NCBI GenBank assembly: GCA_965644295.1
Contig: CBFFRP010000323.1
Coordinates: 34,778-98,777 of the forward strand
Length of the DNA: 64,000 nucleotides
Direction: 5' to 3'
Source of the DNA: Paraphysomonas bandaiensis
Taxonomy: Eukaryota; Protista; Chrysophyceae
This document shows, one piece after another, positions 1 through 64,000 of this stretch. Both the position numbers and the translations under genes were made by a program. How positions within the stretch are numbered: position 1 is the first letter of the stretch; the number at the start of each line of letters is the position of its first letter. The notes under the pieces are model-generated. The model ran no database searches, was not told where the DNA came from, and worked only from the letters and a program-made list of their open reading frames with translations.

Positions 1-1184
1 GGATGTCGATGCCAGATTGCAATGGTCTTGAATGACGCATAGTAATTTGACTTCGTAGAGACCTTTGTACTTCGTTGCTGTGGACCAAAAAATCCCCACC
101 ATCATCGTATACACGGGATCCATTCGGTTCGAATACGATGTTGCAACCTGAATTTGCTAGTTAGTTGATAGATATTAACGTTTTTGATGCATCCACAACT
201 AATTTGCACTTGTTGGTTAGTCCTAGCTTGCCGTAACCCAGGACGTATCTTATATAGTCTGTGTGTCTAATAAAAATTTAGGCAATTGTTATTTCATTAT
301 CTTGTTGTATTCACTTGTATAGTATACTATGTTAAGGGGTATACGTAAATTAGTTAATCTTAATATTTTTGGATACACACACACAACAACCTGTGTAAAA
401 TAATACAGCACAGAAATACATGTATGAGCTAATACCTCAGAGGTATGAGATGGTCATTGACATTTGACATGACATTTGAGATATTAAAAAGAAGACATAG
501 GGTTGTGACGCATTGTACAGAATCGAATTTATGTGTGAGTGATCATTGACAATTATTACCAGGTGAAATACTGTTCACAGTTGAGTTTTGCTGTTTGTGA
601 GCAATTAAAAGCTGTACTTTTCAACACTATTTCAGTTTCTCAGTTTCACACTATTACTCCTATCTTCTTAATACCTCAGTAGTTCATGTAATACTGTTAA
701 TTACTGCTGTATTCTTCAAGTAACGGTCATAATTCAAATATTCACGTTGATCATTTACTTTACCTACTTATAATTGATTCTGTAATCTTAATGTTGCGTC
801 GGGAATTCTTGTGTTATTTTATGATTATATTACGATTTCACTTTTATTTGACGAGAGTATCCTTTGTTCTGGGTGTCTCTAATCTATAAATCACTAACTA
901 TAAAGTTGACAATCAAATGGCATTGGCGGACACCTTTATCTCCTTACTCTTGCTCTTTGTTACATAAACATATCTGAAACATGGATTACTTCTAGATGCA
1001 ATGCGGAATAACGAATAGTAATCAGTTTGTTCGGGAAACTGTCCTTTGATGCCAATGCACCATTACGCTTGTAATATTTATGATGCTAATTAACACAAAG
1101 GGTAATTGGTGATTGAATATGATAAATACAACATTACTATCTCCAACAACATATTGGTGTGAATATCGAAATAGAAAACGTAAT

Positions 1185-1574
1185 TTACTTCGCGTCGCCT
1201 CCTTTTTCCTCTTCGGGCACATCTGCTTCAATACCCGCCTACAAACCCTATAAGACTAACTCATTACCAACTAATCCGCCATACCTGATCCATTAATTCG
1301 GCAATTGACCTTTCAAGATCATCGATTCTGCTTCCCATTTCGTCAACTGCGTAACGATTCAGTTAAACACAATCATTTCAGCCGCTTGTTTCTTACTTCT
1401 GCCGATGATCGTTGAAGACATCTGGTTGAAACGGTTTTGCTGTCATACAGTCAGATTAACACACAGACAGTCATACGCAGTCTGCTCTACCATCTGCTCC
1501 AGTAAATTCTGGACAAAAATAGTCAGATCTTGAGAGGTCTCTGGTGTTGCATCGCCTGCTCCTGCGTCTGCCAT
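1185..1574 (-). CDS. HSBP1: Heat shock factor binding protein 1 (4 exons)
   Basis: Manual splicing across three GT-AG introns gives [80 protein letters not shown], the typical HSBP1 coiled coil; absent from the ORF track. Confidence 0.9.
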
Positions 1575-1985
1575 TGCTTTCTATAAAACACAACACGATA
1601 ATATGCGTAGCTACTCTGTTGGCGGGGGAGAAGAGGGTCTTGTTTGAATAGAGGGATTGAAACTATAACTGCGCTGCGCTGCGCTGCTGTATGCTGTGAT
1701 TATATAGTACTGTAGAGGTATACAGCGAGCCCTACACCTACAGCGAGCCCTACATTCATATACATACAACACACACACACACCTGCACCAGCACCAGCAC
1801 CAGCACCACTTGAAAACAACACAGCTTGAATTCACCGGTATACGTATCTGTATATGTCCCGCATACAGTACCGACCATGGAGTGTGGGTGCCCGGCGCAT
1901 ATATATGGACCCCTGTGTACAAGCACACACCACATAGAGAAATAGCCACACCATTCGTAACCTTGAGTCCAACCTATCGATAGTT

Positions 1986-3246
1986 ATGCTATTCCCTCTG
2001 GACTCTTTCGATGTCGCCGAGGACCCATCAAAATGTAAGCCTGTAAAGATACTGAAAGAAGAAAAAAACAAACTCAAATATGAAGAGAAGAAAAAACGCG
2101 CCCTCGCTCGTCACAGAGCCCATAAGATGAAGAAACACGAGTCGATTGAGTCAATGAACGACGAGGCGAGGTTGATGTATATTCAAACTCAAAAGGAAAT
2201 TAAAAATCGCGAAAGAGAGAATGCGAAGAGGTCACTGGAGGCTCCTGTGAGAGTGTGTATAGATCTTGACTACATGGATGAAAACAGCGACAAGGAAATG
2301 CGCAGCTTAGTAGTCCAAGTGCGTCTGTCATATGTGGAGATTAAGCGAGCTTTGTCTCCTCTTTCTCTCCATTTGTGCTCTTTGACTGGAAAAATACATC
2401 GTCATCTGGCTGACCAAGGAGTGGACAATTGGTTCGTACATAGGCATTCTGAGACTGTATTGGACACTTTTCCGAGCCAAAATATTGTAATATTATCTCC
2501 TGATGCTGAAGAAGCACTTATGGAATTAGACCCTCTCAAGGTGACTGCCTCCTCAATATCTACGTAAAGTATATACTATGTAAAGGGTTATGTGCTCTCT
2601 ATGTGCATTCTTCACAGGAGATATACATTGGTTCACGATATACTTCTTATTGGCGATGTGTTTCAGGTATATGTTATTGGCGGTATAGTTGATCGAACCA
2701 TAAGAAAGCACATTTCGCTATCAAAAGCTAACGATCATGAGGTATGGGTATACATGCTTGACATAAGAGGTTTTTAGTCATGTCAATGCATTGAATTTCT
2801 TGTATAGGTTCAAGCGGTTAGACTTCCAATAAGAGAGTATTTTCCCGATTGTCCGAACACGGTTCTTAATATAGATCAGGTGCTTCAGCATATCCATGGT
2901 CTATTATCTAGAATTACATCTATCATACAGTCATGCATATGTCTTATTGCAGTGTAGCTATTTTCTTTACATAAGCATGTTTATACTGGTTGTCGACTAG
3001 GTCCTGCGATGTCTATGCGTCTACAATCATACCACTGATTGGGTAACCGCGTTACGAGAGGCTGTACCTGTTAGAAGGGCTATTCCCGGCCGTGAAGAGC
3101 GACAAAAGCGAGCCGATATGGCAACAGCGGACAACCTCGTTTTGGATACATATGTAACAAACAGAGACGACACGGTAGATGAAGAGGGAAATGAAGTGAA
3201 TACAGACAAGGAGGATGACTATAATGGCTGTGTGACAAGCGGTTGA
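1986..3246 (+). CDS. TRMT10: tRNA m1G9/m1A9 methyltransferase, Trm10 family (about 4 exons)
   Basis: Motifs VCIDLDY..MSDKE..SL..Q, LSPDAEE.L, VYVIGGIVDR, RLPI.EY, VLNIDQV; TGA stop at 3244-3246. Confidence 0.9.
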
Positions 3247-4434
3247 ATTCCCACGGATAACGCAACAGTTCATTTAGAAGTAATAGTAACAATGGATATC
3301 ATCATCTACAGTTTTCAATGTTTAGCCATCAGTAGTTCTGGGCCAGAATACCCCTCACCCCATATTTTCCTATGAAAGAAAGACTATCAATGTGGCTGTT
3401 AGCGATGCTGATATATCGAATACGTCAAAATTTGACATCAGATATCAGACCCACCCATTCTGTGTCACTTGTTATAAGGGTTTCGCTCCTAAAGGCTTAA
3501 TATGTAATTATCCTTGTTTAACTGAAAATTTTATTTAGAAATAATGGAAAAAGGATCAGTATGTATTGCTTAATCTTCCCCCGAGTGTCATACAGCTATA
3601 CTATAAAATCACAAAGTAATTTGCTGAATTTTGGACTTTATCAATAATCAGCTTATTAAAAGTTTCGATAATCATCCCTCATCATCATTGCCATTCACTA
3701 TATTGACGTTGACACTACAACCAATCAATATTATATGATCTCAGATACACACAATCTTATACAGTCGATGCCCCATTCCAAGAGCGTGCCCTAGTAAAGT
3801 GCTAGTGTTGATTAAACTAAGTAACGTATAGATTGTTAATAAAATCCCGGTGTTTTCTTTGTGTGTCGGCATCAAGCATGCCCCGGCTAGAGGCTAGATC
3901 TACAATATACACTATACTTGCAAGCCCATATGGGATTACGAGAAACCCCGCGCATTTTAGGGGAGGAGGAAGCTCGGCCAATGCCGCCTATAATGAGTCA
4001 TGTATGGCCACGAGAAGCTTCGTGAAATCTTTGTTAGGTAATGGGAAGGTAAACATGGCCCTACTAAAATCTGAACGAATTTAAGTCTTGCATAGCTATG
4101 AGAAAGTGAGCACGGGTGGGAGGCAACAGAATAAGCAAGTGATCTATAGTACAGTTACGGCGATACACGGACAGGCGGGTGGTAGAATCAGCGCAAAATA
4201 TCGGTGTTATATGTGGTGTCCCAGCGAGCCTGCACTATGCATGACCACTGTCGGAATGGGGCAGGCGATATATCTCAGTCTCACTTGTTGCGTTTCGCTC
4301 ATTTGTAAGTAATTAAAAGCTGCATTTTAAAGTTTATGAATTATAACTGTTACTTAAAGAATATAGTACTTAAGACAGTGCTTATAGTCACAGGAATGTT
4401 GTTAACTTACCTGTACACATATCAAATGTAGTAC

Positions 4435-5439
4435 TTAACAAAGACGAGTACATACAGGGCAGTTTCTCTTGGCAGAAGGCTGAGAATCATTAGCTCTTAT
4501 CCTCCGTCTTGCATTCATAAATTGTTTTACTGCCACAAAATTAGAGCCGTATGACCTATACTGGTCATTAGTTGGTGCCAAAAAAGCACAATCACATTCA
4601 CGACACCACGTAGCTACACCAGATCTGTGTCCTCCACTAAAGTTGTACTGGATGTGCCACAATCCTTTCTCATTTTGAAATACCACCAGTTTATCTACTC
4701 TCGATACATTAATTGCTTCAAAGTTATGTATGATTTCACCGTCTGTTTGTAGAGGAAACATGAGTTCCAGCAAACCATAGTAATTTGCTTCTCGTATCAT
4801 TTCCTGTAAATGCGCCTCTGACAGTTCAACAACGAAGTTTTCAGGATCGCGCAAAAAATTTAAAATATGCCTAAAATGCGTCCCATCACGGTCAATAAAG
4901 AAATACTTTTCATCATCCAATGGCAGGGAATGTCTTCCAGAAAACATAGCGCCTATCATTGTGTCAGGGAATCTTCTCAGTGTGGTAAGTGAAGTTGTGT
5001 ATCGCATTCCGCCAACGTCAATCTTGATCTGACTTGAAAACGTTTGAATATGTTCCAGCCTCTTTTTCTCTTCATTCCACTGCTCAATCTCCTTCTTCAT
5101 TTCATCGACCTCTTCTTGTGCGACTTCTAATATTTTGATTGCTTTAAATTCGGCATCTTTGGTCGTCTTAGCCGCCTTGGATTCGGCATCTTTGGTCGTA
5201 TTGGCTGCTTTGGATTCAGCATCTTTGATTTTTTTTCGTGATTGCTTCTCAGTTTCTTCAATAGTTCGCTCTTGCAGCTCCTTAAAATCAGATATCTCTC
5301 TCTTCAGTTTATCTTCTCTTGCTTTCAACTGAGTGAGAAGATCATCAAGACTCGACTTCAACTGATTAGCAGCATTCTCTGTCACCACATCCATATCTCC
5401 CATTTTAATATGCCAGTATTCTTCGTAGAGTTGTCTCAC
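4435..5439 (-). CDS. Coiled-coil + BTB/POZ (KCTD-type) domain protein
   Basis: IKIDVGG.RYTTSLTTL..FPDTMIGAMFSGR..YFFIDRDGTHFRHILNFLR..EANYYGL; N-terminal coiled coil with three 11-aa repeats (KDAESKAA.TT); C-terminal CxxC..CxxC. Confidence 0.88.
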   Translation of the reverse strand: MRQLYEEYWHIKMGDMDVVTENAANQLKSSLDDLLTQLKAREDKLKREISDFKELQERTIEETEKQSRKKIKDAESKAANTTKDAESKAAKTTKDAEFKAIKILEVAQEEVDEMKKEIEQWNEEKKRLEHIQTFSSQIKIDVGGMRYTTSLTTLRRFPDTMIGAMFSGRHSLPLDDEKYFFIDRDGTHFRHILNFLRDPENFVVELSEAHLQEMIREANYYGLLELMFPLQTDGEIIHNFEAINVSRVDKLVVFQNEKGLWHIQYNFSGGHRSGVATWCRECDCAFLAPTNDQYRSYGSNFVAVKQFMNARRRIRANDSQPSAKRNCPVCTRLC

Positions 5440-6932
5440 GTTAAGTTAGATGCAGTGATGCAAGGTATGAATCTGGGCGATGTTTGTATTCCACGCAGGT
5501 CCTTTTTTTGGATTGTTTGGTCCTTCTAGAGCTACACGACTACGTACTAATATACAGGTACACTGTACAGGTATACCGGTACACGATCGAACCCACAGTA
5601 TACAGCAGTATACCAGTATATCGTACTATACAACATGCAATAGTATTTTTCGATTAAAAACTTGGTGTTTTTTGCGGTGGTGTGGGGAAAAAATCAGCGG
5701 AAACCTGCGCTGCAAGAGGACACAAGAGCAGAGCCCGTATGCATGAGATAACTGGGAATAGAACTGGAGTCACATCACAAGGGAGGGGTACGGACCTCGA
5801 GGAAGAAGAACTGTCAGGTGATGTTGTTGGTGCAGTGTGTTGATCTGGATGTCGTGTGAAGCACAGAGAGGTGAGTCATTCCAAGATGATGATGATGATG
5901 GTGAGACTCACTCACACTTATATCTGTATTCACGATATAAGATTCTTAAGTAGTCGAAGGCATGAACGCATATGTATGTGTATACGTATGTATCTCTGCG
6001 GATGTTCACGAGCTCGAGCAGCCGATTCATGAGTAACTGCTGAAAACTAACTGTTTAAAGTAGCATCTTGGGGGCTAGAGGAGCAGCTGGTTGTATACCT
6101 AAGGCGACATAGTAGCAGAATAAGAGGTTGGATTTACGTATCGAAGGAAGGTTCTACCTGTTGAGGTATTCTATGAAATGCAATACTGTAAACTTCATAA
6201 TTAGAAGTCGTGAATACAGTACTTAATAACAGTAGTGGATGGGAGCACTGAAATGTTGTGAAGTTTATAAGACAATCCGAAATAAAGTGACTGTAATATG
6301 TGGTAAATGCTTAATAATATAAATTATTACTTGGCTGTACCACCGTGACCCATGCATGATTACACAGAACCCAGCCTATTCTGGGGAGAGGGGGACTCAA
6401 TGTCTTACTCGGTCTGTACGTATATACTTTCCTTTTCGGGATCCATACGTGTACACGCTCTATATGAGCAGTTGAGATGGCTGAGGGGTACAAGGGACAA
6501 TTTCTAGTGCATTGTCAGCATCATCATAAACACTTTTATGTCGCTATAATACTCTCAACTTAGATTGTACTCAATATTAATAAAAGAGACTGTTAAACTC
6601 CTTTTTGCACACTCAAGTGTAGAAGAAGTATAGTAGTATTCAAATGGTTTGTGCATACTGTGAGGTTGGTATCTGAGGCACCATTCCAAACTTCCACATC
6701 ATCCATCTCTTTTTGACCAGCAATCACGCAATCACCAGATATATCTTTGTACACCATCTTGTATCTGTATTTCATAGTTAGGAGCTCATGTTAAGCGTAC
6801 TCACTCCTACTGTAGCCTTGATATGTACTGACAAATATGTAGTTGTTGTTGACAAATAAGCTGATATTTTACTCTTTCGGAGACAGAAGCTGTTCACTAC
6901 CAGCTCGTTCGTTTATTTTGGGTTCCTCAAAG

Positions 6933-7204
6933 TTCAGAATTTTGAAACTTCAGACATAACTTTTAGTCATTTGTATGGGATATCAAATTAATCCTACCAT
7001 GATACAGAGTATCTAAAAATCGATTATTTATTATAGGTGTAAATATTATGATATAATAGTACTCTGCACTCACTGAAATTTAATTTTATCGGCTCAGGTT
7101 ACTATAATAAGTAATTGAGTTTAGATATAATATATCATGGTAGGATTGATTCGATATCCTATAAAAATGACAAAATGTTTAGTCTGAACTTTCAAAATTC
7201 TGAA
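6933..7204. mobile_element. Foldback/MITE-like degenerate inverted repeat with ~105-bp arms
   Basis: 6933-7036 (ttcagaattttgaaacttcagac..atcctaccatgata..ttatag) is the approximate reverse complement of 7102-7204. Confidence 0.75.
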
Positions 7205-7550
7205 GTTCATAAAAAAATGATGAAAATAGATTAGATCAGATCAATGAGTGCAGAGTTCGTTTATATGATTCACATGACGTCATTATTTTACTGAGGTGAG
7301 TTCATAACACTTTATTTAGACCATAATAGATGGAAGAACATATATATTTACCCCTGCTTATGTTTAGTGACGTTGTTGTTGAGAGTTTCCTCACTAATCT
7401 TTGGTGATACCTCGAAGGGTACGTGCATTCTGATAACAAGTAGGTACTGATATGCAACGTCACCGATGATGGCTCAGGGTAAGTAGTCTTTGTTTGGCAA
7501 TGCACTGAGTGTTTCAAGTGATAGTAAATGTCTTATATTATATCTTATAG

Positions 7551-7686
7551 TAGCAATAATAGGCGTTTAAGTATCAGAACTAATCTAGCATTGTAGTTTA
7601 ACTAAATAGTGCTTAATTCTGGTGTCCTACTATTTTAACGATACGAAATCTTCTTGTGCGTCATTGCAAGCATCAAGGTGCAACCA
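7551..7686 (-). repeat. Dispersed repeat family B, partial copy
   Basis: Degenerate reverse complement of the core GGTTGCACCTTGGTGCTTGCGGTGACGCACAAG...ACGCCTATTGCTA. Confidence 0.7.
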
Positions 7687-8448
7687 TATATTGCCGTTAG
7701 GATTCTAGAATATTGCAGTGCATAGTACATACTATATATATATCGTAGGTATTCTAGTATTAAGTAAAACTCAACAAAGTGATGTATACTGTATACTATG
7801 GTATATATATAGCAACTAGCAACTGATTAAAGGTCAATGATGAACAACATCTGACGACAGCAGAAAATGATCTGGATAATATGTATAGTTTGACATGATG
7901 ATAGCTTATGTTATATGAATATACATAAAGATAGTGCTAAATTATTATAATCTGTTAAATCAGTTATCGTGAGTTGACTCAGTTCATAATGTCAAAACAC
8001 TAAACAAAGTCAATATCTTACAGTGAGCTCAATGACTAAATGGAATATGACTACCGATTAATGATACTTATAAGATGTTGTAATAATGGTATTGTTGGAA
8101 TGGTTAGAAAAATATTGCAATGTTATTGACAGGCGCAACCTTCTAACAATACTATTGCAATATAGTGCTTATCAGCCCTCTGGAGTAAAACTATAACACA
8201 ATCGATTTTCACAACATAATTCTGAATGTATTTGCAAATGAGAAAATAAAATAATTACCCACATTACACATGCCACATTACAGTTAGTCGCATATTATTT
8301 TATAAAATCACATATGACAAATGTTTATATAGAATCTGTTTTTAGAATCATAACTGAAGACTGACAAACACGACCGCGTCACACACATAATATTGACACC
8401 GTCAACTGATAGGGATGAAATGAGACAATTCTTGCGATACCAGAAGCT

Positions 8449-11157
8449 TCATACAAGCTCAACACCATTAGCATTAACTTGCTTTTCAGAGTTACTTTCG
8501 GAACCCTCGAGTGGCTTATAGTTATCACTTGGAGTGTCCCGTCCCGTAGGAGGAGCTGTTTGATCATGTTTGGGTGTACTGTCTACTGGAATGATTTTAG
8601 TCCGCGCACTATTGACTTCAGGTGTCACCATACGAAAACACTTAACAAAGGGGCGTAGTACCATAATTACACACGCAAAGTATTTGTAATACGGCTCAAG
8701 TCGTCGTTTCCATACTTTTCCCGCCTCGGTGCCATTAGAAGCCCATAAGTTGCCAATGGGGGCAACAATGTAGTAAGTCACAAAGAGAGCCACGAACATT
8801 GCTATCGGAAACCTTTTTTCCGGATGGTGACCACAAGTCTCCAAGTAAGAATCATCACTCTCAGTGCGGAAGTGAGTCAACAGGCACGTAATCCACTCAA
8901 TAGCAGACTCATTGTTTTCTACTCGCTTCTCTATAAAATAGATGGGACGCATTACAAAAATCAGGACGGGAAGTACTCCGACAAACAAAAATACTCCAAT
9001 GAACATTGTCCGATACGACTTCCATAGCTTTGAGAAAGACCCTGATACTGCAAGAGACACCTTAATCGTAGTAAAGACCACAGCAGCCGTTAGAATCGTA
9101 GCTACAGAATAAATAATCACACTAGGAATGTTACGAACGTTGAATAATTCGACGATACTTTGAGAATCCCAAGAGCAGTAGAGCTGAAAGTTAGTCCTTC
9201 CCACCATATCCGCACTCTGGGGGTATAGGATTTGGAAGAGCGTTAGAAATAACATCACAGCCCCAAACCCATAGACATAGATGTAGCGATATTTCTTCAC
9301 ACTTTTCGCCTCAAGAATCACACGGCACCATAATTCTGATGCCATCGCAAAGAACATGAAGTAAATAAAGTTGTCATAGAAAGCAAAATATATGGCCGAA
9401 AATGCACAGGAAAAGTCAAGTGGAGTGTCTCCAGCGTCTTCTATGGATCGGCTCTGATTGTTATCCTTGCATACAATCTCAAAGTCTTTCCTACCAGTCA
9501 AAATTAAACAGAACAGCACTGTGGTTGGCCACATAGCCCATAATATCGCAACTAGGAATGGATTTCTTTTATTCGGAGAAGTAAGAAAGTAGAGGTTATA
9601 GAGAGCCAATGAGAGTGTGACTAAGGAAAACCATTGCGTTGTGATCAGAAAATTATAGAGCATGTCAGATTCCTCATATGTGAATGCCCGGAATGGACAG
9701 GAGGACACACACCCGAAACCTATAGTTGTTATGTTAAAAGGAATTATAAAAATGTAGTGCAAGCATACAATACAAATAATCATTGTAAAATAGAGATGTA
9801 TATACACTTCATAGTAGTATCACTACTTAATATAGTGCATAGGTTTCAAAGCAAGTGTAACATACCATGCAGCCATTGCACCCTGTTTCCGTTGGGATCA
9901 TCAGGAACTACAAACGCATACGGGCATTCGGTTTTACCCTGAAAGGTAGTATTCATCATGTAATTCGGATCCGTTTCGAGTAACACTGGCCCCCATCCTA
10001 ATTAAATTAATTAGATTCATATGTTGTTTTATAGTATATATTATACATTACACGTACCGAGATCAACCGCAGCAATTGTCTGTGTGTCATTCGGAAACAA
10101 CGCCAAATTCCCAGCAGTGGCAGAACAATCCATTCCAAACTCAGGCACAATATCCAGGAAATCAGCACAGGTATCTAAAAACGTTGTGCATATTGATAGA
10201 TGTGGAAATGAAGGGAAAACGAGTGGTCCGAATAAAAACGATAATGCGAATGACTCTTGCGGAGCTGGATACATTAATCCACAAGCCATTTTTCTAAAAT
10301 CGGTTTGACAATCATCTTTCGTCATTAAAGGGAAGTTAGATATCCATTCAATAGCACCATATTCCACCATAGACTGTGCCACATAAGGTGGCAAGTATGG
10401 TGGTAGATTGGGATCAATACTGGATGGTGACGGCGTCGCAATGTCATCGGTCACACCTTGACAAATATTGCCAATGTATGGTTCTGCAGATTCTGCCACA
10501 AGGAGAGTATTCTATATAAAACATATGAATTAGAATATTCATAGATAATATGTCATATCACTCTGATGATATATAATATAAAGACAAAAGAGAGTACTAT
10601 CTACCTCTGTGTACGCCATGGCATTGCATTGATCAGGGTCATTCGAAGAGTCAAACAATTCGCTTGAACAATTCATAGCAGTTCCAAGATTCTCCATCCA
10701 CCCAGCACATGAAGATCCCAAATAAGTAGTGGAGTCGCAGAGTGAACGACAAGGACGCTGGTAGGGTAGTTCATCATCGCTTTCTAGATAGTCAACAAAT
10801 CACACTTCACAGGCAGTACCAGATATAAGCATACCTGTTGATACAGTGGGCTGATAGACAACAGCACAAACGAGACGCTTCATGTCAGACTTGCAGTCTG
10901 CCCCCAGAAAGGCCCACGAAGGGCTCATCATAGATATGGCCAACGCATTCAACTCATCTGAACGTATATACACATTAGCGTATACATGAAACCATAAGAA
11001 AGCGACCTGCTGATGAGCCTTCCGGAACAAAGAAATCATAATCGACAACACCCGAGCAGAGTGTGTATGGATTATAAGCATCTGGCAGCGTCTCAGACGA
11101 GACAGTGGCGATAAACCCCACCACAGAAGAGAAAACGAGAGAGGCGATACGAGTCAT
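8449..11157 (-). CDS. Frizzled/Smoothened-like 7TM receptor with signal peptide and two cysteine-rich domains (multi-exon)
   Basis: Signal peptide MTRIASLVFSS; CRD1 (CSGVV..CKSDMKRLVCAVVYQP..RPCRSLC..C..C); CRD2 (CQGV..CQTDFRKMACGLMYP..C..C..C); linker CP..GCVSSCP; about 7 hydrophobic helices in ORF 8449-9807. Confidence 0.7.
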
Positions 11158-11296
11158 TATGATGTCGGATGAAATTATGATTGCTAACGGATGACATTCT
11201 AGCTAACACAGACATGGCCCCTGCCCTGAATCTCTGCCCTTGCCTCTGCCTCTGCCTTCGGTGTCATGTGAGTGGATTGAGGGACGGATATGATAC

Positions 11297-11341
11297 ACAT
11301 ACATATACATACATACATACATACATACATACATACATACG
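11297..11341. repeat. (CATA)n microsatellite in a divergent promoter
   Basis: Read directly; similar tracts at 33250-33365 and 45860-45908. Confidence 0.9.
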
Positions 11342-11690
11342 TACACACTGCTGTAGACAGACCTCTAGACATACCACTGTATACCATAGAATACAGCAGT
11401 ATACCGGTAGAGAGATGGAGGGCATCAACAGAGGTCTCTATTCAAAATACCTGGAATACTTTGGAATACCGCCTGCTCGAAATACAGTGGGAAGGAGAAG
11501 AAGAATACATACTGTATTTACAGTATACTGTGCGTTCGTTTCATTGTCTGTATGGGCATACCAGCGCAGTGTACTCCTGTACCTCTATAGCATATGCAGC
11601 CAACAGCATGCTGTGGTACACTCAGACAGAGCAGCAGTCATGATTATACTCATTCACTGAACAACAGCTAGAACACTAATTTGTATTCAT

Positions 11691-12005
11691 ATGGAATCTT
11701 CTGAGGCTACTTTCCAGAGACTGAAGCAAGACACAGGGATTGATTTCAATGCCCTGCGAGAGAAATACAAGAATATGCCCCGTGAGTGTGAAGAGAATAA
11801 TGGACAAGACAACTCACAGGAGAGCGAAGTGAATCGAAACAGAGATGCCTTAAAACAGCTGGACAAATATAAGGTGTGTAAAACCTGTCACGGACTTGGA
11901 ACAGTGACAGAGGTGTACAATCATTTTAACATTGAAACTAACTGTCCGGATTGTGATGGCGAGTGCATCATGCATCAGGAGATCCCTACACTAAATGCCC
12001 CGTAA
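11691..12005 (+). CDS. Small protein with DnaJ-type Zn finger
   Basis: CKTCHGLG...CPDCDGE motifs; single 104-aa ORF divergent from the receptor gene. Confidence 0.7.
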   Translation: MESSEATFQRLKQDTGIDFNALREKYKNMPRECEENNGQDNSQESEVNRNRDALKQLDKYKVCKTCHGLGTVTEVYNHFNIETNCPDCDGECIMHQEIPTLNAP

Positions 12006-13504
12006 TTCCGTTGGCTTAATATAGTAGTCTGTAAATAGCTAAATAGAGTTTTTTATGTCAACCCCAATGACCTGACATTCGATTCTTGCGATGAATCATT
12101 TTCAAGTATGAAAACTTAAAATTAATATTTCTTATAGAGAAAATATTCAATCCAGTTTCTGAAGAATAAATATGAGGAATTTTTTCTATACAAACTTGTT
12201 CAACGCAAATGCCACTTTTGATATAATTAACCACACAGTGTTAGCAGGATAGACTAGACAATACGACAACACAATACCTCGACTAGTAGTTGATAAAGGA
12301 GTCAGCTTTCGCTGGTTAAAGCCTGCGATTTAGCATTACGAACTAACAGTTTAAGAAGGAGACTTTAAAGTACACAATGTGAATTCACTTTGCTGTACAT
12401 AGAAAATAAATGATTGCGTATGGCTGATAATGGGCCACTTGCGAAATTCTAATCAATGAAATTTATATTGTTTCAAATCAAGAAGGCAGCAAGTCAGTTG
12501 TGCGTTCATTTAACCAACTAAACTCCAAAAAAGTAATGAATTTTGGAGGAAGTGTGGTACTTTGTATTTATTATTACTGATATAAAACATGATTAATGAA
12601 CTAAGAAAAATCTATATTAGTGGGTTTAAAACTTGATTGCTACTGATGTAAAGGATTTTGAAGTCGTGAACATGTGAGCCCTTTACAGAAATAATAACGG
12701 CTATGAATAATATCTGCACTTTAAAAGGTCCATGCAGAGTCGTGTATTGCTATTCTAATTCATTATGATCGATGTAAGCTGATATCAATTCTAATGCCTC
12801 AGAGATAGTCACCAGTACATAACCTAAGAGTTAATAATCTCACCAGTGTAGAGCATGAGGATGACAAGCATTTGTAGCATTAGTTACAAGTTGCACTCAT
12901 ACAGATCTCAGATGGACCATCCCTCCTTTAATATCATCGAGTGGGATATGTCAGTGTGGTGTCCGATCAGAGTAGATTACATCTATTCACTTCTGATCAC
13001 TCATGTTATCTGTTGGATAGAACCCATACGTCTAGTATTGCAGAGCCCAGTTGTGCCCTCCGGGATAGCATCAGCTGGTCGCTAGATACGCTGGACACTT
13101 CTGTCCTTATCTTCTAGACGTGAACCCACTGGGAGTGAAGGAGATGCTGATGTATATATTACTGTATTCTCTGTAGTCAAGGGCATGCTGTGCACCTGTC
13201 TAGCGGATATCTGTCCGGCTCCCGTAGCCGTAAACGTGAAAACTGAAAACCGTTGCAAATATCTCATCCACTCGTGCATACTAACATACGCACATCTTCA
13301 TGTGATGAATACACGAGAACACCATCCGACTCTTCCGACATGAATCGCCAGCGAATTTCATACTCTCTACACCCGCTAATAGCAACCACTGGAGTGCTTC
13401 TAAGATAATAGCATTGGAGTCCATTCCTTACAGTTGATTCTATAGTGCTGTCTTGCTCTGTAAACTGATCTGTCTGTTCGTTTCTAATTAACGTTAGCAT
13501 TGAG

Positions 13505-13807
13505 ATGAGTGCCAATCAAAAAGTTGTTGTACCATTAGATCCAGGTGCGTCTAAGAGGCATCTTGTAACAACTCAAAGGTCTGGGACTGTAATGCCGGCT
13601 GAGCATAAGAAAAAACACAATAAGACAAAAAAATCAATTGGCGACTTTTTTAATTGTTTCTCTTCTGCCAAAGAAAAGAATGTGAACAATGACCGGACAA
13701 AGTCAACGAATACAACTGATTTAGGGGTAGTAAAGGAAGATAAAGGCGAAGATAATGACAAACAACAGAAAACTAGCACTGTGGGTGCACGACCTCCTAC
13801 TGCATAG
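13505..13807 (+). CDS. Hypothetical small hydrophilic Lys-rich protein
   Basis: 100-aa ATG ORF with protein-like composition; no recognised domain. Confidence 0.35.
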   Translation: MSANQKVVVPLDPGASKRHLVTTQRSGTVMPAEHKKKHNKTKKSIGDFFNCFSSAKEKNVNNDRTKSTNTTDLGVVKEDKGEDNDKQQKTSTVGARPPTA

Positions 13808-14240
13808 TTTACTCATATGAGTTACTAAATACTTTGTCTGGATCACAATATTCATATTATCTCCTGATTTGTCGTCTTATACTCTTTTTGTTTCCAATCA
13901 GCCATATGATATATAAGACGGAGTTGTGTTATATAGGCATTAGGTATGTTGTCTGTTGTGTGATAATAATTTATAGCTGTGTATGTCCTTCCTATAGAGA
14001 CAAATATAAGTTATCATTGCATACGCTAGGTATGTAGCAATTCAGGTGAACATATTTCTTAGCAGCGCACGAAACATTAGGCTTCAAAATATGTACTATT
14101 AGAGCAATGTAACTTAAAATTAGTACCTCTGCATTGATAATCTGATGGCTTAACGACGACAGCAACATCCTAACGTCACACTGATACTTTTATATACTCT
14201 ACGCTTACGACATACACCGCTACTACATCTACTAGCAACT

Positions 14241-14700
14241 TACCCTCGACAAAGTCGACTCCCACCGTTTCGTGGTGCTCTGGGGGATAAGTACCGGAGA
14301 TATTTCTCCGGGAAGCTAACACGCATATATCATATATAGTCGGCAGGTATTGCTCTGCCCACTCATAGTCAAATGATTGTGTGGTACAAGGGACACTAAA
14401 AAGTGTCACTTGTGTAGAAGTCTTTGGGACTTCACGAACAAACAGGCATCCGGGAATGGGCCCACCTCAAGAGCATCCGGGGTATAGGGTATAGGGGTGC
14501 CTACTGGCCTACTGAAGTCAAGCATCTGGACTACTTCACCTTAATGACAGAGAGGGGAAGTGGTTGCACCTTGGTGCTTGCGGTGACGCACAAGTAGCTT
14601 TCGTAGCGCAAAATAGTAGGATATCAGAGATTAGCTCTAGTCAAATTGTTTCGCTACACTAGTTCTGACACTTACACGCCTATTGCTAATAAACATTCAC
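14241..14700 (+). repeat. Dispersed repeat family B, long copy
   Basis: Matches 42985-43450, 44115-44640 (rc), 51805-52210, 62505-62685, 7551-7686 (rc); a fragment of its left end recurs inverted at 15170-15265. Confidence 0.8.
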
Positions 14701-16395
14701 CACTACTAGCAACTTACACAACACACACATAATACATTCACTGATTCACTGCTATTGGCTAATATTTTCATATTCCATAGTACTTCATATTTCATTCGGT
14801 TGTACAACTATACATACTACATACTACATACTATATACACGTATCTACTGTGTTAACTATTACTACATACGTTTGTTATGTATAAATGAAACGGAAAACA
14901 TACGACATTGAACTGTCGTACTTCAACTGCAAAAAAACACGTTATACTTTAAAATTTATAATTTATAATTTATAATTTATAGGAGTTATAGTGAATTTGT
15001 TTTCTGAGTGCGATATATATGAAGATAAAACAGGAAATTTTATTATTTTGTGTGTGTTGTTGTTCTAGCATCATTAGTTTTCAATGTAGTGAGCAGAACA
15101 TTCGCCCCTAAACAATATTTAGTTTCCTAGCACTGCGTAATTACAGAGAATCTATGGATATAAAGGTGGGAAATATCTCCGGTACTAATCACCCAAAGAA
15201 CCACAAAAAGGTGCGAGAAATATTTCAGGTACTTATCCCTCAGACCACCACGACATTGTTGAGGGAATATCAATCCTAACACTTCACAAACTATATACCT
15301 TGTATATATAATATACATATCGACATCAGTAACTGAGTTCACTATATGGTATATGGGTGTATTTTGAGATGGTATGGTGGTGTTTTTAGTGAGATGGTAT
15401 AGTGGTGTATAGTGAGATGGTTATAGTCCATACTTGTGAACTGTATATGTAATATATATGTGTAGTCGGTGACTCTTATAGCTGTAAAACTGAAGTAATA
15501 TGGAAGATTATTAGTAAAAAATATTATAAATAATACATTTCACACTGTTATTATCTTCATAGTTAGTTATTGTGAATAGTTATACCCTTTTCCAACCATC
15601 ATCAAAAATTTCACCAGGTTTTACATCAAAAACCAGGTTTTGGTATTATTACCTCGACTTTATGGTTGCGACTGAGCTCAACTTTTCCTACTATGAGTTG
15701 ACTTCAATTATTGCACACTATTAACTCTCTTAAATTGCATAACATTGTCTCTTCATATTGAACTACAACCAACTCCTACGTGCGTACTTGAAGTTTGGTA
15801 AAGCCAATCGCTAGTAGTTATCCTGTATTCTATGTAGCAATTAAATACAGAATATACATGACTACACTATAGGAGTAGCTATTACAAGTATACAAAGAAA
15901 CTGAAAATATAGTAGCGGTTAAAGATACGATTTGTAGATTTGTAGAACAGAATGTTGATGTCGGTGAATGACGTGGTTCCTAACTCACAGTGCTACAACA
16001 TCAAAATTTCACTATATCTCCTATAATATCAATCAGTCAATGTTGCACTAACTATAAGCTTAAGTTAATACTTCAAGATTGTGTGTTCTCGTCTAGAAAT
16101 GTTTACCACAGTCCCTAAGTACGAAGTACATATCACGGAACTGATCAAATGAGAATTTAAGCACTAAAATAAAGTCAATACAATGTCTACGTATTATTAC
16201 GACGCTATAAACCAGATGGCACCGTTCTTCAAATATATTCATATTAGCAATCTCTAGCGGCATTGAGGCCAAATGCAAAAAACTATAAAACATTGAATAT
16301 TCACACTTAAACCAGTAGCAAAAATGTGTCTCTAAGACCCAGAAGTTATCGCATATCTAGAATTATGTACGAGCCCCGCCGTTTCAGTTACTACC

Positions 16396-18991
16396 TTACT
16401 CCAGGGTTTTATACAAGTCCAAAATGGCTTTAAACTTTTCTATTCCAGCTGGGGACAACTGTCCCCTCGTACCCTCTGCCTTGAGTGCAGCTAATTTATC
16501 CCTGAGTTTGCCCATAGTAACCCCACGAGCATCATCAAATGCCTTGCGTTTACTTTTCTTTTTCGCTGTGAGCTTGTTCTCAAGTTTAGTTCGCTCGGCA
16601 GCATGCTCAATATTTAGCTTTTCAATTTCCTCAGGCGTTCTATTCTCACCAACAGCTTGAGCCATAGACTTTGAGTGCTCATGAGCTTGATCATCTAGTT
16701 CCCGTAAGATGTCTGAAGACATCCTGTTCTCCATTAAATTGTATTCTTTTTCCATATAATCCTCCATCTTTTGCGTTATTAAAAACGAAAAGAAAATAAA
16801 CTCGAAGTCAAACTTAGTTTTGTTCATAAAGGTCTCATCTTGTTGGGTGCTTTTATAAGCCCGCTGTAGTGCAAGGCGCCGCGCGAGCTTAGCCTTTGTT
16901 GACTTCTTTACTGCTTCTGATATTTTCAATATAGCATTCGCGCCGTTTTCGGCTGGAACAGAGTTCGATGGGCCGGTCTGTACTGGGCCTCGCGAATGGA
17001 GTCGTTCGAGTGGGGCAACAGTCATTCGAGGGGACAAACTACGTCGCCTGCATGGTTTCTGGTGTGGCTCAGCATCGCAGTCATCAATAGTGCTAGTGGC
17101 ATGAGAAACCGTTCTACTGGGAGCTCTTGACGCAGCTCTCGACTCCATAGAAGCTTGCATTGCGAGCGCTCCAGGAGTGCCCCCATCCGCACATCCGATG
17201 CCAAGCCCCTCAGAAACAGACTGTCGACGTGAAGGGGTGTCGTGCGCACAGAATGAACGTGACCTGCTTCTACTACGTCTAATCTCTTGAGTCTCTGACT
17301 CCGTCACTGAAGGGGCTTTCTCAGAGGCAGATTCCATTCGTTTAGGTACATTACGATGGCCAATGTTATTCACCGAACTAACAATTTTGGCTGCACTTGA
17401 ACAGTCCGTTTGAAACCTTTCGTTAAGATTTGCCCAAGATTCTGCCTCCAGATTCTCCAAGCTCTCTGCCAGGTTAAATATCTCCACTTCAAAACTGGAC
17501 TGTAAACTTTTCTTGAGGGCATGCAGCTTTTCCTTGGCGGCATCAAGATTACGGTGAATCATATCGCACAACAACTTTTCCCCTGAAAAAGAGTTTCAGA
17601 ACAAGTAGGAATACATGTCATTAGACTAGTCATGGCTACCTTTAGAAAATAGTGAGTCCAGAACAGAGCTAGTGATAGCGTGAGCCGCCTAAAGAGTGGA
17701 TACGATACAAGAGTTACCACAAGACACAAAAAACCAGTGTGCTATTTCATTTACCTGGTGGCACAACCCTTTAAGCCGTTCTATATCCGCCACCAGCTTC
17801 TCGCCTTCAGACGATGTAATTCCTTCAGCAATCAGACGTTGATAAGCAACGCTCTGTCGCTTGGAGTACACATAGAAGTCAGATCGGGCGGCATTAGTGG
17901 CCTATGGATGCAGGACAGGAATAAACACAAAGTTAAATACCGAAGGATTACAAATTCATTACATTAAGTGCCAATAAAATATAAATTGTTATTTCTCACG
18001 TAAGTGTTCTGTTTATGCACACAATTAATGACTCACTATACCTGTAATCTGCTGGCACTGTCCACTACACTTTCAACGCGATGCCACCACTCCCTTACGT
18101 TGCGGCGCGCATCTTCAAATCTGTCGCCTATACCAGCATTAACATAAAAGATGACTTACCAACTACTAGCCACTACAAGTACCGCAACATCGCTCGTGGT
18201 GCAATATTACATATACACTGGTCGAATCATACCTGGAAGGAGCTCTTTCGCCCTAGACAGCCAAGTTCCTCTTTTTAGGCCTGTAGCGTTATCATCTAGT
18301 GGCAAACCTACGACACTTTTTGGAAGGCAGCCAGCAAGTAAAGTCTCCGCATTTTTATTCTCCGGAGTTCGGACCTGGAAAAATTTCATAATTCGACAAG
18401 GGATACATATACAGAGACCATCAGATACCTAGGTATAAAAAGGATAACGCTATGCAGATAGTGTATTACAAAACGAAAAAATGTACCTGAAATCTGACTT
18501 GTATAAAGATATAATCTTTATCCATATTGTCAGGTTTGCCGAATATCTCGACATACTTCGAATACAACCCTATCGAGGCATCAGACATACATCGACAAGA
18601 ACAAAGAGCATACCAGACTTAGCACATTTCTCAAGAACAACCCGTTTAGTTTCTTCATCTAGCTGGGCAACAAACCTGAGGTTCTTATCGTCATCCTCTG
18701 GTCTGGCTATCTCTCCATGTCGCCATGAGTAGCCATTGACCACAACGAACTCCTCCGGCTTCATGAGAAGACTCGAGTCACCATCCGTCTTGATCACTTT
18801 GTGAACCTGAAACACATCACTGTGAAGTGACACACCTCTCAGTCTGTCTGCTCTCTTACCGCCTCAAAGTTATCTGTGCTGTCCTTACTCACAGATATGA
18901 TCAGCCAGGAGTTCTCATCATCGGGCTGCTTAAGGAATCCAGAATCCCTCCCGAATTCACTGTCTAACGCAGTACTCCCTCCTGCCCCCAT
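16396..18991 (-). CDS. Multi-exon coiled-coil protein with N-terminal myristoylation-like motif
   Basis: Starts MGAGGSTALDSEF at 18991; several GT-AG exons join in frame into ORF 16396-17574 (coiled coils, Ser/Arg-rich linker). Confidence 0.7.
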
Positions 18992-19539
18992 CGCTTTACA
19001 CTATGTCACCCCTCCTTCGGTTCTGACCGTACATGTCTAGCGGATACTTCCATCAATTCCTCAGACTAATTTTGATGTCTGCCTCCCGCCTCTCGCCTCT
19101 CGTTATGCCTGTAGGGCACTGCTGTACTGTACTGCACTCCTCCCTCTATGTACATCTACATACAGATACATGCACTGTAGATACACACACATGTATTTGC
19201 ACATCTGTAGGGCCTGTATACGATTATATACGGTAGGATATATAGCTGGCAGTTTTACAGACCTTTGTACTGCTATATTCGTACTATTCGGCGTGTAGAG
19301 CAGTACAGGTCAGAAGGAACCGCAATGCAGGAATTTATACGTTTCTGAGTACACGTCGTATATACATGTGTATGTATTGCCCCGTATGACTGACTATACT
19401 TTGGTACACTCTGTATGCCGTACAGGAGCACGGAGACTGTGTACTATCTATACGGTACACAGCACTGCTATAAGCAGGCAGAGATAGCGTACATATACAC
19501 ACCACTTTACTGCCATTGTCGTCATATTTATCTCTTGCG

Positions 19540-22500
19540 ATGAGTGGCGTTAAACTATCAGCGAAGTGGCAGTTAGATGCTGCTCTACTGTCCCGTCCAG
19601 TCGATCTCACTTCACTCGTCAGTCTATCTCGATCTCATCCTCAAAAGTTTACTGAAGACGACACGATCCATCGGCTCGTTTCTAATCTACTAAACGAGGA
19701 GAATCTCTCCAAATCTGATAAGGTGAGTGGCTGGTAATGTGATGGCTTCGTTTATTATTCTCTGCTCGTCAGGATACTAAGCTGGATGTGTTAAACATAT
19801 TGGCTAACGTCGCTGGAGGTGATAAAGAAGCCAGAGCAGAGGTTAGGGTGGCTCTAGGGGGGATAAGTGAATGGTTCGATGAGTACATTGCTACTGAAGA
19901 GGCGGATCCTACCATTGTAAGCTACTCTGAGGTACCGCTTGTTAGATACTGACGTAGAATATTACATAGGAGCCTGAGCTGCATAAGGCAATGGTTTTGT
20001 TGCTGGCGCGATGTTGGGACTACAAACTAAAGACAGAGGATGTGTTGGAACTTACCCAGGGCAATCGTAGAATTGCTCTTTGCACTGTGGTTGGGTTGCT
20101 GGAGGATGGAGAGACATATTCCACTGTACTGAAGCAGCGCCAGAGACCTACTGAAGGGCAGATGGCTCAGTGGGAGCACGAACTCATCATTCAGCGGTAT
20201 GCTCCACTTGTATCATACTACTGTATATGTACTTCATATATATGCGCGTATTCATTGTCGGCATGTTCCCTGTATGAACCAGTAGTGTCGAAGCATTATA
20301 TTGACACTGTAGTTCTGCTGTTGTGTAGATTCGAGAAACCCCTTCTGCTCCAGATTTGTAGGCTCCTACGAGGATTTACTCATCCAGGTTGTTATTTTAT
20401 GCTGTGTTGTGTGTCGAGCCATGTCACGTGTGCTGGTTGTCAGGCACATACTTCGAGGCGTCTACAGAAGAGCTTGCTCTCTACAGGTGATAGCATATGA
20501 TGTTCTGTTATCTTATAGTTGTTAACGGAACATGACCTGGTAGTGTGGAGAGATTCTCTGACGAGATCAATACTCTTCTTGAGATTACCCTGCGATCTCG
20601 GCTGGTCGAAAAACTTTGCGTCGCTATGTACTCATGTATATTTGAGGACCATGCAGAAGATGATGGGATTGAGGTTTGTACTGGATATATTTTTCATGAA
20701 CGACCATGTCCATCAGATATATAGATAGCTGTGTTACTGTATGTATTATTACATATGAAACTTTAAAATAGGATGTAAATATGAAACTTTACATATTACA
20801 TAGGATGTGGAGCAGCGAATCTTGGAAGATACAGATCACGTTGCGGTGATGTCAGTGCACGCCTTCCTTCAGGTATGAAGTACCCTCCGCGTTGAGATTT
20901 AGCCTAAATGTAACTCCAGAACCTCTACTTTTACGCATCACACAATCACGACGAATTTAGAAGGCATATGCTTGTAGATACACTCCTCATCCCGAGACTC
21001 ATTCTGCCATACCTAAACTGCTGCACACAACAGGTTCTCTATCATTGGAATGTAATGCTTTGTAAGGCGTCATAATGTATGTGACAGGCAATAATGCTTA
21101 ACAGCCGGGCGGAAGTCTCATCCAATGCTCTGGACCATCATCCCAATCTCGTCAAGGGTATCGCAGCTTCTTTGCGAACACTTATCATAGCTTCGTTCAG
21201 AGCTCCACCAACACAATATGTGATGTCTCTGTTGCGGCGTCTGAATCCCACAGCCTCTATGCTGAAAGCCTCCTCATTTTGTCTCCATCACTACCAGGTG
21301 TACTCCTTGCTATGTCTGCTAAACGTGAACATGGGAGCACTGGACCTCTCAAGACAGTTCGTGAACGATAACTCCGTAGTAGACGCGTATCGGGCCCATT
21401 CTTTGTTACATGAAATGGCCACGTTATACTCAAAGATGGACAAAAATGCTCAGGCGCAGGTATGTATGTTTTGTATGCTCTCTCGAGTTTGTATTGTCGT
21501 CTGTTGGTGCGTTTCTAAGACGTGTGCAGGTGTATAAGAGAGTAATGGCGCCAGGCTCGCTACCTATCTGTCGAGACACGCCCTCGTATGTGGCAGTCAT
21601 GTCCGTGCTACATGGTGGAGCCGCTGGTGCTGATGTTGTCTAGATCTTGTATTCTGTGCTCTGAGAGGCTGTATGTATAGGTCAACTTGATTACTGTCAG
21701 TCTGCAAGAGACGGGTCTAAAGAGGGTGACGACGAGGAGGAGGTGTGTTACCACAGCACCTGCTCTTACTTGGAAGCTAAATTAGTATTTGTAGGTGTGG
21801 GATAGCAGAGCTGAGGCCAAAAGGGTATGCTGCATTATTGTTTGTTCAATTGCATTAATGCCGTGCGTATCGGAGATGCTTATTTTTGTTGATTTGAGTG
21901 GCCCTTGTAAACGTGTTGTATATGTACCTGTATTGCAGGCACATGCAGAGCGTATGGAAATGGCCAGGCAGGCTGCAGAGGCGGAAGCCGATGCGAAAGG
22001 TACTACGAGGCACAGTGGCAATTCAAAAGGTGCGTATACACAGTCCTCTGTTGTATGGTCTAGTTAATGGCTTATTGATATGCTGGGCTATGTGTTGTAA
22101 TTTCTCATTATGAATGTGACGTACAGGCAAGAGTGGTAGTGCATTTGAAGTTGCCCTCGCCACTGCCCAGGACATTGAGGACAGACGGCTGGAAGCAAAG
22201 GAGGCAAAGGCATCAGGTGCACTCTTGACAATGTGTGTTTGTGTTCCTGATATATATCACTTATATAGGGCTGGACCCCAAAGACCCGAAGGGTGCCAAT
22301 ATTGCCGAGAGCAAGAGCGATCAACAGCAGATCAGGGGGGATGGTTATCGGCTGCTGGGAGACTTGCCGTCTCTGGCTGGAGGAAAAAGCTCCAGAGACG
22401 TACAGGTGTGTTGCAGTGAAGGCATCGTGTTCGCTCATATATACAGCTATAAAAAAAGGCTCGTTATGGTGTACATTATGTGTTAGGTTGCCCTTGCCCT

Positions 22501-23263
22501 GGAACTTCCTGGTGAAAGTACAAAGCCTGTGCCCAAGATGGTCATTGGGGGACGTGAGGTGAACGATGAAACTGTGAAGAGGGACTCAAACATTCCTGAA
22601 GAATTTTTATGCGGTGAGTGTTGTTTGCTCGGGTAGTACAATTTTGACATGATTTATTCTATGCAGCCATAAATGGTCACGTTATGAAAGATCCCGTTAA
22701 GTCGAAACGAACAGGTGTTTTTACGTATAAGTAAAAGTGCCTAGCTTCTGTGCTATTTGTGAATGACGTAGTGGTGTGTTCTGTCATATTGATTTTACTG
22801 TGTGGCACATTCGTAGGAACTGTCTACGAGAGAGCGACGATTGAGATATGGCTCAAGACTCGTGGTTCTGTTTGCCCTATTACTCATGAGGTATGCTATC
22901 TCATCGTTAGACAGCCTATACAGCACTGTATACAATTTCGTGTCCATGCATGTAGCACCGATATGTGAAATATTTATTGATGCTTGCCACCAGACACTCA
23001 CTCCGGATGATCTTGAACCTGATACCGAACTCAGAAAAAGGTACACTTACTGTGAATACGCTCGTTTCTTTGTTTCTGTGATGTATGATCATCGCAGTAC
23101 AATGGCAAAGGAAATATATAGCCATTCTGTTTCGTAACATGCATTGATTTTCTGTGACTGCATTTTGTTCAGGATAATGCGCTACCACATCCAGAGCAAA
23201 GCACGCCCACCGATATCAGCTTCAAATCCATCTGCGGACGACGACGATTTATACAACTTCTAA
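19540..23263 (+). CDS. Helical-repeat protein with C-terminal U-box (putative E3 ubiquitin ligase), many exons
   Basis: Spliced C-terminus IPEEFLC-AINGHVMKDPV..G-TVYERATIEIWL..GSVCPITHE-TLTPDDLEPDTELRKRI is a U-box; ends DDDDLYNF*. Confidence 0.85.
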
Positions 23264-23746
23264 TCCAAAATTCTAGTTCCAACTAGAAGTTAGTGTGTGG
23301 ATATACTGATGTTGGCATTTTGTTCCAAAACGGAATATTGTATTGTGCGGAGAAATGGTGTTTTCCAGTCATCATAGTATGAGTTGTAATACGTAGATAT
23401 GATTGGCTGTAGTTTACGTGAACCAATATCGTACGTTGGACTAATTAAAACACAGTTTCTGAATGCCAACATGGATGTGCACCGGGTCATATGAGTTTCA
23501 AACAAAAAGAAAGGTCGTTTTGATAGTCGTGGTTGATAATTTGTTGGCGTATAGTGTATAGTAGCTTGTACAGCTACGACTTACAACAATATTACCTTCA
23601 GGGCTAGGGAAGAATGAGAGAACATGAGGACTAAGTTCGGCATAAAACCAACTATGTCTTTAGAATACTGTATCTACGTTACAAAGTCAATACTCTATAT
23701 AATAAGTGATAGAATTTATGAAAGATTTTGAGGTAGTGCTATATTG

Positions 23747-25124
23747 CAGGGCTTGAGAACAATATATTAAATTGCAATGTATTGTAAAATATATTGATTG
23801 TAGGGAAATATTATTCAACCTAGTCACACTATTTTTGGTGGAATAACCAATAACCTAATCAAAGTAATAAAAAACTCAACCTAGTCAATTTTGGTATTCA
23901 ACCTAGTCGTTCTTTTATCCATTGATTACACACTGGCTGTGACTGCTTAACATACCATCTCACACCACACAATATATAGTATATTACAAACATTCAAACA
24001 TAACAATAAACTCTTATATATACGTAACACAGGTGTACGTCCGTCTATGACTATCGAGCCTATCTATAGCATATAAGTATATAGCGATGGGTCCCCTGTG
24101 AGTGTTATGGGGAGGAGGGGTCCATGAAGCTGTCGATATATTCTATGGTCTGCAGGACATCTCCACTGAATGACTTCGATGGCTGCATTGACTTTCAGGA
24201 ACGCATAAATCCCCCTTGTTTTAGACCAATGAAGAAAAAAAGGAAGTTTTCAGGGCACAAAGTTGATATATTTGTAAAAACAGCATCATAATAGTGGACA
24301 GTTACTTCTATTAATATAATATACAATATATATATCACTGATAGAAGAGACGCCTGTTAAATGAATGCTTACAATAGTAGAGATAGTTGCAGCTGTTTTT
24401 GAAGTCCGACTTAACCTTGCTGTCAATGAACTCATCGGTAGTAAAGACAAAGAAACTAAGCAAAGATATGTGGCAAAACCTAACGAAGAAGGCAGTCGAT
24501 GTCTCACTGGACAAGTAGACCTGCTAATGGGGAAGTTAAAAGCAGATTTAAAATGCATCCTTGCTACCAGGAATGATTAATGTCACTCGATGGTCATCTA
24601 TTTTCAGTTTCTGCTCAAGTGGTCGCGTATAAAAGATCCTGTATCAAGAATCAAAGGTCACCGGATGTAGTTACTGATATGATTCCTACTGCTCGACAGA
24701 ATTTCGATATTGCCACCCTTGTAAACGATTTGACATTATCTCAGTGCTGTGCAAAAGTATGCATCCCTCTACACTTAGTATTATAATATTCTTTCTAAAA
24801 GCTAGTCGAAACATGTGGCCAGATGTATACTTTAACTAATTTTGAATGAATGTGGTGATAACAACATTAAAGATGGTTCAGAGAATGGGTAGGAGGAAAG
24901 TTGTTACTAGCTAAGCAGTAGGTAACATTTGTCTACTACCTTAATGACTATTACTAAATAAGGAATCTACGCAAGTGTTTAATTGCTAAATTGCTGAATA
25001 ACGATACTATTATATTGCAATATATTACAATAGTATGTTGGGTCGGTTTAAAAACTTCATTCTCACTATTTTTGGTGAGGCGCTATCTAACAATAGTATT
25101 GCAATATATTGTTCCCTAACCCTG
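23747..25124 (+). mobile_element. Internally deleted hAT-like DNA transposon
   Basis: TIRs CAGGGCTTGAGAACAATATATT / AATATATTGTTCCCTAACCCTG; 8-bp flanks CTATATTG vs CTTTATTA (6/8); internal remnant RLNLAVNEL..ILATR resembles hAT HxLNLAV/TRW; related right end near 8140-8179. Confidence 0.55.
23803..24125 (+). mobile_element. Partial (left-end) copy of the GGG-TIR element nested in the hAT derivative
   Basis: GGGAAATATTATTCAACCTAGTCA plus CCTAGTC subterminal repeats, colinear with 54506-54840. Confidence 0.7.
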
Positions 25125-25949
25125 CTTTATTAGTTTTTATCTTTTCGATAAGCTAAATTAAGAGTGTTTTGTCATGATTCATTCTAAATCCTAATTCAGT
25201 TACGCTCTTGAGCGGAGCATCAACTGACACCCGGCGCACATAAGCACATAACTTTCACACCATATCTCCTGTTGCCCATCAATACAGCTGCTGACACCTT
25301 ATACTGGCTCTTACATATCCAAACACATGAGTACACTTATATTCATTAGACTCGCATAACTAACATATGTAAGCAACGCTCTATCGATCATAGAGCACTT
25401 GCTCGTATATCATACGGCAGAGGAGAACTATTCATCAATGCGATAACAGACACAAATAGCATCACGCATACTGGAAGTGTATACCAGAGAATACACGCAT
25501 ACTCTGTTCCAATAAGCCATACCACTTCCAATGCCCGCTTTGTAGCGTCCAACGACTATGCTCAATGCTTTCACATCTGAAGGTGAACGTTTTGAGAGGT
25601 ATGAAGTGCTTCTGGACATCCAGGTGGATGTATCTGCAGTCCATCCATGGCAGTTGAAGAATGTGAGACCCACAAGCAGAAGTTGCACCGTATATGCTTC
25701 CATTGCACTGTTGCCTGACCCCGAGCTACAGATACATGCATGCCAAGATGCGAGGCCCTTCGCTCTTTCCCTGAGAGCGCGTACATGGAACACTCACTCG
25801 TAGATCGTCAGCAGTCTCAGGTAACTCTCACATCCGTCAACTGCTATGGATGGACTGCAGAGCCTAGTCACCATCAACTGCCAGCTGCCAGCCCAGTCGT
25901 TGCTTCGTAGTACTGACACAGTGAGATCCGCCGTATGATAGTACGTATT

Positions 25950-26082
25950 GGCATCCTTTGTATATTTTTGTTCCAAGATGCCTCTAATATTGAGACAACA
26001 ATTATATGTATTCCAGCCGTATTTATAGTTCAGTAATATAGAGTATATTTGATTCAATTTAGTTCCGAAAAATAAGATGCTG
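25950..26082 (+). promoter_or_regulatory. 133-bp conserved upstream element, copy 1
   Basis: Aligns without net indels to 33106-33238, 48406-48538 (rc) and 57551-57683 (rc); regulatory role is inference. Confidence 0.6.
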
Positions 26083-26289
26083 ACTGCGATACGTATGCAT
26101 GTTGTCGAAATACAATGTATTCTACTGTATTCGGCCCCTCCCTGTATGTGTACATACAGTAGCATGGAGTGCAGAGCGAGGATCTCCCAGTCGCCTCATA
26201 TGCGGACTGCTCTCAGCTCAGTCTCGCAGTCATATTAAGTGATTGTCTTCTGGTGCAGTGCACTCTGTGGATCTGTGCTATCAACCGCT

Positions 26290-29200
26290 ATGTTACCTCA
26301 CACCCTCTCCAGCGAAGATGTCGCCTGTGGCCCTGTGGCCTCCCGAGTGCCTTTCTCAGTCTCCTTCAGGCCAGACGAGCCCTCAGCTGTGTGTTTTTTG
26401 TTTCCAGACTCACAAGGCGCTCGACAGATATACACATACTCCTGCACCACACCCGACGACTCACCCCCCACTCAACTACTGAATGTCACCTCATCCGGTC
26501 GCATCTCTTATGAGGAGCAGCTCAGGAGGGAGCGTATGAGACTATTCAGCACAGGAGTCACCTCATATTATTGGGTTAAAAGGGACGATAGGACAGCTCT
26601 CATGATACCCATAAACGACCAGATATTAGTGTTTCAACAGGTGCTTTTGCTTTTCTGTTGATATGGTTTTCTGTTTCACCTCTGTTCGCTCCCTCTTTCT
26701 ATGAGTTCAGTGTCTATGTTGTTAATACATTCTATTGAACAGGGAGAGGTGTTTACTGTATACGATGGCCACTTAGGAGCTCCTATCGACCCAACTTGGT
26801 CGCCAAATGGCAACTACATAGCCTTCGTTGTATCTGGAGACATATACTACATTTCTCTCCCTTTGGAACTGAATTCTATGGAAACGAAACCAGTTCTTAC
26901 AAGACTAACATATATTGGAGAGAGAGAAGGCTTTAGCTGTGGTCTCGCCGATTTTTTGGCGCAAGAGGAGATGGACAGGTGTGCTAAGGACGGTGTATAT
27001 ACATGTTAGCCGATATGAGATTTGATGCATGTAACCCCACTTTCGTGGTAGCTCATGTTCCACATAGCTTAGACATTGAGCCTGCGTGTGTACTGTATTA
27101 ACCTTTTGAACAGATATCGTGGCTATTGGTGGTCGCCGGACTCCAAACACATTGTATTTACAGGTGTGTGGTGTATTCTCTATATCACTGACTTAGTTTA
27201 TCCCTTGCAGTATTGGATGAGACCAGAGTGCCCGAGTTCACGATACAACATATGGTAAATGTGAATATGTATTTCTGTGTTGTAGTTTCCTATGTCAAAA
27301 TACTCTGCTGACCTCTGGCTCTATGATAGTGGCACTTGTAGTCACTAGTTTCTATTTTCTCAGGGCAGTGAAGATCCATATGCTTCGGAGACTCACCGCT
27401 ACCCCTTTACAGGTGTAATTCATTCCACATTCTGTTGTCCGTCTGTCAGAACATAGAAAATGACATATATCGTGACAGGCAAAATGAACCCATGCGTACA
27501 ACTGAGTGTCATCAGAATTGACACTCCCATGTCAGCTATAAGTGATGCAACAATCATCCCCCTTCCTCATATCAGCCCCAACGGTTCTATCGACGTCCCT
27601 CTTTCTGGGAGCCAATTGTACACTGCATACTCTAATTGTGAGGACAATTATATAGCAAGAGTAGGCTTCTGGCCCGATGGTGGTATCATGGTTCAGGTAA
27701 CTAACAGACTACAGTCTACCCTGGCCCTGCTACATGTTGATACAACAGCGCCATACACTTATCGGGTGGTATTGACGGAGCGTACCGATGTGTGGGTCAA
27801 CTTACACGAGCTGTTGTATACCTTTGACTTTGGGTGGTCTCCGAAGTGGAGAGACATTTCTAATGCCGATAATATTATGTATTTTTTGTGGGGCTCCGAG
27901 AGGTCTGGTTTCATGCGTTTGTATTTATACTCATACAATCCCAGCACATGCTCAACCGAACTGCTGAATTCTTGTAACGGAGAAGATGGGGCTCTTGGGG
28001 GGCCAGGTAATTTCGTCACTGACTCCATACTGCATGTCGATACAGCCCGAGAGATTGTGTATTACTCCAGCAATCAGCACGGTCCCACCGAGAAGCACAT
28101 CTACGTCGCCCCGCTTACCAGTTCCAATAGAGGGTGTCAATCGATTCGGATTACCCCATCTGCGGGATGGCACTCTGGATATATTGACCCTACAGGCGAA
28201 GTTCTGGTTGATATCCACAGTTCTATAAGCTCTCCGCCAGTAATGTCAACGATCCCACTTGTAGCAATCGATGTTTGGCCAGAGGATGCTTCTGATTACC
28301 TATCAAGTATTCAGTGGAATTGGATTAATAGGCAACGAATCATTCTTTCGAACGGCCGACCTTCAGCCGTAACGCCACTTTCGAATTCGTGTCTAAATGT
28401 AAACACGAGGCGGTCGGAGAGAGTGTTACCCGCTCTCTGTATGCCGGAGTTCTACACTATACCTTCCAATAGCTCCTCTGGAGATGACCATGAATTGCAT
28501 TGCTGCATTTACAAACCAGATGTGGGACTACATGGGCAGGGTCCATACCCCTGTGTGGTGGCGGTTTATGGCGGTCCACATGTACAGCGCGTAACCAATA
28601 TGTGGGTAAGTCGTTTTTCATGTGACTCTTTCTTGCACTGAGAGTGTATGTGAACTAACACATGCAGGTGACCAGGGCTGATATGCGTGCCCAAAGACTA
28701 GCACAGCATGGTATAGTAGTCATCAAATGCGATAACAGAGGGTCTTCTAGAAGAGGTCTGCGCTTTGAGGGGGCTATCAAGCATGATATGGGTGTGTACA
28801 CTGCTAAATTCATAGTACTCTCATTATCTATACATTTACTACCTCTGTGGTGATCATCACAGAATATTCGAAATACTGCCATTTATTTCTTCTGTTGTAA
28901 TTGTAAGGAACTGTGTATTTAACCAGGTAACCTCGAGATAAGTGATCAAAGAAGAGCAGTACAGCATTTTGTTGAGCTCGGTTTAGTGGATAAAGATAAA
29001 GTGGGGATATATGGGTGGTCGTATGGTGGCTATATGTCAGCTATGGCACTCTGCAAGGCACCGGAAACATTTCATTGTGCAGTGGGTAGGGATTGTTTGC
29101 TTTTGAAAGTGCAATAACTGTACTTGTTAATTGTGGCGGTTTATTTTGATATAGCTGGCGCTCCTGTGACCTCGTGGGACGGCTACGACACCCACTACAC

Positions 29201-29609
29201 AGAGCGATACATGGGTTTGCCGTTCATGAACCCCTCTGGATATGCCTCAAGCTCTGTAATGAACCATGTCGAGGGACTGCGAGGACACCTCCTGCTTGTA
29301 CACGGATCGATAGATGAAAATGTACATTTTAGACACACTGCTAGGCTTATCAGCGCCATCATTGCGCATAGAAAGAGGTGTGTTGCTTAGTATTCAATGA
29401 TATTCTAACAACATTGTAACGGCTATGCCTGATTTAGATACGACCTCATGTGCTTTCCGCGTGAGAGACACGCACCCCATGATTTGGCGGGATTGATATA
29501 TATGGAGGACAGAATACTAAAGTTTTTAATTGAGAGTCTAAATATAGCTCGACCTCAGTGTAGTATGGATTCACATAAGCATGATATCAGATTGGCAGCA
29601 CATTTGTGA
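26290..29609 (+). CDS. Dipeptidyl peptidase IV / DPP8-9-like serine peptidase (S9B), multi-exon
   Basis: [38 protein letters not shown], catalytic [22 protein letters not shown]. Confidence 0.95.
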
Positions 29610-30751
29610 GGGGCTGGATGGAAATACAAGTTTCGATTATTTTATACTTATATCGGACTTCGGAGTATTTATTGCGGTGTCACGCTTTCTCATATTGGAT
29701 TAGCAAAAGTAAGAAGAAAAAGTTAAATAATATACTATGCATTTTCTTAAATACTTAAATAGGATGATCTGACCACGATATATATTCTATATTCTCTGTT
29801 TGGGATGATATACAATATCGATGGAAAATAAAACTAGCTACTACTTCAAATTCAAATTGATATGTCATATGTCACCAGCAGCACGACTTATATAACTCTA
29901 TATTATTTAGTAAGTATCAATCTATTCTTTGTACGACTCCCCAGCGCCATGTCTACGATTGGCAGTTATCAGTAAGTGTACTCATGTATTTGGGTATGTA
30001 AGAGCCAGTAAGAGGATACAGTGTGTCAGCAGCTGTATTAATTCCCAACAGCAGTTATGGCGTGATAGTTATGTGCTTATGTTGAGTTCCCACTGCTTTA
30101 GTTCAGTAACTATATAATTCTTATCAGCTAGAAGCCAAGAGAACAACACAGAAAGTTTAGTTTGGTTAGTTATCTAACCCTGTATTTCCCATTAGGTGGT
30201 TCAAAACTAACTAAATAGTGTGGTAAACTAAAGCTTTGTCAACTGAAAAATTATAACATTTCTAATCCAAGTAGTCGTCGTTATTACCTTGCCAGACATC
30301 AATCTCATCGTACCCCTTTACAACACCATCAGCAGCTTCTACATCAGAATCATCATCTTCGTACTCAGCAAAATCTTACAACTTCAGAACACACATACGC
30401 ATCCTCCTCACAATATCTACCAAGTGCTATTGTACGATCATACTCAGAACAACCCTCCATTCCATGTTGTCGTAAATCTTTCATTGTACGCAAACCAGCA
30501 TGCTTTCTATGGACATCCTGCTCTACATCCCTCCACAGCTCCTCGATAGGTTGCCCAGAGGGATGAGGATACCGGAGCTGATCATGTGTGATCTCAAGGT
30601 TAGAGACATCGTTAAACCACTTCTGTATATCTGGAAATTCAACTGCTCCATCTTCTTCACTTCTGATGCTCTGAACCTTAAGTCCAACTCAGAAGATTCA
30701 ACCGTTGAGAGGATACCGCCACTGTACAGTACCTCGACACGTACACGTACA

Positions 30752-30924
30752 GGGGGTGGTTGTGCATATCGATTTCAACGATTTGTTCATCGTTTATTTC
30801 ATCGAAAAATCATTGTTTTTTCAGTGAAAAGTGAAACAAAGTGACTTTTTAATGAAAAAACGATGATTTTTCGATGAAATAAACGATGAACAAATCGATG
30901 AAATCGATATGCACAACCACCCCC
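30752..30924. mobile_element. Near-perfect 173-bp palindromic MITE/foldback
   Basis: About 72-bp arms GGGGGTGGTTGTGCATATCGATTTCA..TTTTTTCA / TGAAAAAA..TGAAATCGATATGCACAACCACCCCC with about 2 mismatches. Confidence 0.85.
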
Positions 30925-31224
30925 AGTGTCATGCCGCATACCGCATGAGAGGCACTAAAATGACTGTTTTTTACAACCGCCTGCCAAAAAAGATACTTTT
31001 TCATGTGTTTTTTTCCATGATTTTCGCCTTTTCTCTTCTCCACAGCGACTTTCCACTGCTCACACACCACTGTATTGTGTAATACATCATGTATTTGCTA
31101 CCTTCAGGAGTGATTCCACGCTGTAGTGGATGCTGTGAGTAGATGCATATGGAATAGATAACAGCACTTGGCCTCTCTAACAGCTGCATGGATAAGACCT
31201 CTTGCACCATAGATCACTTGCGTC

Positions 31225-32312
31225 ATGCCTTATCACTGCACAGGTCCCAGATCAACTGTATTTGAGTCCATTGTGTTGCATATGGCCGCTGTGTTCTCTT
31301 ATTTGACCGAGAGGGAGGAGGCCTGTGTGTCTCTTGTGTGCCATCAGCTGCGCCTCATGCGATGCAGCATAAGGAAATGGTCTGTATGTGGATTGCAGTG
31401 TATCTCTGCCTATCTCGTCGCTCCGCCGATGTCCTTTACCCCTGTCGACTACCTCATTGCCACTGGGAAGGGTCCAGTGGCGGACTACCGAGGCCCTTGT
31501 TATGTCTCCAAGTGTATTATTGCGGCCACCGTAGATAAGGGCTGGGGGCTATTTAATGGTGCTGACACACTGCGCAGTGGATGTGTCATAGGACCGTATA
31601 CAGGAGAATTACTGGGCACTCTTGCAACTCGAGAAAGGCAGAGACACTACGACAAGAAGGTGCAGTTCGTGAAACTTGTTTTTACTACCTATATATAGGA
31701 ATCGCATTCTAATAAGGTATGCAGGGGCTTAATTATGTCCTGACTATCAGAGAGCACTCAAGGAATACACAGAGAGAACAAGGGCTACTGCTCACAACTA
31801 ATATAGATGCCACCTACGTAGGATCACCAGCAAGGTCGACATCATAGTCATGTGTGGTTACTTACCGTACAACATTTGTTCAATTTGTATTTCCTAATAT
31901 CTTACCTAGCATTTGAGTAGGTTCATTAACCACTCCTGTGATCCCAATGCAGAAGTGAGAATGATCAGGGGGAGGGATGAACGGAACAACAACGGGGTAC
32001 TTGTGGGAATACCAGTAGTAGTGTCTCTGGTACCAATTGCGCCTCACAGTGAGGTAAGGAGATATTAAAAGCATTTTTTGTAGATGGTGCTGTTCTGCTT
32101 GCATATGAAGAACTCTTGAGAGCTGCTCTAAAGTTTTATTTTTGCAGATAACAATAGACTACGGAAGTAGTCATGTTCCTGTGGGAAATAAAATGGGAGG
32201 GATTAAGCGCCCTCGAGATAGCGATGTTGATAGTGACGAGTTCGATTGTGTGCGTAGAGTACGATGTCAGTGTGGTACACTTTTGTGTAGAGGCTGGCTG
32301 CGGACAGGTTGA
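31225..32312 (+). CDS. SET-domain lysine methyltransferase with post-SET and F-box-like N-terminus (about 4 exons)
   Basis: KGWGLF, IGPYTGEL, IDATYVGSPAR-FINHSCDPN, E-ITIDYG, post-SET CQCGTLLCRGWL; N-terminal VFSYL..EEACVSLVCHQLR. Confidence 0.85.
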
Positions 32313-33105
32313 TATAAGCCAAAAGTTTTCGAATTTGTAGTTGTATATTGTATATGTAACATAGTTATTCATGTTTGTATCATTCTAATGTAACACACAC
32401 AGAACGATGACGAAATAAAACGAAATTAAAACTTTTCTTCATCTTCCATTCCACTAACGTTTCGAATTTGGCGCCCATGTAAGCAGGACTTTGAGCTACA
32501 GGCTACAGAACTAATCAAATTTCAAATACACTTGAAAAGTATGTATATGATGTAAAATGCTAGTTAATAACATTTTTCGATCATCCGTTCTTGCGTTGTA
32601 TCGACGTACATCTAACAAGCAAATCGGGAAGTTTCTCTTCTCTTCCATTGCTCTACGCTTCACGCTTCATCTATCGAATATCGCCCTCGGTTTGTTTGGA
32701 ATTTTAAGTACATGTAAATTGAAGTATGTGAATATGTATGAAGCTCGGAGATAGTAAGACAGAAATAGTTATCAGTCTTAACTGAAAGGCATCGATTTGG
32801 AAGATGGAAGATGAGAGTGTTGTAGCGGCGTTACTTGACAATCATCTCACCCTACAGAGTGATAACAGAGACAACCACCCTCTCACCTCATGAGGAGCAC
32901 ACACCACTATACACCACTATGACCACACACTGTTGATAGTCCTCACTCGTGTCTGTGAGTAGAGGCAGCAGCAGAGCCTCTGAATCATGTACTCATATAT
33001 GCATATATCCACATCACATTCACTTCGAAGTCACCCAGAGATATACACTCATATACGTACACGTATTCCTATGTATACCATATACATATGTAAAGCTGTC
33101 GTATC

Positions 33106-33238
33106 GGCATCCTTCGTATATTTTTGTTCAAAGATGCCTCTAATATTGAGACAACAATTATGTGTATTCTAGCCATAGTTATACTGCAGTTATATAGAGT
33201 ATTTTTGCTTCATTTTATTCCCGAAAAATAAGATGCTG
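33106..33238 (+). promoter_or_regulatory. 133-bp conserved upstream element, copy 2
   Basis: As copy 1; ends 190 bp before the DYNLRB ATG. Confidence 0.6.
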
Positions 33239-33428
33239 ACTATACGGTTATGTGTATGTGTATGTGTATGTGTATATATGTATATGTATAGCTATGTGTA
33301 TGTATATGTGTATGTATATACAGTATGTATATGTATATATGTGTATGTATATGTGTATGCGTATGTTATCAATCTTATTGTAGCATAATTTCATTATTCG
33401 TAAGTTGTGTCAGTGTTTGTGTATTGAG

Positions 33429-33775
33429 ATGTCGATCGAGGTCGAGGAAACGATAAAGCGAATTCAGTCCCATAAGGGCGTAAAGGGAGTACTGATAATG
33501 AACACAGAGGGCATTCCCATTCGGTCGAACTTTTCTCCAGAGGACACTGAGAATTATGCGTCTCTTGTGTCTCAGGTACGCTGTGACATGATCTCCGCCT
33601 GTGGGTAATAAAAGTGTTTTGTCAGTTATCGCTGAAGGCTGCTGGAGTAGTGCGGACGCTGGATGAGAGCGATGAGTTAGCTTTTCTCCGAGTGCGGTCG
33701 AAGAAGCATGAGATCATGATCGCACCCGACAAGGATTATATATTAGTTGTAGTGCAATCTCCCAACGAAGCATGA
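33429..33775 (+). CDS. DYNLRB: Dynein light chain roadblock (LC7 family), 2 exons
   Basis: [65 protein letters not shown]. Confidence 0.95.
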
Positions 33776-35707
33776 TGTGCATATTATCAACGGTTATAGA
33801 TTGTTCGTGTGTCAATTATTATTGCTGTCAACAGTGGTGGTGTTTCTAGTAATCGCTGTCGTGATATTCATTCTATCTCCAGTGTCAATGTTGCAGAAAT
33901 TAAATATCAAGTCGAAATGGAATACTTCTTGTTTGATATAGCTACATGTATGCCATCAATATATCACTAAAATATGCGTACAATTTGTATTTTCATAAAT
34001 ATGCGATACGCAGTGAACTGTTAGTATCACATTAGACTTAGCTAGGATACATGATGGTAGCAACTTAACTATCCAAATGCTGAACTCAGTCAATAATCAA
34101 TTAGTGAAATTGTAACCGGCATCTCTTAGTATTCATTGTCAGTCACTAAATATCTATTCTCTATTCTCCACTACCAATCAATATTATTAGATTGACACGA
34201 TTATATATAGTCAACGTATTTCAGATTATCTATACAACCTCAAAGCATATCATTAAATCATCAAGTATGAGTTATTGCCTTATATTATATCCGGGGCCAC
34301 TGCGTTATTTTTCTGTAGTTATATGTGCTACTGGATGTGGTTTCAGTTATAATTCAGTATTGTTCTTAGTTTGAATAGTTTCGCTTTAATGAATTTTACA
34401 ACGACATCGCCTACGCTACGATAATGCCAGGTTGAAAGCAAGACAATAGCGGTTCAGTGGATAGAACACGCAAACAACCAGCACGCAATCACTACCACTA
34501 GTGATGTCACTTCACTATACCAAAGTATGATAAATATAAAGAACGACTCCACCATCAATGAATCATTACCTTACCTTGGAATCAATGTTTGTGTCGGGCG
34601 TATTTTCGTAGGGGCAGAACTACTTTTTATAGTCTCACTCCTTCAGCTGACCATAGATATCACAACGATCCCACTCTGGAACATGTGGCAACCCATACCC
34701 AGATTGACCTAAAGCTGGGATTTTACCCACCATGCGACCGCAGGTGGCCCTCCTATCGCTTAGATGAGTTCTTGGCCGCACTTGGAATGTTACTGTTCCT
34801 CCTCTGAGAGTTTAACTAATAGAGGCTGAACTTTTTGGTCCAAGACCCCCTCCTTTCTAGCATACTTAAACAGCTGTACATCTCATGTTGTCTACTATCA
34901 TCCCTTTTTCTCCACTTCCCGTTCAATACATTCCTCCACTGCTGACTTTACAATAGAATATAGAGCTGAAACATCGCTAGTGGGGTCAGAGCAGTGGTCG
35001 TGTTTCTCATGCTTCCCCCTTTCCCACAGTTCATGTTGAGGAGCCTGCTAGAGGAGACAAGCTCCCATACAGTCCCGATGATGGATCGGTCGTTGGTAAT
35101 GCTGTCGAGAACAGCGTCTCGATTCTCTCGCAAGATCTCCACAGGCCCCCTCTCCCTCCCCCCTCTCTCTCTACATATATACTGATGTATACGTATACCC
35201 CTCATATGAACTATCATCTTTATAAAACAGCGCTCTCTACATCCCCCTCCGATTGCGAAGGGTTGTCATTAAACGTTAGACGCAGGGAGCTTGCTTTGCT
35301 TCCGCTGTATCTCGTGTGAGTGTACTGTATCTTCTCATTAGGACATATCCATGAATAGATTCTTGTCCTCCGAGTCCACAACGAGCCAAACCCCTAAAAA
35401 TATGGGTTTTTCCTCTAAAATATAGGTTTTTGTGCACACAATCCTCTAAAAAACAATAAAGAATTTTATGGTGAAACGTATGAATCCTCTGCACGGCTCC
35501 GTGTGTGTGAAGCCAATCAAATGAGTGGTGTGCGTGGATCGTCTGTGGAGTGAATCTTGCATTGAATCTTTGGATTGTATTCCTGTGATTGAACGCATAC
35601 GGTGTGTATGTATCAGTAGCGGGGTGTTCAATCCATCCCATGGAACCACACATCAAACTACCACGACAGAATCTCCTTCTACTCGAAGCAACTCTCATAT
35701 CGTCATA

Positions 35708-37254
35708 ATGTGTATCGTTAAGAACTCATCCACTGACTGTGCGTCTGATGCGAGAGAGATATCAATTGAAGAGGTCGCCAAGCACGGCACATATAGCGAC
35801 TGCTGGATCGTCATCGAGAATAAAGTATACGACATATCGGACTACATCTCCGAGCACCCCGGCGGTATGCTGATTCTCTCTGCAGCTGGTAGCGATGCGA
35901 CAGTGATGTTCGAACACTATCATGTGGGGGCCAGCTATAAGAAGTCTCGCGCACTGCTAGATAAGCGCTGCGTGGGCACTCTAGTGGGCAGGCGATCCCC
36001 TTCTGTCGGGAAATTTTACACTACTTTACGTGATCGAGTGGGAGAAGCTATCAAAGATCTTCCAAAACACCCTCTACATTCTGTTTTTATGCTCTTCTTC
36101 GATGTTATTTCTCTGCTTTGCTGTACCGTATTTGGAATCTACTTGTCCCGACAGGAGACTATTCATCCACTGCCCCTATTTTTAGCCGCCTTTTTAACCC
36201 AAATTTTTTCTACCAGAGTTGCGGGGCACTCACACGCTGTGGGTCATATGCAGGTACATTTTGACCAATTCAAGAATACGCTGACCATTGGTTTTTGGAG
36301 TTGATGTGTGTTTACACCCTGCTATAGCTACTTTAATATGTAATTATTTAGGTATTCGGAAAGACCTTGGCTCCAATATTTGAGGTGGTACTGTTGGTGA
36401 TGGGCTCGCGATCAATGCCCGGTTATGCATTCCCTAATAAAAATATTCAGTACCGGAAACAGATGAATGAGCCTCGTTCTGTGTGCCAGTATGAATACAA
36501 GTTGCGAGGACCCTTTGAGCATCAAGCGATCCACCATGTGAGGGGGGCATCCCTTGAGCATGATGGTTGCAAGGAGGCAGCTACAGTAATGGGCAACCTG
36601 CGATTATGCAGCACTGATCCTATAAGACCTATGAATTACATCCAGCAGTACTTTATCCCCCGGAATATTATCTGTGCCGGGTGGTACCTAGTTACGGACG
36701 TTCTTTTCTGGGGTGTTAAGCTAAATTATATGAAGGACATGGTTAGATGGGGTCAATTTGACCGCGTATTTTTTTCTTTGATTGGGCTTATGTATGACTG
36801 GACAGTTGTGTATGTTACTACCATTCAACCACTGACACGCAACATTGCAGTATTTTTAGTTCTCCGCTTGTGCCTCCACTTCTGCCACCTCTTTCTTCTC
36901 TTCTATGCCCAGCACTATTGGGACTCCAACCTCTCCGAAGAAACTGCTGAGAGTGAATGGGGAAAGCATAATGCCGAAACCTCTGTGTCACTCTGGGGAG
37001 AGACCATGCAGTGGCATCCGCTCTTGTTGGGTTTTGGAGGGACATGTCCTGCCACTCTGACATATCATCTGGAGCACTCCCTATTTCCTGGTATCAATTA
37101 TCTGCATCTACCAGTTGTTGCTCGTGTGACGAAACAAACCTGTGAAGAATTCGGTGTGACTTACCACCATCTAAAAGATTATTCTGATTTGAATCGAGCA
37201 TTTGTGAACAATGCTAAGCGTTGTGCTGCCGTACAGTCGCTGAAGCGAGATTAG
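35708..37254 (+). CDS. Cytochrome b5-fused membrane fatty-acid/sphingolipid desaturase-like protein (2 exons)
   Basis: Cyt b5 CWIVIENKVYD..HPGG; His boxes HAVGH, HQAIHH, HLEHSLFP; intron about 36254-36351. Confidence 0.85.
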
Positions 37255-37877
37255 TATTTCGCATTTTGTTATGGTTAACTCGTTAGAGTTGCGAAGATAT
37301 TGCCTGTAGTGCGAATATTCTCAATATCTGAGAACCCAATATTTGAATGTTGTGCAACTACGTAAGGGCAGCTGGAAACACTGATGGGACTGCCAATTCA
37401 AAAATAGTCGATAGTAAAGTGTCGTTATGCGATATTGATTTGTACTTCGCCTCCCCATGGATTTGGCAATTATATAATAAATGTGAAAACAATGCGTTAT
37501 GATATTTTTTAAATTCATCCTTCTGTTTAGTTGTCGAAAACTATATGAATTTGACAGTTGGATATCAAATAGTAGACAGCGAGGTAATCACGGTTTTACT
37601 CACTCGCGCAGCTGCATATGCTAGTTGCTGTTGAGTTTTACTAATTGTAAGCAATTAAAAGCTATACTTTAAGATATTCGATTTCCACCGTTTTCAAGAT
37701 AGACTACTGGAAAGCTGTAGTGCATGAAATGATTATGATATATATATTAATAATATATTTTATATATAATCGATACCAGGAAATAGGGAATTGCTCAACT
37801 ATATACAGTTACCCACAACTGTATACTTATGCAACCTCGCAACCAAATAGGGAGAACTTCTTCAAGAAATTCATCAA

Positions 37878-39911
37878 TTAAAATCGCACACATGGCTCCA
37901 ATTTTTTCGGAAACCTCCGCACTCGGCTTTTCAAATCTTCCAAGCATGAAAATGCAAGCTCTTTTCGTTTTGCCAAGATCAACATGGCCAGTGCATTACC
38001 TATCCCAGGGAGGGTCTTCAGCTCCCCAACATTGGCAGTTTTGATATTCACTGTCGGCATGTCAACCAGAAGCCGCAATCGCCTGCTGAATATCGGCCCA
38101 AAAATTTTTTCCAAGCATGCACCCGTCGGGAATATACTCCAACACATCGTCAGCTACACGAGTTGCCGCGACGACTAGGATATAGGGAACACCAGCACTA
38201 TCATTTGCTATTCCCATATGTTGATGCACTTTATGATACTCTGATTTAAAAAGTTCACCTGAAACAACGCCATCTTGATAATACTTCTGTTCCCCAAAGC
38301 AGAATATTCTCGAGCCATCATTCTGTGAACGACATGTGAACGAGTCAATAATTGCACCTGGTGCATTCTTGATGATTTCCGTGTCAGCATTGATGGACTG
38401 GCCAGCTTCCCCACTACCCTGCACATCACCATCTGTAACCCAAGGATTACTCGGAAACCTTGAAGCAGTGTTAATGGAACAATGCTCTCTCAATGAAAAC
38501 TCGAGATATTCGTCGACAGCAGATGCATTTCCTTGTTGAACACAGTAGAAGCTGTTTGCATAACATGATTTGTCCTCTTCAAGATATCTGGCAAGCAGCA
38601 TTTCACGAACAGCCTCCATGGATCGATTCCGTTCAGGCACCCAATAACAGACCTAAACACAGGATATGGTAGTTGTACGGCACACTGCTGCTCTGAAATA
38701 GTTTTCAATACAATAATTCCTTGTTCTTCCAGGGCACCAAAACTCAGTCGGCTGTCAGTCTCTCCGTCATCGGAAACTCTTGCACTGCAAGAGAATTGAT
38801 CACGAGATACATTCGTGGACAACATTACTGCCGATATCAATGTACTACCACATCACGCAAGAATATGGGCGTCTATTATCAGTGAGGAGAGAAGAATCGA
38901 GTATAAAGTCTCGTAGTCGATGTTCACTAACGGTTCCCCGAGGGTCTCAATATTTCCTTCGCCTTTTGTAAGAACTGCTCCGCCAAGCGGGGCAAGGACC
39001 CAAAGTCACTCCTCCAGTTCCCCCATACGGCTGGGCTGTTCTTTTCCAACCCATCCATCAGAAGCTCACAGTCATCACCTGATAGAAGCCCAATCGGCAA
39101 CTTCAGCACTGGGTGCCCTAACTCTGCGAAGACCTTATCCAGTGGCAAAACGGTAGTACCAGCGACAATTCCAAAGACGAAGCACGAAGAGGTAGAAATC
39201 AAAGAACTGGTGAGCGCTATCATCGTGTCCTTCAAAAACACCCTGAATTGCTGCTCCTTGCCGTTGGCACCTTGAAAAGTTTCATCCAGGACGAAATTGA
39301 TTTCATCCACTCCAATGAAAAGGGCTCCATCCGGCAGACTATTTCGCCTCACAGTAACAGCATATTGCGGTTATAGCTATGCTGGTAGTCAAATAGTTCA
39401 GAAGGTCTCGTGGGAACTCTCTAACAAAATATTCAAAAGGCACCATCGGTTGTAACCCACAAACAAAAGCGAAATAGAGAAGACGAAGACCAAATGCTGT
39501 GTTGACAACATCCATTGCAGGCTTAGTGTCAGATAAGCCAAAAAGAGAATAGTCACAAGTTGGAGGATTTCCATTGTTGTATGATATGTGAACAACTGCA
39601 TGCCACTAATTTTTAGATTTCCATTCATGGATTCTTTCCCCAATCTCAACAAGACCTCACGTTTTCCCTAAACCGCTACAACCACCCATAACGCCGACCT
39701 TACGGGAATGTCGCTCCGTGATATGCCGACGAGAAGCGCGCTCGTCGAATAATCATTTCGTCGATTCAAGCAAATCGTTACGAAACCGACATGTGGCATT
39801 TTTTTATCCAAACGGCGTTATCGAGCAGCTTTTGTTCTCGATATTCAGCTCACCGTAAGCGCTGCTCATGTACAGCAGCACATCGTCAGCTAGATTCTTG
39901 CTGGCTTCCAT
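37878..39911 (-). pseudogene. Disrupted Crinkler/RHS-type NTPase + restriction-endonuclease-like + ComEA-type HhH gene
   Basis: Walker A GGCSGLGKT followed by TGA (about 39657-39686), ISYNNG, GLRLLY, Walker B LFIGVDE, GSLPR; REase-like KNAPGAIIDSF..GEQKY; FGPIFSRR; HhH VNIKTANVGELKTLPGIG; several stops and frameshifts. Confidence 0.75.
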
Positions 39912-40064
39912 CTTATATGTATAGGAGGGAGCGGGAGTGGAGAGGGGCGCTTGGAGCCGCTTAGTAGTGGTACCTAAACTGATGTTGGTGAAAGAGTGGC
40001 AATAATGGAGACTCATACTCGACGGACCCCATCGATCTATAGGCAGTGAGTTCTATCCTTTAAC

Positions 40065-40168
40065 AGGTACAGGTCTAGAGGTACAGGTCTAGAGGTACAG
40101 GTCTAGAGGTACAGGTCTAGAGGTACAGGTCTAGAGGTACAGGTCTAGAGGTACAGGTCTAGAGGTAC
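40065..40168 (+). repeat. 14-bp tandem repeat (AGGTACAGGTCTAG) x7
   Basis: Seven perfect copies plus a partial copy read directly. Confidence 0.95.
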
Positions 40169-40213
40169 GAGGTACAGAATGCAGATCATGAACCTTTTTT
40201 GTGTGTGTTGTTG

Positions 40214-40448
40214 TGTAGGCCTGTAGACCACCTGTAGCCTGTAGACCACCTGGTGTAGCCTGTAGACCACCTGTAGCCTGTAGACCTCCTGGTGTAGCCT
40301 GTAGACCACCTGTAGCCTGTAGACCTCCTGGTGTAGCCTGTAGTAGCCTGTAGACCACCTGTAGCCTGTAGACCTCCTGGTGTAGCCTGTAGTAGCCTGT
40401 AGACCACCTGTAGCCTGTAGACCACCTGGTGTAGCCTGTAGACCTCCA
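40214..40448 (-). repeat. Minisatellite of mixed 18/21-bp units (GGTCTACAGGCTACA core on the minus strand)
   Basis: Read directly; produces the spurious GGLQATP ORFs. Confidence 0.9.
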
Positions 40449-40508
40449 CTCCGGCTATCGTGATATCTAGATATGAACAGCGCAGTCAGAGTGTAGAATA
40501 TTAAAATA

Positions 40509-42223
40509 ATGGAAGTGTTTTTTGAATATGACGATGAGGAGTTTTCTCTTCGTGGTGCTGATGGAGACTGGACAATGGGACACTTGAGAAGCCAGATTCA
40601 TTGTCGGCTGGAGCTCAGCGACAACGAAAGATGTTTCACTCTATCTCACGGAGGTCGGAGCGTTTCTGCCCAAATGAAATTGAAAGATATGGATATCAGC
40701 GTGCTGTTTCACTACCACAGAAAAGAAACTGACAATCCTACAAGTGATCGACCGTTGCAGGTAATGAGTATTTCAGACTGCCGCAGTGGTCGTGAAGTTA
40801 AATACCGTGACTCAGGTGGCCCACAGCTGTCACACACTATTGTCTTATCAGGGATGGCGTACTGAATATAGAAACTAACACAATTGAGTGGAGGGATTCT
40901 TTACCTCTTTTCGAAAACAAGAAATCTCTCTTTGTTCGAGCGGCTTACTCTGATATCTATGAATCTATACTCCTGTCAAAGAAGCCTCGCAACGTAGTGA
41001 CGGGCGTGCCCGGAATCGGAAAATCTCTCTTCTGCTTGTATTTTATTTGGCGATATATTAGGGAAAACTGTAATGTTCCTTTTCTTTTGGAATTTGTAAA
41101 GGACGAGATCCAATTATTTGGTCCTGATTGTCACGAGGTGCTCACTCGTTTACAGTGCACTGGCAAGAAAAGTCCTTATTTTGTAGACATTCACGAAATC
41201 AATGAACCCGCTACAAATGTTGGGTCTTTCGCAGTTGTGTTTAGCTCCCCACACCCAGGACGGTTCAAGCAGTGGATAAAGAATCCTGACCTGTGCGATC
41301 GATATGTTTTGCCCATATGGTCGCTCCCTGAACTTCAACGACTAAGGCTAGTTCTTTTCCCATCGATTTCTTGCGAGGATGTGAACTTCCGTTTTTCACG
41401 AGTGGGTGGTGTGCCTCGGCTGGTGCTGCAAGGAGGTGACACATGGTTTGACGACTGTCTACAAAATGCAATCGCAAGGAAGGGTGCTGCCATCGCCGAA
41501 TCTTTCTTCATTTCTGGATTTGGCATGAAAGACGAAGATATGCCGTACACGCTTGTTCACATTCATCCTGACCCAGACAACTATTGCACCCGGGTCGAGC
41601 ACTTTACGGTGGCCTCAACTTACATTTGGGAACGCTTGTATCGATTGAACCAACGGTCTATTCTGAGTAAATCGGTTGATTATTTCAATGGAGGTACTGG
41701 GGCATTTGGAGGGTCGTTTGCTGGACATCATTTTGAAAATATTTGCCTTATTGCACTGCCAATTACTGGTAAGCAATTCAGATTAACTTCATTGTGGACT
41801 TCGAAAGGCAATGATAGTTGTGTCAAAGAAAAAACAGTGTCAGTGCCGTCAACTGCACGCGCACTTTCAACGGATGATTGGGACAGGGTCCTATTTGAGA
41901 GCAATGTACATTACATTCCAAACAGAACGAATCTTGATTCAGGAGGCTCTTTTTTTCTGTCTGATGAAGGGATTCTGTATGTGCTGCAGGTAACGGTAGG
42001 AAAATCGCATGTGGTGAATGCACATGGTCTCGAAGTCATAGCCAGTGTGTTTCCTGCTGACCAAGTGCAGGAATACTGCTTGGTGTTTGTGGTACCTTCG
42101 CAAGGCCAATTGGACGCTCCGCAGAATATTACAAGAATGGTGGACGGACGGCAAGTCATAAGAACAACGAAAGTAGTGAGGATGTTTACCGAAAATCAAT
42201 GGAGATTGGAATATTCATTGTGA
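40509..42223 (+). CDS. Crinkler/RHS-type protein: ubiquitin-like header + P-loop NTPase + REase-like domain
   Basis: Ubl-like N-terminus 40509-40760; LFVRAAY, Walker A VTGVPGIGKS, FSSP, LPIWSLPEL, VGGVPR, GHHFE, YIP..N..LQVTVGKSH, LVFVVP; the header-NTPase junction needs an intron or frameshift near 40760-40850. Confidence 0.8.
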
Positions 42224-42984
42224 ATGCTGTACCACAGAGATTATTCACTTCCGGAATTCATTCTCCTTATTTTTTGATTTTATTAAAATTTTCAACATTT
42301 TTCGACATATAATACAGAGTGAAAACTATCTAACCTTTTGTCCGTATGAGCAAAGTTATGATTCCCAAATTAAGGTGTGAAATTATTTATGGTAAGTGTT
42401 TTTAACTTGAAAAACATAAAATGCAGAATCCTCACATCTCTCCAGATCAGGTTTGCATTCACAAGAATGCGGAGAAATTCGTGATAATTAGTTGGACTAA
42501 CATTCTCTGATACTCCCATCAGAACCGATGACTTTGCTTTAAGAATTTCGAATTAAATAGGATAATAAAAATATTATAAAAAAATAGAATATTTCATTTT
42601 GTAAATAATTTTTGTCTTGTAAAGAAACATAGTAGGGTGTAAAGAGTACGTAAGTTAATTGCTAATATTGCTTTTGATTATTCATTGAAATCACTATTTT
42701 CAAATAATGTTCCAAGAATCGCTAAAAGACTAATTTAGTTGCGTATAGTTCTATGGGATAGAACTGTAGAATGCGTTAAATATAATGTGAAAAACTGTAA
42801 CACGTAGTCAAAAGTACTCTACAGCTATAACTGTGAAACTGAAGTATCATGACGATTCAAGATACGGAAGTTGATCAGTGGTTGACACGAAAGAAATATG
42901 AAATTATGTTGTTGATAATATGTTTTACATGACAATGCATAATTACGTATGCAATAATAATCATCTAACTAATCTAACGACATA

Positions 42985-43450
42985 AAGTCGGACTCGCCCC
43001 TTTTCGTGGTGTTCTGGGGGATAAGTACCGGAGAGATTCTTTCTTGGAAACTAACGTGGGCCGCAAACATGGACAGCAGATATTCTTTTGTCCACTCATA
43101 GCCGAATGCTTGTATGGTACAAGAATGGACACAAATAAGTGTTACTTGTGTAGACGTCTTTGGGCCCTAACGAATAAACAGGCATCCGGGACAGGGCCCA
43201 CCTAAAGGGTAACCGGGGTATTGGGCTGCCTGCTGAAGTAAATCATCCGGGATGTTCACCTTAAGAACTCAGAGCGGAAGTGGTCGCACCTTGGTGCTTG
43301 CGGCACAAGCAGATTCCGTAGCGTTAAATAGTAGGATAAAAAAAGTGTGTACTGATTAGTTACAGGTAGGTCTAACTAGTTTGTCTAGCATTCATCTAGC
43401 TAGTAAGTTGGTGCAGGTTTTTAATGCTTATTTCTAATAATAAGACTTTC
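42985..43450 (+). repeat. Dispersed repeat family B copy (left arm of an inverted pair)
   Basis: Approximate reverse complement of 44115-44640. Confidence 0.8.
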
Positions 43451-44114
43451 AATATATAACGACATAACTTTTCTTTTACGGTCTAAATTATAAAAAGACT
43501 AAAAGTCAATACTGCATTACTAGAGAATGTTCTTGAGCATTTGAAAGTAGTACTAAAACATGCTATTATTCTTTGGAACTATTTTATAAAATTTTACTAA
43601 GAGCAATTTTACGGTTGTGTTCATTCCACCAACATTATACCATTCAAAAGTAAGGGTGGAAAAACGAAGTTTTTTCCTGTGTGAGAAGCAGCCCACTCCA
43701 GTATGAGTCGGGATCTCTCTGCCCATATTTTTTCAATAATCTCACTGTTGAAGCCAGAGCGCTCAATAACAGACCAAGATATTTATTCCTGGTTAGCTTG
43801 CCGCCACTCATTGACAAGTACTGCTGTCTCTGTTGTCTGTTGTCGACAGACCAGAGCAAGTGCACGATAAACACTCACTGTCGCTTCGATGTAATTCTGC
43901 AAATTAACTTTTTCTCGTTGGCCTTGAGAGCTTATTTTGCATGGCCGTTTCGGATCACGCCTGCACATGTTTTGCGTGCGGTTGCCACAATGATTCTATA
44001 ATTAGGAGTGATACGGAACGTACACTACAAGGTGTTATCAAAATCTATGAAAACCCCTTTACCTCGACACATTATTTTCGATGACATGTGTCATCATACT
44101 CAGACCTATATATT

Positions 44115-44640
44115 GAAAGTCTTAATATTAGCAATAGGAGTTAAGAATCAGCGCCAGTTTAGTAGCTAGGAGAAAATCAGTCAAGCTAGATAGATTTCTA
44201 CCTGTAACTAACTTGTACAAACACTATTATCCTACTATTTCACGCTACGGAGGCTGCTTGTGCGTCGCCACAAGCACCAAGGTGCAACCACCTCCGCTCT
44301 ATTGCTCAAAGCAAACGCCGTGAGCAAGCAGAATGTTGATATACCTGACATATACTGACTTCAGGTTTTCTGAGTCCTTAAGGTGAACATCCCAGATGCT
44401 TGACTTTAGTAGGCAGCCCAATATCCCGGTTACCCAAACAATTCGATTTGGGTTAGCCTGTTTTTTTGTCAAGGCCCAAAGACGTCTACACAAGTAACAC
44501 TTATTGATGTCCCTTGTACCACACAAGCATTTGGTTTGAGTGGGCAGAACAGTATCTGCTGTCTGTTTCCCGGAGAAATATCTCAGGTACTTATCCCCCA
44601 GAACACCACGAAAAGGTGTGAGTCCGACTTTGTTGAGGGT
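44115..44640 (-). repeat. Dispersed repeat family B copy (right arm of an inverted pair)
   Basis: Contains CTTGTGCGTCGCCACAAGCACCAAGGTGCAACC and GTACTTATCCCCCAGAACACCACGAAAAG. Confidence 0.8.
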
Positions 44641-46140
44641 ACTCAGACAAAACCTCTTTTGGAGGACAGCCAATTACAGAATAACAGTAATCTGATGACA
44701 GATCTCATTTGTCTCATTCCAGTAGCAAGTGTGCACGGCCCTGTATGGATGTAAACTGACTCTCCATATTGAAAAGTTTCACTAAACTGTTTGCAATTTC
44801 GGAGCCTCCAAGAAGGCGCCTTGTACCCCCTTCCTCTTATTGCGGTGCTCATCACTCTGATTCTCCTTTTATGGACCTGATTGCTCTTTCTTCCCTTGTC
44901 AAGTCTAATACAGGTTATGCGATGAAAAAGAGTTTTCTTGAAAAAGCTGAAATATCTTGTTTATTTACGATTCCCTCTGTATGTTTTAAGGCTAAACGTA
45001 TTGGAATTATTCATAAAAGTAATGAGTTATATAGATGTAAAGCTGTAGTTACAGCAAAAAGAAATTTAGTTCAAGTTTATTTCTTAATAGCTAAAATACA
45101 CCAGAAGTAGTATCCTGGTTGATGCCCGAAGTTGATTGAAGTAAACAGTAATAAAACAAAAGCTCACTCAACTATCTGTGATACCAGGACATCATACTTT
45201 TAACCCTACTAATAAGGCGGGTCCTGGTTTAATCTTGCAGCTCCTTCTACATAAAATTGCCGAATAGCTGGTTGTTACATTCAATTGACTAACAGTTGTG
45301 ACAACCGCTTCTCCTCATTGATTATGGTGTTATTCAGTGCAGAGTGATCTCTATGTAAGCACGTATGCCATAAAACTAATACCACAGAAGCTTCATATTC
45401 GTAGTGTGAAAGCATATCCATATACAAGTACATGGGTGCGGATATCATCCCTGTGCAACTATCGTTCCCTCAGCGGAGGGTATCTGGAGAGGTTTATGAG
45501 GTTGAAGCTATAGATGAACATTCAAGTGATCACAAGCCGCAACACATTCAACTCCACATCTCGGTAAACAGAGAGACTCACTCATGGGGTCACTGAAGCA
45601 CATACTGGAGACTTCCTCCAGCAGTACGTGCACTGCTGCTAGCCATCTTTTAGCTAAACGTACATGAGAATGCTCACCCTGCAGCAAATGGCATGCTACT
45701 TATTGAGCAGAGATGATTGTTGAGTGAGTTGACGGGGGTGGGTGGAGTGAGTGATGTAGCTACACGCACGAAAGTGTAGAGTAGATAGTGTATGTACATG
45801 TACTGCTGTACTCTGCATATGTGTACTGTATGACATGATGTGCGTACACTCACTCTGTGTGTATGTATGTATGTATGTATGTATGTATGTATGTATGTAT
45901 GTATGTATACAACTGGAAGACGATTTTTTTACGCAGGCAGGCACTGTTTTTTTTAGCTTTGTGGGTTGTCCTCCATTGCACTTCAAGAGTTGAAGATGGC
46001 GGAAATGAGATCTGTCGCATGTCGCATGTAGTCATGCACCTGCATGCTGATCAGCCTAACATACACTATATCATGCACATACACTATGTCTTGGCTCATG
46101 TCGAGTATCTATCTGATGTGATTACCTGGTAACAGTTACC

Positions 46141-47173
46141 ATGCGAGTCTCGTCAGATGATAGTGAAGACAGAAGCAAGGGGCCGGAGAGGTACGTTGCT
46201 TACCTGCGCAGCATGAGAGTCGCTCTTTCGACAAAAGCTGAGCGATATCTGGCGTACTCTAGATTGATGAGGCAAGGGAAAGGCATCAGTAAGCTACTAT
46301 CAAACTCAAGGTATATCGGTTGACTTCCCATTCAATTACTAACGAGGACATACTGATAGAATGCTCAAGCGAAGTGCCGATATTGGTGATGCTGTGCGTC
46401 CAATTTCACTCCCGACTGTATTTTATTCCCTGACCAATGGTAACTGTTGATATAAGTCAGATTTTCTCCTGAGTAATTCACTCTTTTGGAACTATTTGTA
46501 GCTATCACTGCTACATACGTTTTGTATGAAGTATATCACGCATCTAGCACGATATATACACGAACTGGAAGCGTGAAGGCAGCAGGGTACTGAACATATC
46601 CGATTATTGTCTGTTCTGCGATGCCAATACCCATGTTTATAGTTCATGCAAGAAAATAGCGTTGTGGGCAATGCGTATTATATTTAACATGTCTAAATAA
46701 TTAACAAGGTTTCTTGCCTGTAGGATTGCTGGTGTACGGACATTTGTGTTCGAATGCACCGCGTCAGTTCTCCTTCCCTCTGCGCTAATTCACATCGTAG
46801 TTCATTCTGCTCAAAACTTTTTATCCCGCCATCGCACCATCGGCAACACTCTTTTCAATCGAAGCACTGCATCTACGCATGTACTGCACAATAAATTGGT
46901 GACTAGATTTCCAGTCTACGTGCCATCTATATTGGGTCTACTTTGTGTGCCCCTCCTGCCGATGGTAAGACGCTATATCTGAATAATTCTGGAATGGCAC
47001 TCTTTATGTTCATTGTATTTAGATTATAGACCCCCCTGTCGAAGCAATCGTGGACCGCATTTTTGATAAGGTCAATTCAGTATTTACATGTGTTGTATAA
47101 TATTTTGGAAACCGTCTCCTTCTGATTTGTCAATATCTGTCAGGCGTTTTCACATATGGACAACCAGACATGA
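46141..47173 (+). CDS. MTFP1: Mitochondrial fission process protein 1 (MTP18)-like, multi-exon
   Basis: RYLAYS..DIGDAVRP..ITATYVL..VFECTASVLLPSALIH..VPSILGLLCVPLLPM-IDPPVEAIVD. Confidence 0.7.
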
Positions 47174-48405
47174 TAACAATAGACCGAAAATTGGGCTAGA
47201 AGTTGTAAATCTATTCTATATATAAACGTGCGTCGAAGAAATAATTTGATGTTTAGCTGCCAGTGTACTATTTTAACACCATTTTACTTAACTCTGTGGT
47301 AACGATATAAACCGACTTGGTAGTATACTGGACACTGGACACACATGTATATACATGTTTTTCGAAGCTTACAACATGAACTTCCAACCAAGTATGTAAC
47401 TTTTTGAGATAATAAGTGTATTTTTAATGTAATATATTTTACTTATTTTATAGATTAATATAACTAAAAACAGCTCCGTTTATAGAGTGCGTTATATGAA
47501 GCGTAGTGTAATGGAAGATAAAGGAAGAGAAAAATCCCATTTTTCATACCTTTAATACACCAAACTTTATGTTAAACTTAGAAGAATAATAACCTTGAAG
47601 ACAGTCATTACCTCTGCCTCTATACGACCTGTCCATCCGAGTTGATGTTTCATAATCCGTAGCGCTTGGGACTTCTTGATCCGTAGCTGCTTGGAGGAAG
47701 TGTACTACCCTTGCTGTAAACCTATTCTTTCCATAGGTTGTATAGGGTACAAACACCTATACCTCAGTAACGCTAGCGCGATTCCTCACGTCAGTAATAC
47801 TCCTTGGTTGAGGGTCTTTATAATAGTCATGACACATGCACCAAATTAAGCTCAAAGACATGTTTGCATATTCTGTAGACAGAGAAATAGCGCTGAAACG
47901 ATTATTGGGACCTGATAAATCCAATGGGTCAGCCCTTGGCTCAGATGGAGTGAAGAAAGGGGCATCAAAGCAGTGGGGTCTGCTGGGGATCTTAGAGGCA
48001 GTCTCGGAGATAATTTCTGGCCTAAACCACCTAAACGATCGATTCAACGACTCTGCTGGGATATCTTGACCTTATCCTTTGATTATGGGGGTCTACTATG
48101 CTTAATTTGAGTATCAGTGTCTCCATCAGCCTCAGGGCCATCTTCAAAGGACCCTCTGCCGCGTTTTAATTGTTTCCTCGACATCTAAGAGTCCCTAAGA
48201 GCACTGACATCTAAGAGCCCCTGAGAGCACTGAGGGTATTATTCCAATCGTCAAGAGCATGTATTGTTACCATAAAAGTCTGATAAATCGGCATTTAATG
48301 GGCTGTTTTGTATAAAATCAAAGTATTTCGATTGCTAAAATGCAAAAGTTACGGAATAGAAGATACTTTTTCATGTTTTTTCATGATTTTTGCCCTATCG
48401 GCAGT

Positions 48406-48538
48406 CAGCATCTTATTTTTCGGAAATAAATTGAAGTAAGTATACTCTATATTACTGATATACAACTACGGCTGGAATACAGACAATTATTGTCTCAATA
48501 TTAGAGGCATCTTGAAACAAAAATATACAAAGGATGCC
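48406..48538 (-). promoter_or_regulatory. 133-bp conserved upstream element, copy 3
   Basis: As copy 1; about 180 bp before the inferred DHHC ATG. Confidence 0.6.
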
Positions 48539-48715
48539 GATACGTCTCCAGCAGTAGCGTAGTATGTGGTAGGGTGGAGTATTGTACGTGGTGTGGTAAG
48601 GTGCATACAGAGGCCGGCATATTTAGAGAGTTGGACAGCTCAACAATCGACTTATTGTGCCAGTCTGGTCTCGAAAAAGCGACTCTGAATGAGATGAGAC
48701 TTCCTAGGTGCGGAG

Positions 48716-50904
48716 ATGTCGGCACCTCCCACAGGCAAGTGTTACAGACATGTATTTCATGTACAGTACAGTGTATAGGCCAGTGCTTACAGTATGATGT
48801 GGTTTGACCGGCATGTATGGTGTATGTGTGTATGGTAATAGTTCGCATGTTTGGTTTTGATGTGGATGAATATGCAGACAAGTCAGCATGTTTTGGTATG
48901 GGGTTGATTGTAGTAGAGCATAGCATAGCATAGTATCGTGTACTGGTGTTGGTCTTTCGCGTGTTGTGACTGAGAATATGTAGCTCCGTATACTGGTTAA
49001 ATAGCGAGCCATGCGGGTTCATGTGCGGCATGATGACCTGGGCCCTCCTGGGGTTTGCTATGTACACCACGACAAATTCTGTCATCCGCCCGTGGCTGGG
49101 ATTCGGCGCTCACGGGTTGTTTCACACTATCCTGTTCAATACCCTATGTTCAATAGCCATGTACACGCATTATGCCGGTGCGTACATGCCTCAGAGTAAT
49201 GTATAATTTTTATTCATCCTTCCACAGCCATGACGACGGATCCAGGGGCTGTACCGAAGGACGCGCGACCGCTGCCGACAGATGATCAGGAATACGACCC
49301 AGAAGTGGTAGATAGGTACTTATGCAGTTCGATTGTCACAATGCCTTCTAATCGTGATGTCTCTGTCTGGAACTTGCTACGCTTTTGGTCATCAGTCAGA
49401 ATAAGTATAAAAAATACTGCAAGAGATGTCGCGCATTTAAGCCGCAGAGAGCTCACCATTGTAGCATATGTGAAAGGTGTATTATAAAGGTACAGCAGCT
49501 AATTCGACCGACTTGTCATAATATATTTCCTTCTGTCATGTGGCTGTAGATGGACCACCACTGTCCTTGGGTGAACAATTGCATAGGCCTTGGCAACCAC
49601 AAACTCTTCATGCTGTTTTTGTTTTGGGTTTTCGTTGTCAGCGTTTACGCTATCATTCTTTTGTCTGCAAAAAGTCTCACCTGCTCTATGCGCAAAACGT
49701 AAGTGCGTAGTCAACTTGATATTCATGCGTATGTATATATCTATTAAATTATGAATACATAGTGCGTATGTATTACGTTTGAATGTCCACTCACATGTAT
49801 GCATCAGAGTGAATGTTTGTGTATCTGGAAGCGTAGTGACACGTCTTCTGTTAACTATCATAGGGCGAAACACTATTGTGGCGGTCCCTCGAATTCTGTT
49901 CTTAGCATTGTCTTGCTGGTTGAAGCTATTTTGTTTGGGCTATTCACATTATGCATGATGGCTGATCAGAGTGAAGCAATCTCTAGTAATCAAACGCAGA
50001 TTGATAGACTAAAAAACGAAAAACATGACATACAGGTCAGTGCTGTTAATCTTCGCAGTGATTTTCTGTGAGTTGTTGCAATTGTGTTGTCATTGTGGGG
50101 TCGTTTTTGTGGTTTGATAGTTGTATCTTGTTTCCAGACGGCTGTCAATGAGGTTTTTGGCACTCCTAGTACTGTTAGGTATACAAGAGTTGTTTTGTGC
50201 ATAAAATAATGCGTTGTTTCATGACCTGGGCTTGTGTTTCATTATTTATTTATAGTTTCAGCTTTTCTTGGCTGATCCCCATTAGAGCCAAATTTCCTCC
50301 AGAGTACGTCGACGTTATTCATGGATATACATTGCAGCGAGGCAGTGTAGGTGGCAGTGACATAGACAGGTTCGTTGTCATGTCCAAGCTTTCGAAGTGG
50401 TACATATTGTAACATGTTTGCTGTACTTACAGAGATTCAGAGATGATGCCCCTCACTCAGCATGTGCATGACCAAACGACATGCGGTGATGATTTTGCAT
50501 ACAGTGAATGTATCGAACCAGATAATGATGTAGTTGTTGCCTTGCCCAATTCGAACACGGTAGATCACTTGTAATTTTGTACTCTGCTCTTTAATCTTAA
50601 TATACAACAGGAGCGTCTGCTTCCCCCAGGATCCAATGCGACTACGAGCAGATCAAGCTCATGTAGCAGTTTAGTAGACGGCGAAAATCAGCCTGTTACG
50701 GGTGCTTCTGTCGCCTTATCGCGGTCTTCAAGTAGCAACAGTACATCCACGACTCCTATGCATGGGACGAATGTGCGAATGGGGAGCAGTACCTCTAACG
50801 GATGTGTTACGCAGCACAGTGTCCGAAAACGTGGTGTGACATCTACTACAGCTTCTGGTGTCATATCGTATACTGCTGCTGCCGACACAATCAGCAAGCA
50901 ATAA
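48716..50904 (+). CDS. DHHC palmitoyl acyltransferase, multi-exon
   Basis: [64 protein letters not shown]; the first exon at 48716 is inferred. Confidence 0.93.
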
Positions 50905-51589
50905 CAGCAGATGTAACTGTGCATCTCATATTGGACCTACCATATAGCTATATAACACACTCTCTACGAGATACTATTTATTGTGATATTGCCGTCATAA
51001 GTAATAATTATTAGTGGTGTATTTCCTGTGCCACTGTATTGTGGAAGAAAGAAGCACAGCAAATTGAAAATAGAAGCCGACGAAATTAAAATGCGAGGAT
51101 ATATATCCCATGTATTCTCGTAATAAAGCTCTAATTGTAAAACAATTGGACTTCTTGGGATGTATTATCCAACAATGTCAGAATGGTTGAAATCTCTCGT
51201 CACTCCAATTTCTGTATAACTACGTCGAAGTAGATGAAAAACCTCGTCACGAATTCATTAAACATTAGAGATCAACAATAAGAAGGCTGATTATCTGTTT
51301 ACAGGTGTTCATAAAAAAATCTCGTTCGCAGAACAACTTACTCTATTTATCTCTTAAAATCCATGTTTGCACAACTTATTTATACAAATATACCCTAATC
51401 GAATAGTTTCACAATCAAATGAAAATTGGCAGTCTGCCTGCCTCAATTCCAAGCAGGCATGATGAGCTTCATGTAATCTCTATCGTCGGTTTCGTACCTC
51501 TTCGTGGTGTCTGGAGTATATTAGGATTCATCTTAATATAAAATAGTATATGTAAAATATAATGTTCAATGAAATATAATAGTATGTAT

Positions 51590-52210
51590 CATGAACTGAA
51601 TTAATGGAAGTAGCTGTTGAAGATACTTGATCGTCATTGTCAATTATACTTCTAACTATTCCGTTGTGTGTGATAGTTATGTTCTGCATTATTATTCACT
51701 TCCTACTACGTTATTGTGTTCATCACTTTATATTTATTGTAGACTCTAATAATCACAACATTGTTCTTACTGTTACTAAGCTTAAATGCTTAAATCTGCA
51801 TTGGAGATAAGTACCGGAGAATTTTTTTCTCCGGGAAACTAACGTGAGCTGCATATATGGACGACATTCTGCCCACTCATAACCAAATTCTTGTTTGATA
51901 CAAGGGACACTAATAAACAGGCCTCCCGGGAATCGGCCCAACTCAAGGGCATCCAGGCTGTTCACCTCTTAAAGACTCAAAAATCCTGAAGTCAGCAGAT
52001 GTCAGGTATATATCAACATTCTGCTTGCTCACACTGCGTTTTTGCCTTGAGTGCTAGAGCGAAAGTGATTGAACCTTGGTGCTTGCGGTGACGCATTTGT
52101 GGCGTTAAATAACAGTAAGGTATCAGAGTTAAGCACCACTAGTTAGTTAAATTGCAATGCTAAATTAGTTCTGACTCTTACATGCCTATTGCTAATAATA
52201 ATAAGACATT
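51590..52210 (+). mobile_element. LTR-like fragment (matches 60523-60705) followed by a family B copy
   Basis: ATGAACTGAATTA..CTTCTAACTATTCCGTTGTG..CTCTAATAATCACAACATTG is shared with the pre-gag region; then GATAAGTACCGGAGA.. of family B. Confidence 0.65.
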
Positions 52211-52874
52211 CACTAAACACGTAGTAAACAACACCAATGTTTTTTCACGAGGCTAATATGGGACTTCAAGCCGACCTGGGCATGAAACGGGGTAAAATAT
52301 TTGTAGCAAAATGTTCCCCCACGTATTACTAAAAGATCGTATGAGAATGATAACATGAATATGGCGATTGACAATGATGCATGATAAGTAGACATATTGA
52401 TCTTAATTAAACTTTACTGTAGTTTTACTATTTTATAAATCTCAGCATAAAGAGTGAAGTCTTGTTCAATTATTACGTCATTTTCTAACAAAATTCTTTT
52501 ATAACAGACTTCATTGTCATGTTGTATGTATGTTGTGTATAATGTATTATGATAGTGTGTCAAATACTGCGCTATATTTCCCTAAATTATGAGTCAAAAA
52601 ATGAGTTGTCTGTTAAAGCCATTGTGGCACGCACAACGTTAATAGATAGTACGAAGTAATAATTCGCTAGTAGTCTTATGTACGTCAGATAACAGGCGTA
52701 TAAAGGCCAGATTCTGTGGCTACCGGTACACGGTATATATACGACCGGAATAGACATTCACGATAACTAAGTAATATTATGATGGTATATACAGCAGGCG
52801 TTTTATAAGGATACTATTAGAGTTTATAGGGTACCAAGGAGTTTTATATTTATATATGGGTATAACTAGAATAT

Positions 52875-53708
52875 GTACCACTATGCCATCTCACTATATA
52901 CCACTATACTATTTCACTATACACCCGGATACCATATATATCCCACTATATACCCATATACCATCTCACTATATTATACCACTACACCCCATCTCACAAT
53001 ATACCCATATACCACATTACTATTCACCACTACACCCCATCTCACAATACACCCATATACCACATTACTATTCACCACTACATACCATCTCACTATATAC
53101 TACTATACCATCCCACTATACAGTATATACCAATACACCATCTGATCTCACTATACACCACTGTACCATCTCACTATACACCACTATACCATTTAATTAT
53201 ATACCACTATACCATCTCACTATACATCACTATACATACCATCTCACCATATATACCACTATACCATCTAACTATGCTAATATACCATCTCATCATACAT
53301 ACCATACCATCTAACTATATATATCACTATACCATCTATCTCACTATATGCTAATATACCATCTCACTATACATCACTATATACCATTTATTATATACCA
53401 CCATATCATCTCACTATATACCACTATACTCACTCACTATACACCATCATCACTATACCATCTCACTATACATCACTATATACCATCTAATAACTATATA
53501 TGCTAATACACCATCATCTCACTATATACACCCATTTACCATCTCACTATACATATCACTATAGCATCTCACTATATTATACCACTACACATACCATCTC
53601 ACTATATTATACCACTACACATACCATCTCAGTATATTATACCACTATATATATACATACCATCTCACTATACATACATCACTATTTTCCATCTAACTAT
53701 ATACCATT
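52875..53708. repeat. Complex satellite with ATACCATCTCACTAT core
   Basis: Dozens of degenerate copies, almost G-free on the + strand; short reverse-complement patch at about 15345-15427. Confidence 0.92.
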
Positions 53709-54505
53709 ATGGAAACTGGTTATTTGTGGATATGAAGCTGAGAGAAAATAGGTAGAGGGTAGAGTAGATATGGATTTCTAAATATATCATTTATCAGGCT
53801 CAAGCGTTATAAAGTAGACGCTGTGCTATTAACCAATATGGCCATGCCCATGAAAGAGGTAGATAGTAGGGCTCTAACAGTGTTACTCCGACCCCACGAG
53901 TCGCGTCTCTATTTTGACACTATTTTCTATTCTACCATGTTGTCATGTCGGAACTTGGAAAAGTAAAGTGATGAGAGATATATGGTGCATTATGACATGC
54001 CTAATTAAACCCCTCATTGATGAACTCAAATTCTTAATTAATTTCTGACAATTTGTTTCGCAATTGACGAGGAAGTTACACCAAAGATGGTGTCACGAAG
54101 CATTTCAAACATCACATACATTCACCCTTCATTATAATAGCTTAATAACTTCATCATGGAATATCGACGACAGGTACTGACTCATAAGTAAGGGGTTCAG
54201 CACAAGTAAAACAAACGATACTGCGAACGAATTACACGTGACACAGCGCAGTCACACTTTGAGAGGTAATGTATGTCAAAAAATTATGGTCACTACAGCA
54301 AACATGTCATTTCAAAACTATCACTAAAAGGAAACGGGTCTTCTGTACCAGCACAAATGATTAAATACAGAAATAAGATTTAAAGCTAGTCTTGGTATTT
54401 AGTAAAGACACACTTGGTATTTTTAGAGATAAAGATTGAATGATAAGGCCTAATAGTATAATAGCAAGACACGTTTGAGCAGAGCGTTGGTACTACACCC
54501 ATGTG

Positions 54506-55589
54506 GGGATATATTATTCAACCTAGTCAATTTGGTGGAATTTCCTAGTCATTCCATTTTCGGTGTAAAAACCTAGTCAAAGTCATAAATGACTCAACCT
54601 AGCCAAATATAGTATTAAACCTAGTCGTTCTTATATCCATTGATTACACATTGCGACTGTCTAAGATACGTGCACACACCACACAACATATTGATGGCTC
54701 GTAGAGCATCACAACAAACATAACAATTCATTCATATCTACATATCTACATAACAGTGTATGTGTATGTATATGCAGCATATCTGTATAGCTTATTAGTG
54801 TACGATGGGTCTCTTATCAGTGTTATGAGGAGGAGGAGTGGTCAGTACCTCAGTACTACAACTGTCCTCGGTTGTGGGACGATAGCCGCTGTTGGCCTTA
54901 CTGACTATCCGTACATCACTTGCGAGGTATGTGCGAGACATATATTCTCTAGTATATATATATATTTACAATCTTGTGAGTGATAATCATTGTGTTATGT
55001 ACTATCATAGGTACCTCAGTACTACAAATGTCCTCGATTGTGGAGCAATAGCCCCCTACTATATTTTTTCTCTGTGCAACTGCGTTTCACTGTTGCCTAT
55101 AGGTGCACATCACTTGGGAGGTGTGTACGAGATATATATTGTCCTGTACATATCTTAATGTTATCGTCAGGGAACATTATTGTCAATAAGCTCCATTATG
55201 CCTGAAAGGATTTGCGGCAGTCCTTGCAATAATTCGAGTGCCTGGAGATATGTATATGCTTGGATTGGTGCTGGTATACAAGAGCGAGAAAGGGTTTCGA
55301 TGGCAGCGTCGGTTCTCTGATGCCCCTGATGAGATATTTTTTCCATCCTAAGATACGATGCTGAAATATATGATGCACATTGCATATTGCATGCATGCAA
55401 TATTTGTAGAGTATGCTCCCACGTTTGACTAGGTGAATACCCTATTCCACCTAGTCAACCTAGTCATTGTAAAGTTAAAAATCTAATTATTTAATGACTA
55501 GGTTTTTCAACCTTTTGACTAGGTTTTTACTCCAATTTTGGTGTGACTAGGAAATTCCACCAAATTGACTAGGTCGAAAAATAGATCCC
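54506..55589. mobile_element. Non-autonomous TIR DNA transposon (1084 bp)
   Basis: About 46-bp TIRs GGGATATATTATTCAACCTAGTCAATTTGGTGGAATTTCCTAGTCA / TGACTAGGAAATTCCACCAAATTGACTAGGTCGAAAAATAGATCCC; ATGTG on both flanks; subterminal CCTAGTC repeats. Confidence 0.85.
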
Positions 55590-55777
55590 ATGTGGGGAGT
55601 GACTCTTAATATACGGCATAACAGAAGTAATTGTATCCTGTATAGTAACCAACTTTTACTTCAGTTTCATACTACACAATATAACGTACAAATTGCATAT
55701 ACATATATCTTTCGATCCTTGCATCTCACATAATACTGCACTCAGTTGCGAGTATATATAGAATCTTCAGATCTCAA

Positions 55778-56016
55778 CACAGCAAACATGTCATTTCAAA
55801 ACTATCACTAAAAGGAAACGGATCATCTGTACTAGCACAAATGATTAAAAAATTATGGTCGCTACATCGAACATGTCATTTCAAAACTATCACTAAAAGG
55901 AAACGGGTCTTCTGTACCAGCACAAATGATTAAAAAATTATGGTCGCTACAGCAAACATGTCATTTCAAAACTATCACTAAAAGGAAACGGGTCTTCTGT
56001 ACTAGCACAAATGATT
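55778..56016. repeat. 85-bp tandem repeat (about 2.8 copies) with a detached fourth copy at 54278-54362
   Basis: Period 85 (AACATG ends at 55790, 55875 and 55960). Confidence 0.92.
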
Positions 56017-57475
56017 TCGCCGTCATCTGATAACGCCACTCCACTTCCCTTACGCCGGCCAACAGGCATCTTGATCCTACAATCACTCGAGTTAGAATGT
56101 TGTATGGAGATGCCGCAATACACCACACCTAAGAGATTGGGCGTGTAGCATCATCCGCTCAGCATGGTTGCACATCTCTGTATCATTGTATGTTCCATCC
56201 CCCACTGTTACAAATATAAATATATTATGATGAGCAGTATATAAACGGGTAATACGTGGGGTTGCCATACCTATGGGATGCCCAAGAGCTACGCAGTGAA
56301 GTCTGAGCTGGTGCCTCCGACCAGTGATCGGAGTGAGTCTGACTTTGGTCACAGGGTGCCCCTGGTATGTGCCATAACAAAGCACCTGCATTCGTGTCTC
56401 ACAAACTCGGGATCGATGACGGTTCTTACGAGGCCCTAGACAGTCCTCATCAGCGTGGTTGTCACAGATATCATCAATGTCATTTCCATCCCCTTCGCTT
56501 GGCGAAATTCGCATTCGGAAATCGCCATGAACGCCCTCAATAGGGGCTGTAATGTAAACGGTGGATGGATCTGCTTTTCCGTCGCTATCAGTCACTAGCC
56601 GAAACACATGACTGTCACGACAGTAGTTCTCCGGTAGCGGTCTGACATCTGCTGAACTAGCGACTTTCTCATGCACAGGACGCGGTGGAAGTTCTTCAAA
56701 GGCAGACCGTTTGGAGGGCAAGACTGACTCAATGTACACACCGCTGTGTTTAAGAGTCTGTCTCAGTTGCTTGCGCAGTTTGCTATTGCGTCTGAAGTCA
56801 TCAGCGTTACACTCCGACATCGCTTTGATTCGATGCTGTAGGTCTGGTGAAAAAGCGCTGATGTCGTCCACAGCTCGCTTAAGGGCATCCATGTACGTAG
56901 AGAGGGATAATTCTAATGCTCTGTCCTGCCACGTTGAAGAATGAGGTGCTACAGTGACTTCTTGGTTACCCGTCGCATCATGTTTACGCTTCTTGTTCAG
57001 ATCCAACTGACAAGGGCGCTCGGAAAGAATTTGGATTGAGCTTATATCCACATGTCCCTGGAGCACAGCAAGGTACACTTTCTCAGTGTGCCGATTTTGG
57101 AAAGCGTCACAAGCACGAGATCTGCCAGCGAGTCAGTAAGCACATATCGATACACAAAACTACAGTCACATCACAGTAGACATCAACTCACGCGAATTTC
57201 CGATTGAGACCCACACAAAGCACTCCAGATGTCGCGAAATCCAGTCTATGAACCCACTTCAAGTTTAGGCTGGTTGATCCCAAATAAGAGAAGAGAAGTT
57301 TCTCAACAGTGACCTGAAAGTCTCCGTACATACGAACATCCCACGGCTTGTCTATGATCACATACTCCTCCGTCTGGTCCAACACCTTCACATGTACTAC
57401 ACTGCATACCTTACGCCTACAGCTGTAAGAACCATCATCATCAGCTAAATCAGATTCTGATCTATTCGGCACCAT
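55947..57475 (-). CDS. RluA-family RNA pseudouridine synthase, multi-exon
   Basis: IIDKPWD, catalytic VHRLDFATSGVL, K.YLAVLQG, ITAPI, PITGRRHQLRLHC..LGHPI-GDGTY, MMLHA; last exon ends DPFPFSDSFEMTCLL*. Confidence 0.92.
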
Positions 57476-57550
57476 AGATCACAGAATACTAACACACACA
57501 CATAGCAGCCAGACAGCCGACGACATGAATGAATGTGCTCCCATACAGCG

Positions 57551-57683
57551 CAGCATCTCATTTTGCGGAAATAAATTGAAGCGAAATTCATCTATATTAC
57601 TGAACTACAACTACGGCTGGAATACACATAATTATTGTCTCAATATTAGAGGCATATTAGAACAAAAATAAACGAAGGATGCC
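57551..57683 (-). promoter_or_regulatory. 133-bp conserved upstream element, copy 4
   Basis: As copy 1; lies in the divergent RluA/CK1 intergenic region. Confidence 0.6.
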
Positions 57684-58076
57684 GATACGAGAGTGTATCA
57701 TACCATACACGCTATACATGCACCGTATTCCGGTATTCTGAAAATGTGAAAAAAAATGTACATAGATGTACATCATAAACTGAAACTACCTACTCAAGAT
57801 TTGTGTTGGAGTGAAAGTATTCTCTTTGAAATCTCCGCCAACTAAACACATATGTTTGTAGTATGTGTACAGTATATGGTGGTATACATAGTATATATAT
57901 CCCACTGTTGTATATGAAACCCATGCATCAGTAGGAGGGCCTGGTGAAGGAAGCCCCTCCAATATACATATATATGTATGTGTATTTGTGTATTTCAACG
58001 TATGATCTTTTCCATACAACAATATTGTCAAGCCATACCATAAAGTAGCATAGTATATAGCCATATCCATACATTC

Positions 58077-59750
58077 ATGGAGTTGAGGGTGGCTAGAAAG
58101 TTTCGAGTGGGTCCGAAGATAGGCAGCGGGTCATTTGGAGAGATCTACGGGGGCATCAATGTGCACACAGGAGAGGAGGTCGCAATCAAACTGGAGCCCC
58201 AGAAGACCAAACACCCGCAGCTGATATACGAGAGCAAGATATACCGCGTGCTTCAGGGGGGATGTAAGAGGTGCCGGTATGCCCGTACAAGTGTTGATGT
58301 GTGTGTGTGTAGATGGGATCCCAGGTGTGAAGTGGTTCGGATCAGAAGGAGACTATAACGTCCTTGTTATCGATCTTCTGGGCCCTTCACTGGAGGATCT
58401 ATTCAACTACTGTAACAAAAAATTCACTCTTAAGACTGTGCTGCTACTGGCGGATCAGATGATATCGCGGCTGGAGTTCATGCACTCTCGATCCTACATA
58501 CACCGCGACGTCAAGCCCGACAACTTCCTCATAGGCACAGGGTCCAGAAAGGTCTATCTGTGAATGTGAATTGCCCCTGCGCTTATTGTATGTGCTATAT
58601 GTGTTGCAGCATATCGTCCACGTTATTGATTTTGGTCTGGCTAAGAAGTACCAGGACCCCAGGAATGGTCGACACATTCCCTACATCGAGGGAAAGAATT
58701 TGACTGGGACTGCCAGATATGCATCTATTAACACTCATTTAGGCATTGAGCAGGTCAGTAGATGCCTTTTATGATATCTTGTACCGTAATTCGTACTGCC
58801 TATCAGAGCCGCAGAGATGACATGGAGAGCCTAGGGTTCGTGTTAATGTATTTTTTGAGGGGATCCCTGCCGTGGCAAGGACTTAAGGTAGGATTTACAC
58901 ATTGCGGCATGCAATTGTAACTTATGTATGATCAGGCCAATACTAAGAAACAGAAGTATCTGCGCATCCTAGAGCGCAAACAGCAAACACACACTGATCT
59001 GCTCTGCCTCAATTACCCGTCAGAATTTAAGGAGTACTTTGCTCACTGCTCTTCACTGGGGTTTGAAGACAGACCAGATTACAGGTGTGATATGTAGTGG
59101 CAGTTGTGCCGATTTTGAATAAGTGTATACAGATACTTGAAGCGAATATTCAAAGATCTATTTGAGCGAGCTGGATACGAAGATGATGGTTAGTAGATCA
59201 CATCCTCTTCTATCATATCTCATGTTGTACTCTTCGCAATCTATGTGTATTTATATACCTTTTGAAGTTTGTATATGTATTCGTGTCATATATTGAGTGG
59301 ATTAATTTTCAGGCCTGTACGATTGGGATCACAGTCTTAAGGCCAAGACTGACGGGTCGAATGGTTTGGAGGGTCTAAAATACGGGACACCTGGAGATAA
59401 TGTTGGTGGGCAGTCTGGGGAGGTGCACAATAGTGAGCGTCAAAGGGAGGACGCCCCAGATGGGCAAGTAACTGGTGACAAAGGTACAACCTGTAACGGT
59501 ATGCAATTGGGTGGCCAAAACGAAGGAGGGGCACGCAAAGAAGATGGTAGCCTGATAGTGAGTGGGAAAGAGTCAAGCGAGAACCTCTCGGGGGCAGCAG
59601 GAAAGAAGAGCATCATTTCTTCCATAAGGTTTTATTTGTGTAAAAGTAGTCTACGCTCTTAAGTCTGTATGTTTTAGGTATAGTTTGTTCGGATCTCGTG
59701 GTGGTGGGCGGCCTGGAGATAATGCGGTCGCAGGTCGTGGTGGTCGTTAG
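58077..59750 (+). CDS. CK1: Casein kinase 1, multi-exon
   Basis: [77 protein letters not shown]. Confidence 0.97.
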
Positions 59751-60327
59751 GTCTTTTGTATCCCGCATATCAACCCGCCTCTTGATTGCAGTTGGGAGAT
59801 ATTTCGTGTAGCAGCGTCAAATGTACCACCTTTTTATGCAGTGCAACCCACGTATTTGTTGTGACGTGAAATCCGTTCCACAATAGTGCGTGCCTTGATG
59901 TATGTCAAATGAAATACAAATCAAGCCGCATTCACATTATGAATGTTATGTCACGTTAGTTTACCGAAGTGGTATGTTGTTGTAGTTAGTTCGCTAAGGT
60001 AGAGTTCATTAAATTATGAAATAATTATCGCTGTTATTCGTGTATTGTGGGATGATAACTCTTGTTGAGTTTTGTATATAGATTAGGGTTAGGCAGGGCC
60101 TGATAACCATTAATGGTTGTCCAGTTCCCGGCAATTATAATGGCATTAATGAAAAATGTCCCGGCAATTATAATGGCCATGTCAAGATATGACACAATTG
60201 GATGATTTACTAAGTTAACTGGACGTGTATTTACTCATTAATCATGTTAAGATAAGAGAAGATTATAATAAATATAATGAGCAATATATCACGTTATCTC
60301 TACTACCACTCATTTCTAGTACGATCT

Positions 60328-60693
60328 TGTTGAGTTTTGCTGTTTGTGAGCAAGTAAAAGCTGTAGTTTACAAGATATTGGAATTATATCCGTTACTCAA
60401 AGAATACAGTAGTAGCTAGCTGTATTATGAGAACCAATAATATGATAGCCATTGTAGTGATTATTAGGATTCAGCTTAATACATGATTGTATCTGTGAGT
60501 TATAATGTTCAATGAAATACACCATGAACTGAATTAGAGAGAGTATCTGTCGAAGATACGTGATCGTCATCATAACGTCGTCATTATCAGTTACACTTCT
60601 AACTATTCCGTTGTGCATGATAGAACGTCCTATATTGTTATTCATAATTTTCACTCTATCGTGTTCATTACTTACACTCTAATAATCACAACA
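60328..60693 (+). mobile_element. Candidate 5' LTR (TGTTG...CAACA) of a Ty1/Copia element
   Basis: Canonical termini; the start motif GTTGAGTTTT..GCAA.TAAAAGCT recurs at about 580 and 37630 (weaker at 4300); PBS-like TGGTAGCGAG at 60718-60727. Confidence 0.5.
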
Positions 60694-60727
60694 TTGTTTT
60701 ACTATTATTTCTTTATTTGGTAGCGAG

Positions 60728-61893
60728 ATGTCAGTTAAAGTTACAAGTTACGCCTCAACCGACTCGGATTCGACAACCGACAAGCGAAAGGACTCAATGC
60801 CAAAATTCGATGCGAAGAACTTCTCCAGGTGGCAGAAGAAGTGCCGTGCATGGTTCTATCGCAAGCCTAAGATCGTTTATACTCTACAGAACGATCACCC
60901 AATTGAGCCTGAAGCAGGAGAAAACTCAGATGACGAGGACTACCAGTATCGACTCGAACAGTATCAGGATGCAAAACGATATTATGATGAGGGTAATAAC
61001 TACCTATGGTCAGTCATTGCAAGCTCTATCATTGGTCAGAATGAAGAGGCTGAAGGGATTTTGGAGAACGTCCCCGATGGAGACGGTAAAACCGCCTGGA
61101 CGGACTTGCTAAACCACTTCAAAGAAAAAACGACTAATGACGTAATCACCGATCTGATTGACCAGTTTCAGAGCATAAAAATCAAAAAAGGTCAGTCGAT
61201 AATCAACTTTCTTGACGCTGTCGAAAAGCTCCGAAACAAGCTGATTAATTATGGTCATCGGATAAGTGACCAAGATCTCATATCACGCATTCGACAAGGC
61301 CTGGTATCCAAAGAAAATATGACGTATCGTGAACTGGCGATCAACCTGCAGATGCACCCTATCGATGACTACAAAACACTGATACGCAGACTACGCGGAT
61401 TAGGAAGCTCGTCTGTTGGAATGCTCTTGTCAAGCAACGAAGAAACAATTCAGCTTGCAGCCTCAAAACCCCCATTTTTCAAAAGTAAAGTGAATTCCAA
61501 GCGCAAAAAGGGGACATCTTTCAGAAACCGTTCCAATAAACCGAAACATGACAAGAGAGCTGACAAAGACATTAAGTGTTTCCGATGCGATGGAAAAGGA
61601 CACATCGCTTCAGAATGCAAACACTCATATGGGAAAGGATCCAACAGATGAAGAATTCCTCTGGAAACAAATCAACCAGTAGGAAATTCAAAAAAGTTAG
61701 ATTCCAGACCCACCAGAGCACTGAAAACGACGAATCCGACCAGTTTGCAGATTATGAAGACAGTGGTCCACTACAACAGAAAGGACGAGACTTCGGAGGA
61801 GTCGGATATCCAACAAACGACGAAACGAACTTCGTTTTTGATCAAGAAGCCGGAATGGGGACCCTTGATTCTGGCTGCAGTCTCCATTGGTAG
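60728..61893 (+). mobile_element. Ty1/Copia gag (intact 307-aa ORF) plus truncated protease
   Basis: PKFDAKNFSRW, gag core DGKTAW.DL..F, Zn knuckle CFRCDGKGHIASEC; LDSGCSLH protease motif in a shifted frame, then a stop. Confidence 0.85.
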
Positions 61894-62504
61894 TTATGAT
61901 TAGATTAGAAGATACGAGTATTAGGCCAGATACAGGGTTGAGTGTACCGTGACTATCCCTATATGCAATTAACGGACGATTATGAAAGTATTGTACAGTA
62001 ATTATGATAGTATACGTAGGTATTTTCTGTAGAATGATATAGGAGTAGATAGCAGGGTGTTAAGAGATTTCTATATGATTATTTCTGGAAGTAGAAAACT
62101 AGCAATTTGTAGCTGAGGCACTTCTAAAATTAACTATATATGGGGATATTATAGGTAGAAGGATATTGTGGATTTTTAGATATTATATATGGTAGAGGTT
62201 GATATTATTGTAGTTGAGTTGAAAGTTAAGAAGTAGCAGAAGTTAAAAGTAAGAAGAGTAAATTTAAGTGTTGAGTGTTGTAAGAAGGCTACTCCTACCC
62301 TACATCACCTGTGCTATGGACAGAGGATAATCTAAGACCAACAATGTTAGTCGTGATAGCGAGGCTCAATCACCCGTAATTACATCACTTTACCTCTACT
62401 AGTAATCACAACATTCTTATTGTGTATTACTAAGCTAAATCTGCATTGAAGTTACCATGGAGAGAACATTTACAAGCTTGTAAATATAAATTATAAGGAC
62501 AGAG

Positions 62505-62685
62505 TATAGTCACACCTTGGTGATTGCGGCGACGCACAAGCGGCTTCTGTAGCGCTAAATAGTAGGATATTAGAGTCTGTGCTGATTAGTTATGGGTAGA
62601 GGTCTAAATAGTCTGTCTAGCATTCAAATATCCACTACATTAGTGCAGATTTTTAACGCCTATTGCTAAATAATAAACTTTCAAT
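62505..62685 (+). repeat. Dispersed repeat family B partial copy
   Basis: CACCTTGGTGATTGCGGCGACGCACAAG..AATAGTAGGATA..ACGCCTATTGCTA. Confidence 0.75.
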
Positions 62686-63269
62686 GTTAACAATGGACAT
62701 TTCACTGAAGTTAGCTTTGCTCTACGCGTAAACCGTAACCTTGCTGTTGAACACAGTGCACTTTCAAGTAAGAAGGTTATAATTGTTATTCTGAACACTT
62801 CACTGTAACATATTCGTGCAACATATGTTTCGAAACATCTGTTCCCAGCAACACCTGTTTATCATATGTTCATCAGTCAGTTCTATATCTTGTATAGTCA
62901 CACATCAGTAGCTGAATTCAATTCCTTTGTAACTATAATCACCCGTTACACCTATGAGTTGACTTTACCTATTGCACATATTAACTCACTTCAATTGCAC
63001 TATATATATCACATCATATTGCAGAACTCAACACTCCCACTCAATTGGATGTAGTTAATCATTCTAAAATTTGAAGAACATTGCTATCGGATACGCAACC
63101 ACCGAACCTCATAGGACACTGGTGGACGTATGACTCCGCTGAGTATAGCCTGGCTCCCACCATTCAGTAACACTAACTAGGTACGACGAGCTCTCTTTAC
63201 CTTGGGCCCTCTGCTGATAATTTGTTCAGTAGTCTTAATTTTTCCCAAAGATTTCGCTCCTCTGTTCAA

Positions 63270-64000
63270 TGAATATTGGACCTCTCAAAAACCCTTGGTA
63301 TATATCAGCCATCTGTTTGTCGACTGCTCACATGATTAATTTCGCTGTATTAAACTGTTCAGGATCCATGCTCTCTAATCATATGATACTTAATCTCAAT
63401 ATGTTTCAGAATATTGATGTTGCACTGGATTTTCGATATATCTGAAACGCTGACTATCCAGGAATAATGGTGTGGGCTCGTCAATTTTCAATCCTACTTC
63501 ACCAGTCACCCCCCGAGACCATATCATTCCTGTAATCCATTATAAGCATTGACACTCTGCTTGCATAGTCGATGTAGCTACAATGTAGACTGAAGTTTGG
63601 AACCCCACGATGGTAGTCCACAGCTCAAACATAACATAACCTGAAGTTGATCTCCTCGTCAACTTGGATCGCCTGCCAGTCGGCATCAGTGAACATATGA
63701 AGATCAAAATCTCTCCCTCTATAATGAATGCCTTTATCTGTAGTACCTCATGCATACACCATTAAGCCATCAGGAGCTTACATACGGTGATGTTAACTTT
63801 CGTTGAGAATCGTGACAATACTCCCACTGCATGTAAGATATCCGGCCTTGTGTTCTTTTCGTTGAATGAGTAACGCTCCCTAGGAGTGGACGATAGGGAA
63901 AATTATCAACTAACTTCTGCTCCTCAGCTGAATGCACATGTTCCACTCCCACTTTGACATCACTAGGTAGTGGGTATATGGCACGCGTCTTGTCCCTTGC
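63270..64000 (-). mobile_element. Degenerate Ty1/Copia RT-RNase H remnant
   Basis: FPYRPLLGS, DADW, TRRSTSGYV, VATSTMQAE, KHIEIKYH, QMADIYTKG distributed across frameshifts. Confidence 0.85.

Follow-up and report, generated by a model that had tools for sequence, protein, structure and literature searches.

MITE families closest to the repeat

Plant MITEs such as Tourist/mPing and Stowaway are short, non-coding elements with terminal inverted repeats and a fixed short target duplication (TTA/TAA, 3 bp, for mPing/Tourist; TA for Stowaway), which occur in hundreds of copies, form subfamilies and are found in excess in open chromatin next to genes. Naito et al. reportedly found in 2009 that mPing inserts preferentially upstream of rice genes. 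Duplications of 2 bp are made, according to the Repbase classification, by ISL2EU elements. This group of the PIF/Harbinger-ISL2EU-Spy superfamily has, in the available parts of its description, terminal repeats that usually start with GG and reported families that are all from animals (PMC4482050). CMC (Chapaev-Mirage-CACTA) MITEs combine 2-bp duplications with invariable 5′-CAC...GTG-3′ termini (PMC6004678). Gene-proximal MITEs in open chromatin have been reported, for instance in the accessible portions of PMC12647706 and PMC6881990. Finally, the CERP2/CELE2 MITEs of Caenorhabditis are presented, in the accessible text of their description, as co-opted germline promoters whose activity and motif arrangement are documented (10.1101/2022.01.21.477252).

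Here we describe a repeat family from the stramenopile protist Paraphysomonas bandaiensis, noticed through four copies in a 64,000-nt stretch of its genome (the window in what follows). The family shares with the plant MITEs the small size, the lack of coding sequence, the terminal inverted repeats, the fixed short duplication, the hundreds of copies and the subfamilies; unlike Tourist/mPing and Stowaway, it has a variable 2-bp duplication, CG...CG termini and a stramenopile host. It resembles ISL2EU in making a 2-bp duplication. Nevertheless, it starts with CG instead of GG and lives in a protist, and was therefore not assigned to that group as far as the available description defines it (PMC4482050). 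Like CMC MITEs, it combines a 2-bp target duplication with short terminal repeats; membership in CMC, for which CAC...GTG termini and a 2–3-bp duplication are the criterion (PMC6004678), was rejected, because the duplication length fits while the termini, CGT...ACG, do not. Overall, the termini and the duplication match no superfamily among those that make 2-bp duplications. As for placement, the present family is gene-adjacent, as plant MITEs are, and, like CERP2/CELE2 in the accessible part of their description, it recurs at many promoters whose genes are unrelated; here the copies are randomly oriented and variably spaced. We conclude that the repeat is very probably a promoter-targeting MITE, that is, a non-autonomous cut-and-paste DNA transposon whose integration is steered to gene starts.

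Structure, copy number and insertion sites

The window contains exactly four copies of the element, with no fifth detected by nhmmer using a profile HMM built from 68 copies. An earlier sequence-only reading had already placed four related copies at these sites, and its claim was borne out by the alignment, by the profile and by the 21-mer ATGCCTCTAATATTGAGACAA, which is exact in all four copies and had no match in 100 shuffles. Copy 1 (25944..26093, plus strand, 150 bp, flanks TA/TA) has a 1-bp deletion in the 3′ terminal repeat, and its 3′ end is turned towards a DPP-like gene (first ATG of its ORF at 26290). Copy 2 (33100..33246, plus strand, 147 bp, flanks GT/GT) carries a 4-bp deletion in the 3′ terminal repeat and also directs its 3′ end towards a gene, encoding a roadblock/LC7 dynein light chain (ATG at 33429); a TG/TA-rich microsatellite of the TATG/TGTA type (33247..33385) lies between this copy and the gene start, outside the element. 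Copy 3 (48394..48544, minus strand, 151 bp, flanks GA/GC), in which the last base pair of the 3′ terminus is mutated (..GATAGG), faces with its 5′ end a DHHC gene on the plus strand (candidate ATG at 49021), element and gene being in opposite orientations. Copy 4 (57542..57689, minus strand, about 148 bp, 3′ terminus decayed) lies within a 600-bp head-to-head spacer, 67 bp from the ATG of an RluA-type pseudouridine synthase gene (57475, minus strand) and 388 bp from that of casein kinase 1 (58077, plus strand). The identities first proposed for these neighbours agree with their Pfam matches (DPPIV_N, Robl_LC7, DHHC, PseudoU_synth_2 and Pkinase, respectively). The start codons had been placed about 75–210 bp from the copies, which holds approximately for the dynein light chain (DYNLRB, 183 bp), DPP (about 197 bp, the start being uncertain) and RluA genes, whereas copy 3 is about 477 bp from the candidate DHHC ATG.

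A full element of 151 bp, CGTATCGGCA ... TGCCGATACG, emerges when copies are aligned together with their flanks (39, 70, and 67 copies in separate alignments). The borders originally drawn were too narrow, since the element runs 5 bp further on the 5′ side and 13 bp further on the 3′ side; for this reason, the terminal inverted repeat and the 2-bp target duplication had been overlooked. In the consensus of 70 copies, the inverted repeat formed by the two termini is perfect over 10 bp and reaches about 14 bp if 7 bp inserted in the 3′ arm are disregarded, and the motif GGCATC(C)TT has an additional inverted copy at element positions 33–40. The repeat had been described as invariant in length at 133 bp. 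The inner span from GGCATC to GATGCTG does measure 133 bp in all four window copies, but their full lengths (150, 147, 151, and 148 bp) differ; genome-wide, a length of exactly 151 bp is found in 38 of 70 sampled copies and one of 150–152 bp in 59, with 0.6 indel events per copy. Likewise, the sequence blocks taken as invariant are what four copies at about 9% divergence show: nearly every site varies across 67–70 copies, and the substitutions relative to the consensus (about 9%) are spread over nearly all sites, CpG transitions being about twice as frequent as those at other C/G sites. The element has no coding capacity. Outward-reading ATGs are present at both termini; a role as element-supplied start codons was rejected, given that the ORFs they open have a median length of about 20 codons and that the long ones score as non-coding.

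Identical dinucleotides flank 30 of the 41 copies in which both termini are intact, whereas shuffling gives 4.1 matches on average and at most 11 in 1000 shuffles; a 3-bp match is found in only 3 of the 41. The duplicated dinucleotide is variable and A/T-leaning (AT, AA, GT, TG, AC, GA, TT, CA, and CT, besides TA). A Tc1/mariner-derived, Stowaway-like MITE, which would need a TA duplication, was rejected, TA being found in only 6 of the 30 cases. Beyond this dinucleotide, in which C is scarce at −1 and G at +2, no specific target motif was seen. (TATG)n arrays were also discarded as landing sites: an array lies within 400 bp of only 7 of 69 copies, as compared to 2.6% of window positions, and the link is an association through promoters and not a target.

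With up to 2 mismatches, the core 21-mer has 805 matches in the 62.5-Mb genome (403 forward and 402 reverse; none for a control pattern), dispersed across contigs and equally on both strands; a first look by BLAST gave 903 candidates, and the metagenome collection contained no exact match to the 21-mer. The family therefore has the hallmarks of a MITE, namely terminal inverted repeats, a target duplication of fixed length, small size, no coding sequence and a high number of dispersed copies, which are at least 800 and belong to several subfamilies. There are also a few nearly identical pairs: one is 0% diverged (L037/L047, both flanked by AA, with otherwise unrelated flanks), another 0.7% (L007/L011, duplications TA and AC) and a third 2% (L021/L026, duplications GT and TA). 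Since these pairs occupy unrelated sites, the element has moved recently. Furthermore, several intergenic regions hold 2–3 copies, and these neighbours are 11–23% diverged, that is, as much as random pairs (mean 15.6%), which indicates independent insertions and rules out local duplication as the origin of the clusters.

Searches at four depths with patterns combining a terminus and foreign sequence found no sign of a longer or autonomous parent that has matching termini and shares more than the 10-bp repeat. The tests for a terminus followed by non-MITE sequence returned 4, 1, 3, 0, and 0 sites (the 4 being 5′ terminus sites); nowhere did the initial 55 bp or the final 45 bp run into unrelated sequence. 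Seven terminus-like sites were read: five are mutated MITE copies, while the two isolated ones, with unrelated continuations, are probably chance matches. The terminal repeat was also absent from a further 328 kb of DNA examined.

Placement at gene starts and its possible causes

The position of the copies relative to genes was analyzed at 51 independent loci, with gene starts inferred from our own dicodon coding score on stop-to-stop ORFs, rather than from gene models or transcripts, and with the non-coding positions of the 64-kb window as the only baseline. Of the 56 flanking coding ORFs, 50 point away from the element and 6 towards it (p = 1e-9), whereas the away-pointing share over all non-coding positions of the window is 49–51%. 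Similarly, 31 of the 51 copies lie within 500 bp of an away-pointing ORF, as compared to 20% of the non-coding window positions, and 12 have away-facing ORFs on both sides. The element is often found between head-to-head genes. One copy scored as inside coding sequence (L039) proved to lie upstream of a gag-like gene, where the stop-to-stop ORF extends 5′ into sequence that is non-coding. The bias is alike in less diverged (23 away, 4 towards) and more diverged copies (29 and 2). The claim that copies sit non-randomly at gene starts is thus borne out at these loci. The sequence-only reading had named two outcomes as speaking against its interpretation, random placement and ordinary indels with clear duplications: the second, as in an ordinary MITE, was found, while the first was not.

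Neither orientation nor spacing is fixed at these loci: 17 copies have the same orientation as the nearest gene start and 21 the opposite one, and distances to the closest coding ORF vary, the interquartile range being about 170–510 bp. The idea of a domesticated promoter module with fixed spacing is therefore not supported, and the module-like look of copies in front of unrelated genes is a side effect of how targets are chosen. On the other hand, the suggestion of a promoter-targeting MITE is supported by the terminal repeats, the 2-bp duplication, the approximately 800 dispersed copies and the strong excess at the 5′ ends of genes.

The same excess could arise if the element inserted at random in non-coding DNA and copies were then lost elsewhere, in introns, 3′ UTRs, and gene-poor, repeat-rich DNA, by selection or deletion. 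The genes of this region have many short exons and introns, so that gaining 151 bp in an intron or UTR could do damage, and the A/T-leaning dinucleotide is not accompanied by a strong target motif. We consider this origin unlikely, because promoter insertions are usually at least as harmful as downstream ones, yet the 3′ sides of genes are nearly empty (6 of 56). Moreover, the long gene-poor stretches of the window (10.8–16.4 kb and 42.2–56 kb) hold only one copy, the bias is no stronger in older copies, and the same spacers received repeated independent insertions. Purifying selection alone is less likely to have produced the placement pattern than steered integration. Selection for function might instead hold some or many copies at gene starts as co-opted, working promoter parts, which could provide bidirectional promoters with, for example, A/T tracts, a TATA-like TATATAG or factor sites. 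This would agree with the 89% of flanking ORFs that face away, with the copies flanked by such ORFs on both sides, and with copies ending just 40–90 bp from a coding ORF, such as the one next to the RluA ATG, since there the core promoter must reach into the copy or directly adjoin it; a precedent is offered by the MITE-derived germline promoters of Caenorhabditis, within what the accessible text describes (10.1101/2022.01.21.477252). Co-option is nevertheless improbable in view of the random orientation and variable distance, of a decay that looks neutral both in its spread over nearly all sites and in its CpG transitions, of a placement that is the same in less and more diverged copies, and of the small share of genes that about 800 copies can serve.

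The repeat had also been read as a multicopy structured ncRNA, and a structured small-RNA gene and a pol III-transcribed SINE can be considered together. Individual copies form somewhat more stable folds than shuffled sequences do (z −1.3 to −3.9) and a GGCATC/GATGCC stem is present; however, the added stability comes mostly from terminal-repeat pairing, and the predicted folds differ between copies. For 67 copies, RNAalifold gave 5 pairs, −2.2 kcal/mol, a covariation term of −0.03 and no compensatory changes. No Rfam family reached its gathering score in the window (best E-value for copy 1 with flanks, 0.27), and ARAGORN found no tRNA or tRNA-like head. SINEs lack terminal inverted repeats; their head derives from tRNA, 5S or 7SL and carries an internal pol III promoter, and their 3′ tail is A-rich or a simple repeat. 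Without a tRNA or Rfam match and with terminal inverted repeats, the present element was rejected as a SINE; its inverted repeats and fixed 2-bp duplication mark DNA transposition and not retroposition. An RNA gene or SINE is therefore hardly credible.

Proposed mechanism and significance

For the promoter-targeting MITE, we envisage a transposase encoded elsewhere in the genome, which would recognize the short terminal repeats, excise the element and paste it through a 2-bp staggered cut. Integration would be steered just upstream of gene starts, the probable target being open, nucleosome-poor promoter chromatin, especially that of bidirectional promoters. A more specific prediction, which we put forward as a long shot, is that this transposase belongs to a lineage unlike CMC, ISL2EU or Tc1/mariner, hosted by a heterotrophic stramenopile, with variable 2-bp duplications, CG...CG termini and tethering to promoters, above all bidirectional ones, and that some copies of the element would now be working parts of these promoters.

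No new class of regulatory element needs to be invoked: the family is genuine but belongs to a familiar type of mobile DNA, in a protist that has many odd DNA transposons besides this MITE. Roughly 9 in 10 flanking genes face away from the element; its promoter preference is among the cleanest seen for a MITE from the DNA letters by themselves, and the family is a handy natural promoter marker in an unannotated genome. Finally, it points to a transposase that reads promoter chromatin, which could be of interest once found.

Borders, termini and target duplication

The borders of the element were set from alignments of 39, then 70 and then 67 copies, flanks included. The four stretches that the sequence-only reading had delimited in the window at 133 bp, from GGCATC to GATGCTG, align well with one another and are real, related copies, but the limits drawn were too narrow, as the similarity continues outside them: the true borders lie 5 bp upstream of GGCATC and 13 bp downstream of GATGCTG. 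The consensus measures 151 bp (a near-consensus copy in the alignment is found at 1493-1643 of the sampled locus L010, minus strand), and its 5′ end CGTATCGGCA and 3′ end TGCCGATACG form a perfect 10-bp terminal inverted repeat. In the 3′ arm, GATGC-TGACTGC-CGATACG, removal of the 7-bp middle would leave a mirror of the initial 12-14 bp of the 5′ arm. Three sampled copies (L031:3904-4054, L036:3968-4118 and L040:3968-4118) carry the shorter 3′ end GATGCATACG in place of GATGCTGACTGCCGATACG; their arm mirrors the 5′ arm more closely, and they look like either a subfamily without the 7-bp insert or the outcome of recurrent deletion. As for the internal stem proposed earlier, the GGCATC repeat is present, but it represents a third, inverted GGCATC(C)TT motif at positions 33-40. 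We infer that the repeated subterminal motifs resemble transposase-binding sites.

The sequence-only reading had advised looking for target-site duplications, and a 2-bp duplication was found: the same dinucleotide stands on both sides in 30 of the 41 copies with both termini intact (AT and TA six times each, AA and GT four times each, TG, AC, GA and TT twice each, CA and CT once each), while shuffled pairing gives a mean of 4.1 and a maximum of 11 such matches in 1000 trials. Only 3 of the 41 match over three bases. In the window, TA stands on either side of copy 1 (25944-26093) and GT on either side of copy 2 (33100-33246); the last base pair of copy 3 (48394-48544) is mutated, and the 3′ end of copy 4 (57542-57689) is decayed. 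Given its terminal inverted repeats, its short target duplication of fixed length, its lack of coding capacity and its hundreds of dispersed copies, the family is a MITE.

Abundance, divergence and recent movement

The best-kept block, the 21-mer ATGCCTCTAATATTGAGACAA, is identical in all four window copies and absent from shuffled sequence. Allowing up to two mismatches, it has 805 matches (403 forward and 402 reverse) in the 62.5 Mb of the eukaryotic genome searched (669 contigs), against none for a control pattern; BLAST with one copy as query returned 903 first-look candidates, and the metagenome collection held no exact match to the core 21-mer. Constancy of length, claimed earlier for the four copies, does not extend to the full element, which measures 150, 147, 151 and 148 bp in copies 1-4; exactly 151 bp is found in 38 of 70 sampled copies, and 150-152 bp in 59. 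Compared with the overall consensus, these 70 copies carry on average 0.6 indel events and about 14 substitutions each, a ratio of 0.042 that is low yet not remarkable for an element of 151 bp. About twenty sites are divided among two or three bases, so that some of the "many substitutions" reported before are subfamily differences, and the "invariant blocks" amount to the chance outcome expected from four copies at such divergence. Transitions at the 12 CpG positions are about twice those at other C/G (10.7% vs 5.6%, 70 copies), a weak hint that the copies are, or were, cytosine-methylated. The remaining decay is distributed along the whole element.

Three near-identical pairs at unrelated sites indicate that the family moved recently. 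L037:3904-4054 and L047:3904-4054, on different contigs, show 0% difference over 151 bp and are both flanked by AA within otherwise unrelated sequence, which suggests a very recent transposition from a single source; L007 and L011 differ by 0.7%, L021 and L026 by 2%, and within each of these two pairs the target duplications differ. At the depths searched, patterns combining a terminus with foreign sequence did not reveal a longer element with the same ends. The 5′ terminus ran on into non-MITE sequence at 4 sites, and the 3′ terminus at 1 and 3 (two depths). Seven terminus-like sites were inspected, the four 5′-terminus sites being left out; five are mutated MITE copies, and two, isolated and with unrelated continuations, are probably chance matches. 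In the genome pattern search neither the first 55 bp nor the last 45 bp ever continued into unrelated sequence, and the other 328 kb examined lack the terminal repeat.

Placement relative to genes

Genes were called with an in-frame hexamer score trained on long ORFs of the sampled DNA; coding-scoring stop-to-stop ORFs were kept, and starts rest on coding score, not annotation. For each copy the direction of the nearest coding ORF on either side was recorded, covering 51 independent loci (27 found through BLAST, 20 in contig order and 4 in the window). Of the flanking ORFs, 50 face away from the element and 6 towards it (p = 1e-9), compared with an away-facing share of 49-51% for all non-coding positions of the 64-kb window, the one control region. 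At 12 of the 51 copies away-facing ORFs lie on both sides, forming head-to-head gene pairs, and at 31 one lies within 500 bp, vs 20% of the window's non-coding positions. Copies lie a median of about 290-330 bp from the ORF border (interquartile range roughly 170-510 bp).

Placement by the starts of unrelated genes, as first described, is borne out by the Pfam-backed window examples, except for the distance of copy 3. Copy 1 lies about 197 bp ahead of the DPP ORF's first ATG, copy 2 183 bp ahead of the roadblock/LC7 start, and copy 4 within the 600-bp spacer between the pseudouridine synthase (ATG 57475, minus) and casein kinase 1 (ATG 58077, plus); copy 3 is about 477 bp ahead of the candidate DHHC start, in the orientation opposite to the gene. 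A TG/TA-rich microsatellite of the TATG/TGTA type (33247-33385) fills the gap from copy 2 to the start codon, and copies at L020, L023 and L042 lie within or abut pure (TATG)n/(ATAC)n arrays. The only copy scored inside coding sequence, at L039, sits in a non-coding 5′ ORF extension upstream of the gene (L039:3010-4164, minus strand), whose product resembles copia-type gag; it is about 200 bp from the likely start and possibly within a retrotransposon upstream region.

Readings of the family

Of the three readings offered from the sequence, only that of a promoter-targeting MITE holds, on its terminal repeats, 2-bp duplication and 50:6 excess of away-facing genes. A multicopy structured RNA is not borne out: no Rfam family reaches gathering score in the window (best E = 0.27, copy 1 plus flanks), no tRNA-like sequence was found, and single-copy folds (z-scores -1.3 to -3.9), in which chiefly the termini pair, vary among copies; RNAalifold on 67 copies retains five pairs with no compensatory change. 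The element does not supply start codons either, since the outward ATGs of both termini open short or non-coding ORFs. Among 94 termini tested, a single one (3′, L008:1503-1653) starts an ORF of 233 codons whose coding score is weakly positive (6.1). A domesticated promoter module with fixed spacing is not supported: the element has the same orientation as the nearest gene start in 17 cases and the opposite one in 21, and the distances vary. Some copies may have been co-opted as promoters, as is known for Caenorhabditis MITEs (10.1101/2022.01.21.477252); however, the same random orientation and variable spacing, together with neutral-looking decay, count against co-option as the cause of the placement pattern.

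Integration guided by promoter chromatin is favoured. The away:towards bias is alike in the less diverged (23:4) and more diverged (29:2) halves of the copies. About 12-13 additional copies occur in the flanks of the sampled loci, against an expectation of roughly 3 at genome-wide density; the divergence among these neighbours, 11-23%, resembles that of random pairs (mean 15.6%), so insertions recurred in the same spacers. Copies are nearly absent from the 3′ sides of genes and from the window's long gene-poor stretches, no target motif was seen at insertion sites besides the A/T-leaning dinucleotide, and just 7 of 69 copies have a (TATG)n array less than 400 bp away. All this argues that promoter chromatin would steer the integration of the element. 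Window regions 10800-16400 and 42200-56000, with no ORF of host-like coding score in the dicodon model, look gene-poor or repeat-rich; their single MITE copy (48394-48544) adjoins the DHHC gene.

None of the superfamilies tested accommodates the family. Tc1/mariner needs TA, present in only 6 of the 30 duplications; CMC elements with 2-bp duplications, a length that fits, carry CAC...GTG termini (PMC6004678), which do not match; and ISL2EU repeats, reported only from animals (PMC4482050), begin with GG, while those of this family start otherwise. In its behaviour the family resembles gene-proximal plant MITEs (mPing/Tourist, Stowaway) and other promoter-preferring transposons, and its termini and target duplication form an unusual combination.
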